Positions 1 through 64,000 of a DNA stretch of 64,000 nucleotides are shown here, one piece after another. Under the pieces are notes generated by a model. It had not been told where the DNA came from, did no database searches, and saw only the letters and a list, made by a program, of their open reading frames with translations. A program made the position numbers and the translations under genes. The DNA is from a virus. Lineage: Duplodnaviria > Caudoviricetes. How positions within the stretch are numbered: the first letter of the stretch is position 1; each line of letters begins with the position of its first letter. The stretch spans positions 21,703-85,702 of IMG/VR virus record IMGVR_UViG_2690315746_000001. The stretch is one strand, 5' to 3'.

Positions 1-1530
1 GTCGACGTAGCGACCGCCGGCCGTGCCGACGATGTAGTTGATCAGCTCGGAGATCGAGCGCGGCTCCTGGATGTACTCGTTGAAGCGAATACCGTGCGCG
101 GAGCAGTGCTTGCCGAACTCGTAGAAGTCCCACATGTCGGGGACCTCCGGGAAGTAGGCGTTCTTCCCGTAGCGGCTGTTCTTGATGAAGTTGTAGGCGT
201 GCCAGGCCGGGTTGTTGGTGTAGGCGATCTTGAACGTGCCGTCCCACAGCCCCGGGAACTCGGAGAGGTTGGTCTCCTCGTTGAAGACGTGGTTCGACGG
301 CACCGGCACCAGGATGCCGCGGTAGACGCCGGTGAACTCGGGGACCTGCGTGAAGGTGTCGGTTGCCTTGATCGTCAGCCAGGCGATGGCGAGATCCGGG
401 AACGACACGGCGTCCCGGTTGACCTCCTGGATGCTCTCGAAGACGACGTCGGCGAAGATGTCCTTGGTGCTCGCGGCCGAGAGCCGGGTGACGCGCACGT
501 CATAGGGCTCGTTGATCCGCGCGACCGGGATGCGGAATTCCTTGGGGTAGGTCGAGCGCGCGAGACCCGTGATGGTCAGGTGGCCGGGCGCGGCCGGCGT
601 GGGCGTCGCGAAGGCCTGCGCGCCGACCCAGGTGGTCTCGTTGTAGGAGTAGACCTCCTCGCCGCTCTGGGGCGTGAGGAGGTAGTCGCCGCCGCCGATC
701 GTACCGAGCGGGGGCGTGGTGCCGGCCGGCGAGTACCAGGCCGTGCGGACGGCGCCGTCGAGGTCGACGAAGGTCCAGATGTCGTAGCCGGAGGCGAAGC
801 CGCGCGCGAGGTTCGTCGGGCGCTGCCAGGCGCCGCCCGTCCAGATCAGCGGCTCCCAGACCTCGCGGTCGGTCTGGAACCACATGGCGCCGTCCGCCTG
901 CACGGCGGTCGGCGGCGTGGAGGACGGGGCGAGGTAGGTCTCGCGATAGGCGCCGTTGACGATCGTGCCGGGCGAGGTGGCGCCCGGGCGGTAGTTCGAG
1001 GCGCCGGCCGTGTTCTCGACGGGCGGCGGCGGCTCGTTCGTGAACGGGACCTGCCACACGCCGGACGAGCGCGGCTTGACCTCGATCTTGAAGTCGAGGC
1101 TGCTCGGGAACTCGCCGCCCTCCTTCGAGACGGCGAGCAGCCGCTGCACCACGAGGCGCACGTCGATGTAGTCGATCTGGGTCTTGTCGCCCTGGACGAC
1201 GATCGACTGGTTGGCGGTGCGCAGCTCGAGCCCGACGTTCTTCGGCGAGGCGAGGCCGCCGAGGTTCAAACGGATCGTGTCGGCCGGGTTGGTGCCCTTG
1301 AGGAGCCGCAGCTCGAAGTTCGAGATGTTCGGGGTGTTGCTGCCCTTGTCGAGCAGCGGCACGTCGCCGACGCGGAACGAGGCCGCGCCGTCCTTCAGGC
1401 CGGAGATTGGGCCCTCGGAGATCGCGAGCAGGACCTCGACGGTGTCCTGACCGAACAGGCTGTCGTCGTGGCGCGTGGCCTTACGGCTCGTCGACGAGGA
1501 CGACTTGCGGCCCTTCAGAGCGGCGACCAT
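1..1530 (-). CDS. Tail tip / host-specificity protein J-like (runs off window start)
   Basis: Not in ORF track because truncated. Manual translation from ATG 1530: MVAALKGRKSS...EVLLAISEGPISGL...WDGTFKIAYTNNPAWHAYNFIKNSRYG, typical lambda-J family motifs; follows the I-like gene. Confidence 0.9.
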   Translation of the reverse strand, partial: MVAALKGRKSSSSTSRKATRHDDSLFGQDTVEVLLAISEGPISGLKDGAASFRVGDVPLLDKGSNTPNISNFELRLLKGTNPADTIRLNLGGLASPKNVGLELRTANQSIVVQGDKTQIDYIDVRLVVQRLLAVSKEGGEFPSSLDFKIEVKPRSSGVWQVPFTNEPPPPVENTAGASNYRPGATSPGTIVNGAYRETYLAPSSTPPTAVQADGAMWFQTDREVWEPLIWTGGAWQRPTNLARGFASGYDIWTFVDLDGAVRTAWYSPAGTTPPLGTIGGGDYLLTPQSGEEVYSYNETTWVGAQAFATPTPAAPGHLTITGLARSTYPKEFRIPVARINEPYDVRVTRLSAASTKDIFADVVFESIQEVNRDAVSFPDLAIAWLTIKATDTFTQVPEFTGVYRGILVPVPSNHVFNEETNLSEFPGLWDGTFKIAYTNNPAWHAYNFIKNSRYGKNAYFPEVPDMWDFYEFGKHCSAHGIRFNEYIQEPRSISELINYIVGTAGGRYVD

Positions 1531-2099
1531 TAAACGACCCCAGTATCGACGGCATCAATATTGAACGAGAGATAGTGACCACCCACCAGATCCTCGCCGC
1601 AGAGGATCGGAATACGGGTGCCGATCTCGACCGTATTCTTAGGAGCCCCAAGATAATGGGACTTCTTCTCTTCTTTGTCTTTGTTGTCGCGCTTGGGCGT
1701 GTTGAACAGCTGCAGGATGCCGCCGAGGATCATCACGATGCCGATCTTCAGCAGGATCGGCCCGATCAGGGGGCCCGCGATGAAGGAGGCGGCCACCAGC
1801 ACCGCGCCGATCAGGATCTGGAAGAAGCCACCGTTCTTGCCGCCGTTGAGCTGCGGGAAGAGGTGCAGGTCCCGGGCGCCGCCCACGGCGATGAGATCTT
1901 CGATGGTCTCGTGGCCGAGCACCTTCACGCGCAGCGGCCCGGTCACAGCATTCCCGCCGAAGCCCTTCACCTGGCGCGTGATCGCCTTCAGTGCTTCGGC
2001 GGGCGATGCGGCGTGAACTTCAATCGGCCCGGAGTGGATGCTCTTCAGCGTGCCGTGAAGATGAATACGTCGCAGCACGAACAACCCGCCCTTGCTCAA
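1530..2099 (-). CDS. Tail assembly protein I-like
   Basis: Ubiquitin-like N-term, GGKNGGFFQILIGAVLVAASF hydrophobic segment, NTVEIGTRIPILCGE motif; true start may be GTG near 2078. Confidence 0.85.
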   Translation of the reverse strand: MSKGGLFVLRRIHLHGTLKSIHSGPIEVHAASPAEALKAITRQVKGFGGNAVTGPLRVKVLGHETIEDLIAVGGARDLHLFPQLNGGKNGGFFQILIGAVLVAASFIAGPLIGPILLKIGIVMILGGILQLFNTPKRDNKDKEEKKSHYLGAPKNTVEIGTRIPILCGEDLVGGHYLSFNIDAVDTGVV

Positions 2100-2406
2100 C
2101 AGCGTAACAAGCGACGCCGTCCGAGCCCACGATATAGTGATGCAGGTGCGGATAATTCAAGAAAGACGCAAGATCATCACGGGTCAAGTTGCAGTCGGTC
2201 CCGGTATGGGTGTGCCACGATGCAATGGCGTTGTCTTCGTATTTGAGCAAATCCTCTGCCGCGATGTCGAAGCCATCTGCTGGCTCGTGACAGATGTTCT
2301 GCACCTCCACGACCGAACCATCAGGCAGAACGAAGCCACAGCGCTCGGGAGCAGCCAGGTCGTGCTCGTAGCGCGACGCCAGATCGGATATGGTCACCTC
2401 AGACAT
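2020..2406 (-). CDS. JAB/Mov34 metalloprotease domain protein (K N-terminal half)
   Basis: ERCGFV ... WHTHT ... LTRDD (E...HxH-x10-D JAB motif), in tail-tip cluster. Confidence 0.85.
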   Translation of the reverse strand: MSEVTISDLASRYEHDLAAPERCGFVLPDGSVVEVQNICHEPADGFDIAAEDLLKYEDNAIASWHTHTGTDCNLTRDDLASFLNYPHLHHYIVGSDGVACYAVEQGRVVRAATYSSSRHAEEHPLRAD

Positions 2407-2914
2407 CGAGCCGCCCCTGCCGCGCTTCCTCGAGCTTCTCGCGCACCCGCTGCGGGATCAGGTCCCAGGCGTCGATCTCGGTCTCATCGACGAGCTTCGA
2501 GCCGTCGACCTCCGGGTGCCGGAGGATCGCCACGGTGGTGTCGCGCCAGATCGGCCGGCTGTAGGGCTCGATCTGCGAGAGCGAGCCGGCGAAGTGGTGG
2601 ATGATCTTGCCGTCCGGCAGCAGGATCGCGCCGTGGTTCGCGACCTCGGAGCGGATCGCCATCAGCAGCACGTCGCCCGGCAGCCAGTCGCTCGGCTGCA
2701 TCGAGGTCACGAGCCCGAACCCGGCCCACTGGTAGTGGTCCAGGTAGAGGTTCAGGTGGCGGCCCTCGGCGTCCGGCTCCCACCAGCTGTCGGGGCGCGC
2801 GAGGTCGGGCACCTCGATGCCGAAGTTGAGGCGGTAGAAGTCGCGCATCAGGGAGTAGCAGTCGCTCTCCCCGTGCTTGAACTCGCGCCCGAGCAGGCCG
2901 TCCGTCTTGATCAT
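2399..2914 (-). CDS. NlpC/P60 domain tail protein (K C-terminal half)
   Basis: GREFKHGESDCYSLMRDFY, PGDVLLM, NHGAILL...IIHH: NlpC/P60 Cys-His-His. Confidence 0.88.
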   Translation of the reverse strand: MIKTDGLLGREFKHGESDCYSLMRDFYRLNFGIEVPDLARPDSWWEPDAEGRHLNLYLDHYQWAGFGLVTSMQPSDWLPGDVLLMAIRSEVANHGAILLPDGKIIHHFAGSLSQIEPYSRPIWRDTTVAILRHPEVDGSKLVDETEIDAWDLIPQRVREKLEEARQGRLDV

Positions 2915-2944
2915 GACCCTCAGATATGTACGAAACGTACGGCC

Positions 2945-3451
2945 TCACAGGGTCACGAACGGGAATTCCGGGGGCGTGAACATGCGTGCCGGCACCATCT
3001 GCTCCGGCACGTCGGAGAGGGCGCGCAGCTCGAACGAGATGCTCTGGCCGGCGATCAGGTCCTTCACCCGGCCGATGAACCAGAACTCGGTGTTCGAGAT
3101 GATGAGCCCGCGCTCGAGGTGGTCACGCAGCACGATGAAGCGCTGGAGCACGACGCTGTCGAAGCGGCCGGCGAAGGCCGCCTCGTTGAACACGCCCATC
3201 GGGTTCATGAGCCGCAGGGTCGGGCGGTTCTTCTCCTCCTCGCTCGAGCGGGAGACCTCCGACATCTTGCAGGCCAGGTGGTCCCAGACCTTGCCGTTCC
3301 AGCGGGTGACGGAGCCCATGGGCCCGTCCCGGAAGCGCAGGATCGGCGTGCCGCCGTCCGGGACGTTGCGCAGGGCGACCTCGAAGAGGCTCACCTCGCT
3401 GTCCGCAGTGAGCTTCAGGCCTTCATCGACGTGGGAAGCGGGGACGCTCAT
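2945..3451 (-). CDS. Minor tail protein L-like (short, no Cys-rich C-terminal domain)
   Basis: Position between M-like and K-like genes; RPTLRLMN and ISFELRAL..VPARMF segments. Confidence 0.65.
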   Translation of the reverse strand: MSVPASHVDEGLKLTADSEVSLFEVALRNVPDGGTPILRFRDGPMGSVTRWNGKVWDHLACKMSEVSRSSEEEKNRPTLRLMNPMGVFNEAAFAGRFDSVVLQRFIVLRDHLERGLIISNTEFWFIGRVKDLIAGQSISFELRALSDVPEQMVPARMFTPPEFPFVTL

Positions 3452-3879
3452 GGCTGGATCAGAAGCTCGATGTCGAAGGGATCGACCTGGTGGACGCGGT
3501 AGGCGGTGCCGTCCGGTGCGCGATAGCCGCCGACCTCGCCCGGGCTGCTGCCCGACTTCTTGGGCATGATGAGCGGCTTGTTGAACCGGACGATCACGGT
3601 GCCCAGGATCGGGTGCGGATAGTTGAATGGCTCGAACATCCGGTGGCGCTTGTAGAACTCGTCGAGCGCGCGGATGTTGAGCTGCGGCACCACGTCGGCG
3701 AGCATCGGCTCGCCGGCATAGCGCTGGAAGAAGAACATGGTCGGGAAGTTGAGGTGGACGATGACCTCGTCCGGGCCGAGCGGGCGGGCGGCGAAGCGGT
3801 AGCCCCGGCCGAACTTGATCGTCGAGCCGCCGGGGTATTCGTCATTCGGGCTGTGGTACGGGAAGTCGAAGGTCTCCAC
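3448..3879 (-). CDS. Distal tail protein M-like
   Basis: Directly downstream of tape measure; IKFGRGYRF, LDEFYKRH..FEPFNY resemble lambda M family. Confidence 0.7.
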   Translation of the reverse strand: METFDFPYHSPNDEYPGGSTIKFGRGYRFAARPLGPDEVIVHLNFPTMFFFQRYAGEPMLADVVPQLNIRALDEFYKRHRMFEPFNYPHPILGTVIVRFNKPLIMPKKSGSSPGEVGGYRAPDGTAYRVHQVDPFDIELLIQP

Positions 3880-3880
3880 T

Positions 3881-6800
3881 CTATCCTCCCGCAGCCACGC
3901 GCTTGATCAGCTGCTTGATGGTGCCGCCGCGCTGAATGTTCTCGCCGATCGCGAAGACGAAGTCGGAGGCGCCCGGCACCGGCACCTGATCGCGGTCGAC
4001 GACGTAGACGTTGGCGCTCGCCGAGGCGCCGCCGGCCATGCGCTTGGCGTCGACCTTCGGGGCCCGGTTCACCATCGTGTTGCCGAGCGCGTTGACCTGG
4101 TCGAGCGTGTCCCGGCCGACCGCGTCGACCGCGGAGCGGCGCAGCAGGTACTCGCCGGGCTGGGCCAGGATGAGCTTGCTGTCGCGCTGCGCGAGCGCCG
4201 CGTCGCTGCCCGGCACGCCGCCGCCGCCCGCCATGCGGATCGGGCCGCCGGAGGCCATGCCGCCGCCGAAGATCGACGAGAAGAACTTCCCGATGCCGTC
4301 GAACAGCCCGCCGCCAGCGCCCGCGCCGCCCTCGAGCCCGCCGAAGATCGACTTGAAGATCGAGTTGGTCAGGCTGCGCGAGATCTGCTGCATGAGCCCG
4401 CCGAGGATGTCGGTGGCGAACTTCTTCAGAGCGTCGCCGGCCTTCATCGAGCCGTTGAACAGGTTCACGAACAGATTGTCGAAGGCGTTGCCGATGACGT
4501 TCAGCTCGCCGGCCAGCAGCTTACGAGCCTCCTGGGTCTCGTCGACCAGCTTGCCCATCGGATCGCGGATACCGCGGGCCTTCTCGAAGTCGACGATCGC
4601 GCCCGACACCGCGTTGGACATCGACGGCCCCTTGGCGTCGAGGTCCCTCTTGGTGTTGACTGAGACGTCCGAGAGCGCCTGCTTGCGCTTCAGCTCGAGG
4701 AGCTTCTCCTGGATCAGGACCTGCTTCTCGGCCGGGCCGAGGCCGGCCGTCGCGGCGTCGGCGAGCGCCTTCTCGAGGACCGCGATCTGCTCGCGGATCG
4801 ACGCGCTCTCGCCCTCGAGCGCACGGCGCTCCTTGAGCTTGACCAGCTCCTGGTCGAGCTTGTCGATCTCGGCCTGCGGGACCTTGTTCTCGTTCTCGTC
4901 GAGCTTCAGGCTCTTGAGCTGCGCCTCGCGCCGGGCGATCTCCTGGTCGAGCACGCGCGTCGAGACCTTGCCGGCGGCGTCGGCCGCGGCGATGGCCTCC
5001 TTCTCGGCGAGCGCCCGGAACCGCTCGGTGATGGCGGTCCGGCCCTCCTCCTTCTGCTCGGGCGTGCGCGACTTGCTGTTCGCGTCCAGCTCGTCGGCCT
5101 TGAGCGCGCTCGCGTTCAGCCTGCCGTAGGCCGCAATGGCGCCGCTCGAGGCCTCCTTGACGGTGGCGACCTCGTTGGCCTTCGAGATCCGCGCCATCGC
5201 CGCGGCGATGCCGGCGGTCTCGGTCTTGTCCTGGAGGCGCAGCGAGGCGAGCAGCGCCTGATCGGCCTTCTGCTGCTCGATGGCGCCGACCCGGCGCTTG
5301 TCCTCCGCGTTCTCCTTGTCCAGCTTCCCCTTGTCCGCTTCCTCCTTGTCCTTCAGGACCTTAGCGGTGGTGGTGGTCAGCTTCTCCGAGGCCCTGGACG
5401 CCGTGGCGTACATGCCCTTCAGGATCTCGGTGAACTCGCCCGCCGTGATCGAGCCGGAGCGGCCCTTGGCGCCGTTGTTCTCGATCGCCGCGGCCGAGAC
5501 GAAGTCCCGGGCCGGCGAGTTCGGGTTGCGCAGCAGCCGGGTGCCGCCGGCCGCGCCCTGGTTGTGCAGGACGAACAGCTCGGCGTCGGTCGGGTCGCGG
5601 CCGAGCCGGTCCCGGAAGATCTTCGCGTTGTCGCGCGTGAAGTCGATCGCCGCCGGGACCTGGTTCTCGACGCTGAAGATGTCTCCCTTGCCGTACTTGC
5701 CCCAGGTGTTGACCCCACCCGGGTAGTCGTTGTTCATGAACTGGAAGAGGCCCTTGGCCCCGGAGGCGTTCTTCGCCCCCGGGTTCATGCTACTCTCCAG
5801 CTGGCCGAGGCCGAGCAGGTAGTTCACCATGCTGCCGGCGCCGGCCGCCCGGGCAGTCGTGATGACGCGCTCCGCGACCGAGCCGGCCGGCGCGGTGCGG
5901 CTGTCGGCCAGGATCTCGTTCGGGCTCGCCGCGACCTCGCGCTGCGCGTCGGTGGCGACCCGGCCCTTGGCGATGGTCGTCGCCTCGTCGAGCAGCTTGT
6001 TGATCTGCTCGACCAGCTCGCGCGCCTTCTCCGGCGTGGTCTGGGCGTCCTTGGCGATCTTCTCCAGCCGGGAGGCCTCGGCGCGCAGCTCCTGCTCGCG
6101 CGCCTTGTCGGCGTTCGCTGAGATGCGCAGGACCGCGTCCTCGATCCGGCGGCGTCGCTGGATGTAGTCCTCCTGCAGCTTCTCGAGCTTCGCCTTCGTC
6201 TCCCGGTCCAGCTCGTCGAGCTGGGTCTGGAGCCCGCTGTCGTTGGCGATCTGCTCGGGGGTCTTGCCGAAGGTCAGGATTTCGCGGCTGATGACGGCGT
6301 TCGCCTCCGTCAGCTCCTTGATCCGGTTCGTGACGCGCTCGAGGTCGGCCTGGCTGGTCGCCGTCTGGGCCTGCTTCGTCAGGGTCGCGATCTCGGCGTC
6401 GTTGCCCCGGCGCTCCGCCTGCGAGACCCTGACCGCCTCGGGGTTGAGGCTCTCGATCAGCTCGCGCAGCTCCTTGCTGGCGTTCTTCGCGATGGCGTCG
6501 AGCTTGCCGCGGACCGCCGCCAGTGCGGCTGCGATGTTCTCCTTCGTCTCGCCGCGCGCCAACATGGCGTCGCGCACGCCGTCCAGCTCGGCGAGCTGGC
6601 CCTTGGCCTCGTCGCCGGTGACGCGCAGCGTCGCCAGGAGCTGCTTGACGCGGACGTCGGGGCTGAGCCCCGGGGCACGCAGCACCGCCTCCTGATCGCT
6701 GGCGCGCTGAACCTTGAGGGCGTCGGCCCGGCGGTCGAGCGCGACCACCTCGGGGGAGGCCTCGAGCTTCTGGCGCCGGACCTCGTCCTGCCGGCGCTCC

Positions 6801-9800
6801 AGCTCCATGCCGGCGGCCTGGCGCTCGATGGCGACGTCCGCCGTCTGCGCGAAGCGCTGCAGGGCCTCGGTGGCGAGCTTGACCTTCGCCTCCAGCTCCT
6901 TGACCCGCCCCGGGTCCTGGTCGGCGGTCGCCTTCAGCTTCTCGTCGAGGAGCTGCTGAGACCAGACGCCCTGGGCCTCGAGCATCTGGGCGCGCAGCCC
7001 GCGCGTCGAGCCGAGCGGGTCGGTCCGCGAGATCAGGCTCGGGTTCTCGACGACGTCCATCGCCCGATCGAACGGGCCACCCAGCGCGCGGAAGGGCGCC
7101 GTGGGCTCGAACTTGTCGCCGCCCGCAATCACCCGGCCGAAGCCGTCGACCGCCGTCACCGGCGCGGTCTGGGTGCGGTTCTGCTCCGCCAGCGCCTTCT
7201 GCTTCTCGGCGAGCTGGATCAGCTTTTCCTGGGTCGCCAGGATCTGCTGCATGCCGAGGTCGGGCAGCTTGCCCTGCATCTCGGCGCGCAGGCGCTGGTA
7301 GGCGGCGATCAGGCCGTCCGCCGACTTCGACACGCCATCCATCGAGAACCCGACGTCGCCGAAGCCTTTCTGGGCCTCAATGACTGCGTTCTGCAGCTGG
7401 AGCGGGTCCTCGTTCAGCTTGTCGCGCTTGGCGATCAGGCCGTCGATCTGCCGGTCGATGTCCGTCAGCGTGAGGGTCACGCTGTCGCGCTTCGAGGACA
7501 GCTCGTTCTCGACGCCCTTGATCTGGTCGAGGCGCTTGGTGACGCGCTCGAGCGCGGTCTCCATGTTGACCAGCTGGGCCACCATGTAGGCGATGCCGGC
7601 CGCAGCGCCGACGCCGAGCACGGGCAGGCCGATGAAGCCGCTGGTGAGGAGCCCGAGCGCCAAGCCGCCGACCTTGAGGAGCGCCAGGGTGCCGACGATC
7701 GCCGTCAGGCCAGCGCCGACCGCCGGGAGGATCGGGCCAAGCTTCTCGAAGTTGCCGACGAGCCCGATCAGGCCCTCGGTGCCGAGCTTCAGGGCATCGA
7801 CTAGGGGCTTGAAGGCTGTGTCGACCACCGCGAAGGTGGTGTTGCCGAGCCGCTGCAGCGTCGCCGTCAGGCTCTCGTTGGCCTTGGCCGCGCCCTCGCT
7901 CGCCGCCGAGGAGAGCAGCATCTGGGTGCGCAGCTTCTCGATCAGGTCGCCCTGGCCGCCGATCGCCGAGAACGCCGCGGCGGCGCGCAGGTCGAGCGAG
8001 CGCAGCGCGTCGGCGGTGGTGAAGCCGGCGCTGGTCAGGTTCTTGAGGACACCCGACAGGCCGTTGGCGCGCAGGTCGACGTCGGCCAGGGAAATCCCCA
8101 GCTCCTTGAGCACGTCCCGGAACTTCTGCGAGGGCGAGGTCAGCTCGGTGATGAGCTGCCGGATGCCGGTGCCGATGGTCGAGCCCGACTTGACGCCGGC
8201 CTGCGAGATGGCGCCGATCGTTGCCGTCAGCTCCGAGAAGCTCACGCCGCTGTCGCGCGCGATGTTGGCCGCATACTGGATGCCCAGCTGCAGCTGCTCC
8301 ATCGTGAGCTTGGTGGCGTTGAGCGCCCCGACCAGGATGTCGGAGACCTCGGCTGCGCGGCCGGCCGCCATGCCGTAGGCGCCGAGCACGCCGGTGATCG
8401 CCTCGACCGACTGCTGCAGGGTCGAGCCCGAGGCCGCGGCGAGGTCGGCGACGGGCTTAAGGGCCTTCGCCACGTCGGAGGCCGACAGGCCGGTCTGGCC
8501 GAGCGTGATGGCGACCTGGGCCAGCTCGTTGACCGAGAAGCGGCTGTCCTTCGCGATGCCGAGCAGCTCGGCCCGGAAGCCGCCCATCTCGGAGGTCGCG
8601 GCGCCGGTGATCGCCTGGAAGCGCGACAGGACGTCGTCGAATTCCTTGATGGCGCCCACGGCGCCGGTGATCATCCCGGTGACGGCGCCGAACAGCGCGT
8701 AGTTCGTGGCGAGCTGCGCCTGGAAGGCGAACTGGTCGGCGCCGCCGTTGAGGTTGAAGGCGGCGTTGCGCGCCTTGAAGCCGCGCTCGGCCGCGGCGTC
8801 GTAGTCGGGGCCGGCGGCGCGGCGCGCCTCGCGCTGCTCGCCCTTCGCGACCTTGTCCCGGCGGGCGTTCTCCGCCTGCGCCGCCGCGTAGGCGTCGCGG
8901 TCCCGGCGCTTGTTCTCCTCCCAGGCCTGGGCCTCGATCTTGTCCCGGCGGGCGTTCTCGGCCTTGGCCGCGGCACGCGCATCCGCGTCGACCCCGCGGT
9001 TGTCGCGGTAGGCCTCGTTGGTCTGCCGGTCCCGGCGGGCGTTCTCGGCCCGGGCGGCGGCGCGAGCATCGCGCTCGATCCGCTGGTTCTCGGCATCGGC
9101 CTCAGTGCGCAGCTTGTCGCGGCGCCGGTTCTCCGCCTCGGCAGCTGCCCGGGTCTCCCGGGTGAGCCGCGCGTTCTCGGCCTCGGCCTCGCTGCGCTGC
9201 CTGTCCCGCCGGCGGTTCTCCGCCTCGGCCGCGGCGCGCGAGTTCGCGTCGATGCGCCGGTTCTCTGCGTCGGCCTGGCCGGCGATCTTGTCGCGGCGCT
9301 TGTTCTCCGCTTCCGCCGCAGCCCGGCTATCGCGGTCGACGCCGCGGTTGTCCCGGACGGCGTCGGCCATCTGCCGGTCGCGCCGGGTATTCTCGGCCTT
9401 CGCCGACGCGACGGTGTCGCTCCAGGCCCGGTTGTTGGCCTGGTCGAATTCCCGGTTGAGCCGGTAGGCCTCATTGAGGTCGCGCACGCCGGCATCGACC
9501 GTGGCGCGCTGCTGGTCGAGCCAGGCCGTGCGCTCGGGGCGCGACATGCCCGCGGTGCTGCTGGTGTAGGTGTCGTAATCGACGCCGTGCTGGCGCCGGA
9601 AGCTCCGGTTGCGGTTGGCCTCACGCAGCGCCGTGTTCGGGTCAGCCTCGCGGGCGGCCTGGCGCGCCTCGTCCGCCATGTAGCTCTGGCGGAGCTTCTG
9701 GTAGTCGCGCTCCTGGCGCTCGGCCTCTTTGCGGTCGACCTCGAGCTGCGCGACGCGGGCGGCCCGCGCCCGGCGCTCCTCGAGGGTGCCGCCCTGCTGG

Positions 9801-10447
9801 GCGCGCTCGACGGCGAGCTGCGCCGACACCCGGTCGTTGGTGACCCGGGCCTCGAGGTAGCCGGGCACGGACAGCTGCGCGGCGCGGCTCGCCTGGCGCT
9901 GCTGCGCGACCAGGAACGAGTTCTCGATCGCCGTCGTGGTCGACGTGAGCAGCCGCTCCATCGCCTTGCCGGTGGCGGCGGCCAGGCGGGCGGAGAGCTG
10001 ATCGGCGGTGGTGTTGATGCCGGTGATGGCCGAGCGCAGCGCGCCCTCGGCGGACTGGGCCTGGCCGGCGGTGCGGCCATCGGTGAGCGTCGCCGTCTCA
10101 GAGGTGCGTCGCACCGCGCCGCGCGCGAGGTTCGCGTCGCGCTGGAGCTGGATCTCCTCGCGGATGGCGGCGTTGTGCTTTTCCTGCTGCTCGGTGCGGG
10201 CCTTGATCGCGTCGAAGGCGGCCTTCTCGGCGGCGGAGCCGGCCGGCGCCAGCGCGGCGGCGGCCTGGAGCCCGGCGACGTCATCCTTGAAGCGGCGCGC
10301 GGCATCGGCCGAGCGGTCCATCGCCTGGCGGAGGCCCTCGGCTCGCTGGAGGCCGACCTGCAGCAGGTCGAACGTGCGCCGGAGGTGGGCCTCGAGATCG
10401 TTCGAGCCCACGTCCAGGTCGACGTTCAGATGGTCATCATCCGCCAT
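3881..10447 (-). CDS. Tape measure protein with lytic transglycosylase (SLT) domain
   Basis: 2188 aa, Ala-rich helical, TMP core domain, hydrophobic segment, QLESSMNPGAKN..AKGLFQF..HNQG SLT motifs. Confidence 0.95.
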   Translation of the reverse strand: MADDDHLNVDLDVGSNDLEAHLRRTFDLLQVGLQRAEGLRQAMDRSADAARRFKDDVAGLQAAAALAPAGSAAEKAAFDAIKARTEQQEKHNAAIREEIQLQRDANLARGAVRRTSETATLTDGRTAGQAQSAEGALRSAITGINTTADQLSARLAAATGKAMERLLTSTTTAIENSFLVAQQRQASRAAQLSVPGYLEARVTNDRVSAQLAVERAQQGGTLEERRARAARVAQLEVDRKEAERQERDYQKLRQSYMADEARQAAREADPNTALREANRNRSFRRQHGVDYDTYTSSTAGMSRPERTAWLDQQRATVDAGVRDLNEAYRLNREFDQANNRAWSDTVASAKAENTRRDRQMADAVRDNRGVDRDSRAAAEAENKRRDKIAGQADAENRRIDANSRAAAEAENRRRDRQRSEAEAENARLTRETRAAAEAENRRRDKLRTEADAENQRIERDARAAARAENARRDRQTNEAYRDNRGVDADARAAAKAENARRDKIEAQAWEENKRRDRDAYAAAQAENARRDKVAKGEQREARRAAGPDYDAAAERGFKARNAAFNLNGGADQFAFQAQLATNYALFGAVTGMITGAVGAIKEFDDVLSRFQAITGAATSEMGGFRAELLGIAKDSRFSVNELAQVAITLGQTGLSASDVAKALKPVADLAAASGSTLQQSVEAITGVLGAYGMAAGRAAEVSDILVGALNATKLTMEQLQLGIQYAANIARDSGVSFSELTATIGAISQAGVKSGSTIGTGIRQLITELTSPSQKFRDVLKELGISLADVDLRANGLSGVLKNLTSAGFTTADALRSLDLRAAAAFSAIGGQGDLIEKLRTQMLLSSAASEGAAKANESLTATLQRLGNTTFAVVDTAFKPLVDALKLGTEGLIGLVGNFEKLGPILPAVGAGLTAIVGTLALLKVGGLALGLLTSGFIGLPVLGVGAAAGIAYMVAQLVNMETALERVTKRLDQIKGVENELSSKRDSVTLTLTDIDRQIDGLIAKRDKLNEDPLQLQNAVIEAQKGFGDVGFSMDGVSKSADGLIAAYQRLRAEMQGKLPDLGMQQILATQEKLIQLAEKQKALAEQNRTQTAPVTAVDGFGRVIAGGDKFEPTAPFRALGGPFDRAMDVVENPSLISRTDPLGSTRGLRAQMLEAQGVWSQQLLDEKLKATADQDPGRVKELEAKVKLATEALQRFAQTADVAIERQAAGMELERRQDEVRRQKLEASPEVVALDRRADALKVQRASDQEAVLRAPGLSPDVRVKQLLATLRVTGDEAKGQLAELDGVRDAMLARGETKENIAAALAAVRGKLDAIAKNASKELRELIESLNPEAVRVSQAERRGNDAEIATLTKQAQTATSQADLERVTNRIKELTEANAVISREILTFGKTPEQIANDSGLQTQLDELDRETKAKLEKLQEDYIQRRRRIEDAVLRISANADKAREQELRAEASRLEKIAKDAQTTPEKARELVEQINKLLDEATTIAKGRVATDAQREVAASPNEILADSRTAPAGSVAERVITTARAAGAGSMVNYLLGLGQLESSMNPGAKNASGAKGLFQFMNNDYPGGVNTWGKYGKGDIFSVENQVPAAIDFTRDNAKIFRDRLGRDPTDAELFVLHNQGAAGGTRLLRNPNSPARDFVSAAAIENNGAKGRSGSITAGEFTEILKGMYATASRASEKLTTTTAKVLKDKEEADKGKLDKENAEDKRRVGAIEQQKADQALLASLRLQDKTETAGIAAAMARISKANEVATVKEASSGAIAAYGRLNASALKADELDANSKSRTPEQKEEGRTAITERFRALAEKEAIAAADAAGKVSTRVLDQEIARREAQLKSLKLDENENKVPQAEIDKLDQELVKLKERRALEGESASIREQIAVLEKALADAATAGLGPAEKQVLIQEKLLELKRKQALSDVSVNTKRDLDAKGPSMSNAVSGAIVDFEKARGIRDPMGKLVDETQEARKLLAGELNVIGNAFDNLFVNLFNGSMKAGDALKKFATDILGGLMQQISRSLTNSIFKSIFGGLEGGAGAGGGLFDGIGKFFSSIFGGGMASGGPIRMAGGGGVPGSDAALAQRDSKLILAQPGEYLLRRSAVDAVGRDTLDQVNALGNTMVNRAPKVDAKRMAGGASASANVYVVDRDQVPVPGASDFVFAIGENIQRGGTIKQLIKRVAAGG
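8850..9410 (-). repeat. About 6.5 tandem 87-nt (29-aa) repeats in tape measure gene
   Basis: Units such as RAAAEAENKRRDKIAGQADAENRRIDANS / RAAAEAENRRRDRQRSEAEAENARLTRET. Confidence 0.85.
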
Positions 10448-10793
10448 TGATCATCCGTCCAAACGCCAGCATGCCGGAGAGGTCGTCCAGCTCCTCGGTC
10501 TCAGGCTCCGCCTCGCCGAACAGCTGCCCGACGACGAAGAGCAGGCTCTCCGTGGTCGACATGGCCTTCACCATCTCGTAGCGGATGAACAAACCCGTCA
10601 TCCGCCGTAGGTCTTCGAGCGTCCGCTTCCAGTAGAGCTTCGGGAGATCACTGGGGGCGCAGTCGAAGGCCAGGATCAGGCTGTCTTCCCAGGTGAGTTC
10701 ACCGAAGAAGTCAGAGATGATCCGACTGCCGCTAGATTTTCCGCCTGCGTCGCGAACAGCTGCGCGCTCTTCTTGAACCGGCGGATGAAAAAA
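10437..10793 (-). CDS. Tail assembly chaperone GT extension (-1 frameshift product)
   Basis: Open -1 frame from T TTT TTC (10793-10787) to TGA 10439-10437: ...SDFFGELTWEDSLILAFDCAPSDLPKLYWKRTLEDLRRM...MINGG. Confidence 0.8.
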   Translation of the reverse strand, partial: FFHPPVQEERAAVRDAGGKSSGSRIISDFFGELTWEDSLILAFDCAPSDLPKLYWKRTLEDLRRMTGLFIRYEMVKAMSTTESLLFVVGQLFGEAEPETEELDDLSGMLAFGRMINGG

Positions 10794-11107
10794 TCCAGCA
10801 CATGGGCTCCGGCCCAGTCGATGATGGTCTCGCCTACGTCCGGGTCGAGGTCGTGCGGGACGATCGGCTCCTCGTCGTCGCGCAGGATGTTGCCGCGCTT
10901 GTCGCGCTTGGCGAGGACCAGCTCGAGCAGGGCGTGGGCGGTCGGCGGATTGAAGCTCAAGGTCGGCACGCCCTCGGGCGACCCGACGAGGCTCGCGACC
11001 TCGTTCAGGAGCCCGAAGCTCATGAACAGATCACGGTCTTCACCGCTGATGTTGACCCGGAGCCGGCTGGGGGCCTTCTGCTCGGTGGAAGTTGAAGAGG
11101 TCGGCAT
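10676..11107 (-). CDS. Tail assembly chaperone G
   Basis: ATG 11107 MPTSSTSTEQKAPSRLRVNISG; between major tail and TMP; contains slippery heptamer. Confidence 0.8.
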   Translation of the reverse strand: MPTSSTSTEQKAPSRLRVNISGEDRDLFMSFGLLNEVASLVGSPEGVPTLSFNPPTAHALLELVLAKRDKRGNILRDDEEPIVPHDLDPDVGETIIDWAGAHVLDFFIRRFKKSAQLFATQAENLAAVGSSLTSSVNSPGKTA

Positions 11108-11153
11108 CTTCGCCCCTGATTTCGGCTGGGCCTGATGTGGTATCTTCACGGCC

Positions 11154-11184
11154 AAAAGAAAAGGCCCCGGTTCTCCCGGGGCCT
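11154..11184 (-). terminator. Intrinsic terminator after major tail gene
   Basis: Minus strand AGGCCCCGG-gagaa-CCGGGGCCT-TTTCTTTT. Confidence 0.8.
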
Positions 11185-11208
11185 GATCTGCACGCAGTTG
11201 CCGTGAAC

Positions 11209-11991
11209 TTACCGGGAGAAGATCGACATCTTCTCGCGGAAGTCGCTGTCGTAGCCCGGGTCGGTGGGGACCGGGGTCATCGGCGTCCACTCGAACGGCA
11301 TGTTGGCGAAGTTCTCGGAGCTGAAGCCCATCGAGAAGCCGCGGGTGATCCGTGCCTTGGGGAAGTGCAAGGTGATCGGCGTCGACTTGTCGAGCGCGAT
11401 GCCGATGATGCGGACGGCGTAGTTGTTGTTCGCCTTCGAGGCGTCGGCATCGATCTTGTTGAGCAGGCCGACACGGGCGCCACCCGAGAACGACATGCCG
11501 GTCGGGACCGGGTAGCCGGCGAAGTCGAGCTTGCCGGCGTCGGCGCCCGAGAGCTTCGCGATGTGGATCTGGTCGTCCAGGTTCTCCTGGATGTAGATCC
11601 ACTTCCCGGGCGCGGCGCCGACGAGGCCGGCGACGGTGACCGAGGTGGCGCCGGAGGCGACCGGGCCGGAGACCGCCGAGGGCTCGCCCATGTCGACGAG
11701 ACCGGCCGGGTCCTGGGACAGGCCGTAGGCGAAGTTCTTCGCCGTGTACTCGTAGACCTCGCCGGAGCCGGTGATCGGCATGCCGTTGGTCACGGACGCG
11801 ACCACGTCGTTCTGGATGCCCTGGGTCAGGTCGACCTTCGAGGGCGTGACCTCGACGCGGACGTTCTTCACCAGGCCGACCGAGTGGGTCAGCGGGTTGA
11901 TGGCCTTCTGCTCCAGCATCGGCGCGATGCAGAGGGTCGCGGTCGAGAAGTGGAAGCGACCCGTCTTGGCGGTGCCCGGGTTCATGTGCAA
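11209..11991 (-). CDS. Major tail tube protein
   Basis: 260 aa beta-rich, position upstream of chaperones, followed by terminator; ITLHFPKARIT..FSSENFANMPFE. Confidence 0.8.
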   Translation of the reverse strand: MHMNPGTAKTGRFHFSTATLCIAPMLEQKAINPLTHSVGLVKNVRVEVTPSKVDLTQGIQNDVVASVTNGMPITGSGEVYEYTAKNFAYGLSQDPAGLVDMGEPSAVSGPVASGATSVTVAGLVGAAPGKWIYIQENLDDQIHIAKLSGADAGKLDFAGYPVPTGMSFSGGARVGLLNKIDADASKANNNYAVRIIGIALDKSTPITLHFPKARITRGFSMGFSSENFANMPFEWTPMTPVPTDPGYDSDFREKMSIFSR

Positions 11992-12095
11992 AGTCTCCGT
12001 TTACGGGTCACTGAACTATCCGTTGCAATATGATGATTGCCCCCCATTTGTCCAAAGACGGTTCCCTGAAAATCAGGGACAATGGGGAAGTCAAG

Positions 12096-12332
12096 ATGCC
12101 GTACCGTGCTAAGCGTGAACGGAACCCGGCCGTGACAGTTGCTGTCAGCCATGAACTCGACGAGATCCTGCGGGCTAGAGCAGCTGCCAACCACCGCAGC
12201 GTTACAAAGGAAGTCGTGTTCCTGATCGAGACCGCACTTGGTTGCTCTTCGGAGCAGGTGCGGGAAGCAATCCACCTGCTCTACAAGGCCGGCATCGAGG
12301 TCACTGAGCCGGGTACTGCCCAGCCCGCGTGA
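12096..12332 (+). CDS. Arc-like ribbon-helix-helix DNA-binding protein
   Basis: VTVAVSHELDEILRARAAANHRSVTKEVVFLIETAL matches the Arc pattern; antisense to the tail operon. Confidence 0.75.
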   Translation: MPYRAKRERNPAVTVAVSHELDEILRARAAANHRSVTKEVVFLIETALGCSSEQVREAIHLLYKAGIEVTEPGTAQPA

Positions 12333-12738
12333 CCCGGGCGCTGCACTGGATCTCCAGGGTCGGCCGCATGTCGACCCGGCTCATCGGCGAGGCCGAGGTG
12401 CCGTCGAAGACCACCGCCTCGAAGCCGGTGTTGCTGCCGTCCGGGTTGAACATCGGGAAGCGGCTCTGCGCCGCCAGGCGCCGGTAGAAGGCGTCGGTGT
12501 AGTCGACCGCCCGGATCAGGTTCGGGTCGTCGATCACCATGATGCCGATGCCGAAAGTCAGGTCGTGGAACTGGTCGTTCTCGGTACAGCTGAAGCCGAT
12601 GAGCCCGATCAAGTCGGTGTTCGGCAACACGAAGCCCTCGGCGTGCGCGTCCCACTCGTAATACTGGGCCTCGGCGCTCAGCGCCTTGAACGTGTCGATG
12701 ACCATCCGCACGGTCGAGTGGCGGGCGACCTTGTACAT
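12301..12738 (-). CDS. Putative tail terminator / completion protein
   Basis: 145 aa immediately upstream of major tail gene; synteny only. Confidence 0.55.
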   Translation of the reverse strand: MYKVARHSTVRMVIDTFKALSAEAQYYEWDAHAEGFVLPNTDLIGLIGFSCTENDQFHDLTFGIGIMVIDDPNLIRAVDYTDAFYRRLAAQSRFPMFNPDGSNTGFEAVVFDGTSASPMSRVDMRPTLEIQCSARVTRAGQYPAQ

Positions 12739-13614
12739 CTACTTCCCCTTCTTGACCCGGCGCGAGAGCGCGGTGCGGAGCGACTTCTCGAGGACCAGGG
12801 GCAGCCGGTTGCTGATCCAGAACACGAGGGTGTTCTGCAGGAAGGGCCGATGGGCGCCGCGCGGGTTCTCGAGCTTGTAGGCGAGCGGGTGCAGCGGATC
12901 GCGGTCGGGTGCGCCGGCCTTCTTCAGGTAGCGCACGAAAAGGCTCTCCTCCCGCGCGGTCCCGCCCCCGTAAATTCCCGGGATTGCCGCGGCGGTGACG
13001 CCGGCCTTCTCCTTGCCGGAGGCCTGCGCCATCAGGCTCAAGGAGACGGTGACCTTGCGGGGCCCGCGACGCACGGTGACCTTCGGGTCGACGAGGAGCG
13101 CCATGGCCGGCCCGAGGAAGCTCGTGAGCACGGAGCGCAGCTCGCCGCTGTCGACGAAGAAGGTCGTGGCCTCGCCGGCCGTCCGCCGGCCGCCGCCGCG
13201 GCGCGCCGCGCGCAGCCGGCGGCGCTTGTTCTCGAGCGTGCCCTTGGTGAGCGCGGCCCACTCGACGGTGGTCTTGCCCTTCAGGCGCGCCGACATCCGG
13301 TTGGTCGACGAGACCGCGGCGGCCCGGCTGATGCCGTCGAGCGCGGTCGAGACCATGCCCTCGGTCGGCGACTTGATCCGGGTGAAGACCCGGGCCGCCT
13401 GCGAGCCGAAGCGCGCGGCGTCCTGGGCGACGTCCTGGACGATCTCGTTCTGGGCGGCGAGCACCGCCTCGGCGACGCGCTCGACGCCCTTCGCCTCCGC
13501 CTGCCGACGCAGCAGCTCGACCGCCTTGGCGGCGACGAAGCTCGGGTCCGGCGGCTCGCCCGCGCCGGCCCGCCGGGCGCCGAGGCGGAAGTTGAGGGCG
13601 AAGTCGGGCATCAC
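12739..13614 (-). CDS. Putative tail completion / neck protein
   Basis: Basic 291 aa ending HRPFLQ (RPFL motif of HK97-gp10-like proteins); synteny. Confidence 0.5.
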   Translation of the reverse strand: MMPDFALNFRLGARRAGAGEPPDPSFVAAKAVELLRRQAEAKGVERVAEAVLAAQNEIVQDVAQDAARFGSQAARVFTRIKSPTEGMVSTALDGISRAAAVSSTNRMSARLKGKTTVEWAALTKGTLENKRRRLRAARRGGGRRTAGEATTFFVDSGELRSVLTSFLGPAMALLVDPKVTVRRGPRKVTVSLSLMAQASGKEKAGVTAAAIPGIYGGGTAREESLFVRYLKKAGAPDRDPLHPLAYKLENPRGAHRPFLQNTLVFWISNRLPLVLEKSLRTALSRRVKKGK

Positions 13615-14168
13615 TCGATCTCGGCGATGGTCACGCCCAGGGTCGGGTTGATGCGCTTCACGGTCTGGCCGTGAACGACGTCGCCGAGCTGCAGCGGCGC
13701 GGCGGTGATGCAGCGTAGCCGGTCGGTCGGGACGCGCACGCCCGGATCGTTGTTGCCGTGGGTGTAGCTCTCGATCGAGACCCAGATCGGGCCGTGCTCG
13801 ACCAGCTCGCCGGCCGCCATCGGCAGCCCGGTGACCGGGTGCTTCCCGCCGGCCGCGCGCCGCTGCCAGGAGACCTGGCCGGTCATCTGGAACAGCACGA
13901 AGCAGCGCGAGACCACGTCGTCGAGCGCGAGCGGCAGCTCCCAGTTGCCGACCAGCATGACCCGGCCGGCCGGGTCCCGGAACAGGTCCTTGGCCCGCAC
14001 GGGCTCGCGCGGCCGGGTACGCAGTCCGAGGCGCGGCAGGACGAAGACCGAGGTCGGGAGCGCGGTCGGGTTGACCGGGAAGATGACGCCCCGGAAGCGG
14101 GTCGCCTTGTCGAGCTTCTGCAGCCAGACCTCGTTCTGGGCCTGGATGCGCGAGAGGAGCATCGGCAT
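13611..14168 (-). CDS. Putative head closure protein
   Basis: Coupled ORF in head-tail joining position. Confidence 0.5.
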   Translation of the reverse strand: MPMLLSRIQAQNEVWLQKLDKATRFRGVIFPVNPTALPTSVFVLPRLGLRTRPREPVRAKDLFRDPAGRVMLVGNWELPLALDDVVSRCFVLFQMTGQVSWQRRAAGGKHPVTGLPMAAGELVEHGPIWVSIESYTHGNNDPGVRVPTDRLRCITAAPLQLGDVVHGQTVKRINPTLGVTIAEIE

Positions 14169-14172
14169 GGGC

Positions 14173-14925
14173 TTAGCCTCCGACGCGGTCGGCCGGCGCG
14201 TTTCCGGTGATCGGATCGGTGGTGATGGTGCCGAGCAGGATCAGCGGCGGCGGGCCGACATCGGGCGCGACGTAGCCCAGCTCGCCAGTGATGCGGACCA
14301 GCTCGTCCATGGTCGCGGCGACCAGGCCCTCGAAAGCGGTGGTGTCCTTCAGTCGCTCGAACTTCAGGGTGCCGTCCGACTTCGCCTGGGCGATGCGGAA
14401 ACGCAGCGAGGGGAAGAGCAGCTGGGCAGCCGACAGCACGATCGCGCGCGTGGCGCGGATCTCGAGCAGGGTGCCGGAGGTGAGTGCGGCCTCGAAGCGC
14501 TCGCGGCCGAGCGCGCCCTGGAGCATCAGGGTCGCGGCGAACAGGTCGACCTCGTCGTCACGCAGCTCGTCCTCGTTGATCCCGAGGTAGGTGCGGACGT
14601 CGGCCGGGGTGACGGTGTGGATCGGCAGCTCGACGACCCGGTAGGCCAGGCGCTTCTGGTAGCTGCGGCCGGCGGCGAGCCAGCTCACGACGACCTGGCG
14701 GCGCTCGAAGCTGCGCTCGGGGTCGATGATCTGGTGGATCGCGTGGATCGGGATGGAGACCCCGGTGGCTTCCGCCTCCGGGGTCAGTTCCTGCGCGACG
14801 AGCAGTGGGGCACCCGTGCCGTCAAACAGGCTGTAGGTCACAGAGCCGACGTCTGGGATCACCAGCCCCTGTGGCGCCTCGAAGTCGGCCCAGAGCGTCA
14901 CGGGGGATGATGATAGGACGTCCAC
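14173..14925 (-). CDS. Putative head-tail adaptor
   Basis: VTPADVRTYLGI..DELRDDEVD motif like gp6/gp15 adaptors, plus N-terminal beta domain. Confidence 0.6.
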   Translation of the reverse strand: MDVLSSSPVTLWADFEAPQGLVIPDVGSVTYSLFDGTGAPLLVAQELTPEAEATGVSIPIHAIHQIIDPERSFERRQVVVSWLAAGRSYQKRLAYRVVELPIHTVTPADVRTYLGINEDELRDDEVDLFAATLMLQGALGRERFEAALTSGTLLEIRATRAIVLSAAQLLFPSLRFRIAQAKSDGTLKFERLKDTTAFEGLVAATMDELVRITGELGYVAPDVGPPPLILLGTITTDPITGNAPADRVGG

Positions 14926-14934
14926 GGTTCGGGC

Positions 14935-15309
14935 CTACTTCGCGTCGGAGGTCGGGGCCGGGGCCGAAGCCCGGCGGCCCCGCGGTGCGTTGTGCTCGAC
15001 CTGCTTGGTCGAAGGCGGGATCGGCGCGGGCTCGGGTCGGCGAGCGCTCGCCTCGTCGACGGGGTATCGATCGAGGAAGCTCGCGAGAGCGAGATCCTGA
15101 TCACCATCGCTCGCTCGGAGCGTCTCGCGCCATTCAGCATCGGTGGCCTCGTCGTTGACCTGGGCATGAACCACGACAGTTCCGAGCGCGATGTACTCGG
15201 ACCAGTAGAGGCTCTTGTGGACGACGGTGAGGCCCTTCGCGCGCACAAGCTCGTGCTGCGAGGAATTCATCAGCTGGAAGGCGCCAGTGGTACTGACGAG
15301 GATCTTCAT
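14935..15309 (-). CDS. Hypothetical virion-associated protein
   Basis: 124 aa, SD GGAG upstream, directly after major capsid gene. Confidence 0.6.
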   Translation of the reverse strand: MKILVSTTGAFQLMNSSQHELVRAKGLTVVHKSLYWSEYIALGTVVVHAQVNDEATDAEWRETLRASDGDQDLALASFLDRYPVDEASARRPEPAPIPPSTKQVEHNAPRGRRASAPAPTSDAK

Positions 15310-15373
15310 GTTCGGCGGGTCTCCGGCAGCGGGGCGCCCGCTGTACTCAGCGTACAGCGGGCATGAGACACGA

Positions 15374-16591
15374 CTACTCGGTGTAGTCGTAGATCTCGCG
15401 GGTGTCGCCGAAGACCAGACGGAAGCCGGTGACCTCCGACTTGACGTAGGTGATCGCCTGCGTCTGGACCGCGCGCTCGCTCTCGTTGATGAGCGAGCCC
15501 GCCTCGGTCAGCTGCTCCAGGGTCTCCCCCTTGCGCATGCCGATCAGCTGGCCCTCGGGCGCCGTGGTCGACAGCACGAAGTTGATCTGCCCGTTCAGGA
15601 TCGGCACGCCGCCGATCTTGAAGCCGGTGGCGGCGAGCGCCTCGGCGGCGGTGCGGTCCTGGCCCGAGTTGCCCTGGAGGGGCACCGCGAACATGAACAG
15701 CCACTGGATGTAGCTGTCCCAGTTGCCGACCACCGTGTCGATCGGCACGCCGGCCTTGGCCCGCGCGACGAACCACTGCATCAGGTTGCCGTAGCTGATG
15801 CGGCCCGGGGTGGCGTTCGGCAGGCCGGCGATCCGCCCGTCGAAGGTCGACTGGCCGACCACGCGGGCGCCCGGGTTCACGGTGTCACCGTTGACCAGCA
15901 GCTCGGTGGCGAGGCCGACCTTGGACAGCTCCAGCTCGCGCATCATGCGCGCCGCGTAGGGGGTGAGCAGGTCGAGGCGGGAGCGGCGCTGGAACTCGTA
16001 GGAGGTCCGGTAACCGCCGCCGATCTTGTACATCTTGACCCGCTTCTCGCTGGTCGAGATGGACCCGATGCGGAACCGGCCGAACTCGGTGACCGGCTGC
16101 ATCACCTTGAAGTCGTCGGCGTCCTCGTCGTTGATGACCGTCGAGATCATCTCCACGCCGTTGATCGTCCGCGAGGACGCCACGAGCGAGGGCAGGGTCT
16201 CGAAGTCGACCTGGCGCGAGGTCGAGCGGATCAGGTCGTCGACCACCTCCGGGAACAGCGCGCGGGTGCCCGGGCTGTACTGGAAGGTGTCCGAGGCGAG
16301 GTCGAGCACGACGCCGCTGTCGAAGTCGTCGCCGATCGGCAGGTTGAGGAACTTCAGCGAGGCCTCGTAGCCGTTCAGGCCGTCGTAGGTCTCGCGGTTC
16401 TCCGACAGGGTCGGGTCGACCGCCAGGCGGAGGAAGTCGCGCATCTCGAGCCCGTAGGAGCGGGCGCGGTGGATGAGCTGGCGGCCGGCCTTGGCCGAGC
16501 CCTCGGCGTCGTCGCGGATGGCGAGCGACGCGAGCAGGCCCTCGGGGGCGACCCGGGCGGTGGCCAGTTCGTGCAGGGGGCGGAGGTCCAT
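15374..16591 (-). CDS. Major capsid protein (HK97 fold, inferred)
   Basis: 405 aa, strong codon bias, follows scaffold and decoration genes; PVTEFGRF...KIGGGYRTSYE...LLVNGD. Confidence 0.85.
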   Translation of the reverse strand: MDLRPLHELATARVAPEGLLASLAIRDDAEGSAKAGRQLIHRARSYGLEMRDFLRLAVDPTLSENRETYDGLNGYEASLKFLNLPIGDDFDSGVVLDLASDTFQYSPGTRALFPEVVDDLIRSTSRQVDFETLPSLVASSRTINGVEMISTVINDEDADDFKVMQPVTEFGRFRIGSISTSEKRVKMYKIGGGYRTSYEFQRRSRLDLLTPYAARMMRELELSKVGLATELLVNGDTVNPGARVVGQSTFDGRIAGLPNATPGRISYGNLMQWFVARAKAGVPIDTVVGNWDSYIQWLFMFAVPLQGNSGQDRTAAEALAATGFKIGGVPILNGQINFVLSTTAPEGQLIGMRKGETLEQLTEAGSLINESERAVQTQAITYVKSEVTGFRLVFGDTREIYDYTE

Positions 16592-16708
16592 GGGTCCCGT
16601 ACTCCTCGGGGATGTGCTGGCGGTACGGAACGTACCTTCAGGATTAGACGCAGTTCAGGCTTCGGTTCGGGGCAAAATGTACTATTCGTACACTTTGCCC
16701 CGGGCGAA

Positions 16709-17125
16709 TTAGAGCTTCACGAGCGCGGCGTACTTGACGCCCTTGCGCGTGACGATCTCGGCGACGAAGGCCTCGGCCTCGTCGGTGGCGAGGCCCTTCT
16801 TGACGAAGCCGTTGCCGGCGCCGACCGGGACATCGCCGACCGCGAGCGGATCGTCCTTGAGGATCGGGACCAGGTCCGAGAACCGGAACTGGGCCGTGAT
16901 CATCTGGCGGTCCTCGTAGACCTCCAGGCGGGCGACCTTCGCGGTGATCTTCGCGCCGTCCGAGAGGAGCTTCATCGTGACCGGGCTGGTCGGATCGGGC
17001 TCGACCAGCCGGCTCTCCACGTCGGCCTTGGTGAGGCCGTTCGGGAGGCGGAAGTTCATCGAGCGGTTGAACAGCTCGTTCTTGATGCCGTGGACGTGAA
17101 GCTGGGTGTGGAAGGGCGTGGACAT
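16709..17125 (-). CDS. Capsid decoration / cement protein
   Basis: 138 aa between scaffold and capsid; LAVGDVPVGAGNGFVKK. Confidence 0.65.
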   Translation of the reverse strand: MSTPFHTQLHVHGIKNELFNRSMNFRLPNGLTKADVESRLVEPDPTSPVTMKLLSDGAKITAKVARLEVYEDRQMITAQFRFSDLVPILKDDPLAVGDVPVGAGNGFVKKGLATDEAEAFVAEIVTRKGVKYAALVKL

Positions 17126-17165
17126 CGCCGGTGGCTCCTGTGTTCTGGCTTACGGGTGCCAGCGA

Positions 17166-18383
17166 TTAGCGGCGCTTGAAGGCGCCGTTGCCGGTCGACG
17201 GGGACGGAGCCGCCGAGCCGAGCGACAGGCCGCCGGAGAGCCGGGCGCCGAGCGCCTTGAGGCTGTCGAGCGCGCCGGCCACCTGGGTGGTCGCCTTGGC
17301 CTCGTCGGCCTCGAGCTGCGCGGTCGGCTGGCCGATCATCGCGAAGAGCGGCTGCAGCAGCTTGCCGGGCAGCGCCGTCGCGGCGGCGAGCTTGGTCGTG
17401 AGGTCGGCCACCTGGGCCTCGGCGTCGGTGAGCTTCTTCGCCTGGTCGGACCCCTTGAGGCCGGTCAGCTCGGTGCTCAGCTCGGCCACCCGGGCCTCGG
17501 CGGCGTCGGCGCGGGCCTTCTCGGTGTCACGGTCGCGCTCCGCGTTGGCGAGCTTGGTGGCACCCTCGGTGATGAGGCCGGCGAACTCCTTGGCGTCCAT
17601 GTCGAACGTGTCCTGCTTCTTGCCCGGCTCGGGCGTGGGGTCGGGCTTCGGCGGCGCCGAGCCGGTGGAAAGCTCCAGGGTGAGGTTCGGGACCTCGGTG
17701 CCGGAGGCGAGCTGCAGCTGCCGGCCCTTGATGCGGGCGCCCTGCGCGCCGCCCTGGCCGACGAGGCTCATCTCGAACCAGCTGTCGAGGTCGTCCACGA
17801 TGACGTGGACCCCGTTCTCCCCCATGCGGTTGCCCTTGTCGTCGAGGCCGAGCCATACGTTCTCGGCCGTGACGTCGGGGCCCATGAAGTCGAAGCCGGT
17901 CGCCGATGACTTCGCGCTCTTGCCGAGGATCGCGACGCTCACCTGGTCGACCGTGCCGGAATTGACCTTGGCGATCAGGTCCGGGTGGGCGTTGTCGATC
18001 CAGAACAGGGTCAGCAGCTCGGTGGCGCCGTCGACCCCGGTCCCTTCGGAGAGGTGGCCGTCGAACACCCGCCCGATGGGCAGCTGATCGCCGTCCGACG
18101 ACCCGTGCATGATCTGCAGGGGCCGGCTCTCCTTCTTCACCTCGGCCATCATCTGGGCGAGGAAGTTGGTCGTATGCACCGCGCCGTTGTAGATCGGGTG
18201 CTTCTTGCGGACCGGCGCCGTCGACAGAGCTGCCGCCACGAAGATCGAGATCTTCTCCGCATCGACGTCGGGCGCCACGGCCTTGAGCCGTGCCTTCAGT
18301 TCGTCGGTGAGGGGAAGCTGCTTCACTGCGAGTTGTCCGGTCTGACCTTGCTGCGAGATAGGAATGACGCCGTGTTGCTTCAA
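17166..18383 (-). CDS. Prohead protease-scaffold fusion
   Basis: MH...LPIGRVF, QVSVAI, FEMSLVGQGG protease-like N-term and coiled-coil C-term; likely start GTG near 18327. Confidence 0.75.
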   Translation of the reverse strand: MKQHGVIPISQQGQTGQLAVKQLPLTDELKARLKAVAPDVDAEKISIFVAAALSTAPVRKKHPIYNGAVHTTNFLAQMMAEVKKESRPLQIMHGSSDGDQLPIGRVFDGHLSEGTGVDGATELLTLFWIDNAHPDLIAKVNSGTVDQVSVAILGKSAKSSATGFDFMGPDVTAENVWLGLDDKGNRMGENGVHVIVDDLDSWFEMSLVGQGGAQGARIKGRQLQLASGTEVPNLTLELSTGSAPPKPDPTPEPGKKQDTFDMDAKEFAGLITEGATKLANAERDRDTEKARADAAEARVAELSTELTGLKGSDQAKKLTDAEAQVADLTTKLAAATALPGKLLQPLFAMIGQPTAQLEADEAKATTQVAGALDSLKALGARLSGGLSLGSAAPSPSTGNGAFKRR

Positions 18384-18411
18384 CGCGCCGTCAACTTCTT
18401 GTCCCTGACTT

Positions 18412-19977
18412 TCAGGGATTAGCGCGCCGCTGGTCGAGCATCGCGTGGGCCCGGCCGGACAGGTTCATGGCGGCGAGCCGCCGGGTCTGCTTCCGGTTCG
18501 TCGCGGTCGCGCGGGTGCGGTCCGGGCTCGCGGCGCGGCCGACGCTGTCCGTTTTCGGGGAGACGTCCTCGGGCTTCGCCTTGCCGTCCCCGCCGGCCGC
18601 CGCGGGCTCGACCGGAGTGAGGAAGCCGGTGCCCGAGAGCTTCGGGGCGCCGGGCGGCGGCAGGCGCTTGTAGACCTGGAGGTGGTACTCCACGTCGGTG
18701 ATGAGCCCGTCCGAGAGGTCCTGGCGCAGACGCTGCGACCGGAGGGTGAGCTGGGGCTCCAGCTCGGTCCAGGGGCGCAGCTCGGCCGGATCGAACTCGA
18801 CCCGGGCAAAGCCGGCGAAGCCCGACTGGTGCAGGATGAACGAGAACATCCGGGAGAGGAGGTCGGCCAGGGGCTCGTTGAGCTGGTCGGCGTAGAGCGC
18901 GGCGAGCCGCGCCTCGACCGAGCCCGTGTTCACGCCCGAGGAGCCGCGGCCGAGGATCGTGCTCATGGTCTTGAGCGCGGCCTGGTTCTGCGCGTTCAGC
19001 ACGTCGATGATCGGCGTGATGTTGAGCGCGGTCCCGGGCGCCTTGTCGTTGAGCATGCTGATCTCGACCGCGTCCGAGTGGACGAGGCTCTGATCGACCG
19101 CGATGTTGTCGAAGGCGGTCTGGATCTCGGCGAAGCGGGCGTTGATCCAGTCCTGGCGCGCCTGCTCCTGGCCCGGCTGCTTGAGGCTCGCCGGCATGTT
19201 CTTGAGGAGGATCTCCTCGAGCACCTTGATCTCGATACGCGGGTAGCCGGTCGCGCGCATGATCCGGTAGAGGTCGTTGATGACCTGCTGCCGGGCGGCA
19301 ATCGTATTGATCGCCGAGACGAAGGGGCTGTAGGTGTAGATCGCGGTCGGGTCGCGCCGGTAGAACGCCACCATGAAGGCCGGCGTGTCGATCGGCACCG
19401 GATCGGACTGGCCGGCCACGATCTGGCCCGGCTTGTACTCGCCCGGCTTCTTCTCGGTCCAGCGCAGCGACGCGACGTCCACGTTGCGCAGGTAGTCGGG
19501 CGTGCCGGCCTTGTCGAAGATCAGCTCGGCGCCGATGGCGCCGCGCATCAGCAGCATGTACCGCAGGTCCTGGCACTGCTGGTAGAAACCCTGCTTGAGC
19601 TGGAAGCCCATCGTGTAGTCGGTCTGGAACGAGAGCTTCGTCACCAGCTGCTGCAGCTCGCGGCTCTTCTCCTCGTCGACCTCGCCCTCGATCGTCTCGG
19701 CGTAGACGATCATCTGGGTGTCGGCGAGGGTGAGGTAGCCGTTCACGGTCCCGGACATGTCCGGGTCCTGCTGCATCATCGTGCGGATGATCGTCCGGCT
19801 GTCGTCGGCCAGGCGCGACTGGAAGATGTCGTCTTGGTGCTCCCGGTACTGGGGCACCGTCAGGACCTGGTCGGTCTGCTGGGGATTGAAGGTCGCCGTG
19901 TTCGACGTCCCGCCCGCCTTCGGCTTCTTCTTGAAGGGGACGATCGCCAGCAGCTTCGAGGTGATGTTGTCGGCCAC
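18412..19977 (-). CDS. Portal protein
   Basis: 521 aa directly downstream of terL. Confidence 0.85.
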   Translation of the reverse strand: MADNITSKLLAIVPFKKKPKAGGTSNTATFNPQQTDQVLTVPQYREHQDDIFQSRLADDSRTIIRTMMQQDPDMSGTVNGYLTLADTQMIVYAETIEGEVDEEKSRELQQLVTKLSFQTDYTMGFQLKQGFYQQCQDLRYMLLMRGAIGAELIFDKAGTPDYLRNVDVASLRWTEKKPGEYKPGQIVAGQSDPVPIDTPAFMVAFYRRDPTAIYTYSPFVSAINTIAARQQVINDLYRIMRATGYPRIEIKVLEEILLKNMPASLKQPGQEQARQDWINARFAEIQTAFDNIAVDQSLVHSDAVEISMLNDKAPGTALNITPIIDVLNAQNQAALKTMSTILGRGSSGVNTGSVEARLAALYADQLNEPLADLLSRMFSFILHQSGFAGFARVEFDPAELRPWTELEPQLTLRSQRLRQDLSDGLITDVEYHLQVYKRLPPPGAPKLSGTGFLTPVEPAAAGGDGKAKPEDVSPKTDSVGRAASPDRTRATATNRKQTRRLAAMNLSGRAHAMLDQRRANP

Positions 19978-21689
19978 TAGCGAAGAACTCCGGCAAGGTC
20001 AGCGCCTCGAAATATGGGACGCCCGACCGGCTGGAACAACCTAGTTCCGCCTCCAATAAATACAGTTGATCTTTGTTCGGCCGAATACTCGATACCTGCT
20101 TTCAAACGAACGGCACTCTGCTGGAGCGCTGCGGCGTGCAGGAAGTGGTCGTCGCCGTTGATCTTGTTCCAGACCGGGGGCTCGTCCGGCGCCTCGATGC
20201 GGATCATGTCGCGGAAGTGGGTCTTCACCAGGGAGGCGAAGGGGCCGTAGCCGGCGATCTGCCAGCTCCGGTTCCGGCACTGCTTGGCGACGAGGTCGAG
20301 GGCCTGGGTCCGGTTGATGGTGTAGTGGGTGATGACCTCGAACTCGTTCACCGCCTCCTTGATCGCGGGAGCGGTCTTCGAGGTCGAGTAGGCCATCGGC
20401 ATGACGATGCCGTTCGTGGCGTCGCGGATCGCCTCGGCGGTCGGGGTGTAGGGGTACATGTCGATCGCCCCCTGCACGATGCCGAGGCTCTCGACCCGGC
20501 CCTTGATGAACTCCACGATCTCGGCCTGCGGGACCTGGTGGAATTCGAGCAGCGCGTTGGGCTTGCCGATGATGACGTGGCAGGTCTGGCCGACGTCGCA
20601 GCCGAGGAACAGGTCGTTCATCTGCAGCTCGCCCGGCTCGACCCGGCGCGGGTCCATGATCGCGACCAGATCCTCCTCCGAGATCCGGGCGTTGCTGTCG
20701 TTGAAGGCCTCCCCGATGACGGTGTTGTGCCACCCCTTCATGTTGTCCTTGCGCTGGTACTCCAGCAGCATGCGGAAGATGTAGGGGATGGTGATCGTCG
20801 CGATCGAGAACGGCCGGACCCGGTAACCGCGGGCGCGCCGGCTCGGGTATTCGGCGATCCACTCGCGATGGCCGCCGGCCAGGTCGAGCGGGCGCGAGCA
20901 CTTCTCGCAGCGCACGTAGACCCCGTCCATGTCGATGGCGTCGACCTCCTCCTGGCCGAGCTTCGACAGGTCCTCGTGATCGCCCCTCAGCCCGGGCAGG
21001 CACATGAAGCGGGGGTGGAAGATCGGGACCTGGCGGTGCCCGCAGCCGCAGCGGATGAACCACTCGTGCTTGTCGGAGGCCTGGTAGGCCGCGTCGATGC
21101 CGTAGCCGAGGTAGGTGGGCGTCGAGAAGCGCTGCGTGATCTTCCAGATCGAGCCCTGGAGGCGCGACTGGAAGAGCGAGCGCATGCTCTGGTCGGCGAG
21201 ATCGACCTCGTCCTCGAACAGGATGTCGGCCGAGATCGAGGTCGCCTCGCCCTCGGTGGTGCCGGTGATGTAGCCGTAGCTCTCGTCGACCTGGTAGAGG
21301 CCCTTGTGCCGGACCGGCTTTGCCACGAGCGGGCCGTTGAAGATGGCCTCACCCTCGATCATGGTCTTGATGCGGGTCTGGGACAGACGATCGCGCATCG
21401 GCAGCGTCGGCATCGAGAAGATGCCGGCCGTGCCGACGTTCCTCTTCAAGAAGCCGAAGAATTTGCGCATCTGAACTTCGGTCAGACCGATCTGCGACAG
21501 CTTCATGCACGTCAGATCGGGGTGCATGTCGTCGACGATCTGGCGCTGGAACTCGAACCCCTTGAAGGAGAAGGGCCGCTGCCGGAGCTTGGTGTTGCGG
21601 ATGATCCACTCCGACATCGCCATCAACGTGCTGTCGTCCGGGAAGCGCTCGTCGAGCCCCGCGAGGAAGTCGGTCAGGTGCGGGTTCAT
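19977..21689 (-). CDS. terL: Terminase large subunit (GpA-like)
   Basis: KLSQIGLTE Walker A, ILFEDEVD Walker B, FSTPT, CGCGH/CEKC Zn motif, GCDVG and DDHFLHA nuclease motifs. Confidence 0.93.
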   Translation of the reverse strand: MNPHLTDFLAGLDERFPDDSTLMAMSEWIIRNTKLRQRPFSFKGFEFQRQIVDDMHPDLTCMKLSQIGLTEVQMRKFFGFLKRNVGTAGIFSMPTLPMRDRLSQTRIKTMIEGEAIFNGPLVAKPVRHKGLYQVDESYGYITGTTEGEATSISADILFEDEVDLADQSMRSLFQSRLQGSIWKITQRFSTPTYLGYGIDAAYQASDKHEWFIRCGCGHRQVPIFHPRFMCLPGLRGDHEDLSKLGQEEVDAIDMDGVYVRCEKCSRPLDLAGGHREWIAEYPSRRARGYRVRPFSIATITIPYIFRMLLEYQRKDNMKGWHNTVIGEAFNDSNARISEEDLVAIMDPRRVEPGELQMNDLFLGCDVGQTCHVIIGKPNALLEFHQVPQAEIVEFIKGRVESLGIVQGAIDMYPYTPTAEAIRDATNGIVMPMAYSTSKTAPAIKEAVNEFEVITHYTINRTQALDLVAKQCRNRSWQIAGYGPFASLVKTHFRDMIRIEAPDEPPVWNKINGDDHFLHAAALQQSAVRLKAGIEYSAEQRSTVFIGGGTRLFQPVGRPIFRGADLAGVLR

Positions 21690-21699
21690 GGCGTCTGTC

Positions 21700-21960
21700 C
21701 CACTACGTGGCGGGCCCGGCGCCCGGGCGCGGACATCCCGGGGATGTCCGGTCCCTGCTCACGCATGTACGTTTCGTACATGCTGATTTCGGCAGCATAA
21801 TCAGGCATTTAGGTCCGCCAGTATTCGTCAGTCTTCCGGTATGTGGGGTCTCGGAGGGGTCCAGAAAAGCGGGATCAACTTCCGTACATCCCCGGGATGT
21901 ACGGCTTTCACCCGTCTGGAAAGTGAGGTAAGCCCCCACTATGTACGGAGACCGCAGCCT
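21700..21960. promoter_or_regulatory. Divergent control region between virion and replication operons
   Basis: Palindromes CGGACATCCC-G-GGGATGTCCG (21730-50), motif A (21766-80), CCGTACATCCC-C-GGGATGTACGG (21882-904). Confidence 0.65.
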
Positions 21961-21973
21961 TCCGAGCACGAAA

Positions 21974-22477
21974 ATGAGAGATCGTACCTACCCTGCTCTT
22001 CCGCAATCCCTTGGCCTCATGCTCGAGGCCGTCCGGCAGCAGCTGGAGAGCGATCCGGGCTACCTCGTCGACCCCGCGTGCCCCTACCCGGAGCAGCTGC
22101 GCGACCTCCTGCGGCGCCTGGTCACCCGGCCGGAGCCCGGCGAGCCGGGTATGGAGGACCTGATCTTCCGCGCCGGGCAGACGGAAGGCGAGCAGGCTGA
22201 TAGCCTGATCGAGGAGGTGCAGAACGCCATCAACTCCATGAAGCGGCTGCAGCGGGACATTGACGCGAGCGATGATGTCGGCGACCGCCTCGCATTCCTC
22301 AAGAATTACGGCGCCCTGATGGATCGCTTCCTCAGTCTCAAGGAGAAAGCCAACGGCATCAAGCAGATGTATGACTTCCAGCGACTTGTGATCGGGGTAA
22401 TGGAGCAGGTTCTGGACAAGGACGGGCGTCTCGATTTCAAAGAACGGCTGAAAGCCGCGAATATCGCAGTCGATTAA
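21974..22477 (+). CDS. Hypothetical helical protein (terminase small subunit candidate)
   Basis: 167 aa coiled-coil-rich ORF adjacent and divergent to terL; function by position only. Confidence 0.6.
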   Translation: MRDRTYPALPQSLGLMLEAVRQQLESDPGYLVDPACPYPEQLRDLLRRLVTRPEPGEPGMEDLIFRAGQTEGEQADSLIEEVQNAINSMKRLQRDIDASDDVGDRLAFLKNYGALMDRFLSLKEKANGIKQMYDFQRLVIGVMEQVLDKDGRLDFKERLKAANIAVD

Positions 22478-22508
22478 TTTTGCCCTCCTCACGGTGTACG
22501 AAACGTAC

Positions 22509-22598
22509 ATGTCCCACCAGCTCCGACAGCTCATCTGGCTGACGATGGCCTTCCTGACGGCCTCCCTCATCCAGGACGTGATCAAGCTCGCATTCTAG
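22509..22598 (+). CDS. 29-aa hydrophobic peptide
   Basis: MSHQLRQLIWLTMAFLTASLIQDVIKLAF; ATG overlaps last base of motif A 22495-22509. Confidence 0.4.
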   Translation: MSHQLRQLIWLTMAFLTASLIQDVIKLAF

Positions 22599-22618
22599 AA
22601 GACCAAGGGGTGTACTAA

Positions 22619-25129
22619 GTGTCCGACACTACGTCCGAAACAATCTTCGCTGACCACTGCGACCGATACTGGGAGGCCGGCCTCCCAGTCATGCCGCTGC
22701 AGCCGAAGGACAAGAAGCCGGTCGTGCTGCAGTGGCAGCAGCTGCAGTCGCGCATGCCGAACGAGGCGGAGCGGATGTCCTGGCGGGTGTTCCACCGCCA
22801 CGGCAACATCGGCCTGCCGCTCGGGCCCCAGTCCGGGCTCGTCGCGATCGACATCGACACGGATGACCCGAAGATCCTGGGCATCCTCGACCGCATCCTC
22901 CCGCCCTCGCCGTGGAAGCGCATCGGCCAGAAGGGCAAGGTGCTGGTCTACCGCTACGACGGCCAGCCGATCGTCCGCATCAAGTACCGCGACGGGGAGG
23001 GCAAGATGCAGTCCCTCGTCGAGATGCTCGGCGCGGGCTCGCAGATCGTGCTGCCGCCCTCGATCCACCCGAAGACCGGCAAGCCCTACTACGCCAACTG
23101 CGAGCTGCTCGACGTCGTCGACCGGGTGCATCCGCTGCCCCCGAACATCGACCAGATGTTGCGGGACGCGCTCACGCAGGCCGGCTACCAGCTCGGCTCG
23201 AACAACTTCGGCGCCGTCACCGACTACGTCTCGACCGGCAACCGCGACAACACCGTGGTGTCGATGGCCGGCCTGTTCGCCCGCGACGTGCTGCGCGGCG
23301 AGAAGACCCTGCTCGAGGCCTGCCAGCAGATCGAGGTCGCGATCGGCCAGTTCATGGCCAAGACCTACGGCGACAACATCGACCCGGCGAAGGGCCCCCA
23401 GAAGCTCATCGAGTTCCTGATCCGCGATGTGACGGGCCCGAAGGCCCGCGCGCTGCCGAAGGGCTGGGACGAGGGCATCTCCGCCGAGCAGCGCGAGGCC
23501 TGGGGCCTCGAGGCGTTCTCGTCCGACAACGAGACCTGGGACGCCAAGCAGATCCGGGAATACTTCAACGCCCACATCGAGAAGGCCGGCGTCAAGGACA
23601 GCCCCGACGCCTTCACCGGCGTGGTGAAGCAGGCGCTCCAGAAGATCGCCTCGAACCCGAACCTCGAGCCGATCGAGGAGGACCAGCTCCTCAACTACAT
23701 GGCGTCGGTCTCGGGCAAGAAGATGACCGTGGCGTCGGTGCGCCGCCAGCTCGTGCAGCTGCGCGCCGGCCCGATCGCCGGCGCCAACCACGCGGAGATC
23801 GCCGAGGCCGCGGCCCGGGACCTCGTCGAGCTGGGCGGCGAGATCCGCTACCACCAGGAGGCCCTGTGGCAGTGGCGCGGCTCGTCCTGGGTCCGCATGG
23901 ACGAGGGCGACGTCCTCAAGCACATCATCGAGGAGTACGGGGCCTACAAGGCCGCGACCCGGGCGAGCGATCACCAGGGCATCCTGAAGACGATCCGCGG
24001 GCTGAAGAAGGCCCCGCTGCAGCAGCGCGCCCAGGCCGGCATCAACTTCGTCAACGGGTTCCTGACCGAGGACCTCGAGCTGCTCGACCACCATCCCGAT
24101 TTCGGGATGACCTACACCCTGCCCTACCCCTACAAGCCCGAGCTGGCCGGCAAATGCGTGCGCTGGCAGCGCATGCTGCTCGACTACTGGGGCGACGACC
24201 CGGATTACGGCGAGAAGGTCGCGGCGCTCGGCCAGGTGATGGCGCTCACGCTGTTCGGCAAGATGACCGAGGCCCAGACGGCGGTGTGCCTCTACGGGGT
24301 CGGCCACTCGGGCAAGAGCCGGGTGATGGAGATCGTCCAGGCCCTGATGCCGGCCGAGGCCTCCACCTCGCTCCCGCCGACCATGTGGGGCGACAAGTTC
24401 GGGCCGGCGCAGCTCGTCGGCAAGCTCCTGAACTTCGCGGGCGAGCTGTCCGAGCATCAGCTCATCGACAGCGCGAAGTTCAAGCAGATCATCGCGGGCG
24501 AGGTGATCGACGCGCAGGAGAAGAACAAGCCGCTCTTCACGTTCCGGCCCAAGGCCGCGCACTGGTTCGCGAGCAACCACACCCCGAAGACCCGGGACAG
24601 CTCGGACGGCTTCACGCGCCGCTGGCTCTTCCTCTGCTTCACGAAGGCGTTCCCGAAGGACGAGCGCCGGGTCCACGAGTACCACAAGATCGTCATCTCG
24701 GAGGAGCGCGAGGCCATCGCCGCCTGGGCGGTGCATCACATGGTGCAGCTGCGCAGCCAGAACTTCAGCATCACCGAGCCGGTCTCGTCGATCGAGACCA
24801 AGGAGATGCTCGAGAACGAGCTGAACACCGTCCGGGATTTTTTGGTGGCCTTCAGGGATCGGGGCTGGCTGAACCTGGGGGTCGAGGCGCATGCGAACCA
24901 GTCCGACCAAGACAACTACACCACTTTCACCATCCTCTGGACCGAGTACAAGAATTTCTGTCTCGGTCAGAGTGCCTCGCCTGTTGGATCGAAGGTGCTC
25001 GCAAAGCGTATGCAGCACCTCCAGGGGCAGTTCGGGTTCAAGGTGGACAAGATTTCTGGACCTGCGGGCCATCCGATCCAGGTTTTCAGGTACATCACAC
25101 TTGCAGCGAGCAGAAGGGCTGCTGCGTAA
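22619..25129 (+). CDS. Prim-Pol primase / D5-type SF3 helicase
   Basis: NIGLPLGPQSGLVAIDIDT (Prim-Pol), GNRDNT (PriCT), LYGVGHSGKS Walker A, FKQIIAGE, ASNHTP, FTRRW. Confidence 0.93.
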   Translation: MSDTTSETIFADHCDRYWEAGLPVMPLQPKDKKPVVLQWQQLQSRMPNEAERMSWRVFHRHGNIGLPLGPQSGLVAIDIDTDDPKILGILDRILPPSPWKRIGQKGKVLVYRYDGQPIVRIKYRDGEGKMQSLVEMLGAGSQIVLPPSIHPKTGKPYYANCELLDVVDRVHPLPPNIDQMLRDALTQAGYQLGSNNFGAVTDYVSTGNRDNTVVSMAGLFARDVLRGEKTLLEACQQIEVAIGQFMAKTYGDNIDPAKGPQKLIEFLIRDVTGPKARALPKGWDEGISAEQREAWGLEAFSSDNETWDAKQIREYFNAHIEKAGVKDSPDAFTGVVKQALQKIASNPNLEPIEEDQLLNYMASVSGKKMTVASVRRQLVQLRAGPIAGANHAEIAEAAARDLVELGGEIRYHQEALWQWRGSSWVRMDEGDVLKHIIEEYGAYKAATRASDHQGILKTIRGLKKAPLQQRAQAGINFVNGFLTEDLELLDHHPDFGMTYTLPYPYKPELAGKCVRWQRMLLDYWGDDPDYGEKVAALGQVMALTLFGKMTEAQTAVCLYGVGHSGKSRVMEIVQALMPAEASTSLPPTMWGDKFGPAQLVGKLLNFAGELSEHQLIDSAKFKQIIAGEVIDAQEKNKPLFTFRPKAAHWFASNHTPKTRDSSDGFTRRWLFLCFTKAFPKDERRVHEYHKIVISEEREAIAAWAVHHMVQLRSQNFSITEPVSSIETKEMLENELNTVRDFLVAFRDRGWLNLGVEAHANQSDQDNYTTFTILWTEYKNFCLGQSASPVGSKVLAKRMQHLQGQFGFKVDKISGPAGHPIQVFRYITLAASRRAAA

Positions 25130-25202
25130 CTATCCCTAAACACATCTGGGAGCGGATCTACGCTACCCGACAACTGGCGCGCTGGAAGAGGAAAACGGGC
25201 TG

Positions 25203-25493
25203 ATGCTTACCGAAAGAGACCTGTACGGTTCGGACAACCCAACGATGCTGCTCTCGAGCCGATGCCGGACGCTGCCGGTGCCGGGCGCGACGATGACCTG
25301 CACGGTCGCCGAGCCGGCGGAGCCGGTCACCCTCGAGACGGTGGCCGCCGCGCTCGACGCGCTGACCGAGCAGCTGCCCCCGAACCCCCCTCCCCTCTTC
25401 GACCCGGACCGGGTGCTGATCTACGTGCCGCCCGGCGAGGACGCGGCCGAGGCCGCGCGGCGCTACCTGCGCTGGACCTGGGGCGCCCGCTGA
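25203..25493 (+). CDS. Hypothetical protein
   Basis: ORF track 96 aa; start uncertain. Confidence 0.45.
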   Translation: MLTERDLYGSDNPTMLLSSRCRTLPVPGATMTCTVAEPAEPVTLETVAAALDALTEQLPPNPPPLFDPDRVLIYVPPGEDAAEAARRYLRWTWGAR

Positions 25494-25726
25494 TGCCCGT
25501 CTTCGAGATCCAGGCCCGCCTGTCGCGCCGCTCCCTCCGCAACCGCTCCCGGCGCCGCCTGGTCGAGCTGAGCGACATGCTCCACTACGAGGAGGGGCTG
25601 CTGCGCCAGGGCCTCCACGCCCGATCGGTGAAGGACCAGCCGAAGGACCAGCTGATCGACCGCGTCATGGACCAGCTCGAGCGGAACGCCCGGCTGCGCG
25701 ACCGCCTGGAGGCCGCCCGTGGGTGA
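25493..25726 (+). CDS. Hypothetical protein
   Basis: TGATG coupling; MPVFEIQARLSRRSL... Confidence 0.55.
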   Translation: MPVFEIQARLSRRSLRNRSRRRLVELSDMLHYEEGLLRQGLHARSVKDQPKDQLIDRVMDQLERNARLRDRLEAARG

Positions 25727-26174
25727 GCACCAGATCCCTCCCCGCTTCGATCACGGCGCCGCCTACGCGCAAGGCGTGCGCTCCCTGGCCACCTGGCGCC
25801 AGATCCAGGAGATCGCCGCCCGGTGCCTTGCGGCTCACATGCGCGGCGAGCGCGTTGTCCTGACGGCCAACGGCCAAGTGCTGGCCGAGATCGACCCTCC
25901 GCAGGTCGACGGATTGATGCAACATGGAAGCAATACCAAATCAATATTGAAAAAGGATGGAGACGAGATGGAAAAGCGCATGGACGACTTCGGCAGCCGG
26001 CTGCTCGGCGCCTCGGTCGGCGATGTCGACCGCCGGCAGGGAGGCATCCTCGAGACCCGGGCCCGGGTGACCGACGAGATGGTGCAGCGGGCGCTCCGCG
26101 AAGGCGAGCGGTGGGGCAACCCCTTGGGCGGGGCCGCCATCCGCGCCATGTTAGAGGCGGCTCTTCGCGGCTGA
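25719..26174 (+). CDS. Hypothetical protein (contains motif C site)
   Basis: 151 aa coupled ORF; AT-rich internal patch 25910-25960, possible second start near 25968. Confidence 0.5.
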   Translation: MGEHQIPPRFDHGAAYAQGVRSLATWRQIQEIAARCLAAHMRGERVVLTANGQVLAEIDPPQVDGLMQHGSNTKSILKKDGDEMEKRMDDFGSRLLGASVGDVDRRQGGILETRARVTDEMVQRALREGERWGNPLGGAAIRAMLEAALRG

Positions 26175-26208
26175 CGCGGATTGTACGAAACGGACAGGAC
26201 ACGGACCC

Positions 26209-26526
26209 ATGGCACGACACGCACACGAGCTGGCCGCGGCCGGCGAGCCCCGCTGGGAGGCGCGGCTGGACAAGGACCTGGTGATGGTCAAGGACCTCGC
26301 CTCCGGCGAGGAGGTCCAGGCGACCGCCTACACCACGGACGGCGACACGCTGAGCTTCGCGCTCCCCGGTGAGGGCCTGCGCCACCTCCGGCTCGGCGAG
26401 CCCGGCTACGACGCCTTCCGCGCGGTGCTCGACAAGAGCGCGCTCAAGGCCGAGAGCGAGGCTCCGGCGGTGAAGCCGGCCCCGAAGGGCTCCTCGAAGC
26501 CGGCGACCGAGAAGCCGGCGGCCTGA
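26209..26526 (+). CDS. Hypothetical protein
   Basis: 105 aa, good codon bias, preceded by motif A, followed by terminator. Confidence 0.7.
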   Translation: MARHAHELAAAGEPRWEARLDKDLVMVKDLASGEEVQATAYTTDGDTLSFALPGEGLRHLRLGEPGYDAFRAVLDKSALKAESEAPAVKPAPKGSSKPATEKPAA

Positions 26527-26549
26527 TCGGGCCGAAAATCGAGACGGAG

Positions 26550-26573
26550 AAGGGCCCTGCGGGGCCCTTTTTC
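26550..26573 (+). terminator. Intrinsic terminator
   Basis: AAGGGCCC-tgcg-GGGCCCTT-TTT. Confidence 0.8.
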
Positions 26574-26761
26574 ATATTGAAATCACGTTGTTTCGGAGTG
26601 GAAACGATGTGATTTCGAGGTGGAAACCACCTCGAATGAGCCATTTTAGCCCAAAATCAGCCGTTCTGGCACGAAAAAGCCCTCCGAGCCGGGGGTGCGA
26701 CGGCTCGGAGGGCTCAGGGAGATCGTGTTGGACCGATACTACTCCCAGTAGGTGGGGTCGG

Positions 26762-27022
26762 TCAGACCGGCGTGCAATGGGCCGGGCGGCACGAGCGCTT
26801 GATCGGCTTCAGGCCCTCGCCGCGGGCCTCCTCGGTGTCGATGAAGATCGAGTGGCCCTTCGAGCCGGCGACGCCGCCGTAGCGGACCCCGACCACCTTC
26901 GCCTTCACGGGCCCGGCGGCGCGCGGGTTGTCGATGGTGACCTCGCGGCCCTCGGGGAAGCGGGCCTTCAGGTCCTCGAAGTTCAGCGGGCGGGGGCGGG
27001 GATTGGTGCTGGCGGCGGGCAA
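26762..27022 (-). CDS. Hypothetical protein
   Basis: TTG start with GGAG SD; LNFEDLKARFPEGREVTIDNP..., good codon bias. Confidence 0.55.
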   Translation of the reverse strand: MPAASTNPRPRPLNFEDLKARFPEGREVTIDNPRAAGPVKAKVVGVRYGGVAGSKGHSIFIDTEEARGEGLKPIKRSCRPAHCTPV

Positions 27023-27174
27023 GGGTCGTCTCCGGGGACGAGGGGAGGGGAGGGAAACTACTAGCAGTTTGCCCCCTGAAGATGGTACGGATCGTACAGC
27101 ATGCAAGAGCCTCGGACGCGAAAGTTCCCCTTGACTTCCGTGCGCAGTTCCCGGCAACTTCCGTCCGAGATCCA

Positions 27175-27205
27175 CGTTGTATCAATATTGAAACGACGTT
27201 GTAAC
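27175..27205. promoter_or_regulatory. Motif C palindrome upstream of parA (candidate parS/operator)
   Basis: CGTTGTA-TCAATATTGA-AACGACG plus extra half-site GTTGTAAC 11 bp along. Confidence 0.6.
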
Positions 27206-27239
27206 AACCCCGACACCAGATGGACGAGGGCAGGGTGCG

Positions 27240-27902
27240 ATGATCGTGCTGTTCGGGCACACGAAGGGCGGGGTCGGCAAGACGACCTGCGCCGTACAGA
27301 CAGCCATCGCCCGCGCGCGGGCCGGGCGCAAGGTGTGGCTGGTCGACGGGGACCCGCAGGGCTCCTCCATGGCGGCGATCCAGCTGCGCGCCGATGCCGG
27401 GGTGGTCCCGGAGATCGCCTGCTCGCTGTTCTCGGACAGCAAGCAGTTCAAGCAGCAGGTCCGGCTGCAGAAGGACGCCTTCGAGGACGTGATCCTCGAC
27501 GTCGGCGGCCGGGACACCGACACGCTACGCTTCGGGCTGATGATGGCCGACGTGGCCGTGGTGCCGTTCGCGCCGATGAGCCTCGACCTGTGGGCGATGC
27601 ACGACATGGCGAAGGCCGTGGAGAGCGTGACCGACGTGCGCGACGGCCTGGTCACCCTGGCGGTCATGAACCGGGCCGAGCCGCGCGAGCGGTCGGCGGA
27701 CAATGCCGAGGCCGCGGAGGCGGTGCGCGGGATCTCGACGTTCCGCTACCTCGAGGCGCCGCTGGTGAGCCGGAAGGCCTTCAGCGCCGCCACCGGCGCG
27801 GGGCTCGGCGTGATGGAGATGCCGAACCCGGACAAGAAGGCGGTAGCCGAGCTGGACCGGCTGATCGCGTCCGTGTTTGCTGCCCATACCGTGGAGGCGT
27901 GA
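27240..27902 (+). CDS. parA: ParA partition ATPase (short, type Ib / ParF-like)
   Basis: KGGVGKTT deviant Walker A, LVDGDPQGS, VILDVGG; no N-terminal HTH. Confidence 0.93.
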   Translation: MIVLFGHTKGGVGKTTCAVQTAIARARAGRKVWLVDGDPQGSSMAAIQLRADAGVVPEIACSLFSDSKQFKQQVRLQKDAFEDVILDVGGRDTDTLRFGLMMADVAVVPFAPMSLDLWAMHDMAKAVESVTDVRDGLVTLAVMNRAEPRERSADNAEAAEAVRGISTFRYLEAPLVSRKAFSAATGAGLGVMEMPNPDKKAVAELDRLIASVFAAHTVEA

Positions 27903-27903
27903 G

Positions 27904-28239
27904 ATGGCGCTGACGACCAAGAAGCCGATGATCCAGGACAGCGCGGCGGCGCCCCGGAAGAAGCTGCCGCACGAGCTGACCGACGAGGACTTCGAGAAGG
28001 TCACCGTCGCCGGCCGCGGCGGCGGCCCGGCTGCGGCGCCGGCTCAGCCGGCGGTCGAGGAGAAGCCGAAGGGCGTGAAGATGGGCAACAAGCGCCAGAT
28101 CAGCCACACGATCACGGCCGAGGACCTCGCCGAGGCCGATCGGTGGGCCAAGCGCCTCGGGCTCGGCCGGGCCGGCTTCATCAACATGGCCATCGCCGAG
28201 AAGACAGCGCGCCTGCGGGCCGAGATCGAGCCCAAATAG
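27904..28239 (+). CDS. ParG-like RHH centromere-binding partner
   Basis: Disordered N-term, C-term KRQISHTITAEDLAEADRWAKRLGLGRAGFINMAIAE; directly after parA. Confidence 0.75.
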   Translation: MALTTKKPMIQDSAAAPRKKLPHELTDEDFEKVTVAGRGGGPAAAPAQPAVEEKPKGVKMGNKRQISHTITAEDLAEADRWAKRLGLGRAGFINMAIAEKTARLRAEIEPK

Positions 28240-28240
28240 T

Positions 28241-28278
28241 GTTTCAATCTCGCATCAATATTGATGCGAGATTGCTTC
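28241..28278. repeat. Perfect 30-bp palindrome (motif C core) after par operon
   Basis: CAATCTCGCATCAAT|ATTGATGCGAGATTG at 28245-28274. Confidence 0.9.
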
Positions 28279-28279
28279 C

Positions 28280-28645
28280 CTATCGAATGGACGCCAGCTC
28301 GGGGAAGGGTCGCATGACGATCCCGGGCTGGTGGCAGGTCCCGGCGTCGACCCGGCTGCTGGGCGTGACCAGCGTCTCGCCCCGGACCTCGAACGGCTTG
28401 CGGTAGACCCCCACGTAGCCGCCGTAGGCGTTCTTCGCGTTGAACGCGACGCACACCACCTCCACGCCCTTCACCACGGCCCGGTCCGAGATCTCGGTCG
28501 AGCGCAACGAGTAGGGGTCGGAGAAGAAGTTCTTCGCCCATGCCAGCACCTGAGCCTTGTCGGCGCGGCTGGCCGGCTGCGCGGAAGCGGGGGAGGGGAG
28601 GGCGGTCAGCCCGGCGAGGAGGGCGAGGGTCAGGATCGAGCGCAT
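28280..28645 (-). CDS. Exported protein with signal peptide
   Basis: MRSILTLALLAGLTALPSPASA signal; VCVAFNAKNAYGGYVG motif with paired Cys. Confidence 0.8.
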   Translation of the reverse strand: MRSILTLALLAGLTALPSPASAQPASRADKAQVLAWAKNFFSDPYSLRSTEISDRAVVKGVEVVCVAFNAKNAYGGYVGVYRKPFEVRGETLVTPSSRVDAGTCHQPGIVMRPFPELASIR

Positions 28646-28739
28646 CCTCGAGACCTACCTCAGGGCTGCACTTCACCTCAAGAGGTTGCGCGCCTGGTGC
28701 GAGCGCAAGATCAGCGATTGGTGCGGCAAGTATAGAGTG

Positions 28740-28875
28740 CTAGTACCCGAAATCCAAAAATTTTAGAAAGAGTATTTCGAGCATAGTGTTATCCACAGGC
28801 GCAATTTTTCACAGAAAAAAGGGGGGCGGATGACAGATTTCGCTTGCGGCGGGGGCCGGGCCGCGCTAGATTACT
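28740..28875. promoter_or_regulatory. AT-rich region with DnaA box and sigma70-like promoter (origin or genome-end candidate)
   Basis: TTATCCACA 28789-97; A/T tracts; TTGCGG-N17-TAGATT 28844-72. Confidence 0.45.
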
Positions 28876-29009
28876 TGAGTAGAAAGGAGGTTAGGTTGGA
28901 CTAGGGGTTCGGGCAGGGGGCGATAGTCCCCACTATGCCCGGACTATGCCTTAGGTCTGACCTGCCTCTGACTACCCCACCATATACGAATATGGTGCCA
29001 ACCTAAGGG

Positions 29010-29849
29010 ATGAAGACAATGGCCGTTCGCACCGCTAACCCTGCCCTGACCTCTGACGCTGTTGCTAAGATCGGGTTCGACGCCCTGGTGGGCGCTGAGA
29101 ACTACAAAATCCACGCCTACAGCGCCTTTACCCTGCTATTCATGATGAATAGTGGTGTGGACCCGAAGCGGCTTCGGGCTAACCTCGCGGTGCGCGCCGC
29201 AGAGACGGGCGTTATCGCCGAAAATACCTGGCAGTCCTACGTCAAGGGCGTGGAGACGGCAGCCGACAAGTTCTCGACGCACCTGGCGTCGGACCCCGAG
29301 TTCCTGACCATACGGGATATGGGGCCGGAGGATGCGGTCGAGGCGGTGCGCCGGCTGTATGAGGCGGTCAACGTGGTGTCCGGGTCGGACATCCGGGAGT
29401 GGTCCAAGCTCGAAGGTTTCGAGCCCCTGGACAAGGCCGGGCTCAAGGCCAAGCGGGCGGCGGAAGCCAAGGCGCGCAAGCTCGCCGCTCAGAAGGCGGA
29501 AGCCGATGCGTTCTTCGCCAAGGCCCCTTGGGCCGGTGCGGAGGCGGAAGCCGGTGCGGGCGAGGCGGCCCCGGCGGACCCGATGGCGGCCCTGGCTGCC
29601 CTCCTCTCCACCCTGGACGAGGCATCCACCCTCAAGGCACTAGAGGCGGTCAACGCCCGGCTCGCGACCATGGCGAAGGCCAAGGCGGCGGCCCCGGCCC
29701 CCACCGTCGCCCCGGTCCTGGCGGACGACGCCACGCCGCACCCGCTTTCGGCCCTTGGCCGGGTCGTGCCGGCGAAGCTCAAGGGCGATGCCCTGGACAG
29801 CGCCGCGATGGCGGCCAAGCCCCCGGTGCGCCCGAACAAGGCGGCCTAG
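29010..29849 (+). CDS. Hypothetical early protein
   Basis: 279 aa, flanked by motif B at 28980 and 29866; distinct codon usage. Confidence 0.75.
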   Translation: MKTMAVRTANPALTSDAVAKIGFDALVGAENYKIHAYSAFTLLFMMNSGVDPKRLRANLAVRAAETGVIAENTWQSYVKGVETAADKFSTHLASDPEFLTIRDMGPEDAVEAVRRLYEAVNVVSGSDIREWSKLEGFEPLDKAGLKAKRAAEAKARKLAAQKAEADAFFAKAPWAGAEAEAGAGEAAPADPMAALAALLSTLDEASTLKALEAVNARLATMAKAKAAAPAPTVAPVLADDATPHPLSALGRVVPAKLKGDALDSAAMAAKPPVRPNKAA

Positions 29850-30052
29850 GGCCCCGCACCGGGCGCCATATTCGAATATGGCGCCCAACCCCGCCAGGGC
29901 CCGCCAGGGCCGGCCCTGGCCCCCGTCCAGCCCCTCGCGCCTACCGGCGCGCCCATCGCCGCCCACGGGCCGCCTGGGCGCCCCTGTATGCGTGCCCGGT
30001 GCGCGTACCTGCGCCGGTCCCCTCCACCATATCCGAATATGGGAGCCACGAG

Positions 30053-30427
30053 ATGGCCCACGCCAATCCCGAGTTCGCGCTCGCCTGCCGCGCGCACCGT
30101 GATCCGCCGCTGCGCCACCAGACGCCGCCGCCCGCGACCCTGGGCCAGCTTCGCGCCCGGATGCGCCAGATCGGCGAGCTGATCGACATCGGCTATCCGG
30201 TCGCGCCCGATGAACGCGAGGCATATCGGATATGGCTCCAGGTGCGGCGCCAGGATCGCCGGCAGGCCGCGCGCGAGGCTCAGATCCGCGACGCCACCGC
30301 CGAGCCACGCGGCGGGATGCACGGCGCCGATAAGCGCGGTGAGCGGTTCGCCGAGCCCAAGCGCCGGCTGCCGGCCGACGTGCAGGCCGGCCGCGTGAAG
30401 CTCCGGCGCGGCACGCTCACGCGATGA
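30053..30427 (+). CDS. Hypothetical protein
   Basis: SD GGGAG, MAHANPEFALACRAH..., preceded by motif B 30027. Confidence 0.55.
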   Translation: MAHANPEFALACRAHRDPPLRHQTPPPATLGQLRARMRQIGELIDIGYPVAPDEREAYRIWLQVRRQDRRQAAREAQIRDATAEPRGGMHGADKRGERFAEPKRRLPADVQAGRVKLRRGTLTR

Positions 30428-30589
30428 TCGTGGGTCGAACGCGGAGGCGGCCGACGCCGCCACCACACTGGTTCTGGGCGATCGGCCCACCATGACCCGC
30501 ACCGGCTTTGCGGTCCCGGTGCGGGGCCACGATCCGTGGTGGGCCGGGCTTTGGGTCCCGGCCGCCATATCGAATATGGGAGACGCGCG

Positions 30590-30679
30590 ATGCAGTTCTG
30601 GTTCTGGTTCATGGCCTGGTTGGGCGCCTGGTGCGCGCTCGCGGAGTGGCTGCTTCCGGCCGTGCCGGGGTCGTTCTGA
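30590..30679 (+). CDS. 29-aa Trp-rich hydrophobic peptide
   Basis: SD GGGAG; MQFWFWFMAWLGAWCALAEWLLPAVPGSF. Confidence 0.45.
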   Translation: MQFWFWFMAWLGAWCALAEWLLPAVPGSF

Positions 30680-30711
30680 GCCCGGGGCCCTCTGTACGTT
30701 TCGTGCATGAA

Positions 30712-30779
30712 CCACTACACTCGCGTAGTGGGAGGCCGTAGTGGGTTGCGCCAGGCTGGTAGTGGGATTTCGTAGTGGG
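30712..30779 (+). repeat. Four GTAGTGGG direct repeats plus one inverted copy
   Basis: 30725, 30738, 30759, 30772 (spacing 13/21/13); CCACTAC at 30712. Confidence 0.85.
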
Positions 30780-30874
30780 TCGCGTGATGTCGGCCGGTGT
30801 GAATTGCCGCGCGCCGCCGCTAAGTACCTCTCTTTCTTCTTCTTTCTCCTCCCTAGCTGGGATTGGGATAGAAA

Positions 30875-30973
30875 GTAGTGGTCAACAACCTCAAATCGCT
30901 GTTAGGGGGAACTCGTACATTCCGGGAATGTACAAGTTATATTAAGGAGAAATGGGGGGTTGTTGACCACTAC
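30875..30973. repeat. Concentric nested inverted repeats centred on 30924
   Basis: Outer GTAGTGGTCAACAACC / GGTTGTTGACCACTAC; inner GTACATTCC-G-GGAATGTAC. Confidence 0.9.
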
Positions 30974-31033
30974 CCTCATCCCCGCCGCGCCTGCCCGCCT
31001 TCTGTTGTCCGTTTCGTACCGACTGAGGAGACC

Positions 31034-31639
31034 ATGAAACGCCTCGACGACCTGCCCCGCCACCTCCGGTCCAAGATCCGCCTGGAGCCGGCCGACGCAC
31101 CGGAGACCGAAGCGTGCTGGATCTGGACGGGCTCGGCCCAGAAGCCGCGCCGGCGCCTGCGCCCGTATGCGCCGATCGAGAACGAGAACCCCCGCGTGCG
31201 CCCGCGCCACTTCGCCGGGAGCTTCGTGAACGACCGCGAGACGCCCATGGTGCGCGATCCCAGCCTCGGCTACGCCGTCGCCGCGCACCGGGTGACGTAT
31301 GCGGCTGCGACCGACCGCACGACCGCGAGCCTGCCGCGCCTGTCGCGCTGCTCCTGCGATCGGTGCGTGAGCCCGCACCACGTCCACGAGCTTGACGAGG
31401 TGTCGCCCCGTTCGCGTGGCCGCACCCGCGGAGGCATCGTCGCCCCCGAGCCCGAGGTCAACGGCGCCCCGGTGCCCAGTGCCAAGACCTGGGATCTCCT
31501 CACCGCCGAGGACGGGCCCATGATCGAGGTGGGCGTGGATGCCGCCTGTGCTGAAGTGGGCCTGCCTCCGGGCTCGATCACGCCCGCGATGTGGGACCGC
31601 TTCGTGAAGTGGTCGCTCGCGCGCGACGGGGCCGGCTGA
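31034..31639 (+). CDS. His-Cys-box / HNH-like nuclease (possibly degenerate)
   Basis: SD GAGGAG; CWIWTG ... AHRVTY ... RCSCDRCVSPHHV. Confidence 0.7.
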   Translation: MKRLDDLPRHLRSKIRLEPADAPETEACWIWTGSAQKPRRRLRPYAPIENENPRVRPRHFAGSFVNDRETPMVRDPSLGYAVAAHRVTYAAATDRTTASLPRLSRCSCDRCVSPHHVHELDEVSPRSRGRTRGGIVAPEPEVNGAPVPSAKTWDLLTAEDGPMIEVGVDAACAEVGLPPGSITPAMWDRFVKWSLARDGAG

Positions 31640-32026
31640 CCCGGCCATATCCGATATGGCTTGGCCGCGTAACGCTGCGGTAATCTTCAACCACGGCGTG
31701 AGCCGCCCGCCCGGTACGAAGCGGACACCAACCCCGATCGCGGGTGTCCGCCTCCTGACCCAAACGATGAATGATTGGTGAATGGGCAGGCCGAAAACGG
31801 CCGCAGGTCTGGTGAATAAGTGTTCATGGGACTGTGCATGTGTCCCACAAAGGCACACATATCTCCGAACGACCGCGGGCTGCCGCGCACACCGGCCCCT
31901 GGTATCCGTACAGCCGCGGATGTACGGTTCGTGCAGAAAGTTGCGCTGAACCACTACGTTCGGGTTGCGTACCCATCCAGATATGGGTATGTCCGCCACC
32001 TCCCCAGCAAGCAGAGGAGCAATCGA

Positions 32027-32443
32027 ATGGCGGACAGCCATGTCGACCGCCTGCGCGCCATCTACGATGCGCTCGCGACCGCGGCGCCCGGGATCTCCCA
32101 CGACGAGTACCGGGCGTTCCTGCACGTCGCCGACCACCCGGGCGCGAGCCAGCGCGAGGTGCAGGACGCCCTCGGCATCCCGCAGTCGAGCGCGAGCCGG
32201 CACCTGGCCAACCTCAACGGATCGGGCTTCGGCCTGGTCGATGCGGAAGCCTGCCTCGGCAAGCGCACCAATCTCCGGCTGTCGCCCAAGGGCCGGCAGC
32301 TGCTCGCCCAGCTGGCGCTGATCCTGGGGTGCTTCGTGGCCGCCCACTGCAGCTTGCTCGACGACATCGACTGCAGCACGCCGTCGCCCCCGGGCTACGA
32401 CCGCTGCGCCGACCCGGCGACCTTCTCCTGCGACCTGAGCTGA
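32027..32443 (+). CDS. MarR-like winged-helix regulator with Cys-rich tail
   Basis: SD GAGGAG; HPGASQREVQDALGIPQSSASRHLANL...LRLSPKGR. Confidence 0.8.
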   Translation: MADSHVDRLRAIYDALATAAPGISHDEYRAFLHVADHPGASQREVQDALGIPQSSASRHLANLNGSGFGLVDAEACLGKRTNLRLSPKGRQLLAQLALILGCFVAAHCSLLDDIDCSTPSPPGYDRCADPATFSCDLS

Positions 32444-32618
32444 GCCAGGTCATCCACAACCGCGACGCAACCCAGGGTGCCCTCGCCCCGTCGTTGACGT
32501 AAACCAGAACGAAATGAGAACATCCGCGGCAACAACCCGTTGTCGGCCCGGGTGTGTCGCAACCAGGCGCCCGGCCCTCGCTGGCCGGCGGCCATATCCA
32601 ATATGATGGGGTCTCGAG

Positions 32619-32990
32619 ATGACGACGCCGAGCGTGAACAGCATCCTCACCGGCATGGCCGACACGCTCGGCGTCCCAGCGCGGTGGACGAAGGGCTTCA
32701 TGGCTCGCGACGCCGAGGGCCACCAGGTCGAGCCAACGAGCCCGCAGGCCGCCTGCTGGTGCATCTACGGCTCGATGGAGCTGGAGCTGGTCCGCCAGGG
32801 CGCCCCAGACGGCCTGCGGGTCACGGTCGAGGACGTGCTGCTCGACGTGGCGCGCGAGGAGCTGGATCGGCCGGCCCTGATGGAAGGCGGGCTCAGCCTC
32901 ATCAACGACAGCCGCTACACCACGCACGAGGAGATGTGCGACCTGATCCAGCGCGGCATCCGCCGCGCTGCCACCGGCACTCCGAGCTAG
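32619..32990 (+). CDS. Conserved phage protein (DUF6197-like)
   Basis: WTKG..ARD...ACWCIYGS...INDS..TTHEE pattern. Confidence 0.6.
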   Translation: MTTPSVNSILTGMADTLGVPARWTKGFMARDAEGHQVEPTSPQAACWCIYGSMELELVRQGAPDGLRVTVEDVLLDVAREELDRPALMEGGLSLINDSRYTTHEEMCDLIQRGIRRAATGTPS

Positions 32991-33763
32991 ACCTCGGCCA
33001 TGGCCGACTTGAACGCCTTCCGGCGCACCAGCATCGCCGGCCAGATGTGCTCCAGGTGCTCGAGCAGGGCCTCGGGGTTGATCACGTCGACCCGCGCGAC
33101 GTCGCGCCGGATGAGGCCGCGGGTCTCGAGCCTGGCGAGCATCTCGGTGATGGAAGGCCGCCGCGCGCCCATGCGCTTGGCGATGAACGGCTGCGAGAAG
33201 GGCAGGGTCTTCTCGTTCGACACGTACCAGGCCCGCGTCAGGAACGAGATCAGCCTGTCCTCGGTCGCGAGGGCAACCGAGCCGCCCATCACCTCCCAGG
33301 CCTCCGTGAGCGCCAGGTCCGCGTACCGGCCGATGATCGCCCGCGACTTCGGGCACTCGTCCAGCAGCCGGCGCGCCGCCTGCGTGCTGCACTGGAAGGC
33401 CGGCGCGTCCAGCTCGACGACCGCCTGGTAGTTGCTCGGCACCTCGGAGAGCAGGGCAGGGAAGCCCACGATGTCCTCATCCCCGCACATCGCCGACTGG
33501 ATCGCCTGCTTCTTCCAGTCCGAGACGGGGGACACCAGGATGGACACCAAGCCGTCGACCGGGAAGTAGATCAGCGACGGGCGAACGCCCGCATGTATAA
33601 TAAGCTGACCGGACTTTAGATGTACGCGCTCAATAAGATCAGCCCAGTCTTTGTTGACGCTTATCAGGGCCTGTAGAATAATATTGGTCCGGCCAGATAT
33701 GTTGTACTTCTGTGCAAATTTGGTCATCATCTTGAGCCCCAGTGTAGGCTGCCTGCGCACCAC
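32987..33763 (-). CDS. Crp/Fnr-family transcriptional regulator
   Basis: IYFPVDGLVSI cNMP-like domain, EDRLISFL, FSQPFIAKRMGARRPSITEML HTH; AT-rich 5' end; start likely 33730/33727. Confidence 0.88.
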   Translation of the reverse strand: MVRRQPTLGLKMMTKFAQKYNISGRTNIILQALISVNKDWADLIERVHLKSGQLIIHAGVRPSLIYFPVDGLVSILVSPVSDWKKQAIQSAMCGDEDIVGFPALLSEVPSNYQAVVELDAPAFQCSTQAARRLLDECPKSRAIIGRYADLALTEAWEVMGGSVALATEDRLISFLTRAWYVSNEKTLPFSQPFIAKRMGARRPSITEMLARLETRGLIRRDVARVDVINPEALLEHLEHIWPAMLVRRKAFKSAMAEV

Positions 33764-34288
33764 CCCAGGGGCCGCGCTAGACAGTCATTCAAATCCTCGG
33801 TGTAGTTGCATTCGTCATATCCAATATGGCCGAGACGGGTGGTGGTTCAGACGCGGGGCGCATTCTGGGTCCCTGATCTTTGTCCGACACGGTGCGTTCG
33901 CACTCTGCCGAGTATCGCTAGTACGAGCCGTACACAACCCCAGTTGTCAAGCGGCTGTGCCGTCGAACTAGGGTGATTCGCTGAAAAATCATTCAGGCAC
34001 CTACTGCAAAGAGGCGCCTGTGCCAACACACCAGGCCATGTGCCTGGGCTGTGCCTGGGCATCATTGGATGTCCGATCCGTACAACTTTTCCACTAGCGT
34101 CGTTGTAACCAAAGGGTTAAATGGAGCCCTACCACATGCGCCAGTCACCGGTGACGCCACAGCAAGAGGCCAATCTGCTCCTGATCGCCGACCAGGAACG
34201 CCGTCGAAAGGAGCGGGAGGCCCAGGCCGCCCAGCCCTTTCGCCGTGTCCGTGCCTGATTGTCCGAACCGTACCGAGGAGGCGACATC

Positions 34289-34573
34289 ATGTTCCAGCTC
34301 AGCGCCACGCCGGCCATCTACCGCCCGGACGGGTTCGAGTTTCAGCCGCTCGACCCGGACAAGATCGTGAAGCGCACCAGCGCCACGACCATGCACGAGA
34401 TGCGCGAGGCCCTCGACGCCTTCGTCGAGGAGCTGCCCGGCACCAAGAGCTTCATCGTGTTCGGCCACTGGCCGCGCGTCGCCGGCAAGCCGCCGCGCGG
34501 GTTCAAGGCCGCGTGCGACCGCAACGAGTTCACCCGCCATGTGAAGCGCGAGCACACGCGGACCGGGGACTGA
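34289..34573 (+). CDS. Hypothetical protein
   Basis: SD GAGGAGG; MFQLSATPAIY; preceded by motif A 34260. Confidence 0.7.
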   Translation: MFQLSATPAIYRPDGFEFQPLDPDKIVKRTSATTMHEMREALDAFVEELPGTKSFIVFGHWPRVAGKPPRGFKAACDRNEFTRHVKREHTRTGD

Positions 34574-34652
34574 CCAGGGGTCGACCTCACAGCCGCCAGC
34601 CGTATTCGATATGGCTTCACGCTTGTTTCAATATTGAAGCGGGATTGAAACG

Positions 34653-34853
34653 ATGTCCCAGCCCGACCCCAAGCTTCTCACCACCGCGATCGACGTGATC
34701 GAGCGCTGGCACCGGACCTGCCGCCGCTACGACCTCGGCAACGCCAGCGGCGCCGACATGAGCCTCGCCCGCGAGGATGCCGACCGCGCGCTGAAGCGCG
34801 CCGCCGACGCGGGCCACGACATCACCGACCTGCGCAAGGAGAACGACCTGTGA
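34653..34853 (+). CDS. Hypothetical protein
   Basis: 66 aa after B+C module. Confidence 0.6.
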   Translation: MSQPDPKLLTTAIDVIERWHRTCRRYDLGNASGADMSLAREDADRALKRAADAGHDITDLRKENDL

Positions 34854-35056
34854 GCGCTGAGCACATCACCGTCAGCTTCAGCACCGGCAGCGCGGCCTTC
34901 GCCGACAGCCCGACCACCGAGATCGCCCGCATCCTGCGGGAGATCGCAGACCGCTTCGAGCAGGACGGCCTCTCCGGGGTCGCGATCTACGACCTCAACG
35001 GCAACTTCGTCGGCGAGGTCAGGGTCGCTGAGATCGAGGAGGAGAACGTCGAATGA
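34850..35056 (+). CDS. Hypothetical conserved phage protein
   Basis: AAF...EIARILREIAD...IYDLNGNFVGE; GTGA coupling. Confidence 0.7.
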   Translation: MSAEHITVSFSTGSAAFADSPTTEIARILREIADRFEQDGLSGVAIYDLNGNFVGEVRVAEIEEENVE

Positions 35057-35232
35057 GCCTCATCACCGGGACCTACCGCGGGGTGCGCAAGCGCCTCCGG
35101 GGCGAGACCGCGATGCTCGAGCCGCGCCCGGGCGGCTGGGCCGCCCAGTTCGATCGCCTCCACCACCGCGAAGCCCATGGCTGGTGGTTCTTCCCCGCCG
35201 ACGACTTCGAGGTCCACGTCCGCCAGCCATAA
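35053..35232 (+). CDS. Hypothetical 59-aa protein
   Basis: ATGA coupling with SD GGAG; MSLITGTYRG...GWWFFPADDFEV. Confidence 0.55.
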   Translation: MSLITGTYRGVRKRLRGETAMLEPRPGGWAAQFDRLHHREAHGWWFFPADDFEVHVRQP

Positions 35233-35276
35233 CCAATATGGCTGCCACGTTGTTTCAATATTGATACGAGGTTGAA

Positions 35277-35957
35277 ATGACCACTGCTCTCGCCATCCGC
35301 CCGATGCCGCCCGCCCAGGCCTGGGGCTACGCCGCGACCTGGGGCAGCTTCATGAAGAGCGGCGACCCGGGCGCCTGCATGTACGGGTTCGACGAGACCT
35401 TCGCCGTCCAGCACGAGGACCACCGCCAGGCCTGCCTGACCTGGGTCGAGGGCTGCCGCGCCGACGTGCGCCGCAACCCGACCGCGTTCGAGCACCGCGA
35501 GCTGGACCAGCTGACCGCCCTCGAGGGTGCGCTCCGCTCCGCGCCGACCGACGAGGAGGTCCGCGCCCGGCTCGCCAGCCTCGACGAGTTCACCACGGCC
35601 TACGCCCAGGCCGCGCTGTTCTTCGAGAACGACAACAGCGACGAAGAGACCGGCGGCGAGCCCTTCGACCGCAATTACGGGCTGGCCCACATCCACCCCA
35701 CCACCCTGGCGCGCATGGTCGACGACTGCCAGCGCTTCCAGCGCGACCACGCCGCGACCCTGGCGCGCTGCACCGGCGGTGGGCTCTCCCAGGCCGGCCA
35801 CGACTTCTGGCTCACCCGCAACCGGCACGGCACCGGGTTCTGGGACCGCGACGATCGCGTCTGGGACAAGGCCGCCCGCGACGAGCTGACCGCCAGCTCG
35901 CACCGCTGGGGCGAGATCGACCTCTACCTGGGCGACGACGGCAAGATCCACTCCTGA
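35277..35957 (+). CDS. Hypothetical conserved phage protein
   Basis: AGHDFWLTRNRHGTGFWDR motif; after B+C module. Confidence 0.75.
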   Translation: MTTALAIRPMPPAQAWGYAATWGSFMKSGDPGACMYGFDETFAVQHEDHRQACLTWVEGCRADVRRNPTAFEHRELDQLTALEGALRSAPTDEEVRARLASLDEFTTAYAQAALFFENDNSDEETGGEPFDRNYGLAHIHPTTLARMVDDCQRFQRDHAATLARCTGGGLSQAGHDFWLTRNRHGTGFWDRDDRVWDKAARDELTASSHRWGEIDLYLGDDGKIHS

Positions 35958-35971
35958 GAGGCATATCCGAT

Positions 35972-36430
35972 ATGGACAACTTCCTTCTCCCAGCTCAGCT
36001 GCAGATCTCGCTCGCTGAGCACGAGGCCCTCATCACGCTGCGCGACGCGCTGCGCGAGGAGCGACTGCCCAACGACTTCAAGTTCGACATGTCCTACGGC
36101 GCGTGCGGCGGTGACGGCTGCGGGACGGTCGGCTGCATCGGCGGCGCGGTGCGGCTCATGTGCCTGACCGGCAGCCAGCACGACATCGAGGGGCTCCATG
36201 AGCCTTATCGCCACGACGTCCGCGCGGCCTTCAGCTACGTCGAGCGGTCCGAGCTTCACCCGACCCTCGCCCCGCTCTACTACCCGCACCCGGAGGGCAG
36301 CTACCCCCGGCCGCCCTTCAACATCTACACGCAGGCCGACGCGGCCCGGGCGATCACCAACTACCTGACCACCGGCAAGCCGGATTGGCTCAACGCCGCC
36401 AGCGAGACGCTGAAGCCCTACCTGCAGTAA
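35972..36430 (+). CDS. Hypothetical protein
   Basis: FDM...CGTVGCIGG; ATG lies inside motif B. Confidence 0.7.
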   Translation: MDNFLLPAQLQISLAEHEALITLRDALREERLPNDFKFDMSYGACGGDGCGTVGCIGGAVRLMCLTGSQHDIEGLHEPYRHDVRAAFSYVERSELHPTLAPLYYPHPEGSYPRPPFNIYTQADAARAITNYLTTGKPDWLNAASETLKPYLQ

Positions 36431-36500
36431 CGACCCCGCACCGGGCGCTTTCGCGCGCCCGGATCACAGTGTTCGCTTCGTACATGAAAGCATATCCGAT

Positions 36501-37142
36501 ATGGCACGCACCCGCATCCTGGAGCGCGACGGCTTCCGCATGGGTCAGCGCGTCTTCCTCAAGCAGCCGACCATGGGCGGCACCGACGAGGACGACGAGG
36601 TCGTCTACCCGGCCGGCTCGCCGGGCCTGATCGCCGACATCGAGGACCTCGGCGGCAAGCAGGGCGTCAGCTTCACGGTCAGCATCGGGGAGATCACCAA
36701 CAACTTCGACCAGGGCGACGGCCCGATCGGCAACTTCCTGTCGGCCACGCCCGTGCTGCCGGCGTTCGCCACCCTGATCGGCCTGACCCCGAAGCAGGTC
36801 GCCGACACGATCTGCACCGCGGTCGAGGGCGGCATCAGCTACTGGGCCCGGGGCTTCCACCTCGTCTCGCCCAACGAGGCCGCGCTCAAGGAGCGGCCCT
36901 GGTACGCGAGCGCCGCGCTCTACGACGGCCCGTTCACCATCAAGGTCGTGCAGGTGGACGAGCACAAGGAGGGCGCCGGCTGCGACGTCTTCCTGACACC
37001 GGACAGCATCCGCCGCGGGCTCGCCTGGCTCGCCGCGAACAAGCCCGAGCGAATCGGCGAGATCATCGGTGAGACGGGCGACGCCTGCACCGCCGACGAC
37101 TTCATCCAGGCCTGCGTGTTCGGGGAGCTGATCTATGGCTGA
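36501..37142 (+). CDS. Hypothetical conserved phage protein
   Basis: TAVEGGISYWA...ADDFIQACVFGELIYG; ATG lies inside motif B. Confidence 0.75.
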   Translation: MARTRILERDGFRMGQRVFLKQPTMGGTDEDDEVVYPAGSPGLIADIEDLGGKQGVSFTVSIGEITNNFDQGDGPIGNFLSATPVLPAFATLIGLTPKQVADTICTAVEGGISYWARGFHLVSPNEAALKERPWYASAALYDGPFTIKVVQVDEHKEGAGCDVFLTPDSIRRGLAWLAANKPERIGEIIGETGDACTADDFIQACVFGELIYG

Positions 37143-37635
37143 CCTCACCGATCGCCAGCGGGCTGCGCTCAAGTGGGTCCTCGAGTGTCAGCTCGAGATC
37201 ACCGCGGCCAAGGCACCCAAATACAATGGCGACCAGGCCGCGGAGGAGATCCTGGACCTCGCCGCGCTCGCCGAGCTGACCGGCGACAAGGCGCTGATCC
37301 GCAGCTGCACCGAGCTACACCGCGAGCACGCCGAGAACCCGATCAGGGTCTTGCGCAAGCTCGTCGGCATGATCGAGCACTGCTGGTCGGACAACGAAAT
37401 CCTCCAGATCGGGGATCTCGATCCGCTCGACGCCGCCCGCGAAATGCTCGCCAAGGCCGACGAGTGGACCTGCCTCCCCACCAAGGACGCGACCCAGATG
37501 GCGGCCGATACCGTCGAGCTGGACCGCATCCGCACCTGGGCTAGGGACCAAGAGGAAAAGATGAACGCGGAGCCGGACGCCCGCCCGCCGGACGGCGACG
37601 ACTGGAATGACCTCCACGCACAGGTCATGCCGTGA
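37135..37635 (+). CDS. Hypothetical protein
   Basis: 166 aa coupled ORF. Confidence 0.65.
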   Translation: MADLTDRQRAALKWVLECQLEITAAKAPKYNGDQAAEEILDLAALAELTGDKALIRSCTELHREHAENPIRVLRKLVGMIEHCWSDNEILQIGDLDPLDAAREMLAKADEWTCLPTKDATQMAADTVELDRIRTWARDQEEKMNAEPDARPPDGDDWNDLHAQVMP

Positions 37636-37679
37636 CCCGAGCCCAGCCATATCCAATATGGCTGGGTTCCAGCCACCGC

Positions 37680-37961
37680 ATGTGGATGGAGAGCACCGTG
37701 GCCAGCAAGATGTTCAAAGATGGCATCCGCCGTGACCTCGAAAACGAGGTTCGCCGCCGGTGGCCGGAGCGGGCCGGCGAACTTCGAGAGCAGCTTCGCC
37801 AGCAGCAGGTCGCACCGAAGGTCATTGCCGACAATATCCGGGCAACCGGCGGCACCCCGATTAGCTTCTACAAGGTTCTCGCCGACCTGATCGACTGCGG
37901 TTTCATCCCGGTCGACGCGCACCCCGAGCGGGCCAATCTCGGCGAGCCGGAGGTTTCGTGA
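37680..37961 (+). CDS. Hypothetical protein
   Basis: ORF after motif B 37647; start uncertain. Confidence 0.5.
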   Translation: MWMESTVASKMFKDGIRRDLENEVRRRWPERAGELREQLRQQQVAPKVIADNIRATGGTPISFYKVLADLIDCGFIPVDAHPERANLGEPEVS

Positions 37962-38341
37962 GCGCCACCAAGGGCCGGCGCAGCCACGTCACCGTGCGGC
38001 TGCCCCGGGTCCTTCACCGGCGGCTGGCCGCGTGCGCGGCGGCGGCCGGCGTCGATCTCAACACCTGGATGAACCGCTGCCTGGAGGCTCACGCCATGAA
38101 GGATGACCCGCGTTTTCCGCCTACACCGGGCGCCGCCCAGGTGGTCGAGGAGGTGCAGGCGGCCTACGCCGCCGCCCAGCCCAGCCCCGAGCCGACCAAG
38201 GTCGAGCGTCTGGAGGAGACCATCCGTCTCCTGTCAGCATATGGCGAGGCCAAGTTTGGCGACGAGTGGTGGCCCGGGAACGCCCAGCCGCACCTCGGCG
38301 CGGAGCGCGGCGCTCGGCTCGAGCAGTTGCTCGATGAGTAA
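37958..38341 (+). CDS. HicB/Arc-like RHH protein
   Basis: HVTVRLPRVLHRRLAACAAAAGVDLNTWMNRCL. Confidence 0.7.
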   Translation: MSATKGRRSHVTVRLPRVLHRRLAACAAAAGVDLNTWMNRCLEAHAMKDDPRFPPTPGAAQVVEEVQAAYAAAQPSPEPTKVERLEETIRLLSAYGEAKFGDEWWPGNAQPHLGAERGARLEQLLDE

Positions 38342-38642
38342 CCGCCGCAACGGGCCCGTGAAGCGGGCCGCGATCCGGCTGCTGGCGGAGGAGCGGCGCC
38401 TGCCGCTCGCCGCGGCGGCGCACCGCTACGCGATGATGCCGATCCGGGCAAAAGTGGCGCTGTGCCGGCGCGTCGAGGCGTCCGGTAAAAAGGAAAATTC
38501 GGCCTCCCGGAAGCCCGCGGCGGCAGCCAGATCAAATATGGCTTCGCCAACTCGTTGGTACGATTCTGGATCTGCATAGATGTCGCAGGTTCCATAAAGA
38601 TAATTATGCGCGGTGAGCGTGGCTTGCCATTTGCCAGGAGAG

Positions 38643-38963
38643 ATGCCCGTGTCCGAACATACCCTCCGCCGCCTCCGTGAGGCGCGCGACAGCGCCGAGG
38701 CCGCCCGCGAGCACGACGGCTTGCAGACAGCGCTGATCGACGTGATCGATGCGCTCATCGCCGATCGACGTCACGAATCGAAGCCGCCGGCTTCGGCGAG
38801 CCCGGCCGCCTACCAGCAGGCCGGCCGGCGCGATGTGCTGCACGAGCTGCGAGCTTGGCACGAATCTCAGGCAGCCGACTGCTACGGCGGTGCCAACGAC
38901 GCGCACACGGCTTCGATCGCCGAGATCGATAGGCTGATGGAGGTCGAGAAGGCGAAGAGCTAG
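38643..38963 (+). CDS. Hypothetical protein
   Basis: SD AGGAG; MPVSEHTLRRLREA... Confidence 0.6.
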   Translation: MPVSEHTLRRLREARDSAEAAREHDGLQTALIDVIDALIADRRHESKPPASASPAAYQQAGRRDVLHELRAWHESQAADCYGGANDAHTASIAEIDRLMEVEKAKS

Positions 38964-39772
38964 ATTCTCATCGCTGCTCCCAGCCGCGCGAGCGCCGCTT
39001 CAAGACTAGAACCTTGATATTCATGGGGCGCTGCGTTCTGCACCCACCCCCTCGGAGGACCTTGATGACCGACATGCCTGCGATCGACGCCGAGCGGGCC
39101 GTGGCCGAGTTGACGGCGCTCGCGACCAACCTCGGGGTCAGCGACGCCGCGTTTCAGACCATTCTCGACGAGGTGATGACCCGGGCGCAGGCCTCGCCCG
39201 ACTGGGGCCGGCCGCACGAGGTCGCCGCCGAGGTCCGCCGGCAGCTGCTCGCGGCGGCTACCGCGCCGTAGCCACGACAACCAGCGCCGGCACACGACCG
39301 TCAGCACGTTCGTGTCCGAGCGCCAGCGCGAGATCCGGCGCTCCTGGCGGTGCAGCAGCCCGACGCGCACCGCGAGCGCCACCGTGACCTGCACCAGGCG
39401 CGTCGACACGCCGGCCCGCGCCGCGATCTCGGCGACCGACATGGTGCAGGCCTTGAGCCCGCCCACGACCCGCAGCACCGCCATCTGCCCGACCGTGAGC
39501 TGATGCTGCCCGGCGATCTCCGGCGGCAGCACGCCCGAGAACGCCATCCGCACCCGGCGCGCGGTGTCCCGCACCTTCGGCCGTACCCGCGCCCCGGGCC
39601 CGCGCAGGCGCGCGTCCGCGGCCTCGGCCTGAGCGAGGCTCAGCCGGCCGTCCGCCACGTCCGCCCATAGGCGGCGCAGCGCATGATCCACATCCATGAC
39701 CCACCTCTGTGGGCCGTCAGGCTTCAGGCCAAGCGAGGGCGTTCTCGGTCTTGACGACCGAGCCCACTTCAT
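38960..39772 (-). CDS. HTH protein resembling alphaproteobacterial plasmid replication initiators
   Basis: SGVLPP...TVGQMAVLRVV...MSVAEIAARAGVSTRLVQ...GLLHRQERR...TNV...WLSWL; upstream hairpin/terminator; start may be 39697. Confidence 0.6.
   Translation of the reverse strand: MKWARSSRPRTPSLGLKPDGPQRWVMDVDHALRRLWADVADGRLSLAQAEAADARLRGPGARVRPKVRDTARRVRMAFSGVLPPEIAGQHQLTVGQMAVLRVVGGLKACTMSVAEIAARAGVSTRLVQVTVALAVRVGLLHRQERRISRWRSDTNVLTVVCRRWLSWLRRGSRREQLPADLGGDLVRPAPVGRGLRPGHHLVENGLKRGVADPEVGRERRQLGHGPLGVDRRHVGHQGPPRGWVQNAAPHEYQGSSLEAALARLGAAMRI
39065..39271 (+). CDS. 68-aa hypothetical protein nested antisense in Rep-like ORF
   Basis: SD GGAGG at ~39054; MTDMPAIDAERAVAELTALA..., normal codon bias. 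Confidence 0.6.
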   Translation: MTDMPAIDAERAVAELTALATNLGVSDAAFQTILDEVMTRAQASPDWGRPHEVAAEVRRQLLAAATAP

Positions 39773-39819
39773 GGCCTAGTGGGGATGTTCAGTTCACCAC
39801 CTAGGCCGCTCTGCGGTCC

Positions 39820-39856
39820 CAAAGGCCTCCCGACCGCCAAGTCGGGGGGCCTTTTG
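39820..39856. terminator. Hairpin/terminator upstream of Rep-like gene (candidate counter-transcript terminator)
   Basis: AAAGGCCTCCCGAC-cgccaa-GTCGGGGGGCCTTTT. Confidence 0.7.
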
Positions 39857-40108
39857 CGTTGTTCCTTAACCCTTCGGCGACGTTCTCCAGTGTCCCGGAA
39901 TCGGGACCTGCCACCTTGGCCCTAAGCGCCGTGGTTCGTCAATCGAGGGCCAGCAGCGCCCCACTACGTCCTCTCCGTACCCACTAGAGGCGAAACACAG
40001 GAGGAACACCCCCTTGCGTCCACTCTTATCACAATGTACGAAACGTACCAGGGAGGCCGCCGCAGGCATCCTCTGCGTCGAGCCACCACCAACACCCGGA
40101 GGGTGATC

Positions 40109-40195
40109 GTGAACCCGATGCAGGCTGCCCTCCTCGCCACGTTCCTCATCGGGACCCTCGTCGCGCTGGGCATCCGCGCGCGAACTCGCGTCTGA
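40109..40195 (+). CDS. 28-aa hydrophobic peptide
   Basis: SD GGAGGG; MNPMQAALLATFLIGTLVALGIRARTRV; between two motif A sites. Confidence 0.5.
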   Translation: MNPMQAALLATFLIGTLVALGIRARTRV

Positions 40196-40217
40196 ACCAG
40201 ATTGTACGGAGCGTACC

Positions 40218-40514
40218 GTGCGCAGTCATCACGACATCCTCATCGCTGCCGAGCGCGGGCTCGCCAGCGGCCACACATTTCTCACCTCCCTCATGACCGA
40301 GATCGGCGTCGAGCGCGCCGGCACGCCCGGCTTCCGCGAGCTGGACCAGGTCATGACCGAGCGGGTCAGCGACGCCTTCGCGGAGCTGTACCCGGACCAC
40401 GTCGGCGTCGGGCTCCCCCACGCCGTTCGTCGCGGCATCCGGGCGCTGGGCCTCACCGGCGCCGAGGTCTCTGCCGCCGTCGCCCGCCGGGCCGTCGAGA
40501 ATTGCCCGGCATGA
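40218..40514 (+). CDS. Hypothetical protein
   Basis: 98 aa; start abuts motif A 40203. Confidence 0.6.
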   Translation: MRSHHDILIAAERGLASGHTFLTSLMTEIGVERAGTPGFRELDQVMTERVSDAFAELYPDHVGVGLPHAVRRGIRALGLTGAEVSAAVARRAVENCPA

Positions 40515-40999
40515 CCGCCCTCAACCCCATCACCGCCCTGCGCCTGAAGCGCACGGCGTCTCGGAGAGCACCGCTCATGCCCGTTTCCCAGAAGCCGCGG
40601 ATGAAGAAGCGCGAGGCCACCGGCCCGGCGCCGTACACCCTCGCCGGCACCCTGTTCTACGGCTTCTACGAGCAGGCCGCGCTGCGTAAGGCCGCCGGCC
40701 CGTCCATGGAGGACATGTTCCGCCGCCAGCGCACCGGCATGCCGCGCACCCGCCGCGACCTCTCCGGCCGGACCTACCACCCATGCGCGGGCGCGGAGAG
40801 CCGCGAGGCCAAGCGCCGGGCCCGCCAGGGCGTCCACCACGCCCAGCACCCGACCGTGGTCGCACGGTTCGGCGAGCTGGACGCCCGGGCGCGCGAGGCC
40901 AAGGAGGCCATCGCTCGCGTCGAGGGCGTCGACCGCTCGATGAAGAGCCGGATCGGCGCCGTCGCCGGCAAGCTCCTCGGTCGCAAGGGTGCCGCGTGA
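40511..40999 (+). CDS. Hypothetical basic protein
   Basis: Coupled ORF; start 40511 or 40577. Confidence 0.55.
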   Translation: MTALNPITALRLKRTASRRAPLMPVSQKPRMKKREATGPAPYTLAGTLFYGFYEQAALRKAAGPSMEDMFRRQRTGMPRTRRDLSGRTYHPCAGAESREAKRRARQGVHHAQHPTVVARFGELDARAREAKEAIARVEGVDRSMKSRIGAVAGKLLGRKGAA

Positions 41000-41156
41000 A
41001 CCACGACCAGGAGAAGCTGCTCAAGCGCGCCCAGGACGCGCTCGTCCAGCTCAATCACGGCGCCTGCGATGACGCGGCCGGCGTGATCCACGACCTCATG
41101 AAGGAGGTCCGCCAGCTCCAGGACAAGCTGGAGCGCCTCGACGCGCCGGAGGTCGC

Positions 41157-41465
41157 ATGAAGCTCGCCGATCTCGACGCCGCGACCGCGCTCCAGCGCGA
41201 CCTGCAGCGCGCCCAGCACGACCTCGCCGAGCTGCAGAAGCTGGTCTGGTCCGACGAGGCCAAGCGGGCCCGGGCCGACAAGGGCCCGGACGAGGGCGTC
41301 AGCCTGTCGATCACCACCGTCCGGCTCGGCACCCTCTACCTGACGCTCGACCCGGACGACACGATCTTCCAGGCGATCGAGAACCGGCTCGAGATCCGCA
41401 TCCGCGAGGCGGCCGAGAAGCTCCGGCGGCTCGGCGTCGAGGTCCCGCAGGACGTCGCGGCATGA
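41157..41465 (+). CDS. Hypothetical protein
   Basis: 102 aa, ATGA coupling, SD GGAGG. Confidence 0.65.
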   Translation: MKLADLDAATALQRDLQRAQHDLAELQKLVWSDEAKRARADKGPDEGVSLSITTVRLGTLYLTLDPDDTIFQAIENRLEIRIREAAEKLRRLGVEVPQDVAA

Positions 41466-41653
41466 ACCAGGTCCTGCCCTGGCTGCCGTGGGTCTCGTTC
41501 GGCACCGCGACCGCCGCCCTGCTCCTGGCGCTCGTCGGGCTCGCATGCGGCGATCGCTCGGTGGCCGGCGAGCGCCTGCTCGCGGCCCTTCTCCTCGTCA
41601 GCGCCTGGCTCGCCGGCCTGGCGCTCATGCTGAACTTCTGCCCCCTCCCCTAA
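41462..41653 (+). CDS. Small two-TM membrane protein
   Basis: 63 aa with two hydrophobic stretches. Confidence 0.55.
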   Translation: MNQVLPWLPWVSFGTATAALLLALVGLACGDRSVAGERLLAALLLVSAWLAGLALMLNFCPLP

Positions 41654-41709
41654 CCCACTGCCACCCCGGCCATATCCGCTATGGCCGGGGCAACCCTCGA
41701 GGAACGACG

Positions 41710-41949
41710 ATGGCCTACCGCCTCCGGGTCGCTGACCCGCGCGACATCACCGGCGACCACATGCTCGACGTCGAGTACGGCGCCTATATCGGCCCCTCCG
41801 ACATGGCTGTCGGCTGGCCGGGCACGGTCACGATCGACATCTACTCCGCCGTCACCAAGCGCGGCGCCTGCGTGGTCGAGAAGCTCACGCAGCCGGAGCT
41901 GAACAAGCTCGAGGCCAGCATCGATGCCCGCCACGAATTCGACGACTGA
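41710..41949 (+). CDS. Hypothetical protein
   Basis: SD GAGGA after motif B 41670; MAYRLRVADPRD. Confidence 0.6.
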   Translation: MAYRLRVADPRDITGDHMLDVEYGAYIGPSDMAVGWPGTVTIDIYSAVTKRGACVVEKLTQPELNKLEASIDARHEFDD

Positions 41950-42121
41950 GCTGCCGGCCGTCCGGGTCCGCCTGGACGGCAAGACCCTGCGGGCGAAGTT
42001 CCCGCTCCCCAAGGCGCGCTGGCACGGCAAGTACCCGGGGATCGACGCGGTCGTGAAGGCCGCCTGGGAAGACGGCGTCCCGCAGCATTTCGCCATCCAC
42101 TACGTGCTCGAGGAGGAGTAA
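41924..42121 (+). CDS. Hypothetical protein
   Basis: 65 aa, good codon bias. Confidence 0.5.
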   Translation: MPATNSTTELPAVRVRLDGKTLRAKFPLPKARWHGKYPGIDAVVKAAWEDGVPQHFAIHYVLEEE

Positions 42122-42180
42122 GATGACCGTCTGTCCAGCCACCGCGAACCGCAACGCCAGCTACGAACGACGAGGGGGAT

Positions 42181-42429
42181 ATGGGTAAGCGTCGCACACC
42201 GCTTTGGGTCGACCGCGAGCGCACCCGCGTCGCGGCCGACATCCACGACCCGGCTGAGTGCCAGGCGCTGATCGACCGCCACAACCGGGACCTCGACATG
42301 CTGGTCGCCTCCGGCGCCACGCGTGAGGGTGCTCCCCGTCCGATGCAGCAGGCCCACTACTACCGCAGTCAGGCTCTCGCCACGCTCGAGGCCAGGATGC
42401 GCAAGCTGAGCACGCTCGTCACCCATTAA
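42181..42429 (+). CDS. Hypothetical protein
   Basis: 82 aa, SD GAGGGG. Confidence 0.55.
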   Translation: MGKRRTPLWVDRERTRVAADIHDPAECQALIDRHNRDLDMLVASGATREGAPRPMQQAHYYRSQALATLEARMRKLSTLVTH

Positions 42430-42526
42430 CTCTTCTGTAACAGTCTGACGCAGCCCGCGTTTGGACTTGTCTTTTACTCACTCTTAACTGTACGAAACGT
42501 ACAGCAACCCATAGAGGAACTACACC

Positions 42527-44662
42527 ATGCGTATGGTCCACGCCATCCAGGAGAACCACACCGAGGGCGCGCAGCAGGTCCAGCAGACCGGCGTCGGCGG
42601 TGACGCGAAGATCGTCTACGCCCTGCTCACCGGCATGGTCTCGGACAAGGTCGTCTACCCGATCCGCGAGGTCGCGACGAACGCCTGGGAGATCTCGCCG
42701 GCTGGCAAGCCGTTCGAGGTCGAGCTACCGACGCCCTTCAACCCGCAGTTCACGATCCGCGACTTCGGGCCGGGGCTGTCGCACCGCTTCATGATGAAGA
42801 GCTACGCCAAGATCGGCGAGAGCACCAAGGACGACGACGACGCCGCGATCGGCGGCTGGGGCTTCGGCTCTAAGAGCCCGCTCGCCTACCTGATGCGCTC
42901 GGACGGCGCCGGCGCCTTCACGGCCATCAGCCGCCACCGCGGCTTCCGCCGGGTCTACGTGATCGGCGTGTCCGAGCAGGGCAAGATCCAGATCCAGTTC
43001 ATGGGCGAGTGGCCGCTCGAGCCGGAGGATCGCGGCACCGGCCTCGAGGTCTCCTTCCCGGTCCGCGAGGACGACATCGAGCGCTTCCACGACCTCGCCA
43101 AGGAGGTCTACTGGAGCTTCGAGCCGAAGCCCGTCGTCACCCCGGCGATCGACTTCGGCAAGCCGCGCGTGCTCCACAGCGGCGACGGCTGGACGATCTA
43201 CGACGCCCAGACCGTACCGTTCTCCGGCCCGCAGCTCACCCTCGGCCCGGTGATGTACCCGATCGACCCCGACAATATGCCGGCGACGGAGATGCTCACC
43301 TCCGAGACCTGCATCGTGTTCAAGGCCGAGGTCGGCACCATCAGCGTGTCGTCGAGCCGCGAGAACCTGCAGTACGACGACCGCACCGCGCGCGGGCTCA
43401 AGGCGCTGTTCGACCACTACCGCGACGACTGGACGAAGGCGGCCCAGGCCTCGCTCGACGCCGAGCCCGACTACTTCGCGGCTCGCTGGAAGGTCTGGTC
43501 GATCGTCCAGACCCTCCCGGGCGACAGCTGGCAGATCGCCCGGCGCTTCAACTACCGCGGCTACGACTTCCACGGCGACCTCTTCCCGAACGGCTGGCGC
43601 GTGAAGGCGACGCGCTGGCCGGAGGTCCGCGGCCAGGTCTTCAACGCGCACCAGCCGGTGACCTTCCGCGCCGACTGGTCGATCAACCCGGGCGAGCTGA
43701 GCGGCCGGAAGGTCGTGATCCAGCACGGCTCGAGCCGCTCGCTCGAGCGCATCGAGGCCGCCGGCCTGCTCGACACCAAGTTCCTGTGGGTGCGCTGCAA
43801 GCGGCCGGACCTCGCCTACGCCCTCGAGCGGATGGGCAACCCCGAGTACATCGTCCTCGACGACATCAAGCTGCCGAAGGCGGTCCGGGGCCCGCGCGAG
43901 AAGCGGCCGGAGAGCGTGAAGCGGCGCAAGGTCATGGGCCTCGAGAAGCTCACCACCTGGCACGACCTAGTCGATCTCGACGACGAGCTGCTCTACGTCC
44001 GCATCACCGGCCGCGGGCGCAAGCTGACGCACATCCTCTCGTTCGACGGCGAGGAGGATCGTGAGTTCTGCGTTCGGCACACCGACGACCTCGCGAGCCT
44101 CCTCGGCACGATGCGGCGCCAGGGCCTCGCCGATGCGCTCGCCGACAGCCCGACCTGCATCGTGATCGCCGAGGACGAGACCCCGCAGCCGCACTGGATC
44201 GCGCTCGGCGATCACCTCGCCGAGATGCTCGACGCGGCGATCGACCCGACGCAGGTCGCGCCGGTGATCCCGTGGAGCTACAACAGCTTCCCGACGACCC
44301 TGCGCACCATGCAGGAGAAGCGGGTCGACCTCGGCTGCGCCCCGGCCGACCTGCGCGAGGTCTACTACGAGATGGTCGCGATGAGCCGGACGCGCGCCGA
44401 GCTGGATCGCGAGAGCACCAGCCACGACCACCTCGCGGCGGTCATGCTGAACCTCACCGGCACCGACCTCAAGACCGTCGCCAAGGACCCGACCCGGCCC
44501 ATCCGCGAGAAGTTCCGCGCAATCAATGAGCGGCTGCCGCTCCTCGAGACGATCGTGACGAACAGCACCTATCACGAATACGTCGGCGGCGGTAACGGGT
44601 ACAAGCTCGGCTCGAAGGGCCAGCGTCTACTGGATCATTACTTCCAGCTCGCCACGAAGTAG
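42527..44662 (+). CDS. rIIA: rIIA-like protein (GHKL ATPase N-terminus)
   Basis: IREVATNAWE, IRDFGPGL, ESTK, IGGWGFGSKSPLAY; paired with rIIB. Confidence 0.88.
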   Translation: MRMVHAIQENHTEGAQQVQQTGVGGDAKIVYALLTGMVSDKVVYPIREVATNAWEISPAGKPFEVELPTPFNPQFTIRDFGPGLSHRFMMKSYAKIGESTKDDDDAAIGGWGFGSKSPLAYLMRSDGAGAFTAISRHRGFRRVYVIGVSEQGKIQIQFMGEWPLEPEDRGTGLEVSFPVREDDIERFHDLAKEVYWSFEPKPVVTPAIDFGKPRVLHSGDGWTIYDAQTVPFSGPQLTLGPVMYPIDPDNMPATEMLTSETCIVFKAEVGTISVSSSRENLQYDDRTARGLKALFDHYRDDWTKAAQASLDAEPDYFAARWKVWSIVQTLPGDSWQIARRFNYRGYDFHGDLFPNGWRVKATRWPEVRGQVFNAHQPVTFRADWSINPGELSGRKVVIQHGSSRSLERIEAAGLLDTKFLWVRCKRPDLAYALERMGNPEYIVLDDIKLPKAVRGPREKRPESVKRRKVMGLEKLTTWHDLVDLDDELLYVRITGRGRKLTHILSFDGEEDREFCVRHTDDLASLLGTMRRQGLADALADSPTCIVIAEDETPQPHWIALGDHLAEMLDAAIDPTQVAPVIPWSYNSFPTTLRTMQEKRVDLGCAPADLREVYYEMVAMSRTRAELDRESTSHDHLAAVMLNLTGTDLKTVAKDPTRPIREKFRAINERLPLLETIVTNSTYHEYVGGGNGYKLGSKGQRLLDHYFQLATK

Positions 44663-44737
44663 TTACCACGCCCGTCTCACGGGACGGGCGTGTCTTCCGT
44701 CTATTGTCCGAAACGTACAACCATACAGGATATGGTC

Positions 44738-46462
44738 ATGTCGCGCCTCCCCCACACCATCTCGAACCAGAGCCTCACCTTCTTCGTGAAGGGCAAGCCC
44801 TACTCGCTGACCCGCGAGCACGAGCACTTCGAGGCCGCCAAGGCGCTGCTGCAGCAGCCCGGCGGCCACCCGGTCCAGAAGCTGGTCGACATGGTCGACG
44901 TCCGCCAGGCGCTGCTGCGCGACAGCTTCGGCGCGCTCCAGGTCATCGGCGCCGACCTGGTCTTCAAGGGCCAGGTGCTCAAGGGCCTCTGGGTCGACAA
45001 GATCAAGGCGTTCCGGGCCGCGGGCGAGCCCTTCGCGCCGCTGTTCAACGCCCTCGGGTCGCTGCTGCAGAACCCGACGCCGGAGGCGATCGAGCGCCTG
45101 CCGGTGTTCCTCGAGAAGTCGAACCTCGGCTTCCTCGAGGACGGCCGGTTCATCGCCTACAAGGCGGTCCGCGAGGACTACTTCGACGTCCACACCGGCC
45201 GCACGCACCGGAACATGGTCGGCGACACGCCGCACATGGACCGCGACAAGGTCAACGCGGACCCGAACGCCTGCTGCTCGACCGGGCTCCACGTCGGCAC
45301 GCCCGACTACGTCCAGAGCTTCTACGCCCACACCGCCCGCCGGGTCATGCTGATCGCCGTGTGGCCGCACGACGTGGTCTCGGTCCCGCACAGCTACGGC
45401 GGCACCAAGATGCGGATCTGCGCCTACGAGGTGATCGACGAGCTGGACGAGCAGTACGCCTCGACCATCCTCGGCCGCCCGGTCCTGACGCCGCGCTCGC
45501 AGCTGCCGGCGCCGGTCGTGGTGGAGGCCGCCCCCGCCCCGGCTGCCGCGACCTTCGACATCGACGAGGTCGAGGTCGGCGACGTGGTCAGCTACAGGGG
45601 CGACGCCGAGACCCCGGGCGGGAACTACACAGTCGTCGCGATCGACCCGGACGGTCACGAAGACCTGATGATCGCGACCGCAACCGGCCAGGCCTGGCTG
45701 CTCAACGACAACGTGGCTGGCATCGTGGAGCGCGCCCCGCGCGACGACGAGGACGAGCCGGACGGCTACACCCGGGACGAGCAGGACGAGCACTACGACG
45801 CCGTCAACGCCGAGATCGACGCGCAGTACCTGGCCGACCAGGTCGAGGTCGGCGACGTCGTCACGCTCACCGCGGATCCCGGCGCTCACCGCATGCAGGC
45901 CTGTCGCGCGGCCGGCAATTACAGCGTCCGTGCCGCCGCGGAGACCACCCTCCTGGTCGAGGACGCGACCGGCCGCTCCTGGGTGGAGCGCACCCGGGTC
46001 GTCGCCGCGACCCGCAACGGCGTCGACATCATGCCCTCGCCGACCGTCGAGGCCCCGCCGATCGGCGAGCGCCCGGCGCCCGCCCTCCTCGCCCAGGTCG
46101 GTGACCTGGTCACCACCTCCGAGGGCGGCTGGCCGCCGGCCGGCGTCTACCCGGTGATCCGGGTCGACGAGGGCCGCGAGTACCGCCTGACCGTCCAGAC
46201 CGAGCACGACGGCGAGCAGGGCGTGCGCAACTGCTACGTCGTCTCGTTCACGGCCCGGCCGTGGCTGCGCGCCGAGATCGGCGGCACCGTCGACCTGCGT
46301 GGCACCGGCGAGACCGGCCAGGCCTACCGCAACGGCGGTCGCGGCATCGAGGTCGTCGGCATGTTCCTGCACGCCAGCACCCCGCAGCTGCAGCTCCGCA
46401 CGATGGCGGGGCCGCAGTGGATCGACGCCACCCGCGTGACGGCCGCCTACCCGAAGGCCTGA
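44738..46462 (+). CDS. rIIB: rIIB-like protein with repetitive C-terminal extension
   Basis: EDGRFIAYKAVREDY, CSTGLHVG, PHDVVSVP, KMRICAYEV. Confidence 0.88.
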   Translation: MSRLPHTISNQSLTFFVKGKPYSLTREHEHFEAAKALLQQPGGHPVQKLVDMVDVRQALLRDSFGALQVIGADLVFKGQVLKGLWVDKIKAFRAAGEPFAPLFNALGSLLQNPTPEAIERLPVFLEKSNLGFLEDGRFIAYKAVREDYFDVHTGRTHRNMVGDTPHMDRDKVNADPNACCSTGLHVGTPDYVQSFYAHTARRVMLIAVWPHDVVSVPHSYGGTKMRICAYEVIDELDEQYASTILGRPVLTPRSQLPAPVVVEAAPAPAAATFDIDEVEVGDVVSYRGDAETPGGNYTVVAIDPDGHEDLMIATATGQAWLLNDNVAGIVERAPRDDEDEPDGYTRDEQDEHYDAVNAEIDAQYLADQVEVGDVVTLTADPGAHRMQACRAAGNYSVRAAAETTLLVEDATGRSWVERTRVVAATRNGVDIMPSPTVEAPPIGERPAPALLAQVGDLVTTSEGGWPPAGVYPVIRVDEGREYRLTVQTEHDGEQGVRNCYVVSFTARPWLRAEIGGTVDLRGTGETGQAYRNGGRGIEVVGMFLHASTPQLQLRTMAGPQWIDATRVTAAYPKA

Positions 46463-46518
46463 CCCACCCCGCCCCGCCAGATCCGATCTGGCGGGGCTCC
46501 ACCCGCAGGAGATCCACC

Positions 46519-46956
46519 ATGTCCAAGATCACCGCCAAGGTCATTCCGTTCAGCTCGGTCACGGGCAGCGGCATCACGCTGCACGACGAGACCGGTGCCG
46601 TCATCGGCATGATGCCGTTGCGCGGCTTCGGCGCCGACCTGCCGGCCGGGCTCGAGGCCTTCAAGGTCGGGTGCGTCGCGGTGTGCGAGCGCATCGCCGC
46701 GGCGATCAACGCCGGCCAGCCCGAGCGCCAGGTCCGGCACCTGAAGCGCGACCAGGTCTACGACGTCGTGGCCGGCGAGGCGCTGTTCCAGACCTCGGTC
46801 CAGAGCGCGCTCGGCAAGGCCGGCCCGGGCAAGATGCGCCTGCTGCGCGATGGCGACCCGCTCACCGTCTACCGCAACAACGAGCTGGGCATGACCTTCG
46901 TCCGCGTCCCGGAGGAGGTCGAGGACGACACCCGGTTCGAGCAGCTCGAGGCATGA
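46519..46956 (+). CDS. Hypothetical protein
   Basis: SD AGGAG after motif B 46477; VRHLKRDQVYDVV. Confidence 0.65.
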   Translation: MSKITAKVIPFSSVTGSGITLHDETGAVIGMMPLRGFGADLPAGLEAFKVGCVAVCERIAAAINAGQPERQVRHLKRDQVYDVVAGEALFQTSVQSALGKAGPGKMRLLRDGDPLTVYRNNELGMTFVRVPEEVEDDTRFEQLEA

Positions 46957-47140
46957 CCGAGGACGACGCCGCCATCATGGCGGCTGCCGCGCTGGGGGCC
47001 GCACTCGGCCCCCTTCTTTTCCACCTGGCCTACTGGGCCTACTGGGCCTTCATGAGGGTCACCGGACGGCTGTGACGCCCTTCGTGTGTCTGCACCGCGC
47101 TGTCCGCTTCGTACAGCCAACCCTGAGAGGAACGACCCCC

Positions 47141-47803
47141 GTGTTCTTTCACTTCCGCCGCGTCTCGACCAACCGCAAGCTCGGCCCAATGCCGGCCGTC
47201 ATGGCTTCGCAGGAGACCTGCCGCTCCACCGGCTGCACGCTCATGGGCGCCGGCTGCTACGCCGAGCACGGCCCGGGCTCCATCATGTGGCGCGCCCTCA
47301 CCGCCGGCAAGGCGGTCAACCAGGTCACGCTCGAGCAGCTGCTCCACCTGATCCGGGCTTTGCCCAAGCGCATCAGGTGGAGGTACGGCACAGCCGGCGA
47401 TCTGCCTCCCAACCCGGCCGATGTGCTCGACCTGGCTAAGGCCAACGCGGGTCGTGAGGCCATTGTCTTTACCCACGGCAGATTGTACGAGACGTACAGG
47501 CAAGCCGCCTCCCTCGGCATGCACATCAACGTCTCGACCGACAGCGCCGCCCAGGCCGACGCCGTGCTCGACGCGGCGCCGGACATGAGCGTCGTCACCG
47601 TCCTGCCCTCCACCGCCGGCCGCGGCCGGCACCGCACCCCGGCCGGGCGCGAGATCGCGGTCTGCCCGGCCACCTACGCCGAGCGCGTGACGTGCTCGAC
47701 CTGCAACCTGTGCTCCCGGCCGCGCCCGCGCGGCGTGATCGTCGGCTTCCCGGCGCACGGCACCCGGCGGCGCATGATCGACCAGAGGCTCGCCAGCGCA
47801 TGA
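47141..47803 (+). CDS. Cys-rich conserved phage protein (Gp88-like)
   Basis: NRKLG...TC...C......CYA, RYGTAGD, VCPA...TCSTCNLC...IVGFPAHG. Confidence 0.7.
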   Translation: MFFHFRRVSTNRKLGPMPAVMASQETCRSTGCTLMGAGCYAEHGPGSIMWRALTAGKAVNQVTLEQLLHLIRALPKRIRWRYGTAGDLPPNPADVLDLAKANAGREAIVFTHGRLYETYRQAASLGMHINVSTDSAAQADAVLDAAPDMSVVTVLPSTAGRGRHRTPAGREIAVCPATYAERVTCSTCNLCSRPRPRGVIVGFPAHGTRRRMIDQRLASA

Positions 47804-48261
47804 ACCCAACGCAACAGCAGATCAAAGAGTTGCTGCTCCAGGGCAAGCACCACACCGAGATCGCGGCCGAGCTGTCCCACCTCCAGCCGGAGACGGTCCG
47901 CAGCTACGCGGGGAGGCTCCTCCGCGAGCTGACCCCGGCCGAGATCACCAAGCGCGACTTGGCGCGCTCGCAGCTGCCGGTCGGCCCGACCGGCGTCTAC
48001 CACAAGAAGTTCGCGCAGCGCCGGGTGCTCGGCCCGGTCCACGTCCGCATCGGGCGCCAGCTGCTCGAGGCCCGCCAGGAGGCCGAGCTGAACCTCGGCG
48101 ATTTCGCCCGGCGCTGGGGCTTCTCGAACCGCGTCGCCCTCTCCGCGATGGAGCAGGGCTACCACGACTTCACGCTCTCCGAAGTCTACCAGATCGCCGA
48201 CATCGTCGGGATTTCGACTGAGGAACTGTTGCGTCCACCCTCTGAAAGCATCGTTTCATGA
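47800..48261 (+). CDS. XRE-family HTH regulator
   Basis: IGRQLLEARQEAELNLGDFARRWGFSNRVALSAMEQG...IADIVGISTEELL. Confidence 0.8.
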   Translation: MNPTQQQIKELLLQGKHHTEIAAELSHLQPETVRSYAGRLLRELTPAEITKRDLARSQLPVGPTGVYHKKFAQRRVLGPVHVRIGRQLLEARQEAELNLGDFARRWGFSNRVALSAMEQGYHDFTLSEVYQIADIVGISTEELLRPPSESIVS

Positions 48262-48461
48262 AGTATGACCTCGACCAGTTCTTTCAACTGATCCGCATTC
48301 ATCACCGGCTGCCGCCCGCATCCAGGTTCAACGACCTGCTCGGCCGGCTGTCCGCGATGGCGGACCCGGCCAACCAGGCCTTCAAGGTCACCGACCTCAC
48401 CCGCCGCTGCCTCCGGCGCTTCATCGACCGCCGCGTCCAGATCTCGGGGGGCCCGACGTGA
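48258..48461 (+). CDS. Hypothetical protein
   Basis: 67 aa, ATGA coupling. Confidence 0.5.
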   Translation: MKYDLDQFFQLIRIHHRLPPASRFNDLLGRLSAMADPANQAFKVTDLTRRCLRRFIDRRVQISGGPT

Positions 48462-49033
48462 GCCACTACGGCCTGCACCGCCAGGACAACCTGATCTTCC
48501 TGCACGAGCAGGGCGGCGGGCGCTGCCTGTCGCCGGGCCTCGCCGGGCTCGAGAGCCCGTTTCGCGTCCAGGGCCGCCACTGGCTGCCCTGCCCGCACCG
48601 GCTCGGCCCGCCGGAGCCCGGGCCGATCGTCGAGCACCCATTGGTCCGGGCGATGGGCCCGGATCAGGCCGGCAGCCTGTTCCACGTCCGGCCGGAGCAC
48701 ATCAGCTGGCTCTGGCGCCTGGCCGAGATGACGCCGGCCAGCGAGCGCATCGTCGAGCCGATCTGGACCGTGAAGCGCCCGCGCATCCGCCGGCTCGAGC
48801 CCCGCCTCGCGCTCACCAACGCCGCGCCCCTGGTCCTCGTCGACCTGGCGCCGGCCGACCTCGTCGACATGGAGACGCTCGCGCAGCTGCCGCGCCTCCG
48901 CAACCTGATCGTCTGCGGCCCGATCAAGCTCGCCGCCGCGACGGTGCTCGAGCCCGAGGGGCTCGACTGGAACCACGACTGGCCGGCCGAGGGCCGCCGC
49001 CAGCTCCACCACCTGATCCGCAAGGAAGCCTGA
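48458..49033 (+). CDS. Hypothetical protein
   Basis: 191 aa coupled ORF. Confidence 0.6.
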   Translation: MSHYGLHRQDNLIFLHEQGGGRCLSPGLAGLESPFRVQGRHWLPCPHRLGPPEPGPIVEHPLVRAMGPDQAGSLFHVRPEHISWLWRLAEMTPASERIVEPIWTVKRPRIRRLEPRLALTNAAPLVLVDLAPADLVDMETLAQLPRLRNLIVCGPIKLAAATVLEPEGLDWNHDWPAEGRRQLHHLIRKEA

Positions 49034-49034
49034 C

Positions 49035-50051
49035 ATGACCATGACCCGTGAGCAGCTGATCGCCCGCCGTGACGAGCTGCAGGCTCAGATCGACGCCTCG
49101 AACGGCTGGGGCGCCGCGGTCGGCGCGATGTCCGAGGAGTTGGAGGGCATCAAGCGCCGCCTCCAGGCGCAAGTCTCGGAGAACCCATGCCGCCAGGTTG
49201 ACCTCCCGCACGTCATCCAGCTCGGCACGGGCGACCGCATCATCACCTCGGGCTTCTACCGCGGCCTACCGGCGGTCTTCATCGAGCCCACGGCCGATCC
49301 CCGCCCGCCGGGCACCCGCGGCGAGACGCCAGCCGGTGAGCGGCACACCCTTGCCCCGGGCGCGACCGTCATCGCGGCGGCGAACCTGCGCAGCCTCGAG
49401 GTCCTGCGCGAGCACATCGACAAGGCCGCGACGAAGCTGATGCGCGGCGCCGCGCCGCTCACTGAGGACGAGTGCTTCATGGTCGAGGCGGCCATGTACT
49501 ACGGCTTCCAGCACGTCGATGACGACGCCACGGTCTTCCAGGCGAACGAGAGCCAGATCGTCGCCCTCGTGAAGGCCGCCCGGGAGCAGGGACGGCAGGA
49601 CGTGCTGAGCCTGCAGCCGCGCTGCGTCACCTGGCTCGACAAGGTCACCGAGGACGACCCGACCGACCTCACCGAGCGCCTGGCCCGCTTCTTCGAGGAG
49701 AGCGCCGAGTTCGTGCAGAGCAAGGGCTTCACCGAGGCCCAGGTCCACGACATCGTCCGCTACGTGTTCGGCCGACCGGCCGGCGAGCCGCCGCAGGAGA
49801 TCGGCGGCGCCATGACGACGATGGCTGTGCTCTGCGACTTCATCGGCGAGGACATGTTCGCCTGCGCCGAGGCCGAGCTGGCGCGCGTCGACACCCCGGA
49901 GATGATCCAGAAGATCCGCGAGAAGCGCAGCCGGCGCCACGGGCGCGGCGTGCTGCCGGGCACCACCGAGGAGGCCGATCTCGTGCCGGCCGAGAAGCCC
50001 TACCAGGCCCCGTTCATCGGGCTGCCGCTCAGCGACGGGCGGATGATCTGA
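49035..50051 (+). CDS. Multidomain protein with C-terminal MazG-like region
   Basis: ERLARFFEESAEFVQ...YVFGRPAGEPPQEIGG EExxE-type motif. Confidence 0.6.
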   Translation: MTMTREQLIARRDELQAQIDASNGWGAAVGAMSEELEGIKRRLQAQVSENPCRQVDLPHVIQLGTGDRIITSGFYRGLPAVFIEPTADPRPPGTRGETPAGERHTLAPGATVIAAANLRSLEVLREHIDKAATKLMRGAAPLTEDECFMVEAAMYYGFQHVDDDATVFQANESQIVALVKAAREQGRQDVLSLQPRCVTWLDKVTEDDPTDLTERLARFFEESAEFVQSKGFTEAQVHDIVRYVFGRPAGEPPQEIGGAMTTMAVLCDFIGEDMFACAEAELARVDTPEMIQKIREKRSRRHGRGVLPGTTEEADLVPAEKPYQAPFIGLPLSDGRMI

Positions 50052-50557
50052 TGAGGGCCGTCCTCTCGGACTGCTCGCGCTACCGCTACCGCCTGGAGCG
50101 CGACCTGGCTGGTGGGGGCGACCGGACGGTCGCCTTCATCATGGTCAACCCGTCGACCGCCGACGCGGAGATCGACGACCCCACGATCCGCAAGGTGAAG
50201 GGCTTCGCTCTTCGCATGGGGGCCGGCCGGGTGATCGTCGGCAACCTGTTCGCCTACCGCGCGACCGACATCAAGGCGCTGCGCGACGCCCCCGACCCTG
50301 TCGGGATCGAGAACGACGGCCACCTCCGGCGCATCCTCGCGGACGCGGAGGTCTGTGTCGTGGCGTGGGGCGCTCTGTCCAAGCTGCCGCCTGCGTTGCG
50401 GCGGCGCTGGGCCCAGTTCCACGACATGGCGACGGCTGCCGGCGCCTCGCTGAAGTGCCTCGGGGTGGCGAAGGACGGCCACCCTCTTCACCCCTGCATG
50501 ATCGGGTACGAGCGACCCGTCCTCGAATGGAGGCGTCCATGCCTGACCGTCAGCTGA
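50051..50557 (+). CDS. DUF1643 family protein
   Basis: AVLSDCSRYRYRLER, FIMVNPSTADAEIDDPTIRK, NLFAYRATD, AWG, GHPLHP. Confidence 0.9.
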   Translation: MRAVLSDCSRYRYRLERDLAGGGDRTVAFIMVNPSTADAEIDDPTIRKVKGFALRMGAGRVIVGNLFAYRATDIKALRDAPDPVGIENDGHLRRILADAEVCVVAWGALSKLPPALRRRWAQFHDMATAAGASLKCLGVAKDGHPLHPCMIGYERPVLEWRRPCLTVS

Positions 50558-50994
50558 CCGACCTCCTGCCCTATTACGTCCGCGGCCCGCAGCCGGGGCC
50601 GCAGCCGGGCCTCGAGCCCTGGCCGGTGCCGACCACCAAGGCAGAGCGCCGGGCGGCGACCCACCGCATGCCGAAGTGCCGCTGCGGGAACGTCGCCGGC
50701 TCGGGCCAGGCCCTGTGCGGGCGCTGCCGCGCGGAGGAAGAGGAGCGCAGCACCTTCAAGACCGGGGTCGCCTGGATCTTCGACTTCATGTGCAGCCTGC
50801 CGGCCGGGTTCGCTGTGACCGACGACGAGCGCGAGCAGGCCTACCAGGCCTACGAGGTCGGCGACGATCCGCGCGAGACCGCGGTCCGTATCGCGGAGGC
50901 TCGGGAGGTCGAGCCAGCCGACGAGGAGGTTGGCCGAGACGAGATCCTTGAGGCCGCCCTACACGCGCACCAGCACGGCGACGAGGAGGAGTGA
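50539..50994 (+). CDS. Hypothetical protein with Zn-ribbon
   Basis: SD GGAGG; CRCGN...LCGRC. Confidence 0.6.
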   Translation: MPDRQLTDLLPYYVRGPQPGPQPGLEPWPVPTTKAERRAATHRMPKCRCGNVAGSGQALCGRCRAEEEERSTFKTGVAWIFDFMCSLPAGFAVTDDEREQAYQAYEVGDDPRETAVRIAEAREVEPADEEVGRDEILEAALHAHQHGDEEE

Positions 50995-52403
50995 TGCCAA
51001 CCCTCCGCAAGGACCAGATCCAGGACCTCGGCCGCCTGTTCTTCAAGGAGCGCCGCTGCATCCACGGGGGCGAGCCGGGCACCGGCAAGACCCCCACCAT
51101 CTGCGTGCTCCAGCGAGCGCGCTGGGACAAGCACGGCCACAAGACCGTGTGGCTGATGCCGATGAAGCTGCTCGCCAAGAACCTCGACGAGGCCATGCTC
51201 TGGGGCGAGTGGGCCCCGGGCGAGGTCGCGATCGTCGACGGCCCGGCCGCGGCCTGCCGGGCGATCGTCGCCGACCCGCGGGTGAAGGTCCTGCTCATGG
51301 GCTACACCCGCTTCGAGATGATGGCCGACACGATCACGCCCGAGATGGGCTACTTCGCGGTCGACATCGACGAGTGGCACAAGGGCTTCGGCGGCCACGA
51401 CAGCAAGCGGACGCAGGCGCTCTACCGCTGGTGCGCCGCGCGCCGCGACGAGCTGTGGTTCGTCCCGATGACCGGCACGATCTACAACGGCCGGCCCGAC
51501 ACGGTGTATCCGGCCCTGCAGATCATCGAGCCGCGCTATTACGGCACGCTCGACGCCTTCAAGGCGATGCACGACGTGCTCGACCCCTGGACGATGAAGG
51601 TCACGGGCCACTGCAACCTCGACCGGCTGCAGATGATCCTGGCGAAGCACTCGATCCGGCGCCTCTGGACCGACGTCCACGGCGCCGAGGAGATCGTGCC
51701 GGAGATCTCGAGCTGCCGCATGAACGCCAAGCAGCGCGAGGCCTACGACAAGTTCCGGGACGAGGCGATCCTCGAGCTGGAGAACTTCTTCATCGACGGC
51801 ACCAAGCCCGGCGTCGCCTTCATCCGCGCCCGGCAGATCATGGAGCACCCCAACGTCTTCCCGAACCTCCTCGAGGGCGGCGAGGGCTTCGTCGACATCT
51901 GCCCCGGCGAGGTGCCGGGCAAGCTCGAGGAGTTCACCGACGACTGCCACGAGATGACCGATCTCGGCCGGCCGATGATCGCCTATGCGGCGCTCATCCC
52001 GCAGCAGTACCAGCTGCTCGAGGCCGCCAAGGCGGCGGGCCGGCGCGCCGGCATCGTCAACGGCGACACGCCGCCGAAGCAGGCCGGCCAGATCGACAAG
52101 GCCTTCCAGGCCGGCGAGCTGGACACCATCATCGGCTCGCCCAAGGTCGCCGACTGCGGCTTCAACTGGCAGTTCTGCGGCGACCGCGAGGTGCAGGACG
52201 TGTTCTTCGTGTCCATGGACTACCAGGACACGGCCTTCTTCCAGGCCTATAAGCGGGCCATGCGCAAGAGCCGTAACACGGCTCTACGTATCAAGATCTA
52301 TACCTATATCGACAGTATCGATCAGCACATCATGCGGCTTACTAAACGCAAGTCCGTAGATGCTGCGTCAGTCGAACACGGTCGCGTCGCTTTGCCCTGG
52401 TAA
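50991..52403 (+). CDS. SF2 (SNF2-like) helicase
   Basis: GEPGTGKT, DEWH, MTGT, QAYKRAMR. Confidence 0.88.
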   Translation: MMPTLRKDQIQDLGRLFFKERRCIHGGEPGTGKTPTICVLQRARWDKHGHKTVWLMPMKLLAKNLDEAMLWGEWAPGEVAIVDGPAAACRAIVADPRVKVLLMGYTRFEMMADTITPEMGYFAVDIDEWHKGFGGHDSKRTQALYRWCAARRDELWFVPMTGTIYNGRPDTVYPALQIIEPRYYGTLDAFKAMHDVLDPWTMKVTGHCNLDRLQMILAKHSIRRLWTDVHGAEEIVPEISSCRMNAKQREAYDKFRDEAILELENFFIDGTKPGVAFIRARQIMEHPNVFPNLLEGGEGFVDICPGEVPGKLEEFTDDCHEMTDLGRPMIAYAALIPQQYQLLEAAKAAGRRAGIVNGDTPPKQAGQIDKAFQAGELDTIIGSPKVADCGFNWQFCGDREVQDVFFVSMDYQDTAFFQAYKRAMRKSRNTALRIKIYTYIDSIDQHIMRLTKRKSVDAASVEHGRVALPW

Positions 52404-52568
52404 AGCTGTCCGTATCGGACAGGCACATCCGGGCTACGAAATCGGGAGAGAGGGGGCTTGCCAAGAGCGGAAGCCCCGGCTATCTCGATCAGGCCGATGT
52501 ACGGAACGTACATCGGACATCACCAGCACCAAGCTCCAATCATCAACCTCCAATCTCCAGAGGCTACC

Positions 52569-53282
52569 ATGTCCGACGCCATCTCCGCCGCCCTCGCCGC
52601 CGCCGAAGTCGAGGCCAACGAGACCCCCGCACCGGCCGCCGGCAACGCGGGCAGCCCCCCGCCGCCCGCCGCCCGCCCCGCGGGCCTGCCGGCCACCGGC
52701 GGCGCCCCGCGCTCGCTGATGGACGTCATGGCGACCGCCGCCATGAACGTGGACTTCTTCCTCCGCGTGAAGCCCATGGGCATCATGCTCGGCAAGGACC
52801 TCAAGGTCCACGACGAGATCGAGGTCGACGTCCGCCTGAGGGACGCCAAGTCGGGCTGGGTGATCCGCGTCAACACCTCGGCTGGCGTGCGCTACCTCAA
52901 CTCCTACGACGGCGAGACCGAGAGCAAGTCCAAGGCGAACTGGGCGGCGGTCGTCGCCGATGCCCAGCGCATGGACGGCAACGCCTACGTGTCGGACCTC
53001 GTGGAGCTGCCGGCGAAGCTCGCCAAGACCTACCCCCGGAAGGAGGGCGGCCCGGCCGAGGCCGGCACCGTCGTCGGCCTGTCGCTCAGCTACATGGCGT
53101 TCAAGGCCTTCGGCTCCTTCCTCCAGGAGGTCTTCCCGAAGTACGGGCTCGACACGGTCTTCCGGGTCAAGCTCACCGCCGTGGCCAAGGTCGGCGGCGG
53201 TCAGGACTACGGGATCTTCGGCTTCGAGGTGATCGACGGCGCTGCCGGCGACGCCCCGGCGAAGAGCCGCAAGGCCGCCTGA
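52569..53282 (+). CDS. Putative ssDNA-binding / replication accessory protein
   Basis: 237 aa, strong codon bias, own motif-A promoter region and terminator, between helicase and exonuclease/polymerase. Confidence 0.55.
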   Translation: MSDAISAALAAAEVEANETPAPAAGNAGSPPPPAARPAGLPATGGAPRSLMDVMATAAMNVDFFLRVKPMGIMLGKDLKVHDEIEVDVRLRDAKSGWVIRVNTSAGVRYLNSYDGETESKSKANWAAVVADAQRMDGNAYVSDLVELPAKLAKTYPRKEGGPAEAGTVVGLSLSYMAFKAFGSFLQEVFPKYGLDTVFRVKLTAVAKVGGGQDYGIFGFEVIDGAAGDAPAKSRKAA

Positions 53283-53310
53283 TCGGGTCCACCAACACCC
53301 GCCAGTAGAG

Positions 53311-53348
53311 AGGCCCGCACCGCACTCGTGGTGCGGGCCTTTTTCTTT
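53311..53348 (+). terminator. Intrinsic terminator
   Basis: AGGCCCGCACC-gcactcgt-GGTGCGGGCCT-TTTTCTTT. Confidence 0.85.
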
Positions 53349-53377
53349 GTACGCATCGTACAACATCGGAGCCAACC

Positions 53378-53728
53378 GTGTCCGAGACTACCCTCAGCCC
53401 CGCGACCCTCGCCGTCATCAAGCGCGAGGCGAACATCAACAACCGACCATTGGTCCGGCACCTCACTGGTGCCGCCAAGTTCCTGGGCCTCGGCGCCCTC
53501 GTCCACGCCTGGCTGATCGGGCCTGAGTTCAGCACCCACTCCCTGTGGAGCTGGGGCTACGTCCTCGCCTGGCCGGTCCCGCTGCTGTTCTGGCTGCTGA
53601 GCTGCCTGCTCGCCTTCGTCGGCTACGCCGCCGCCCTGGCGCTCGCCTGCGGCTTCCTCTGGTGGGCCGCCATGGAGATCCGCGACTGGCGCGACCGCCG
53701 CGACGACCAGCGGTGGCCTGGTCTATGA
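53378..53728 (+). CDS. Membrane protein
   Basis: 116 aa with 2-3 TM segments. Confidence 0.65.
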   Translation: MSETTLSPATLAVIKREANINNRPLVRHLTGAAKFLGLGALVHAWLIGPEFSTHSLWSWGYVLAWPVPLLFWLLSCLLAFVGYAAALALACGFLWWAAMEIRDWRDRRDDQRWPGL

Positions 53729-54240
53729 CCATCCGCAACGTCCCCGTCGCCTGGCTGCGCGAGCGCTTCGCCTACGAGCCCGACACGGGGATCGTCCGGC
53801 ACCGCGTTGGGACCACCCGCGCGGACGCAGGAGACCGCGCTGACTACCCGGCGGGGCGCGGCTACCGGAAACTGACCTTCACCTACGAGGGTCGGCGCTA
53901 CCAGGTGCGCGTCCAGCAGATCGCCTGGGCGCTCCATCACGGTGAGCATCCGTCCGAGGGCACCGAGATCGACCATCGTGATCGCGTTCGCGACCACAAC
54001 TGGATCGACAACCTCCGGCCGGCCACGCCAGCTCAGAACAAGACCAACATGGTGCGCTCTACCAAGCGCTCCGGCCTGCCTCGCGGGGTATTCCACGCGA
54101 AGGCGAAGAACGGGACCTTCGTGGCCCGCATCGGCATCGACCGCAAGCATCGGCACCTGGGCACCTTCCGCACCGCCGAGGAGGCCTCTGCCGTTTACGA
54201 AGCCGAGCTGGCCCGCCACCGCGGGGAATTCGCCCAGTGA
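53725..54240 (+). CDS. HNH-AP2 homing endonuclease
   Basis: EIDHRDRVRDHNWIDNLRPATPAQN; SGLPRGV...ARIG...HLGTFRTAEEA. Confidence 0.92.
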   Translation: MTIRNVPVAWLRERFAYEPDTGIVRHRVGTTRADAGDRADYPAGRGYRKLTFTYEGRRYQVRVQQIAWALHHGEHPSEGTEIDHRDRVRDHNWIDNLRPATPAQNKTNMVRSTKRSGLPRGVFHAKAKNGTFVARIGIDRKHRHLGTFRTAEEASAVYEAELARHRGEFAQ

Positions 54241-55067
54241 CCATTCACATCTACGACGGCATGGCGGTGCTGCGCCGCCGCTTCGACGATCACCTCCCCG
54301 GGCCGTTCGGCCGGGGACCCCGCAGCGTCTTCAACGAGATGCTCGCGATCAAGCCGGGCGATGTCGCCATCTGGTGCTTTGAGGGCCGGGGCGCGAAGCA
54401 GGCCCGCCAGAAGTTCTTCCCCGGCTACAAGGACCGCCCGTCGCAGATGACGGACGGCCTGCACGCCCTGGTCAACCTGACCCGGGACGCGCTCAAGCAC
54501 ACCAAGGCGCTGCAGGTCGCCGTGCCCCAGCGCGAGGCCGATGACGTGATCGGCCACCTGTGCGGGATCTACGGCATCGGCACCGGCGACGACATCACCG
54601 TCCACACGGTCGACCGCGACCTGCTCCAGCTCGCCGGCCCGAAGGTGTGGATCGACGGGGTCAAGCCGCTGAAGATCATCGTCGACAAGGACGACGTGAA
54701 GAAGGACGTCGTCCTCACCCCCAGCGAGATCCGCCTCTACAAGGCGCTCTGCGGCGATCCCTCCGACCGCATCCCCGGCATGCCCGGGTTCGGCCCGAAG
54801 GCCTTCGCCGCCTGCAATCGGGCCTGGCTCAACAGCGCCCTGCAGCAGCTCGTCGCCGGGCACCCGAAGCCCGCCCTGTTCGAGCACGCCGGGGTCAAGC
54901 CGGCGATGGCGCAGCGTATGTGCAACCCCGAGCAGGCCGAGCAGCTGCGGGTCTTCTGGAAGATCGTCGGCTTCCTGCCGCTCCCGGACGACTGGCAGTC
55001 CAACATCATCACCGGCAAGCCCGACCGGGCCGCCGGCAGCGCTCTCCTCCAGCAATTCATGCACTGA
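54237..55067 (+). CDS. 5'-3' exonuclease / flap endonuclease
   Basis: IYDG, YKDR, EADDVIG, DRDLLQL, GDPSDRIPGMPGFGPK. Confidence 0.92.
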   Translation: MTIHIYDGMAVLRRRFDDHLPGPFGRGPRSVFNEMLAIKPGDVAIWCFEGRGAKQARQKFFPGYKDRPSQMTDGLHALVNLTRDALKHTKALQVAVPQREADDVIGHLCGIYGIGTGDDITVHTVDRDLLQLAGPKVWIDGVKPLKIIVDKDDVKKDVVLTPSEIRLYKALCGDPSDRIPGMPGFGPKAFAACNRAWLNSALQQLVAGHPKPALFEHAGVKPAMAQRMCNPEQAEQLRVFWKIVGFLPLPDDWQSNIITGKPDRAAGSALLQQFMH

Positions 55068-55078
55068 GGACCGCCCCC

Positions 55079-58030
55079 ATGAACATGCAGACCCGCATCC
55101 AGGTCGAGCCACAAACCGTCCTGGTCGACGCCCGCAACCCGGAGGTGATCGACGAGATCGAGGCGCTGATCCAGCGCTCCACCTTCGTCGGCTTCGACCT
55201 CGAGACCGAGGACAGCGAGCGCCACGAAGGCCTCAACCGCTACTGCAAGTACAACGAGGACGGCTTCAAGTCCGATAAGTCGAAGACCGTGTTCGACTGG
55301 CGCCGCACCACCATCTGCGGCGCGTCGTTCTACTCCGAGGAGGCCCCGGACCGGGCCTATTACATCAACTTCGGCCACCTCGACGCCGAGAACCGGCTGC
55401 CTGTCGAGCTGCTGCTGCGGCTGCTGAAGGCGCTGCCCGAGGGCTCGCACTTCATCGCCCACAACTCGGCCTTCGAGCAGACGGTGATCAAGGCCGTCCT
55501 CGACTACGACTTCCCGCCCGGCTCCATCATCTGCACCATGACGCAGGCGGTGTCGGCCTATGGCCCGGACACCTACAGCCAGGACGCCTGGCGCGCCGCC
55601 GGCCAGGGCGACATCGGCCAGCTCGTCGAGGGGCTGATCCGGCACGCCTCCGGCTTCAACCGCGAGACCGGCGAGATGTCGCCCGCGCTCTCGGACCTGG
55701 TGTTCAAGATCGTCGGCAAGTCGTCGAAGGCCTCGTTCTCCTGGAACGGCTTCGTCAACGCCATCGCCTACGGCTACGGCCTGAAGCAGGCGGTGCGCTC
55801 GCACTTCGGTGTCCAGATGCGGACATTCGAGGAGACCCTCGACGGCGAGGCCCACATGGGCCTGGTCACCGGCGAGCAGGTCGCGGCCTACGGCGCCGAC
55901 GACGCCTACTGGGCGGTGCGGCTGTTCCGCTTCCTGCTCACCTACATGATGCGCAACGGCGGCAAGCCGCTGGTCGACACGTTCTTCCACCAGGAGAACG
56001 TGATGCCGGCGATCTTCGCTTCGATCGCGATCGGCGGCATGCGCGTCAACGCGCCAGCCATCCGGCAGCGCACCGAGGCCGAGCGCGTCACCGCCGCCCA
56101 GATCCTGCGCGAGATGAAGGCCGCGGCGAGGAACCTGCGCTTCCCCGACGAGCCCAACGCCGAGCTGATGCGGCGTGAGAGCTGGTACGGCCCCTCGAAG
56201 GACGGCAAGAAGCTCGGCTACCAGACCTACCGCGCCAAGGTGCATGCCTGGCTCGACGCGGACGACTGCGCGGACGATTACGAGCAGCTGCTCCAGGTCC
56301 GCGGGCCGGTCAGCAACGGCTGGGCGACCGAGCGCGGCGTCAACGAGAAGAAGCTGCTCGGGGTCAACCTCGCGCACTACATGCCGGTGCGGACGATCCT
56401 CTACGACCTCCTCGGCTGCAAGCTCGTGGTGTCGAAGGGCAAGGTCGCCTCGGACGGCGAGGCGCGCGGCCGGGTCGTCGACCGGCTGAAGGACGGCAAG
56501 CACCTCGGCCGCGAGGAGATCCGGCAGGCCTGGGCCGAGCTGCAGGCCGATCTGCACGTCCGCATCGCGGCCGGCGGCGAGGAGGGCCTGGCGGCCGGCG
56601 TCGTGCTCGAGGAGCACACCGCGCGCATCGAGCGGATCGAGGCGGCCTGGACCGCCAAGGACAAGCCCTCGCGCGAGGACCTCGAGCCCTTCGCGATCCA
56701 CCACAACCGGCACGCGCTGGCGGTCATCGACTGCATCAACCGGCTGTCGGGCGTCGAGCAGCGCATGAAGCTGTTCCTCACCCCCTACAGCATGCTCGTC
56801 GACCCGGAGACGGGCCGCATGTACCCGCAGGTCACCAGCCTGCTGGCGACGCGCCGCATGGCGGGCTCGAACCCCAACCCCATGCAGCTCGGCAAGCGCG
56901 GTGAGGCCGCCTACGTGCGAGGCTTCTACCTCGGCGACCACGACGACCACCTCATCGTCTCGCTCGACTGGTCGGGCGTGGAGCTGGTCGAGATCGGCGA
57001 GTTCTCCGGCGACCCGAAGTTCTTCGAGGCCTTCGGCCAGATCCCGCACCAGGATCTGCACGCCGGCACCGCGACCGCGCTGCTGGCGCTCGACTGCCCG
57101 GGCATGAACATCGAGCTGTTCAAGTCGCTCAAGACCATGACCTCGTGGAACGAGTGGCTGTCGGACAATCACGGCAAGGCCGAGCGCCTGCCGCGCCTGA
57201 TGACGAACCTCAAGGGTGAGTTGCTGGCAAGCAACAAGGCTTACGGTTACTGGCGAACCGTGTTCGGAAAGGAGGCGAACTTCAACTATTTCTACTCCGG
57301 CTGGCTCGCGACGATCGGCGAGCGCGCCGGCTGGTCGCAGACCAAGACGGCCGACGCCACCAACGCCTACCGCGACCAGTTCCCGGTCGCGGAGCAGTGG
57401 CGCGTTGACCAGATCGCCAACGTCGGCATGGCCGGCTTCGTCACCCTGCCGGACGGCCACCGCTACACCCGCTTTGAGGCCACCATGACGTGGTCCTCCG
57501 AGTGGTGCGATAAGTTCCTCCTCGATACCCTGGGCGGCGAGAACTATAACGCCGTCATCCGCTGGATCATGCGCAAGATCCAGAAGCGCGCTGGCAATCA
57601 GACGGTCAACGCGATCATTCAGGGTACTTGCGCTACACTCGCGAAGCGCTCGATCGTCCGCACGATCCTGTTCTTCCGGTCCCTCGGCTGGACCGACCGC
57701 GAGTTCCGCTTCCTGGTCCCGATCCACGACGAGCTGGTCTGGTCGGTCCACCAGGATCTCGTGGTGCCGTTCGTCCGCAACGCGCACCGCATCATGATCG
57801 ACCACGGCGACATCTTCAAATCCTGCAAGCTCGACAGCTCACCGGCGATCGGTGTGACCTTCGAGCCCTGGCACGAGAAGAAGGCCTACGGCGGCCAGAT
57901 CGAGCTGTTCGAGCCCGAGGCCGCGGTCGTCGGCAAGGAGCGCGCCGGCAAGCGCCTCGACGACCAGGGCATCCTCGACGTGGTCGAGTACCTGAAGCAG
58001 CAACGCATTCGCATGAGGGAAGCCGCGTAA
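55079..58030 (+). CDS. polA: Family A DNA polymerase with 3'-5' exonuclease
   Basis: FDLET, AHNSAFE, YGADDA; motif A LDWSGVELV, motif B RTVFGKEANFNYFY, motif C IHDEL. Confidence 0.93.
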   Translation: MNMQTRIQVEPQTVLVDARNPEVIDEIEALIQRSTFVGFDLETEDSERHEGLNRYCKYNEDGFKSDKSKTVFDWRRTTICGASFYSEEAPDRAYYINFGHLDAENRLPVELLLRLLKALPEGSHFIAHNSAFEQTVIKAVLDYDFPPGSIICTMTQAVSAYGPDTYSQDAWRAAGQGDIGQLVEGLIRHASGFNRETGEMSPALSDLVFKIVGKSSKASFSWNGFVNAIAYGYGLKQAVRSHFGVQMRTFEETLDGEAHMGLVTGEQVAAYGADDAYWAVRLFRFLLTYMMRNGGKPLVDTFFHQENVMPAIFASIAIGGMRVNAPAIRQRTEAERVTAAQILREMKAAARNLRFPDEPNAELMRRESWYGPSKDGKKLGYQTYRAKVHAWLDADDCADDYEQLLQVRGPVSNGWATERGVNEKKLLGVNLAHYMPVRTILYDLLGCKLVVSKGKVASDGEARGRVVDRLKDGKHLGREEIRQAWAELQADLHVRIAAGGEEGLAAGVVLEEHTARIERIEAAWTAKDKPSREDLEPFAIHHNRHALAVIDCINRLSGVEQRMKLFLTPYSMLVDPETGRMYPQVTSLLATRRMAGSNPNPMQLGKRGEAAYVRGFYLGDHDDHLIVSLDWSGVELVEIGEFSGDPKFFEAFGQIPHQDLHAGTATALLALDCPGMNIELFKSLKTMTSWNEWLSDNHGKAERLPRLMTNLKGELLASNKAYGYWRTVFGKEANFNYFYSGWLATIGERAGWSQTKTADATNAYRDQFPVAEQWRVDQIANVGMAGFVTLPDGHRYTRFEATMTWSSEWCDKFLLDTLGGENYNAVIRWIMRKIQKRAGNQTVNAIIQGTCATLAKRSIVRTILFFRSLGWTDREFRFLVPIHDELVWSVHQDLVVPFVRNAHRIMIDHGDIFKSCKLDSSPAIGVTFEPWHEKKAYGGQIELFEPEAAVVGKERAGKRLDDQGILDVVEYLKQQRIRMREAA

Positions 58031-58311
58031 TGTCAAGCAAGATTTTGGCCGACTTCAATACGCTTGTTTCGCAAGCAAGCGGTACGGCCGAGGACTATTT
58101 CGCCAAAGCCTACCGCGAGGTCTTTAGCGAGACGTCCCGCTACTCGGATCTGACGCAGGCGCAGAAGGTGCAGATTGTGATCGAGATGGCCAAGGTGGCC
58201 GCCTCGGACTTCAACACGGCCTGCACGACGCTGGGCATGCAGCATATCGCCGAAGCCATCGACGGTTTCGTCACGGCCTACGAGAACTTCAAGCACGGGG
58301 AAGAGGCGTGA
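58030..58311 (+). CDS. Hypothetical protein
   Basis: TAATG coupling; MSSKILADFNTLVSQ. Confidence 0.6.
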   Translation: MSSKILADFNTLVSQASGTAEDYFAKAYREVFSETSRYSDLTQAQKVQIVIEMAKVAASDFNTACTTLGMQHIAEAIDGFVTAYENFKHGEEA

Positions 58312-58622
58312 GCACGAACGAGAAGCCAACCTCCGACGTTCAGGTGGAGTGCCTCCACTGCCGGCTGCAGGCCGCCTACGAAGCCTGGGTCGACGAGTAC
58401 ACGCAGAAGGTTGGCGAGCCGCCGGCTCTCAACACCATGGGGAGGCACGTCGGCGGCTTCCTCGGCGAGATGACCAGCATCGCGCTCGAGGCTTGCGACG
58501 GCGACCACGACGCCATGACCGCCTTCTCCAAGGCTCTGGTGGATGGGCAGCTCGCCCAGAAGCGCGCCGAGGAAGAAGCGGCAGCCGAGCCGACCGAAGC
58601 CAACCCGAACACCCGCCACTGA
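58308..58622 (+). CDS. Hypothetical protein
   Basis: 104 aa, CLHC motif. Confidence 0.6.
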   Translation: MSTNEKPTSDVQVECLHCRLQAAYEAWVDEYTQKVGEPPALNTMGRHVGGFLGEMTSIALEACDGDHDAMTAFSKALVDGQLAQKRAEEEAAAEPTEANPNTRH

Positions 58623-58632
58623 GGACCGCACC

Positions 58633-59739
58633 ATGCTCGGCAAGACCATCTTCAAGCGGGACACCAATGCCCGCATCCGCCGCTGGTTCTTCGAGGTCGA
58701 CGAGGCTGCCGGCGCCTGGCGCACCCACAGCGGCCTAGTCGACGGCGAGACCGTCACGTCCGGCTGGACGAGCTGCACCCCGAAGTCGAAGCCGACGCCC
58801 GCCGAACAGGCCCTGTTCGAGGCCGAGGCCGAGATGGGCAAGAAGCTCGAGCGCGACTACGCCCTGACGATCGAGAGCGTGGACGAGCCGCGCGACTTCG
58901 GCGGCGCGGTCATGCTCGCCCACACCTACAAGGAGTTCCCGGCCGGGCAGCGGGTGTTCAGCCAGCCGAAGCTCGACGGCATGCGCTGCAAGGTGAACCG
59001 CTTCGGCATGTGGTCGAGGACCGGCAAGCCGATCGTCTCGTGCCCGCACATCTTCGCCATCCTGGCGCCGGCATTCGTGCGGACCCCCGATCTGGAGCTT
59101 GACGGCGAGCTGTACAACCACCAGCTCAAGGACAACTTCAACAAGCTGATGAGCGTGCTGCGGAAGTCCAAGCCCACGGACGCCGACATCGCGGAAGCGG
59201 CTTCCGTTGTCCAATACCATTTGTACGATACGTACAGACCTGCTAAGGGTTTCGAGGCGCGCAGCTCCATTCTGGAGCTGTTCGTTGCGGGGCTCGACGC
59301 GCCCGAGATCCAGCTCGTCCCGACGACGCCGATCGCGTCCCTCGAGCAGCTGGACCGGGCCTACGGCACCTACCTCGAGGACGGCTACGAAGGGCAGATG
59401 GTTCGGCTCGACACCCCCTACGAGCGCAAGCGCAGCAAGGGCCTGCTCAAGCGCAAGGAGTTCGAGACGGCCGAGTTCGAGCTGGTCGCGATCGAGGAGG
59501 GCAACGGCAACTGGGCCGGGCTCGCCAAGCGGGTCCGCTTCAAGCTCGAGGACGGGCGCGAATGCGGCGCCGGCATCCGGGGCTCGGCCGAGCACGCCAA
59601 GGCGCTGCTCGAGCAGGCCCCGAGCCTCACCGGGCGCCCGGTGACGATCCGCTCCTTCGCCCGCACGCCGGACGGCATGCCCCGCTTCCCCGTCGCGATC
59701 GACTTCGATCGCCCCGACCACATCGAGAAGGCCGCCTGA
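58633..59739 (+). CDS. lig: ATP-dependent DNA ligase
   Basis: QPKLDGMRC, LDGELY, YHLYD, EGQMVR, LLKRK, PRFP. Confidence 0.93.
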   Translation: MLGKTIFKRDTNARIRRWFFEVDEAAGAWRTHSGLVDGETVTSGWTSCTPKSKPTPAEQALFEAEAEMGKKLERDYALTIESVDEPRDFGGAVMLAHTYKEFPAGQRVFSQPKLDGMRCKVNRFGMWSRTGKPIVSCPHIFAILAPAFVRTPDLELDGELYNHQLKDNFNKLMSVLRKSKPTDADIAEAASVVQYHLYDTYRPAKGFEARSSILELFVAGLDAPEIQLVPTTPIASLEQLDRAYGTYLEDGYEGQMVRLDTPYERKRSKGLLKRKEFETAEFELVAIEEGNGNWAGLAKRVRFKLEDGRECGAGIRGSAEHAKALLEQAPSLTGRPVTIRSFARTPDGMPRFPVAIDFDRPDHIEKAA

Positions 59740-59742
59740 GCC

Positions 59743-60105
59743 ATGACGACCGAAGTTGCCTCCGCCCTCACCGCCTACCTGGCGAAGAACCCATGCGCCC
59801 CCGCTGACATCCCGAAGGTCGCGACCGCGATCCGCGAGGCGCTCGGGGTGCTGCCGTCCAAGGCCACCGCCGATCAGGTCAAGGCGTCGATCACGCCCGA
59901 CCACCTCATCAGCTTCGAGGACGGCAAGAAGTACAAGGTCCTGACGCGCCACCTCAGTGGCCGCGGCCTGACCATGGACGAGTACCGCGAGAAGCACGGC
60001 CTGCCGGCGGATTACCCGGTCTGCGCCCCGAACTACTCCGCCCGCCGTTCCGAGCTGGCGCGGGCGAACGGGCTCGGCCAGCTGCGCCGCGACGCCAAGG
60101 GCTAA
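59743..60105 (+). CDS. mucR: MucR/Ros-family regulator
   Basis: SITPDHLISFEDGKKYKVLTRHL..GLTMDEYREKHGLPADYP..APNYSARRSELA..GLG. Confidence 0.93.
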   Translation: MTTEVASALTAYLAKNPCAPADIPKVATAIREALGVLPSKATADQVKASITPDHLISFEDGKKYKVLTRHLSGRGLTMDEYREKHGLPADYPVCAPNYSARRSELARANGLGQLRRDAKG

Positions 60106-60192
60106 CCCGGGCCCCGGCCGGGTGTGCTCTTCGGAGCCCCCGGCCCCCATATCGTGTGGCCCAACCCCCGCCCAGGCGAGATCTCCTACATC

Positions 60193-62223
60193 ATGTTGTC
60201 GAACCAACTGCCATCGGTGCGTGCCCAGTTCACGCACCGCCGTACCTACCTGCGTCCGCTGAACGAGGAGGGCACGGTCTTCGAGACGAACGAGGCGGCG
60301 CACCGGCGCGTCCTCGGTCACCAGCGCTGGCTCTGGGAACGCCAGCTCGGACGAGCCCTCAACGTCCGCGAGTGGGGCGAGCTGCAGGACCTCGGGGACC
60401 TGATGATCGAGAAGAAGGTCTCGATGTCCGGCCGCGTGAAGTGGATGGGCGGGACCGCGCTGGTCAAGGAGCGCGCCGCGGGCGCCTTCAACTGCTCCTT
60501 CTCGGTCGCCTACACCCCGGCCGATCTGGTCGACATTTTCTGGCTGCTCCTCAACGGCTGCGGCGTCGGCTTCAAGCCCGTCACGGGCCTCCTCTCCGGT
60601 TTTCCGTTTTCGATCCAGAATGTACGGATCGTACAGTCCGAGCGCACCGACAAGGGCGGCGCCGAGGACAGCTCGGAGCACATCGACCTCAAGGCCGGCA
60701 CCTGGCGCATCACCTTCGGCGACAGCGCGAAGGGCTGGGCCAAGGCGCTCGGCATGCTGTTCGGCGAGAAGCCGCGCGTCAGCGAGCTGATCCTCGACTT
60801 CTCGGAGCTGCGCCCCGGCGGCAAGCGCCTGCGCGGCTACGGCTGGATCTCGTCGGGCTGGCAGCCGCTGGCGCACGCCATGGGGCGCATCGCCTCCCTG
60901 ATGGTCGGCGCGGCCCACCGGAACCTGACCCGCGGCGAGATCATCGACATCGTCAACCACCTCGGCACCGTGCTCTCGAGCCGGCGCTCGGCGCAGATCT
61001 GCCTCATCGAGACCGAGGCGACCACGCTGGCCGAGCTGATGGCGCAGCTGCAGTGGTACGTCGACTTCAAGACGGACCGCTGGGAGCGCGGCGAGGGCCA
61101 GCGCGAGCAGTCGAACAACTCGATCGGCTTCCTCAACAAGCCCGAGCCCGAGGTGATCGAGGAGCTGCTGCGCCGCATCCTGCCGACCGGCGAACCGGGT
61201 TTCGTCAACGTCGCCGAGGCCCGCCGGCGGGCGCCGGAGATGGAAGGGCTCAACCCCTGCGCCGAAATCCTGTTGCCGAACAAGGGCTTCTGCAATTTGG
61301 TTCAGGTGGTGTGGCATCGGTTCAACGGCGATTTCGAGGGCCTGATGCGGGCCCAGTATCTCGCCGGCCGCGCCAACTACCGGCAGACCGCGGTCTCCAT
61401 GCGGGACGGCGTGCTGCAGCTGCAGTGGAACGACGCGCAGAAGCTGCTGCGGCTGTGCGGCGTCAGCCCCACCGGCGCGGTGGCCTGGGAGGGCATCGAG
61501 AGCCCCGAGATGCTCGAGGCCGTGCGTGACGCCGCGATTGCCGGCGCCAACTCGATGGCCGATGATTTCGGCACGCCGCGCCCGCGGCGCGTCACGCAGG
61601 TCCAGCCGGCCGGCACCAGCTCGAAGGCCCTGGGGCTCGAGGGCGACGAGGTCCACGAGGGCGCCCACCTGGCTCTGAGCCGGTGGATCTTCAACTGGAT
61701 CAACTTCCCGGCCAACGATCCGATGCTGGAGGCCTTCGCGGCGGCCGGCTACGACATGAAGCCGAACCCCAACGACCCGACCGGCGTCATCGTCTGCTGG
61801 CCGGTCGAGTACCCGGCCTCGCCGAAGTTCACCCAGGTGCTCGACCCGGAGACGGGCCACCACCTCGAGGTGAACCAGGAGAGCGCCATCAGCCAGCTGG
61901 AGCGCTACCGGCTGCTGATGAAGCACTACGTCGAGCACAACTGCTCGATCACGGTCTCGTTCGACGAGAGCGAGATCCCCGCTATGGTCCAGTGGTTCAT
62001 GGACCACTGGGACGAATATGTCGGTGTTTCGTTCTTGAAGCGCAACAATCCGTTTGCGACCGCGGAGGACCTCGGCTACAAGTACCTCCCGCAGCAGTGT
62101 GTCTCGCGCGAAGTGTACGAAGAGTACACCGCGAGACTTCTGCCGATCGACATCTCGGAGGATAAGTCCTCCGAGCTGCTTCAACTCGACGAATGCTCGT
62201 CGGGCGGATGTCCTGTTCGCTAG
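60193..62223 (+). CDS. nrdJ: Class II (B12-dependent, monomeric RTPR-type) ribonucleotide reductase
   Basis: RRTY, FNCSF, RRSAQI, NPCAEILL, FCNL, QPAGTSS, C-terminal CSSGGCPVR; no beta-subunit gene adjacent. Confidence 0.9.
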   Translation: MLSNQLPSVRAQFTHRRTYLRPLNEEGTVFETNEAAHRRVLGHQRWLWERQLGRALNVREWGELQDLGDLMIEKKVSMSGRVKWMGGTALVKERAAGAFNCSFSVAYTPADLVDIFWLLLNGCGVGFKPVTGLLSGFPFSIQNVRIVQSERTDKGGAEDSSEHIDLKAGTWRITFGDSAKGWAKALGMLFGEKPRVSELILDFSELRPGGKRLRGYGWISSGWQPLAHAMGRIASLMVGAAHRNLTRGEIIDIVNHLGTVLSSRRSAQICLIETEATTLAELMAQLQWYVDFKTDRWERGEGQREQSNNSIGFLNKPEPEVIEELLRRILPTGEPGFVNVAEARRRAPEMEGLNPCAEILLPNKGFCNLVQVVWHRFNGDFEGLMRAQYLAGRANYRQTAVSMRDGVLQLQWNDAQKLLRLCGVSPTGAVAWEGIESPEMLEAVRDAAIAGANSMADDFGTPRPRRVTQVQPAGTSSKALGLEGDEVHEGAHLALSRWIFNWINFPANDPMLEAFAAAGYDMKPNPNDPTGVIVCWPVEYPASPKFTQVLDPETGHHLEVNQESAISQLERYRLLMKHYVEHNCSITVSFDESEIPAMVQWFMDHWDEYVGVSFLKRNNPFATAEDLGYKYLPQQCVSREVYEEYTARLLPIDISEDKSSELLQLDECSSGGCPVR

Positions 62224-62231
62224 GAGATGCG

Positions 62232-62657
62232 ATGTACGCCAGTCGTGAGATTAGCCGGAAGACGCTCGCGAAGCGTCTTCGCTGCACCGAAGAGGAGGCC
62301 GAAGCCATGGGCATCGGCCTTCACGGCCCGCCGTCGAAACGACGGGCCCATGTCGTGGGCACCCACCGCCGGCTCAACGAGGTCATGACACCGGAACGCA
62401 TCCTCGCCGATCCGGCGCTCACCGAACGCTATGCACCATACGGGCTGCATGAGGGCACCCCGGTGGCGAAGTTCCTCCGTACCTGGAAGGACAAGTTCGA
62501 TCGAGACACCAAGGGCGGGGTTTACGCTTGCCCTTACTGTTCTCGAGAACATGTACACGGGTCTTTCGGCGGCCACCGAGTAGCTCACTGCTCCGACGCT
62601 GATGCGCCTTTTGTTAACTGGGGCCGCAGCGGCTATTGGTGCGAGGAGAAGAAGTAA
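62232..62657 (+). CDS. Hypothetical protein with Zn-binding motif
   Basis: SD AGGAG; CPYCSREHVHG...HRVAHC. Confidence 0.65.
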   Translation: MYASREISRKTLAKRLRCTEEEAEAMGIGLHGPPSKRRAHVVGTHRRLNEVMTPERILADPALTERYAPYGLHEGTPVAKFLRTWKDKFDRDTKGGVYACPYCSREHVHGSFGGHRVAHCSDADAPFVNWGRSGYWCEEKK

Positions 62658-63586
62658 TGGCGTGCCAAACACTTGCTAAGGTGCTGCAGCGGTCGATGGG
62701 GGAGGTCGCTCCCCCGCTCACCAGCTTCCAGCTCCGCTACCCGCTCATCATCCACGCCGAGCTGATGACCCACCGGGTCTTCAGCCGGAACGCCCGGTCC
62801 TCGCGGGCCGTGCCGACCGCGCGGCTGATCGAGGAGGTGATGACCGACCCGTTCATCCCCCGGCACTGGGGCGCGAACCAGAAGGGCATGCAGGCCTCGG
62901 TCGAGTGCAACGAGGAGGTCCGCCTCCCCGCGCTCATGTCGGACGGCTGGGCCTCGGCCACCCGTGAGAGCGCCTGGCTCTACGCCCGCGACAAGGCCGT
63001 GGAGACGGCTTCCGCGTTCGCCGCCGCCGGCTACCACAAGCAGATCTCGAACCGCCTCCTGGCGCCGTTCCTGCACATCGACGTGGTGGTGACGGCGACC
63101 GAGCTGGCGAACTGGTTCGCCCTCCGGGACGACCCGGCGGCCGAGCCCCACATCCGCGATCTCGCCCGGGCCATGAAGGCGGCGATCGAGGACTGGGACC
63201 GCACCTACGGCGGGCCGGACATCCTCCGGCCGGGCCAGTGGCACCTCCCCTACGTGTCGGACCGCGACCAGGCCGGCATCCGGCGGATCTGGGACGCCGC
63301 GCTCGCGGCCGACGCCGACCTCGTCGAGCACGCCCGGGCGGTCTCCGTCACCCGGTGCGCCCAGGTCTCCTACACCCCCTTCCACGAGGCCAAGCTGTCC
63401 GTGGAGCAGGAGGTCGCGCGCCATGACGCGCTGATCTCCGCCCGGCCGATGCACGCGAGCCCCTGCGAGCACCAGGCCACCCCCGACACCCTGCTGCCGG
63501 ACGGCAGCTGGGCGAACCCCCACCTCCACGGAAACCTCCGTGGGTGGATCCAGTACCGCAAGACGCTGAACGGAGAATGCGCGTGA
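62657..63586 (+). CDS. thyX: Flavin-dependent thymidylate synthase
   Basis: IHAELMTHRVFSRNARSSRAVP, HKQISNRLL, NWFALR, HASPCEHQA. Confidence 0.9.
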   Translation: MACQTLAKVLQRSMGEVAPPLTSFQLRYPLIIHAELMTHRVFSRNARSSRAVPTARLIEEVMTDPFIPRHWGANQKGMQASVECNEEVRLPALMSDGWASATRESAWLYARDKAVETASAFAAAGYHKQISNRLLAPFLHIDVVVTATELANWFALRDDPAAEPHIRDLARAMKAAIEDWDRTYGGPDILRPGQWHLPYVSDRDQAGIRRIWDAALAADADLVEHARAVSVTRCAQVSYTPFHEAKLSVEQEVARHDALISARPMHASPCEHQATPDTLLPDGSWANPHLHGNLRGWIQYRKTLNGECA

Positions 63587-63990
63587 CCAAGGCCAAGACC
63601 GCCGCCGCCCCGAAGTCGAACCCGATGCAGGCCGAGGTGCCGCCGATCGACCGCACCGCCGAGACCCTCGAGCCGGTGACCGCCGCGGCGCCGGCCCCGG
63701 CCCCGGCCGAGCCCGAGGACGTGCCGATGCCGACGATCGAGAACGCCCCGGGCTCGATTTTCGTGCCCAAGGGCAACATCGGCACGGTCGACGTGCTCGA
63801 GATCGCCATCATGTACCTGCTCGAGCTGAGTGGCAGCCAGCTGCAGGTCCAGCCCGGCGCGCTGCGCAGCGTCCCGATGTCGGCCACCCGGGTCGCCATG
63901 CTGTCCGATAGGGCCCAGGCGCACATGCAGCAGCTCGCTCCGCCGGCCCCGGCTCCCGAGCCCGATGCGCCGGCCCAGACGGCGCACTAA
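63583..63990 (+). CDS. Hypothetical protein
   Basis: GTGA coupling, Pro/Ala-rich. Confidence 0.55.
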   Translation: MTKAKTAAAPKSNPMQAEVPPIDRTAETLEPVTAAAPAPAPAEPEDVPMPTIENAPGSIFVPKGNIGTVDVLEIAIMYLLELSGSQLQVQPGALRSVPMSATRVAMLSDRAQAHMQQLAPPAPAPEPDAPAQTAH

Positions 63991-64000
63991 ATTAGGCCAG

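Follow-up and report, generated by a model that had tools for sequence, protein, structure and literature searches.

What does a short palindrome do that recurs throughout the genome of a tailed phage? In the window analysed here (a stretch of 64,000 nt from the 85,702-bp virus record G000), about 29 genome-wide copies of the consensus TGTMCG-N3-CGKACA had been listed in an earlier note. The motif was found at all 29 listed starts (14 exact, 14 with one mismatch, and one, at 16622, with two), and a further exact match, absent from that list, is located at 29377 (Table 1). Exact matches in the window numbered 15, whereas 100 dinucleotide shuffles averaged 0.01 (never more than 1), and matches with at most two mismatches numbered 38 compared with 8.35 (largest 15), which bears out both the copy number and the enrichment. 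The element is better defined as a 13-bp core, GTACG-N3-CGTAC, with an A/T-rich center (WWW) and one flanking base on each side, T and A in G000. In the complete record, the exact core occurs 16 times (0 in 30 shuffles), and 32 times when one mismatch is allowed (1.07 in shuffles). The repeated palindrome most likely represents a new form of a familiar type of phage control, and its copies are probably promoter-embedded operators of one phage-encoded dimeric regulator in a temperate siphophage of the Methylobacterium type.

Table 1. Copies of the palindrome, neighboring hairpins, and candidate regulator genes, with positions in the window.
Feature	Position	Strand	Match	Context
Site	2927..2941	-	core exact, one flank off	12 nt upstream of NlpC/P60 gene start (2914; NlpC_P60 is a family match); 3 nt past stop of preceding gene
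Site	15342..15356	-	1 mismatch	between major head gene and next gene; GTGTCT box at -16, minus strand; stem lengthened by GCCCGC/GCGGGC flanks
Site	16622..16636	-	core exact, G..C flanks	30 nt upstream of major head gene start (16591)
Site	16678..16692	.	1 mismatch	within longer palindrome (GGGGCAAA...TTTGCCCC)
Site	21766..21780	.	exact	divergent region, terL (start 21689, -) / gene 22019 (+); CTGCCG box at -16 facing terL
Site	22495..22509	+	exact	TTGCCC box at -16; core directly followed by ATG of conserved 29-aa ORF, ahead of primase-polymerase gene
Site	25222..25236	+	exact to the initial consensus, one half C variant	ATG 8 nt downstream; gene call puts site 19 nt inside doubtful 96-aa ORF
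Site	26182..26196	+		stop codon 7 nt before; gene 26209 start 12 nt after
Site	27084..27098	+	core exact	TTGCCC box at -16; 141 nt upstream of ParA-like gene (27240-27902)
Intragenic copy	29377..29391	.	both halves C variant	may be chance
Site	30693..30707	.	1 mismatch	in 606-nt stretch without called gene
Site	31006..31020	+		CTGCCC box at -16; gene 31034 (His-Me/HNH-like pattern) 13 nt downstream; start codon of its orthologs in three relatives 0-2 nt past core
Site	31713..31727	.	1 mismatch	intergenic
Site	31921..31935	+	1 mismatch	MarR-like gene (32027) 91 nt downstream
Crp/Fnr-like regulator gene	32987..33763	-		258 aa; cNMP-binding-like domain and winged HTH
Site	33920..33934	.	core exact	157 nt upstream of Crp/Fnr-like gene start (33763); TTGACA at -17 facing that gene, CTGCCG at -16 in other direction
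Site	34070..34084	.		second of three in divergent Crp-like / 34289 region
Site	34260..34274	+		third in that region; GTGTCC box at -16; start 34289 14 nt downstream, GAGGAGG between
Site	36470..36484	+	1 mismatch	hairpin directly 5'; gene 36501 16 nt downstream (its start codon falls within one instance of another palindrome, motif B)
Site	40035..40049	+	core exact	TTGCGT at -22
Site	40203..40217	+	core exact	GTG start of conserved 98-aa gene 40218 1 nt past core; in orthologs of three relatives, ATG 1 nt past core
Site	42489..42503	+	exact	upstream of rIIA-like gene; TTGTCT at -23
Site	44705..44719	+		hairpin 5'; GTGTCT box at -16; rIIB-like gene 18 nt downstream
Terminator-like hairpin	46994-47013			near site 47101
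Site	47101..47115	+		GTGTCT box at -16; DUF7227 gene 25 nt downstream
Site	47484..47498	+	exact	inside DUF7227 gene (L-Y-E-T-Y-R); TTGTCT at -22; ~300 nt upstream of two-HTH regulator gene; position kept in 4/4 relatives holding DUF7227 gene; T..A flanks from rare TTG and AGG codons
Two-HTH regulator gene	47800..48261	+		153 aa; GerE/LuxR-like N-terminal, XRE-like C-terminal; second candidate binder
Site	52407..52421	+	both halves C variant	3 nt past helicase gene stop; TTGCCC box at -16
Site	52498..52512	+	exact	gene 52569-53282 56 nt downstream
Terminator-like hairpin and T run	53320-53336			directly 5' of site 53348
Site	53348..53362	+	exact	gene 53378 15 nt downstream
Site	59222..59236	+	exact	inside DNA ligase gene (L-Y-D-T-Y-R); TTGTCC box at -16, TTGCCC kept in relatives despite Val-to-Ala change; T..A flanks from rare TTG and AGA codons
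Site	60621..60635	+	exact	inside ribonucleotide reductase gene; G007 site at same place
Site	62114..62128	+	1 mismatch	near 3' end of reductase gene; GTGTCT box at -16; position kept in four relatives

The element belongs to the phages rather than to their hosts. The relatives of G000 are 84-kb phages of Methylobacterium/Methylorubrum with approximately 76% nucleotide identity, in which exact cores numbered 19 (G001), 7 (G002), 5 (G003), 12 (G004), and 25 (phage contig of G007), with 16-25 per complete relative. In the carrier recorded as Methylorubrum suomiense, the 84,253-bp phage contig accounts for 25 of the 26 exact cores and the remaining ~5.4 Mb for one, and in a second carrier, recorded as Methylobacterium jeotgali, all 19 are confined to three contigs. 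Of another 200 host-family genomes, 140 contained no exact core and the maximum was 7 (reversed-pattern control, 4-52 per genome). The core is thus not equally abundant in host chromosomes, and their nearly core-free state makes a host regulon unlikely.

Gene starts and coding fractions were taken from our own simple gene caller. In G000, which is 90.6% coding, 25 of the 32 core sites are found outside genes (25 in 8,092 non-coding nt vs. 7 in 77,898 coding nt), mostly with a start codon 0-30 nt downstream. Across six genomes with 79-91% coding sequence, 116 of 150 sites fall outside gene calls, about half of these 116 at most 36 nt from a called start, and in several ortholog groups the start codon follows the core by 0-4 nt. 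These figures agree with the earlier description of most copies as placed shortly upstream of start codons, on either strand, and among virion and replication genes alike; a site precedes most transcription units. The report of at least four copies inside genes was also correct (47484, 59222, 60621, and 62114, to which 29377 is added), and selection on the DNA itself had been read from them. Their number does not bear this out, since neither exact intragenic copies (3 vs. a mean of 1.10; 16 of 200 shuffles reach 3) nor those with at most one mismatch (7 vs. 9.51; 180 of 200 reach 7) exceed a synonymous-codon shuffle. The copies encode mostly Tyr-x-x-Tyr, and only two sites point to such selection through rare codons: the arginine following 47484 and 59222 is encoded by AGG/AGA in G000 (flank A) and by CGN in relatives (flank C), AGR accounting for 2.7% of arginine codons.

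Direction is provided by a second element. A co-directional -35-like box (TTGYCY) lies exactly 10 nt upstream of 13 of the 34 G000 sites. Scored as TG[TC]C at 15 nt upstream of the core, it is present at 13 of 34 sites, all facing local genes (background 0.0089 per position; binomial 1.7e-18), and in six genomes it occurs on the gene side in 28 of 96 cases and on the opposite side in 2 of 96, orthologous sites not being independent. TTG is retained in the box of every genome, and the box looks like a host -35 element. The class with the box at -16 has no recognizable -10 element and fits the promoter geometry poorly: if the box serves as the -35 element and the spacer is 17 bp long, WCGTAC occupies the -10 position without the A customary at its second place, and the predicted transcript start would lie downstream of some Shine-Dalgarno sequences, e.g., at 34260. 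A plausible -35/17 nt/TACGWW/start layout is obtained only when the box is at -22; among the orthologous sites of the rIIA-like gene, TTGNNN occurs at -22/-23 in two of four relatives (G001 and G007). The phage is present in RNA-library contigs, which cannot reveal transcript starts.

We propose that almost all transcription units have an operator within, or immediately downstream of, their promoter, with a host-type -35-like box (TTGYCY or TTGNNN) 10 or 16 nt upstream on the gene-reading side, where direction is readable, and a start codon 0-30 nt downstream. With this spacing, a dimer bound there would occlude the spacer together with the -10 position and the start of transcription, and would thereby turn the unit off. 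The many sites would allow one protein to silence or time the entire genome, most likely in lysogeny, and the sensor domain of the Crp/Fnr-like protein could link the switch to a small molecule. Of the earlier suggestion that one phage protein silences or times nearly every unit, the phage-specific, operator-like element stands and a phage-encoded binder is likely, but repression is what we infer from the geometry. An unintegrated prophage state, also suggested earlier, is plausible for G000, which encodes a ParA-like protein and may persist as a plasmid; searches revealed neither a tyrosine integrase nor a serine recombinase domain in it, nor any protein related to the integrase of G001. Its relative G007, likewise without an integrase, was assembled from an isolate as a separate contig of 84,253 bp. 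However, three close relatives integrate: G001, G002, and G004 encode a tyrosine integrase, and within a contig of 476 kb the G001 sequence adjoins tRNA-His and genes of the host.

The position of the sites 0-30 nt ahead of start codons would also suit an RNA-level element, i.e., a hairpin of 5-6 bp with a 3-nt loop acting as a processing site, translational operator, or stabilizer, and two copies (15342 and 16678) run into longer stems. However, the A/C half-site variant is uncompensated at 34 sites and compensated at 6 (~37 and 4 predicted under independence); the half-sites thus vary independently, which fits a protein dimer on DNA better than a hairpin. The center shows no strand bias relative to genes (position 5, A 44/T 35; position 6, A 51/T 42), sites also occur in divergent regions and together with a DNA-type -35 box, and an Rfam search of the window gave no family match, and we regard an RNA role as very improbable. 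Least probable of all is that the sites serve a host regulator, against which the almost core-free host chromosomes speak, or a DNA transaction (nicking, packaging, or partition) involving, e.g., the 31034 protein or a ParA partner. The former shows a His-Me/HNH-like pattern, is encoded in a site-dense region, and has orthologs starting right at a site, and the ParA-like gene lies downstream of one site, but placement at start codons together with a promoter-like box is unexpected for nicking, packaging, or centromere sites, the last of which usually cluster. Less improbable, yet still unlikely, is a phage-specific promoter class composed of box and palindrome, in which the palindrome-bound protein activates transcription or replaces the missing -10 element. 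The fixed distance of the box, the -16 class lacking a recognizable -10, and the presence of a site ahead of nearly every unit, late genes included, are consistent with it, as is the occurrence of canonical TTGACA/TATAAT in 40 kb of early genes at or below chance (5 vs. 1.7 expected, 0 vs. 1.2), counted with E. coli hexamers that may not suit the host. Such a promoter would need an activator acting at the -10/start position, and we know of none; in Crp-type class I/II activation the site lies 41-61 bp upstream of the transcript start, which is incompatible with start codons 0-30 nt past the site.

Under the preferred reading of promoter-embedded operators, the most likely binder among the candidates is the Crp/Fnr-like protein, an assignment to which we give slightly less than an even chance. 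It is a full-length Crp/Fnr member, encoded opposite to the direction of its neighbors and found in each relative covering the region (G001, G003, and G007), with an invariant RRPS[IV]TE helix at an overall identity of only 35-38%. G000 alone carries T flanks (50 of 64 half-sites; G in the other genomes), and 8 of the 13 G000-specific substitutions of the protein fall in the HTH and wing (8/21 positions vs. 5/39 elsewhere; Fisher p = 0.028). This covariation of motif and HTH consists of a single flank change in one lineage and is only suggestive of this binder. CRP and FNR operators (TGTGA-N6-TCACA and TTGAT-N4-ATCAA) are two-fold symmetric and bound by a dimer with winged HTH domains; the phage site shares this symmetry and in G000 starts with TGT and ends with ACA, but its odd central spacing is at odds with the even spacing of known Crp/Fnr sites. 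The DNA-reading residues of CRP (R180, E181, and R185) align with R, P, and E, so that a specificity different from that of CRP is expected. In G003, the nearest site lies ~1.3 kb from the gene and none is nearby upstream, and autoregulation is therefore not evident everywhere. The same operator network may be bound instead by the two-HTH regulator, alone or sharing sites with the Crp-like protein in a manner resembling CI and Cro on common operators, the XRE domain reading the palindrome and the N-terminal HTH perhaps the directional box. This possibility is doubtful, even though the protein is as conserved as the Crp-like one, occurs in all relatives covering the region with a nearly invariant XRE helix (FSNRV.LS.MEQGYHDF), and has a conserved site ~300 nt before its gene start, within the upstream gene, in 4/4 relatives. 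Neither of its HTHs shows a G000-specific substitution despite the changed flank, the box it might read keeps TTG throughout as a host -35 element would, and an ortholog (29% identity over 76% of the protein) is encoded by Caulobacter phage Seuss, which has no exact core and only two with one mismatch. The remaining two proteins proposed earlier gained no support: tblastn did not find the MarR-like protein (32027) in G001, which carries 19 exact copies, and the "Arc-like" ORF (12096) has no family match.

Dispersed phage operators have several precedents. Cluster A mycobacteriophage stoperators, tens of copies of a repressor site in early and late operons, silence the prophage of a temperate phage; they are asymmetric, oriented with transcription, and proposed to stop elongation. 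The present phage likewise spreads many copies of one site over early and late operons of a probably temperate genome, but its site is symmetric and takes its direction from the separate box, which argues for promoter-embedded operators and not elongation blocks. The analogy drawn earlier with stoperators thus holds for the many dispersed copies and is otherwise a loose likeness. In phiC31, the conserved inverted repeats (CIR) are bound by the c repressor at many intergenic positions, including the repressor gene; they resemble the present sites as symmetric, highly conserved intergenic copies in a temperate phage, but differ in sequence, repressor family, and actinobacterial host. The C1 repressor of P1 acts on operators dispersed over a plasmid prophage with a partition system; many sites are similarly scattered over a large genome here, plasmid maintenance being only putative, but C1 is not a Crp/Fnr protein and P1 operators are asymmetric 17-mers.

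Stoperators of L5 and Bxb1 are described in a source (PMC4351075) that also presents the 17-bp repeat TGTTCGG-N3-CCGAACA of cluster O mycobacteriophages (Corndog), with more than 30 copies genome-wide. Both elements are perfect inverted repeats with a 3-bp center (mostly TTT/AAA in cluster O) and a half-site beginning TGT.CG, but the cluster O repeat is 7-N3-7 and the present site 6-N3-6, with half-site spacing differing by 2 bp, and hosts and phages are unrelated (PMC4351075). Many copies of the cluster O repeat are intergenic and about a third lie in genes, the center gives no orientation, neither lysogens nor a close association with translation starts is reported, and function and binder are left unassigned, so that the comparison supplies no mechanism (PMC4351075). 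The SPBRE of SPbeta, a 15-bp element repeated in prophage promoter regions and recognized by the master repressor MrpR, resembles the present element in being short and repeated in phage promoter regions, but MrpR has a recombinase-like fold, about ten sites, and a Gram-positive host (PMC10516654). In silico prediction of SPBRE preceded by decades the ChAP-seq and EMSA experiments that showed it to be the MrpR site (PMC10516654).

The palindrome is a real, strongly supported regulatory repeat with an only partly resolved mechanism and with candidate binders. All 29 positions at which the earlier note had placed TGTMCG-N3-CGKACA were confirmed (14 exact, 14 with one mismatch, one with two mismatches), and a further copy at 29377, absent from that list, brings the exact matches to 15, where 0.01 were expected. 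De novo palindrome counting identified the core GTACG-N3-CGTAC as the conserved unit, with 16 exact copies in the 85,702-bp record (G000; 0 in 30 shuffles) and 32 copies with at most one mismatch (versus 1.07). Its centre is A/T-rich, the middle base being A or T in 93 of the 96 oriented sites of six genomes. The exact 15-mer of the earlier note is nearly missing from the IMG/VR relatives (0-1 copies each), which carry 19 (G001), seven (G002), five (G003) and 12 (G004) exact cores, with 0 in shuffles. What separates G000 from its relatives is the flanking base, which is T in 50/64 of its half-sites and G in 50/56, 27/36, 14/22, 36/46 and 51/76 half-sites of the five other genomes.

G000, of which the window forms bases 21703-85702, has a G+C content of 66-73% and 101 genes (90.6% coding), called from codon usage, so that gene starts are provisional. 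Pfam and PHROGs assignments revealed a siphophage layout (see the table). Among isolated phages, Caulobacter phage Seuss (PMC4591317) is the closest, with a terL 43% identical to that of G000, and terL is 85-89% identical in the IMG/VR relatives. About 55% of G000 can be aligned to G001, G002 and G004 at approximately 76% nucleotide identity, and about one third to the fragment G003. One scan recovered terL relatives in two species-genome records, titled Methylobacterium jeotgali and Methylorubrum suomiense. The group is an unstudied set of alphaproteobacterial phages related to Seuss, and our literature searches found no paper that treats either the motif or such phages of Methylobacterium. 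Other genes were also observed: after the tail assembly genes, a single open frame of 4079 aa occupies the position of a central tail fibre (the Seuss counterpart is 1577 aa by coordinates), and SbcD- and SbcC-like subunits, which form a palindrome-specific nuclease, are encoded outside the window beside a resolvase and an exonuclease (locus L036).

Coordinates of features in the phage genome and its relatives
Feature	Coordinates	Reference	Strand	Remark
terL, portal, major head, tape measure (2188 aa), NlpC/P60 tail protein	1-21.7 kb	window	minus	
Primase-polymerase, ParA-like, rIIA/rIIB-like, helicase, DNA polymerase A, ligase, class II ribonucleotide reductase, ThyX	long block after 21.7 kb	window	plus	
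4079-aa open frame	1-1530, running to genome 10993	window	minus	
SbcD- and SbcC-like subunits	1770-4924	genome		
'Arc-like' ORF	11982-12275	window		
29-31-aa ORF	22510-22599	window		begins at end of site 22495, ahead of primase gene
Conserved 170-215-aa protein	31034-31639	window		
MarR-like regulator	32027-32443	window		
Crp/Fnr-like regulator	32987-33763	window	minus	Pfam
Regulator with two HTH domains	47800-48261	window		
Ros/MucR zinc-finger regulator	59743-60105	window		Pfam E = 5e-29
Start codon 0-4 nt after core (ortholog groups)				Holliday-junction resolvase; 29-31-aa peptide before primase; 98-aa gene 40218; orthologs of 31034
Motif B copies	35962-35974, 36491-36503, 33816-33828, 31646-31658, 30222-30234 and others	window		
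Seuss palindrome copies	718, 1516, 68939, 76123, 82487	Seuss record		
Tyrosine integrase	83046-83435	G001		
Tyrosine integrase	68301-68792	G002		
Tyrosine integrase	66989-67480	G004		
Integrase/tRNA-His entry	3120-3196	L046		

The motif belongs to the phage and not to its hosts. The M. suomiense-titled genome has 26 exact cores, of which 25 belong to the 84,253-bp terL contig and one to the other ~5.4 Mb. In the M. jeotgali-titled genome, all 19 are distributed over three contigs, one of which is numbered as the terL record. Among 200 further genomes of the host family, 140 contain no core copy and the maximum is seven; these seven share identical sequence and probably derive from a single repeated element. 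In the same 200 genomes, counts of the reversed-pattern control are 4-52 per genome. Equal abundance in the host chromosome, which the earlier note had named as an outcome that would speak against its proposal, was therefore not found, and a host regulon is unlikely because the motif is phage-specific and rarer in host DNA than the composition control. Seuss has no exact core and two copies with one mismatch, and no core copy was detected in L016 (a 16.5-kb fragment with terL 63% identical) or in locus L015.

Of the 32 core sites of G000, 25 fall within its 8,092 non-coding nt and 7 within its 77,898 coding nt. In the six genomes together, 116 of 150 are located outside genes, whose coding fraction is 79-91%, and about half of these 116 are located at most 36 nt upstream of a called start. 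In several ortholog groups (see the table) the start codon follows the core by only 0-4 nt, leaving no space for a Shine-Dalgarno sequence. Terminator-like hairpins immediately precede several sites, at genome position 469 and at window positions 36470, 44705 and 53348.

The palindrome is accompanied by a directional box. When sites were oriented by the nearest gene (96 sites, after leaving out 34 intragenic sites, those farther than 200 nt from a start, those close to contig ends, and three exact duplicates), TG[TC]C was found 15 nt before the core on the gene side in 28/96 and on the other side in 2/96, orthologous sites not being independent in this count. In G000, 13 of 34 sites carry such a box (TTGCCC, TTGTCC, GTGTCT and similar) 10 nt upstream of the palindrome, and all 13 are co-directional with and face the local genes (background 0.0089 per position; binomial 1.7e-18). 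In a second class, TTGNNN stands at -22/-23, as in the resolvase site of 5/5 genomes and in the sites upstream of rIIA in G000, G001 and G007, with the layout TTGNNN / 17 nt / TACGWW. Since the TTG of the box is constant in every genome while the palindrome flank changes, we infer that the box is a host-type -35 element. Sigma-70-type promoters have -35 and -10 hexamers separated by 16-18 bp. A scan of positions 21001-61000 with the canonical E. coli consensus of this type, which may not suit this host, gave results near chance (5 vs 1.7 and 0 vs 1.2) and did not help to place transcript starts.

An RNA hairpin or intrinsic terminator, expected to preserve its base pairs through compensatory changes and to be followed by a run of T, is much less likely than a protein site. 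The common A to C variant at the third base of the half-site lacks a compensating change in 34 sites and has one in 6, close to the approximately 37 and 4 predicted by independent half-site variation; the palindrome centre shows no strand bias relative to genes; and an Rfam scan of the window returned no match. These observations favour a two-fold symmetric protein, which would read double-stranded DNA, over a hairpin. A tRNA scan of the window was also negative. The terminators predicted between 21001 and 61000 contain no motif copy, and hairpins were found ahead of sites 47101 and 53348.

The earlier note had also taken the presence of copies inside genes as a sign of selection on the DNA itself. 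From mere presence this argument fails, because the enrichment over a codon-preserving shuffle that it anticipated did not appear there: three intragenic exact copies compare with a mean of 1.10 (16 of 200 synonymous-codon shuffles reach three), and seven copies with at most one mismatch with a mean of 9.51. Most intragenic copies encode Tyr-x-x-Tyr with the preferred TAC codon. The rare-codon argument does hold at 47484 and 59222, where the T..A flanks are supplied by TTG and AGG/AGA codons (TTG forms 2.7% of Leu codons and AGR 2.7% of Arg codons), whereas relatives with G..C flanks encode the same Arg as CGN. Both positions are retained in relatives, and at 59222 the -16 box remains TTGYCC through a Val-to-Ala change. 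Codon choice thus indicates that these two sites are under DNA-level selection.

Most probably, each site forms an operator within a promoter. Sites of the -22 class can be read as TTGNNN / 17 nt / TACGWW / 6-7 nt / start codon. Here the -10 element of a leaderless transcript would coincide with the left half-site, and initiation would be prevented by dimer binding. For the -16 class, it is the spacer and the -10 position that the palindrome would cover. This class has a -35-like box at a fixed distance without an acceptable -10 element, and its predicted start lies past some Shine-Dalgarno sequences, a misfit that leaves some probability for the alternative in which the palindrome-bound protein is an activator. 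Crp-type activation, which acts from -41 or -61, does not fit start codons located 0-30 nt past the site. One short gene with such a start, the hydrophobic 29-31-aa ORF (MSHQLRQLIWLTMAFLTASL...), is retained in G001 and G007 and may encode a small membrane peptide from a leaderless transcript.

Two regulators, one Crp/Fnr-like and the other with two HTH domains, are candidate binders, each encoded in all genomes that cover its region. The former shows cNMP_binding (residues 47-136) and HTH_Crp_2 (170-234) Pfam domains, both above cut-offs, and its profile (positions 41-234) aligns to mycobacterial CRP, GlxR, NtcA and CAP chains. Its gene is opposed to the direction of its neighbors and lies beside sites 33920, 34070 and 34260. 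The orthologs are 35-38% identical in all pairs, with RRPS[IV]TE of the recognition helix invariant. At 13 positions the G000 protein differs where three others agree, and eight of these map to residues 183-223, which form the HTH and wing (8/21 positions versus 5/39 elsewhere; Fisher p = 0.028). This flank change accompanying HTH/wing changes is suggestive of the kind of covariation envisaged in the earlier note, and it rests on a single event. Further relatives were sought to extend the comparison, with little gain: phage records of the GenBank collection contained none, IMG/VR searches gave no match with the single protein and only known relatives with the alignment, a metagenome scan gave one locus, identical to G001, and 400 host-order genomes contained only ordinary Crp/Fnr proteins at 22-30% identity. 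In Crp/Fnr operators, an even number of bases (N4 or N6) separates the two 5-bp half-sites. Here the separation is odd, N3 if the halves are taken as GTACG and N5 if they are taken as TGTAC. In the two-HTH protein the XRE helix is nearly invariant, neither HTH shows a G000-specific change, and an ortholog exists in Seuss, which lacks the motif. Weighing these sequence comparisons, we tentatively predict the Crp-like protein as the binder, at a likelihood just below even; a protein other than these two is rather unlikely to fill the role, and the two-HTH protein, the least probable of the three options, is a doubtful one.

Of the other regulators proposed in the earlier note, the MarR-like one had no tblastn match in G001, a genome with 19 exact copies, and the 'Arc-like' ORF gave no family hit; neither survives as a candidate. 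We also rejected the Ros/MucR protein, of a family typical of Alphaproteobacteria, which is present in G000 and G007 and missing from G001, G002 and G004, as well as a HicB-like protein, found only in G000 among the genomes searched. The protein encoded at 31034 was set aside as well; it shows a His-Me/HNH-like Cys/His pattern seen by eye, with no Pfam hit. This protein and its orthologs, conserved over 170-215 aa with the pattern CW.WTG...GY...RV.Y...RC..D.CVSP.H, which resembles the His-Me/HNH-endonuclease zinc type, are encoded in the site-densest region.

Three relatives encode a tyrosine integrase (see the table), and the G001 sequence recurs, identical, in a 476-kb metagenome contig beside tRNA-His, a chloride channel gene and a queuosine-synthesis (queA-like) gene, which points to a probably temperate clade. 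Domain models detected no integrase or serine recombinase in G000, and tblastn no relative of the G001 integrase in G000 or G007, so that the clade comprises integrating and non-integrating members. G000 and G007, the latter a phage-size contig in an isolate assembly, encode a ParA-like protein. Plasmid maintenance is plausible, and G000 itself may form lysogens. An unlikely but coherent joint reading is that a Crp/Fnr-type ligand-sensing protein acts as the master switch of the whole temperate phage. The palindrome fused to a host -35 box would then be a dedicated promoter-operator cassette heading nearly every unit, including leaderless genes with the left half-site as -10 element, and the entire 85-kb phage, which may persist as a plasmid, would be switched on or off together by a small molecule at the cNMP-like domain. 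Should the sites indeed be bound by the Crp/Fnr-like protein, phage master regulators would gain a new type, one that carries its own sensor domain.

Cluster A stoperators, phiC31 CIRs and P1 C1 operators are known elements of this general kind, and to our knowledge genome-wide operator networks have been recognized in few phages only (L5/Bxb1, P1, phiC31 and SPbeta). Cluster A mycobacteriophage stoperators are asymmetric 13-14-bp sites, oriented with transcription, which are bound by the immunity repressor and are proposed to block elongation. The likeness to stoperators drawn in the earlier note extends to the many dispersed copies; the site itself differs, being a palindrome with halves equally conserved in information content per column, whose centre is A/T-balanced relative to genes, direction coming from the separate box. 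Like dispersed operators of the phiC31 CIR, P1 C1 and SPbeta SPBRE type, it has many intergenic copies and is phage-specific, and the covariation of its flank with the Crp-like HTH and wing is an indirect sign of binding by a phage-encoded repressor. A known dispersed operator system is MrpR/SPBRE of SPbeta (PMC10516654). Most similar in form is the 17-bp Cluster O repeat TGTTCGG-N3-CCGAACA, with 34 copies in Corndog and a function described as unknown (PMC4351075). The present motif offers a clean, conserved example of an operator network in an unstudied alphaproteobacterial phage group, and its natural specificity variant (T flanks in G000, G flanks in relatives), together with two candidate binders, makes the reader of the repeat directly testable. 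Methylobacterium and Methylorubrum are used in biotechnology, where a compact and orthogonal pair of repressor and operator that the host chromosome lacks could serve as a tool.

Four small RNA-Seq libraries of one study (X1-X4) contain sequence matching window positions 40001-60000 with 0-1 differences. Their contigs span sites 42489, 44705 and 47101/47484 and give no transcript ends or strands. Contig depth at 52674-53340, a stretch with a gene of unknown function (52569-53282), is approximately 10-20 times higher than in most bins in all four runs, a hint only, as contigs cannot rank genes and DNA carry-over is possible.

A second, separate palindrome family, motif B (CATATCSGATATG), is often embedded in GC...GC, and the following gene frequently starts at the ATG of its 3' end (as at 35972 and 36501). 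Exact copies number 11 in G000 (18 with at most one mismatch), seven in G001, 11 in G003 and 13 in G007. L016 contains six copies of a motif-B-like palindrome, CCAAAAC-N-GTTTTGG, and Seuss five distinct copies of TTTACCT-N-AGGTAAA plus two in its second terminal repeat, which overlap annotated ribosome-binding sites, including that of rIIA; neither palindrome was linked to a regulator. Host chromosomes contain the core itself, mostly in 0-1 copies per genome, about 20 times less often than the reversed-pattern control; GTAC-containing palindromes are seemingly avoided by the hosts, and about 50 GTAC are retained inside the phage sites. GANTC, a CcrM/HinfI-type site, is nearly absent from G000 (8 copies in 85.7 kb versus roughly 260 expected from base composition), with 0-8 copies in G002, G003, G004 and G007 and 42 in G001.

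Follow-up and report, generated by a model that had tools for sequence, protein, structure and literature searches.

A palindrome repeated at gene boundaries in a small clade of Seuss-related siphophages, probably an operator on duplex DNA

The window, by which we mean the whole stretch of 64,000 nucleotides that was analysed, is part of the genome of an 85.7-kb (85,702-bp) siphophage of Methylobacterium-type bacteria, related to Caulobacter phage Seuss. It carries a partition module with a ParA ATPase, a gene for a Crp/FNR-family regulator, rIIA and rIIB, and a series of small genes, and regulators among the Pfam-level annotations include Crp-like, MarR-like, Xre-like and MucR-like proteins. 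Two conserved palindromes, here referred to as motif A and motif B, are interleaved in this region, and the copies of motif B within the window are given with their surroundings in Table 1.

Table 1. Copies of motif B and associated genes in the window, in window coordinates; energies are predicted values, and G001, G002 and G004 are relatives of the window phage.
Feature	Position	Strand	Context
Motif B, N3 copy	2379..2393		5 nt past stop of minor-tail gene 2399-2914 (-); orthologous copies in G001 and G004
ParA ATPase	27240-27902	+	Partition module
120-aa ParA partner	27877-28239	+	Ribbon-helix-helix (RHH)-like C-terminus; rival candidate binder
Motif B, N4 copy	28980..28995		14-23 nt upstream of start of 279-aa gene (p279)
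p279	29019..29849	+	First gene of the motif B array, conserved; all-helical, no known fold
Motif B copy	29308..29322		Within p279 gene, read T-I-R-D-M
Motif B, N4 copy (core 29866-29881)	29861..29886	+	Nested in GC hairpin GGGCG..CGCCC, which begins 11 nt past p279 stop (motif itself 16 nt); -20.8 kcal/mol; plain GC hairpin at this position in relatives
Motif B, N4 copy	30027..30042		GG merges into Shine-Dalgarno GGGAG; ATG of p124 (conserved 124-aa gene) 10 nt later
Weaker motif B copy	30221..30235		Within p124 gene, read A-Y-R-I-W; orthologous copies in G001 and G002
Motif B copy	30565..30579		ATATGGGAG, then ATG 7 nt on, 29-codon hydrophobic ORF (30590-30679)
p253	30878..31639	+	Clade-specific, conserved Cys/His; further candidate binder
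Motif B copy	31645..31659		5 nt past stop of 253-aa gene (p253)
Motif B copy	32592..32606		12 nt upstream of DUF6197 gene start; start codon inside orthologous copy in G001 and G004
Crp/FNR-family regulator, 258 aa	32987-33763	-	Leading candidate binder
Motif B copy	33815..33829		Leader of Crp-like gene, ~52 nt upstream of its start
Motif B copy	34600..34614		38 nt upstream of ATG 34653; then duplicated TTGTTTCAATATTGA region
Motif B copy	35227..35241		Overlaps stop of 59-aa gene; 35 nt upstream of ATG 35277; same duplicated region downstream as copy 34600
Motif B copy	35961..35975		Its ATG (35972) is the sole possible start of 152-aa gene
Motif B copy	36490..36504		Its ATG (36501) starts 213-aa gene; motif A 5 nt upstream
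Motif B copy (core 37647-37661)	37642..37666	+	Nested in hairpin CCCAG..CTGGG, which begins 6 nt past stop of 166-aa gene (motif itself 11 nt); -22.7 kcal/mol
Degenerate motif B copy	38527..38541		Adjoins terminator-like site on minus strand (38515-38501)
Motif B copy (core 41670-41684)	41664..41690	+	Nested in hairpin CCCCGG..CCGGGG, which begins 10 nt past stop of 63-aa gene (motif itself 16 nt); -22.5 kcal/mol
Motif B copy	44721..44735		Abuts motif A (44705-44719); its ATG in frame with rIIB
CCAGAT/ATCTGG variant (core 46477-46491)	46471..46497	+	Nested in hairpin GCCCCG..CGGGGC, which begins 8 nt past rIIB stop (motif itself 14 nt); -25.6 kcal/mol; at this position motif B inside hairpin in G004, plain GC hairpin in G002

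Exact matches to CCATAT-N3/4-ATATGG occur six times in the window and not at all in 100 shuffles, and CCATATCCGATATGG with at most three mismatches is found at 16 places (32 strand matches), against an expectation of 0.72 and a shuffle maximum of 3. A scan of the whole genome (85,702 bp), allowing at most two arm mismatches and spacers of 2-5 nt, returned 24 matches, including 19 with a 3-nt spacer (N3), three with a 4-nt spacer (N4) and two weak ones with a 2-nt spacer, which were treated as chance and left out. The resulting 22 sites comprise the 19 palindromes listed in an earlier, sequence-only reading of the window, all of which carry the motif where fewer than one would be expected by chance, as well as three sites beyond the window, at genome positions 12, 7104 and 10310. 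That reading had also described 4-nt spacers in the early intergenic copies and 3-nt spacers later on, and the N4 copies are indeed those at 28980, 29866 and 30027, the rest being N3. The sites share the 17-bp palindromic consensus G-CCATAT-C-N-G-ATATGG-C, with uninformative flanks that hold no conserved positions in the sequence logo. In the logo of 59 N3 sites the symmetry continues through the centre, with C at -1 in 45/59 and G at +1 in 46/59; these two bases are unable to pair in a hairpin, and the two-fold symmetry is that of a duplex site. The centre base shows no significant preference relative to transcription direction (C 33 vs G 23, p = 0.23).

In addition to its 22 copies in the window phage, motif B is present in three independent relatives with 10-18 copies each (15 in G001, 10 in G002 and 18 in G004:C20; 65 in total), and a reversed-pattern control gave no matches in G001, G002 and G003, the three records run. 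The early proteins of these relatives share 30-70% identity with those of the window phage, and two of the relatives are located on contigs that belong to Methylorubrum and Methylobacterium genomes. Within the two host genomes searched, all perfect-arm sites are confined to the phage contig (8/8 and 6/6), which argues for a phage-encoded function and not for a host regulon. Phages Seuss and JWF are without motif B, which characterises one small clade of siphophages related to these two. All four phages keep the copy inside the p279 gene at matching codons, although its middle residue differs among them (R, L, S, F), and the copy uses the A/T-ending codons ATA and GAT in a genome with GC3 above 0.85, which points to selection acting on the DNA. 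We found no published description of motif B in the literature, in agreement with the earlier impression that it is not a described element.

Motif B is a non-random regulatory element at gene boundaries, with 19 of the 22 copies located at most 60 nt from a start or stop codon, and the boundary placement noted by the sequence-only reading was thus borne out. Most copies overlap the start codon or the Shine-Dalgarno sequence, precede the start by 12-40 nt or closely follow the preceding stop, and copies flank units of one to three genes. Across the four phages a coding ATG is found within -8 to +45 at 39 of 65 sites, compared with 25% of random positions. A role as promoter-upstream activator site is not an option for copies that overlap the start codon. 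Between positions 28000 and 47500, three promoter-like matches (1.5 expected) and ten terminator-like matches were detected, none of them overlapping a motif B copy, and a promoter does not travel with the motif.

The sequence-only reading had also suggested recombination boundaries; that the copies mainly serve as such, for swapping short gene cassettes between phages, we regard as very improbable. Most small genes between the Crp-like gene and rIIA are without a homologue in G002 or G004 while the motif B copies persist, and five copies are composite with hairpins. Nucleotide homology ends at most 30 nt from a copy in 5 of 38 cases where 2.2 would be expected; this excess, however, only equals the 95th percentile (5) of random draws in a comparison of three relatives, and it is also expected because the copies sit at gene starts. 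Furthermore, 15-17 bp makes a short substrate for homologous exchange, conserved copies also occur in the late region and within a gene that is itself conserved, and no recombinase is tied to motif B. A parallel would be PeSL, the composite cassettes of promoter and terminator in T4-type phages for which such swapping has been proposed (PMC2839356, PMC4122927) and in which an early promoter consensus is joined to a stem-loop. PeSL resemble motif B in being a conserved regulatory motif that borders small, variable early genes of a plastic region and, for some copies, in having a stem-loop; motif B differs in that it has no accompanying promoter consensus, that its stem-loop is limited to 5 of 22 copies and separable from the motif, and that its association with breakpoints is non-significant.

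The sequence-only reading had further argued from co-varying stems that motif B acts as a folded hairpin. The four complementary flanks it quoted do exist and add 5, 5, 6 and 6 pairs, and a fifth such site is present at genome position 7104 (the control probability of at least 5 extra flank pairs is ~0.002), but they are not a general property, since extended complementary flanks occur at 5 of 22 sites in the window phage and at 1 of 43 in the relatives. The half-sites decay independently: of the arm pairs (360 in all), 323 match the consensus, 32 are broken, four are G.T and a single one is compensated. For the 60 N3 sites of the four phages (the five N4 sites were left out of the alignment), covariation was 0.148 against 0.132 +/- 0.013 in shuffles, with 57 of 500 shuffles at least as high, and the six core pairs contain one double change. 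The core RNA hairpin alone is predicted at -0.2 to -5.1 kcal/mol, 17 of the 22 sites taken with 8-nt flanks at -1.3 to -15.5 kcal/mol, and Rfam gave no matches at gathering score across the whole window. A folded hairpin as the general rule was consequently rejected, based on the uncompensated mismatches, covariation at shuffle level, weak cores and symmetry that extends into the loop. Breaks are mostly located at the outermost pair (14) and the loop-adjacent pair (9), so that a 4-5-bp stem survives in most copies; this remaining stem, along with the five copies inside strong hairpins, is an observation that speaks against an operator.

Those five copies are also what would favour intrinsic terminators or RNA 3'-end hairpins, or else N4-type hairpin promoters from extruded single strands, the least probable of the explanations considered here. 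They lie in GC-rich stems 5-16 nt past stops (predicted -20.8 to -25.6 kcal/mol), one G004 copy is in a GC-rich stem within the same distance of a stop (folded within a 100-nt stretch only), and the copy at genome position 7104, at a convergent junction, is followed by a T-rich tail. Such stems are, however, missing at 17 of the 22 copies in the window phage and at 42 of the 43 in its relatives, and the T-rich tail is found at position 7104 only. At two of these positions, after p279 and after rIIB, a plain GC hairpin is found in relatives, and hairpin and motif are therefore separable; the complementary GC flanks are a second element and no part of motif B, namely terminator-like hairpins located behind genes, with the palindrome at the hairpin tip by chance. 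With regard to N4-type promoters, no virion RNA polymerase was seen among the Pfam matches of 56 ORFs, and the giant 4079-aa ORF had the carbohydrate-binding domain CBM_4_9 as its sole match in the 3001 residues scanned.

Hairpins could also act in translation, with the AUG, or some of the Shine-Dalgarno sequence, held in a short stem of the mRNA and a phage RNA-binding protein that stabilises this stem and so shuts off early-gene translation, as coat-protein or RegA-type repressors do. The motif's own ATG opens a coding frame at 23 of the 65 sites, including those at 35961 and 36490, where the ATG in the right arm had already been pointed out and is the start codon. In the 16 such cases that are not internal to a gene, it is the only possible start in three, and two more have no downstream alternative; at four further sites, as well as at 30565 in the window, ATATGG(G)AG is followed by ATG at +10. 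This fixed register with starts and Shine-Dalgarno sequences suits a translational operator on mRNA as well, and to that extent weighs against one on DNA. The same applies to spacing, as perfect arms are found with both N3 and N4 spacers, and a hairpin would tolerate the three perfect-arm copies with a 4-nt spacer more easily than a rigid dimer. RNA-library contigs start at 28961, 19 nt upstream of the first copy and preceded by sequencing-adapter-like letters, which is a weak hint that this copy occupies +20 to +35 of a transcript and thus probably belongs to a 5' leader. Additionally, p279 has a feature match to a T4-type translational repressor family (0.84, below threshold and in a class that is often chance). 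We nevertheless consider this mechanism unlikely, given the weak core hairpins, the lack of covariation with 32 arm mismatches against one compensated pair, a loop that is itself symmetric (C-N-G) without strand bias, and post-stop copies that have no downstream start, such as those at 2379 and genome position 7104.

The data agree best with the fallback of the sequence-only reading, an ordinary duplex operator; that reading's view of motif B as a real regulatory element at gene boundaries stands, and its folded hairpin does not. Motif B is probably an operator on duplex DNA, at which a symmetric, phage-encoded dimer would read the 15-17-bp palindrome. Most copies are in transcribed DNA, at the 5' end of one small gene after another in a co-directional series, and from this placement we infer gene-by-gene repression, in which the bound protein would obstruct RNA polymerase, acting at local promoters or forming a roadblock in the style of mycobacteriophage stoperators. 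Such an operator stands out by its copy number and its start-codon position. The temperate Cluster A mycobacteriophages (L5 gp71 type) repeat one repressor site more than 20 times genome-wide, and these stoperators are asymmetric 13-mers in promoters and short intergenic spaces, oriented with transcription and bound by a monomeric repressor with an HTH and a stoperator domain, which is proposed to stop both initiation and elongation (PMC9283540). Compared with stoperators, motif B is similarly many-copy and dispersed in intergenic spaces (22 sites), likewise in a presumably temperate phage; it differs in being a symmetric 15-17-bp palindrome without orientation bias (C 33 vs G 23), in its concentration in one arm, interleaved with motif A, and in having a candidate binder of the Crp/FNR family.

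Several conserved proteins could be the binder. The ParA partner is of interest because a quite unlikely alternative would make motif B a centromere-like site, as in type Ib partition, for an RHH partner of ParA that doubles as a global plasmid-prophage repressor. Omega of pSM19035 and KorB of RK2 are centromere-binding proteins with such a double role; omega sites are heptad arrays, KorB is a large ParB-type protein, and the C1 operators of P1 are asymmetric. Motif B resembles these operators in being many-copy on a ParA-bearing element that is presumably low-copy and extrachromosomal, and is unlike them in consisting of single palindromes that often overlap start codons. The ParA assignment is clear, and clade members are probably kept as ParA-partitioned plasmid prophages. 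In line with the centromere alternative, neither integrase nor protelomerase was found when looked for, and one relative is a phage-sized contig of 84,253 bp within a bacterial assembly. The RHH assignment of the adjoining 120-aa partner depends on weak antitoxin matches at its C-terminus (E 0.01), and the predicted DNA-facing residues of its beta-strand, read from the alignment, are alike in the four phages (K/R, Q, S/T). In all four the densest motif B cluster is near the par module at a variable distance, with the first copy 741 nt beyond the partner gene in the window phage and ~6 kb from the RHH gene in G001. Against a centromere, the copies are single and spread over 40 kb with no array beside parA, they coincide with the starts and stops of genes in both the accessory and the late set, and the operator-like site ahead of parA is motif A, not motif B, in all four phages.

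For the duplex operator, the best candidate binder is the Crp/FNR-like protein, a tentative assignment to which we give slightly less than even weight. It is a full-length family member by Pfam (cNMP_binding and HTH_Crp_2), and a profile of the four orthologues matched 34 solved Crp/FNR chains with E down to 9e-10. Orthologues are encoded in all four motif B phages (E 1e-43 to 1e-47) with an invariant recognition helix, RRPS(I/V)TE, despite 35-38% overall identity, and there was no match in a phage collection of 50,697 records that includes Seuss and JWF. Protein and motif thus co-occur, both being present in the four clade members and missing from Seuss and JWF, and the gene adjoins the densest motif B cluster. 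Since p253, p279, p124, the DUF6197 protein and the ParA partner are likewise conserved across the clade, co-occurrence does not point to the Crp-like protein alone. For p253, the fold search returned DNA-binding domains at non-significant level only, and the same phage collection gave no match. If the Crp-like protein is the binder, its ligand-binding domain would put the block under the control of a small molecule, which could either lift or establish it.

Consensus operators of this family are TTGAT-N4-ATCAA for FNR and TGTGA-N6-TCACA for CRP, with half-sites 4 or 6 bp apart, and classical activation acts from -41.5 or -61.5, so that the start-codon positions of motif B point to repression instead. 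Like these operators, motif B has two inverted 5-bp half-sites suited to a homodimer, in a phage that encodes a full-length family member near the densest cluster, and the N4 copies, read as CATAT-N4-ATATG, match FNR spacing (3 of 22 copies fit 5-N4-5). In contrast, the other 19 copies are 5-N3-5, one base shorter than the known sites of the family, the half-site sequence differs from known ones, and the recognition helix of the window protein is RRPSITE where the family has RE..R or E..SR. Upstream of the Crp-like gene, the window phage has three copies of motif A and one of motif B; motif A also needs a binder, and its clustering there, which motif B does not share, is a further observation that runs against the operator assignment.

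The sequence-only reading had placed motif B, a repeated palindrome of the CCATAT-N3/4-ATATGG type, at 19 positions of the window, and it is present at all 19. The exact pattern occurs six times in the window and never in shuffled sequences, and a 15-mer with at most three mismatches matched 16 places against 0.72 expected. Over the 85,702-bp record, of which the window covers bases 21703-85702 and which has a G+C content of 67%, a scan that set aside two weak matches with a 2-nt spacer gave 22 sites, 19 of them with a 3-nt spacer (N3) and three with a 4-nt spacer (N4), including three sites outside the window at genome positions 12, 7104 and 10310. Read by position, 19 of the 22 have a start or stop codon no more than 60 nt away, two copies are inside genes (29308 and 30221), and the gene context of the copy at 38527 is unclear. 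The N4 copies stand at orthologous positions where relatives have N3 copies, and we infer that the operator of the first two genes may be weakened in this way.

The structural genes of the phage (terminase, portal, major head protein and a tape measure of 2188 aa) are arranged leftward, and the rightward order is primase-polymerase, ParA with a small partner, a long array of small genes, rIIA/rIIB and then replication and nucleotide-metabolism genes. Caulobacter phage Seuss has the same gene order, and its major head protein shares 54% identity with the one here; for Achromobacter phage JWF the figure is 52%. An exact-match scan returned three viral-contig records with several motif B copies, namely G001, G002 and G003, with 14, 9 and 8 copies at up to two mismatches and none for a reversed-pattern control. 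G002, of 84 kb, is collinear with this phage along its full length, G001 is a piece of 55.8 kb, and the sites of G003 are those of G002 at a constant offset. Searches with p279, a conserved 279-aa early protein, brought in G004:C20, an 84,253-bp contig from a Methylorubrum suomiense assembly, as well as a Methylobacterium jeotgali contig having 18.6 kb in common with G002 at 100% identity. There are four independent lineages (this phage, G001, G002 and G004), carrying 22, 15, 10 and 18 motif B copies, respectively, and their early proteins are 30-70% identical. No further clade members were found among 401 genomes of the host family, alignments of p279 and of a Crp-like protein (a 258-aa Crp/FNR-family regulator) against viral, genome and metagenome contigs returned the same four lineages and nothing further, and 28000-38000 had no megablast match in the phage collection. 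A second exact scan (CCATATCGAATATGG) yielded one extra record, 48.5 kb long and unrelated, that has two copies. In two host genomes all perfect-arm copies (8 of 8 and 6 of 6) lie on the phage contig, and motif B is therefore a phage element and not a host regulon; the 18 fetched loci of host Crp/FNR paralogues had no motif B clusters and five single weak matches. A search for tyrosine integrase or protelomerase domains found none, and this absence, the ParA gene with its RHH-like partner, the phage-sized Methylorubrum contig and the 100% matches to RNA-library contigs from a cultured organism together point to a plasmid-prophage or carrier lifestyle.

The N3 consensus, from a logo of 59 sites after one site too close to a record end was dropped, is G-CCATAT-C-N-G-ATATGG-C, and from -40 to +45 nothing beyond these 17 positions exceeds 0.34 bits, so that no -35 or -10 element accompanies motif B. 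The spacer is symmetric as well, with C at -1 in 45 and G at +1 in 46 of the 59 sites, two positions unable to pair in a hairpin; when the sites are oriented by transcription, C stands at the centre in 33 and G in 23 (p = 0.23). The sequence-only reading had taken the motif for a folded hairpin with co-varying stems, with an ordinary duplex operator as the fallback. Among the 360 arm pairs of 60 N3 sites, 323 are consensus, 32 broken, four G.T and one compensated, the last in the copy at 46477. On an alignment of these 60 sites to a stem of 12 pairs (six flank and six core; the five N4 sites omitted), covariation scored 0.148 against 0.132 ± 0.013 in shuffles, with 57 of 500 shuffles as high, and paired cells amounted to 69.9% against 68.1%, with 28 of 500 shuffles reaching 69.9%. 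Given these shuffles and the ratio of broken to compensated arms, co-varying stems do not hold as a sign of a hairpin.

Predicted RNA hairpins of the core alone have energies of -0.2 to -5.1 kcal/mol, and five sites including their flanks are predicted at -20.8 to -25.6 kcal/mol. Flanks extending the stem by at least five pairs are found at five of the 22 sites here and at one of the 18 in G004, and at none of the 15 in G001 or the 10 in G002 (control probability about 0.002); the complementary flanks are thus real but a property of a subset rather than of the motif in general. All five extended copies lie 11-16 nt past a stop codon. After the p279 stop, the three relatives have GC-rich hairpins of differing sequence without motif B, and the sequence there in this phage is GGGCG-(motif B)-CGCCC. 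Past the rIIB stop, the GC hairpin of G002 is plain, and those of this phage and of G004 carry motif B at the tip. Since plain hairpins occupy the same places in relatives, the hairpins form a separate, position-conserved class of post-gene stem-loops, in some of which motif B is, by sequence comparison, simply nested. These hairpins are terminator-like, with a T-rich tail in the one at genome 7104 only; none passed a terminator scan of 28000-47500, and motif B had no match in Rfam. As a caution for the reading of motifs, a palindromic operator inside terminator-like hairpins mimics covariation. The GC hairpins after p279 and rIIB, like those of the relatives, vary in sequence, keep their pairing and have no U tract.

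A coding ATG lies at -8 to +45 in 39 of the 65 N3 and N4 sites, compared with 25% of random positions. In 23 of the 39 the motif itself supplies the ATG (positions 12-14), and in four the ATG is at +10 and the GG of the motif starts the Shine-Dalgarno sequence. In eight of the cases with the motif's own ATG, the site falls inside a longer gene; of the 16 non-internal cases, which take in the copy at genome 12, this ATG is the only possible start in three (window 35961, G001 50614 and G004 82505), a downstream alternative start is absent in two more, and in several a conserved N-terminus puts the true start 27-33 nt downstream. Sites covering start codons are in transcribed DNA and are not activator sites upstream of a promoter. 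The copy within p279 is retained in all four phages with a varying middle residue, and it uses ATA and GAT codons despite a genome GC3 above 0.85; this copy is under selection as nucleic acid.

Contigs of four RNA-seq runs (X1-X4) match the window at 100% identity and cover much of 27500-47400. Their depth is 126-182 over the DUF6197 and Crp-like genes and 0-7 in bins across 34140-35467 and 36132-38123, but contig depths cannot rank genes, holes prove nothing and the library may contain DNA; the depths therefore support no conclusion on expression. In X1 and X2, which represent one sample, contigs start exactly at 28961, 19 nt upstream of the first motif B copy, and those of X2 have 15 adapter-like letters in front, which we take to be the end of an Illumina adapter; the p279 transcript may begin here, which, coming from contigs, is a hint only. 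The palindrome may have interrupted the assembly at 29854, where a contig breaks immediately before the hairpin at 29861. In all four runs, a high-depth contig joins 42303-42320 to 27999-28024, both short and GC-rich, with CTC between; this is probably a host transcript that resembles them by chance.

A second palindrome, motif A, (T/G)GTACG-N3-CGTAC(A/C), has 32, 11, 28 and 38 copies in the four genomes. It frequently adjoins or overlaps start codons (CGTACATG) and precedes terminase, primase, parA, p253 (a conserved 253-aa early gene), rIIA and replication genes. In each of the four phages, the two motifs are interleaved in a pattern that is fixed gene by gene, with motif B before p279, DUF6197 and p124 (encoding a conserved 124-aa early protein), and motif A before a 105-aa gene, parA and p253. 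Related palindromes occur in JWF (GGTTCG-N3-CGAACC type) and Seuss (TTTACC-N3-GGTAAA), and scans for motif B gave no match in JWF and one weak match in Seuss; motif A is therefore older in the wider group and motif B was added by this clade. For the group as a whole, motif A looks like an ancestral element that serves as a global operator or promoter, and an Xre-type protein is a natural candidate for its binder because its HTH domain is homologous to Seuss gp077 (pairwise E 1e-13).

Positions of motif A and of other features in window numbering
Feature	Position	Strand	Remark
Motif A	2927, 15342, 16622, 16678, 21766, 22495, 25222, 26182		TGTACG-N3-CGTACA; others besides
Motif A, continued	27084, 30693, 33920, 34070, 36470, 40035, 40203, 42489		TGTACG-N3-CGTACA
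Motif A, continued	44705, 47101, 47484, 52498, 53348, 59222, 60621, 62114		TGTACG-N3-CGTACA
Tail-fibre-like ORF	1-1530	-	genome 10993-23232
105-aa gene	26209-26526
ParA and RHH-like partner	27240-28239
121-aa protein	28280-28645	-
AT-rich island	28740-28830
p279	29019-29849	+
p279 post-stop hairpin	29850-29890
p253	30878-31639	+
Duplicated leader	34615-34655; 35242-35279
rIIB post-stop hairpin	46463-46500
Xre-type protein	47692-48261

As the most likely mechanism, a symmetric phage-encoded dimer would bind duplex motif B copies within the early and accessory transcription units and, by analogy with stoperators, would block RNA polymerase one gene after another. The Crp-like protein is present in all four phages (E 1e-43 to 1e-47) as a full-length family member with an invariant recognition helix, RRPS(I/V)TE, and neither it nor p253 had a match in the phage collection. 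It is favoured because its family comprises dimeric DNA binders, the helix is invariant like motif B and its occurrence is confined to motif-B phages; against it, most of the sites that cluster upstream of its own gene belong to motif A, and we rate its chance of being the binder as slightly short of even. Two other candidates conserved in the clade are the RHH-like ParA partner and p253, which keeps Cys/His residues. Neither p253 nor p124 matched PDB sequences, p253 had no match in Pfam, and its model (pLDDT 60) gave non-significant fold hits only, to SMAD MH1 and NFI DNA-binding domains (E at least 2.3); p279 likewise had no match to PDB sequences, and its model (mean pLDDT 67) had no fold match at E <= 0.001. 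The invariant pattern of p253, C..W.WT ... GY..A.RV.Y ... RC..D.CVSP.H, is to us reminiscent of HNH or His-Me-finger proteins, and the residue at the first-histidine position varies (H, N, C). A MarR-like protein was rejected as general binder, as it was not found in G002 (tblastn, 1e-4) although G002 has perfect copies, and a divergent 121-aa protein was rejected as repressor for its signal-peptide-like N-terminus.

Dispersed repressor sites are already a known kind of element (PMC9283540). If the Crp-like protein binds, motif B would correspond, in symmetric form, to the mycobacteriophage stoperator, and the prophage switch would be gated by a small-molecule sensor. A broader reading, which we hold to be unlikely, joins several proposals: motif A and B operators would together make up a grid that silences a plasmid prophage gene by gene, with B read by a ligand-sensing Crp/FNR-type repressor; a small molecule would decide the expression of accessory and early cassettes; motif B would also act on mRNA as a weak AUG-masking hairpin, because the palindrome carries a start codon or part of a Shine-Dalgarno sequence; and motif B in post-gene hairpins would constitute portable terminator-operator units that enable cassettes to move between phages. 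Literature searches for four exact 15-mers of motif B gave no paper, the papers found on Methylobacterium/Methylorubrum phages and Seussvirus do not deal with repeats, and the passages of the Seuss genome note reached by term search mention a terminal repeat only and no motif B-like repeats. What is new here is that the sites are symmetric, fall into two interleaved classes, are placed on start codons, are nested in hairpins and have a candidate binder of Crp type. To our knowledge, phages of methylotrophic alphaproteobacteria and non-enterobacterial phage-plasmids are barely studied; here, a regulatory code is readable directly from four genomes, in which small early and accessory genes are marked as a defined regulon by a 17-bp palindrome specific to the clade, and this palindrome is interleaved with an older one that has variant forms in Caulobacter and Achromobacter phages.

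Additionally, the 121-aa protein is conserved and has two invariant cysteines, and transcription of its gene diverges from that of the early array; it may be a prophage product destined for secretion or for the periplasm. The divergent gap between its gene and p279 holds an AT-rich island (AAATCCAAAAATTTTAGAAAGAGTATTTCG ... CACAGAAAAAAGGGGGG) that could be a promoter cluster or an origin. The tail-fibre-like ORF, of 4079 aa and with a CBM_4_9 domain, is more than twice as long as its homologues in G001 and G002. Directly downstream of two motif B copies lies a duplicated leader (CTTCACGCTTGTTTCAATATTGAAGCGGGATTGAAACGATG vs CTGCCACGTTGTTTCAATATTGATACGAGGTTGAAATG), which contains a palindrome of its own, TTCAATATTGAA. 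In G004 (L121 4959-5040 and 4316-4400), two motif B copies are each directly followed by the palindrome GGATAGCTA-N5-TAGCTATCC, which looks like a third operator type there.
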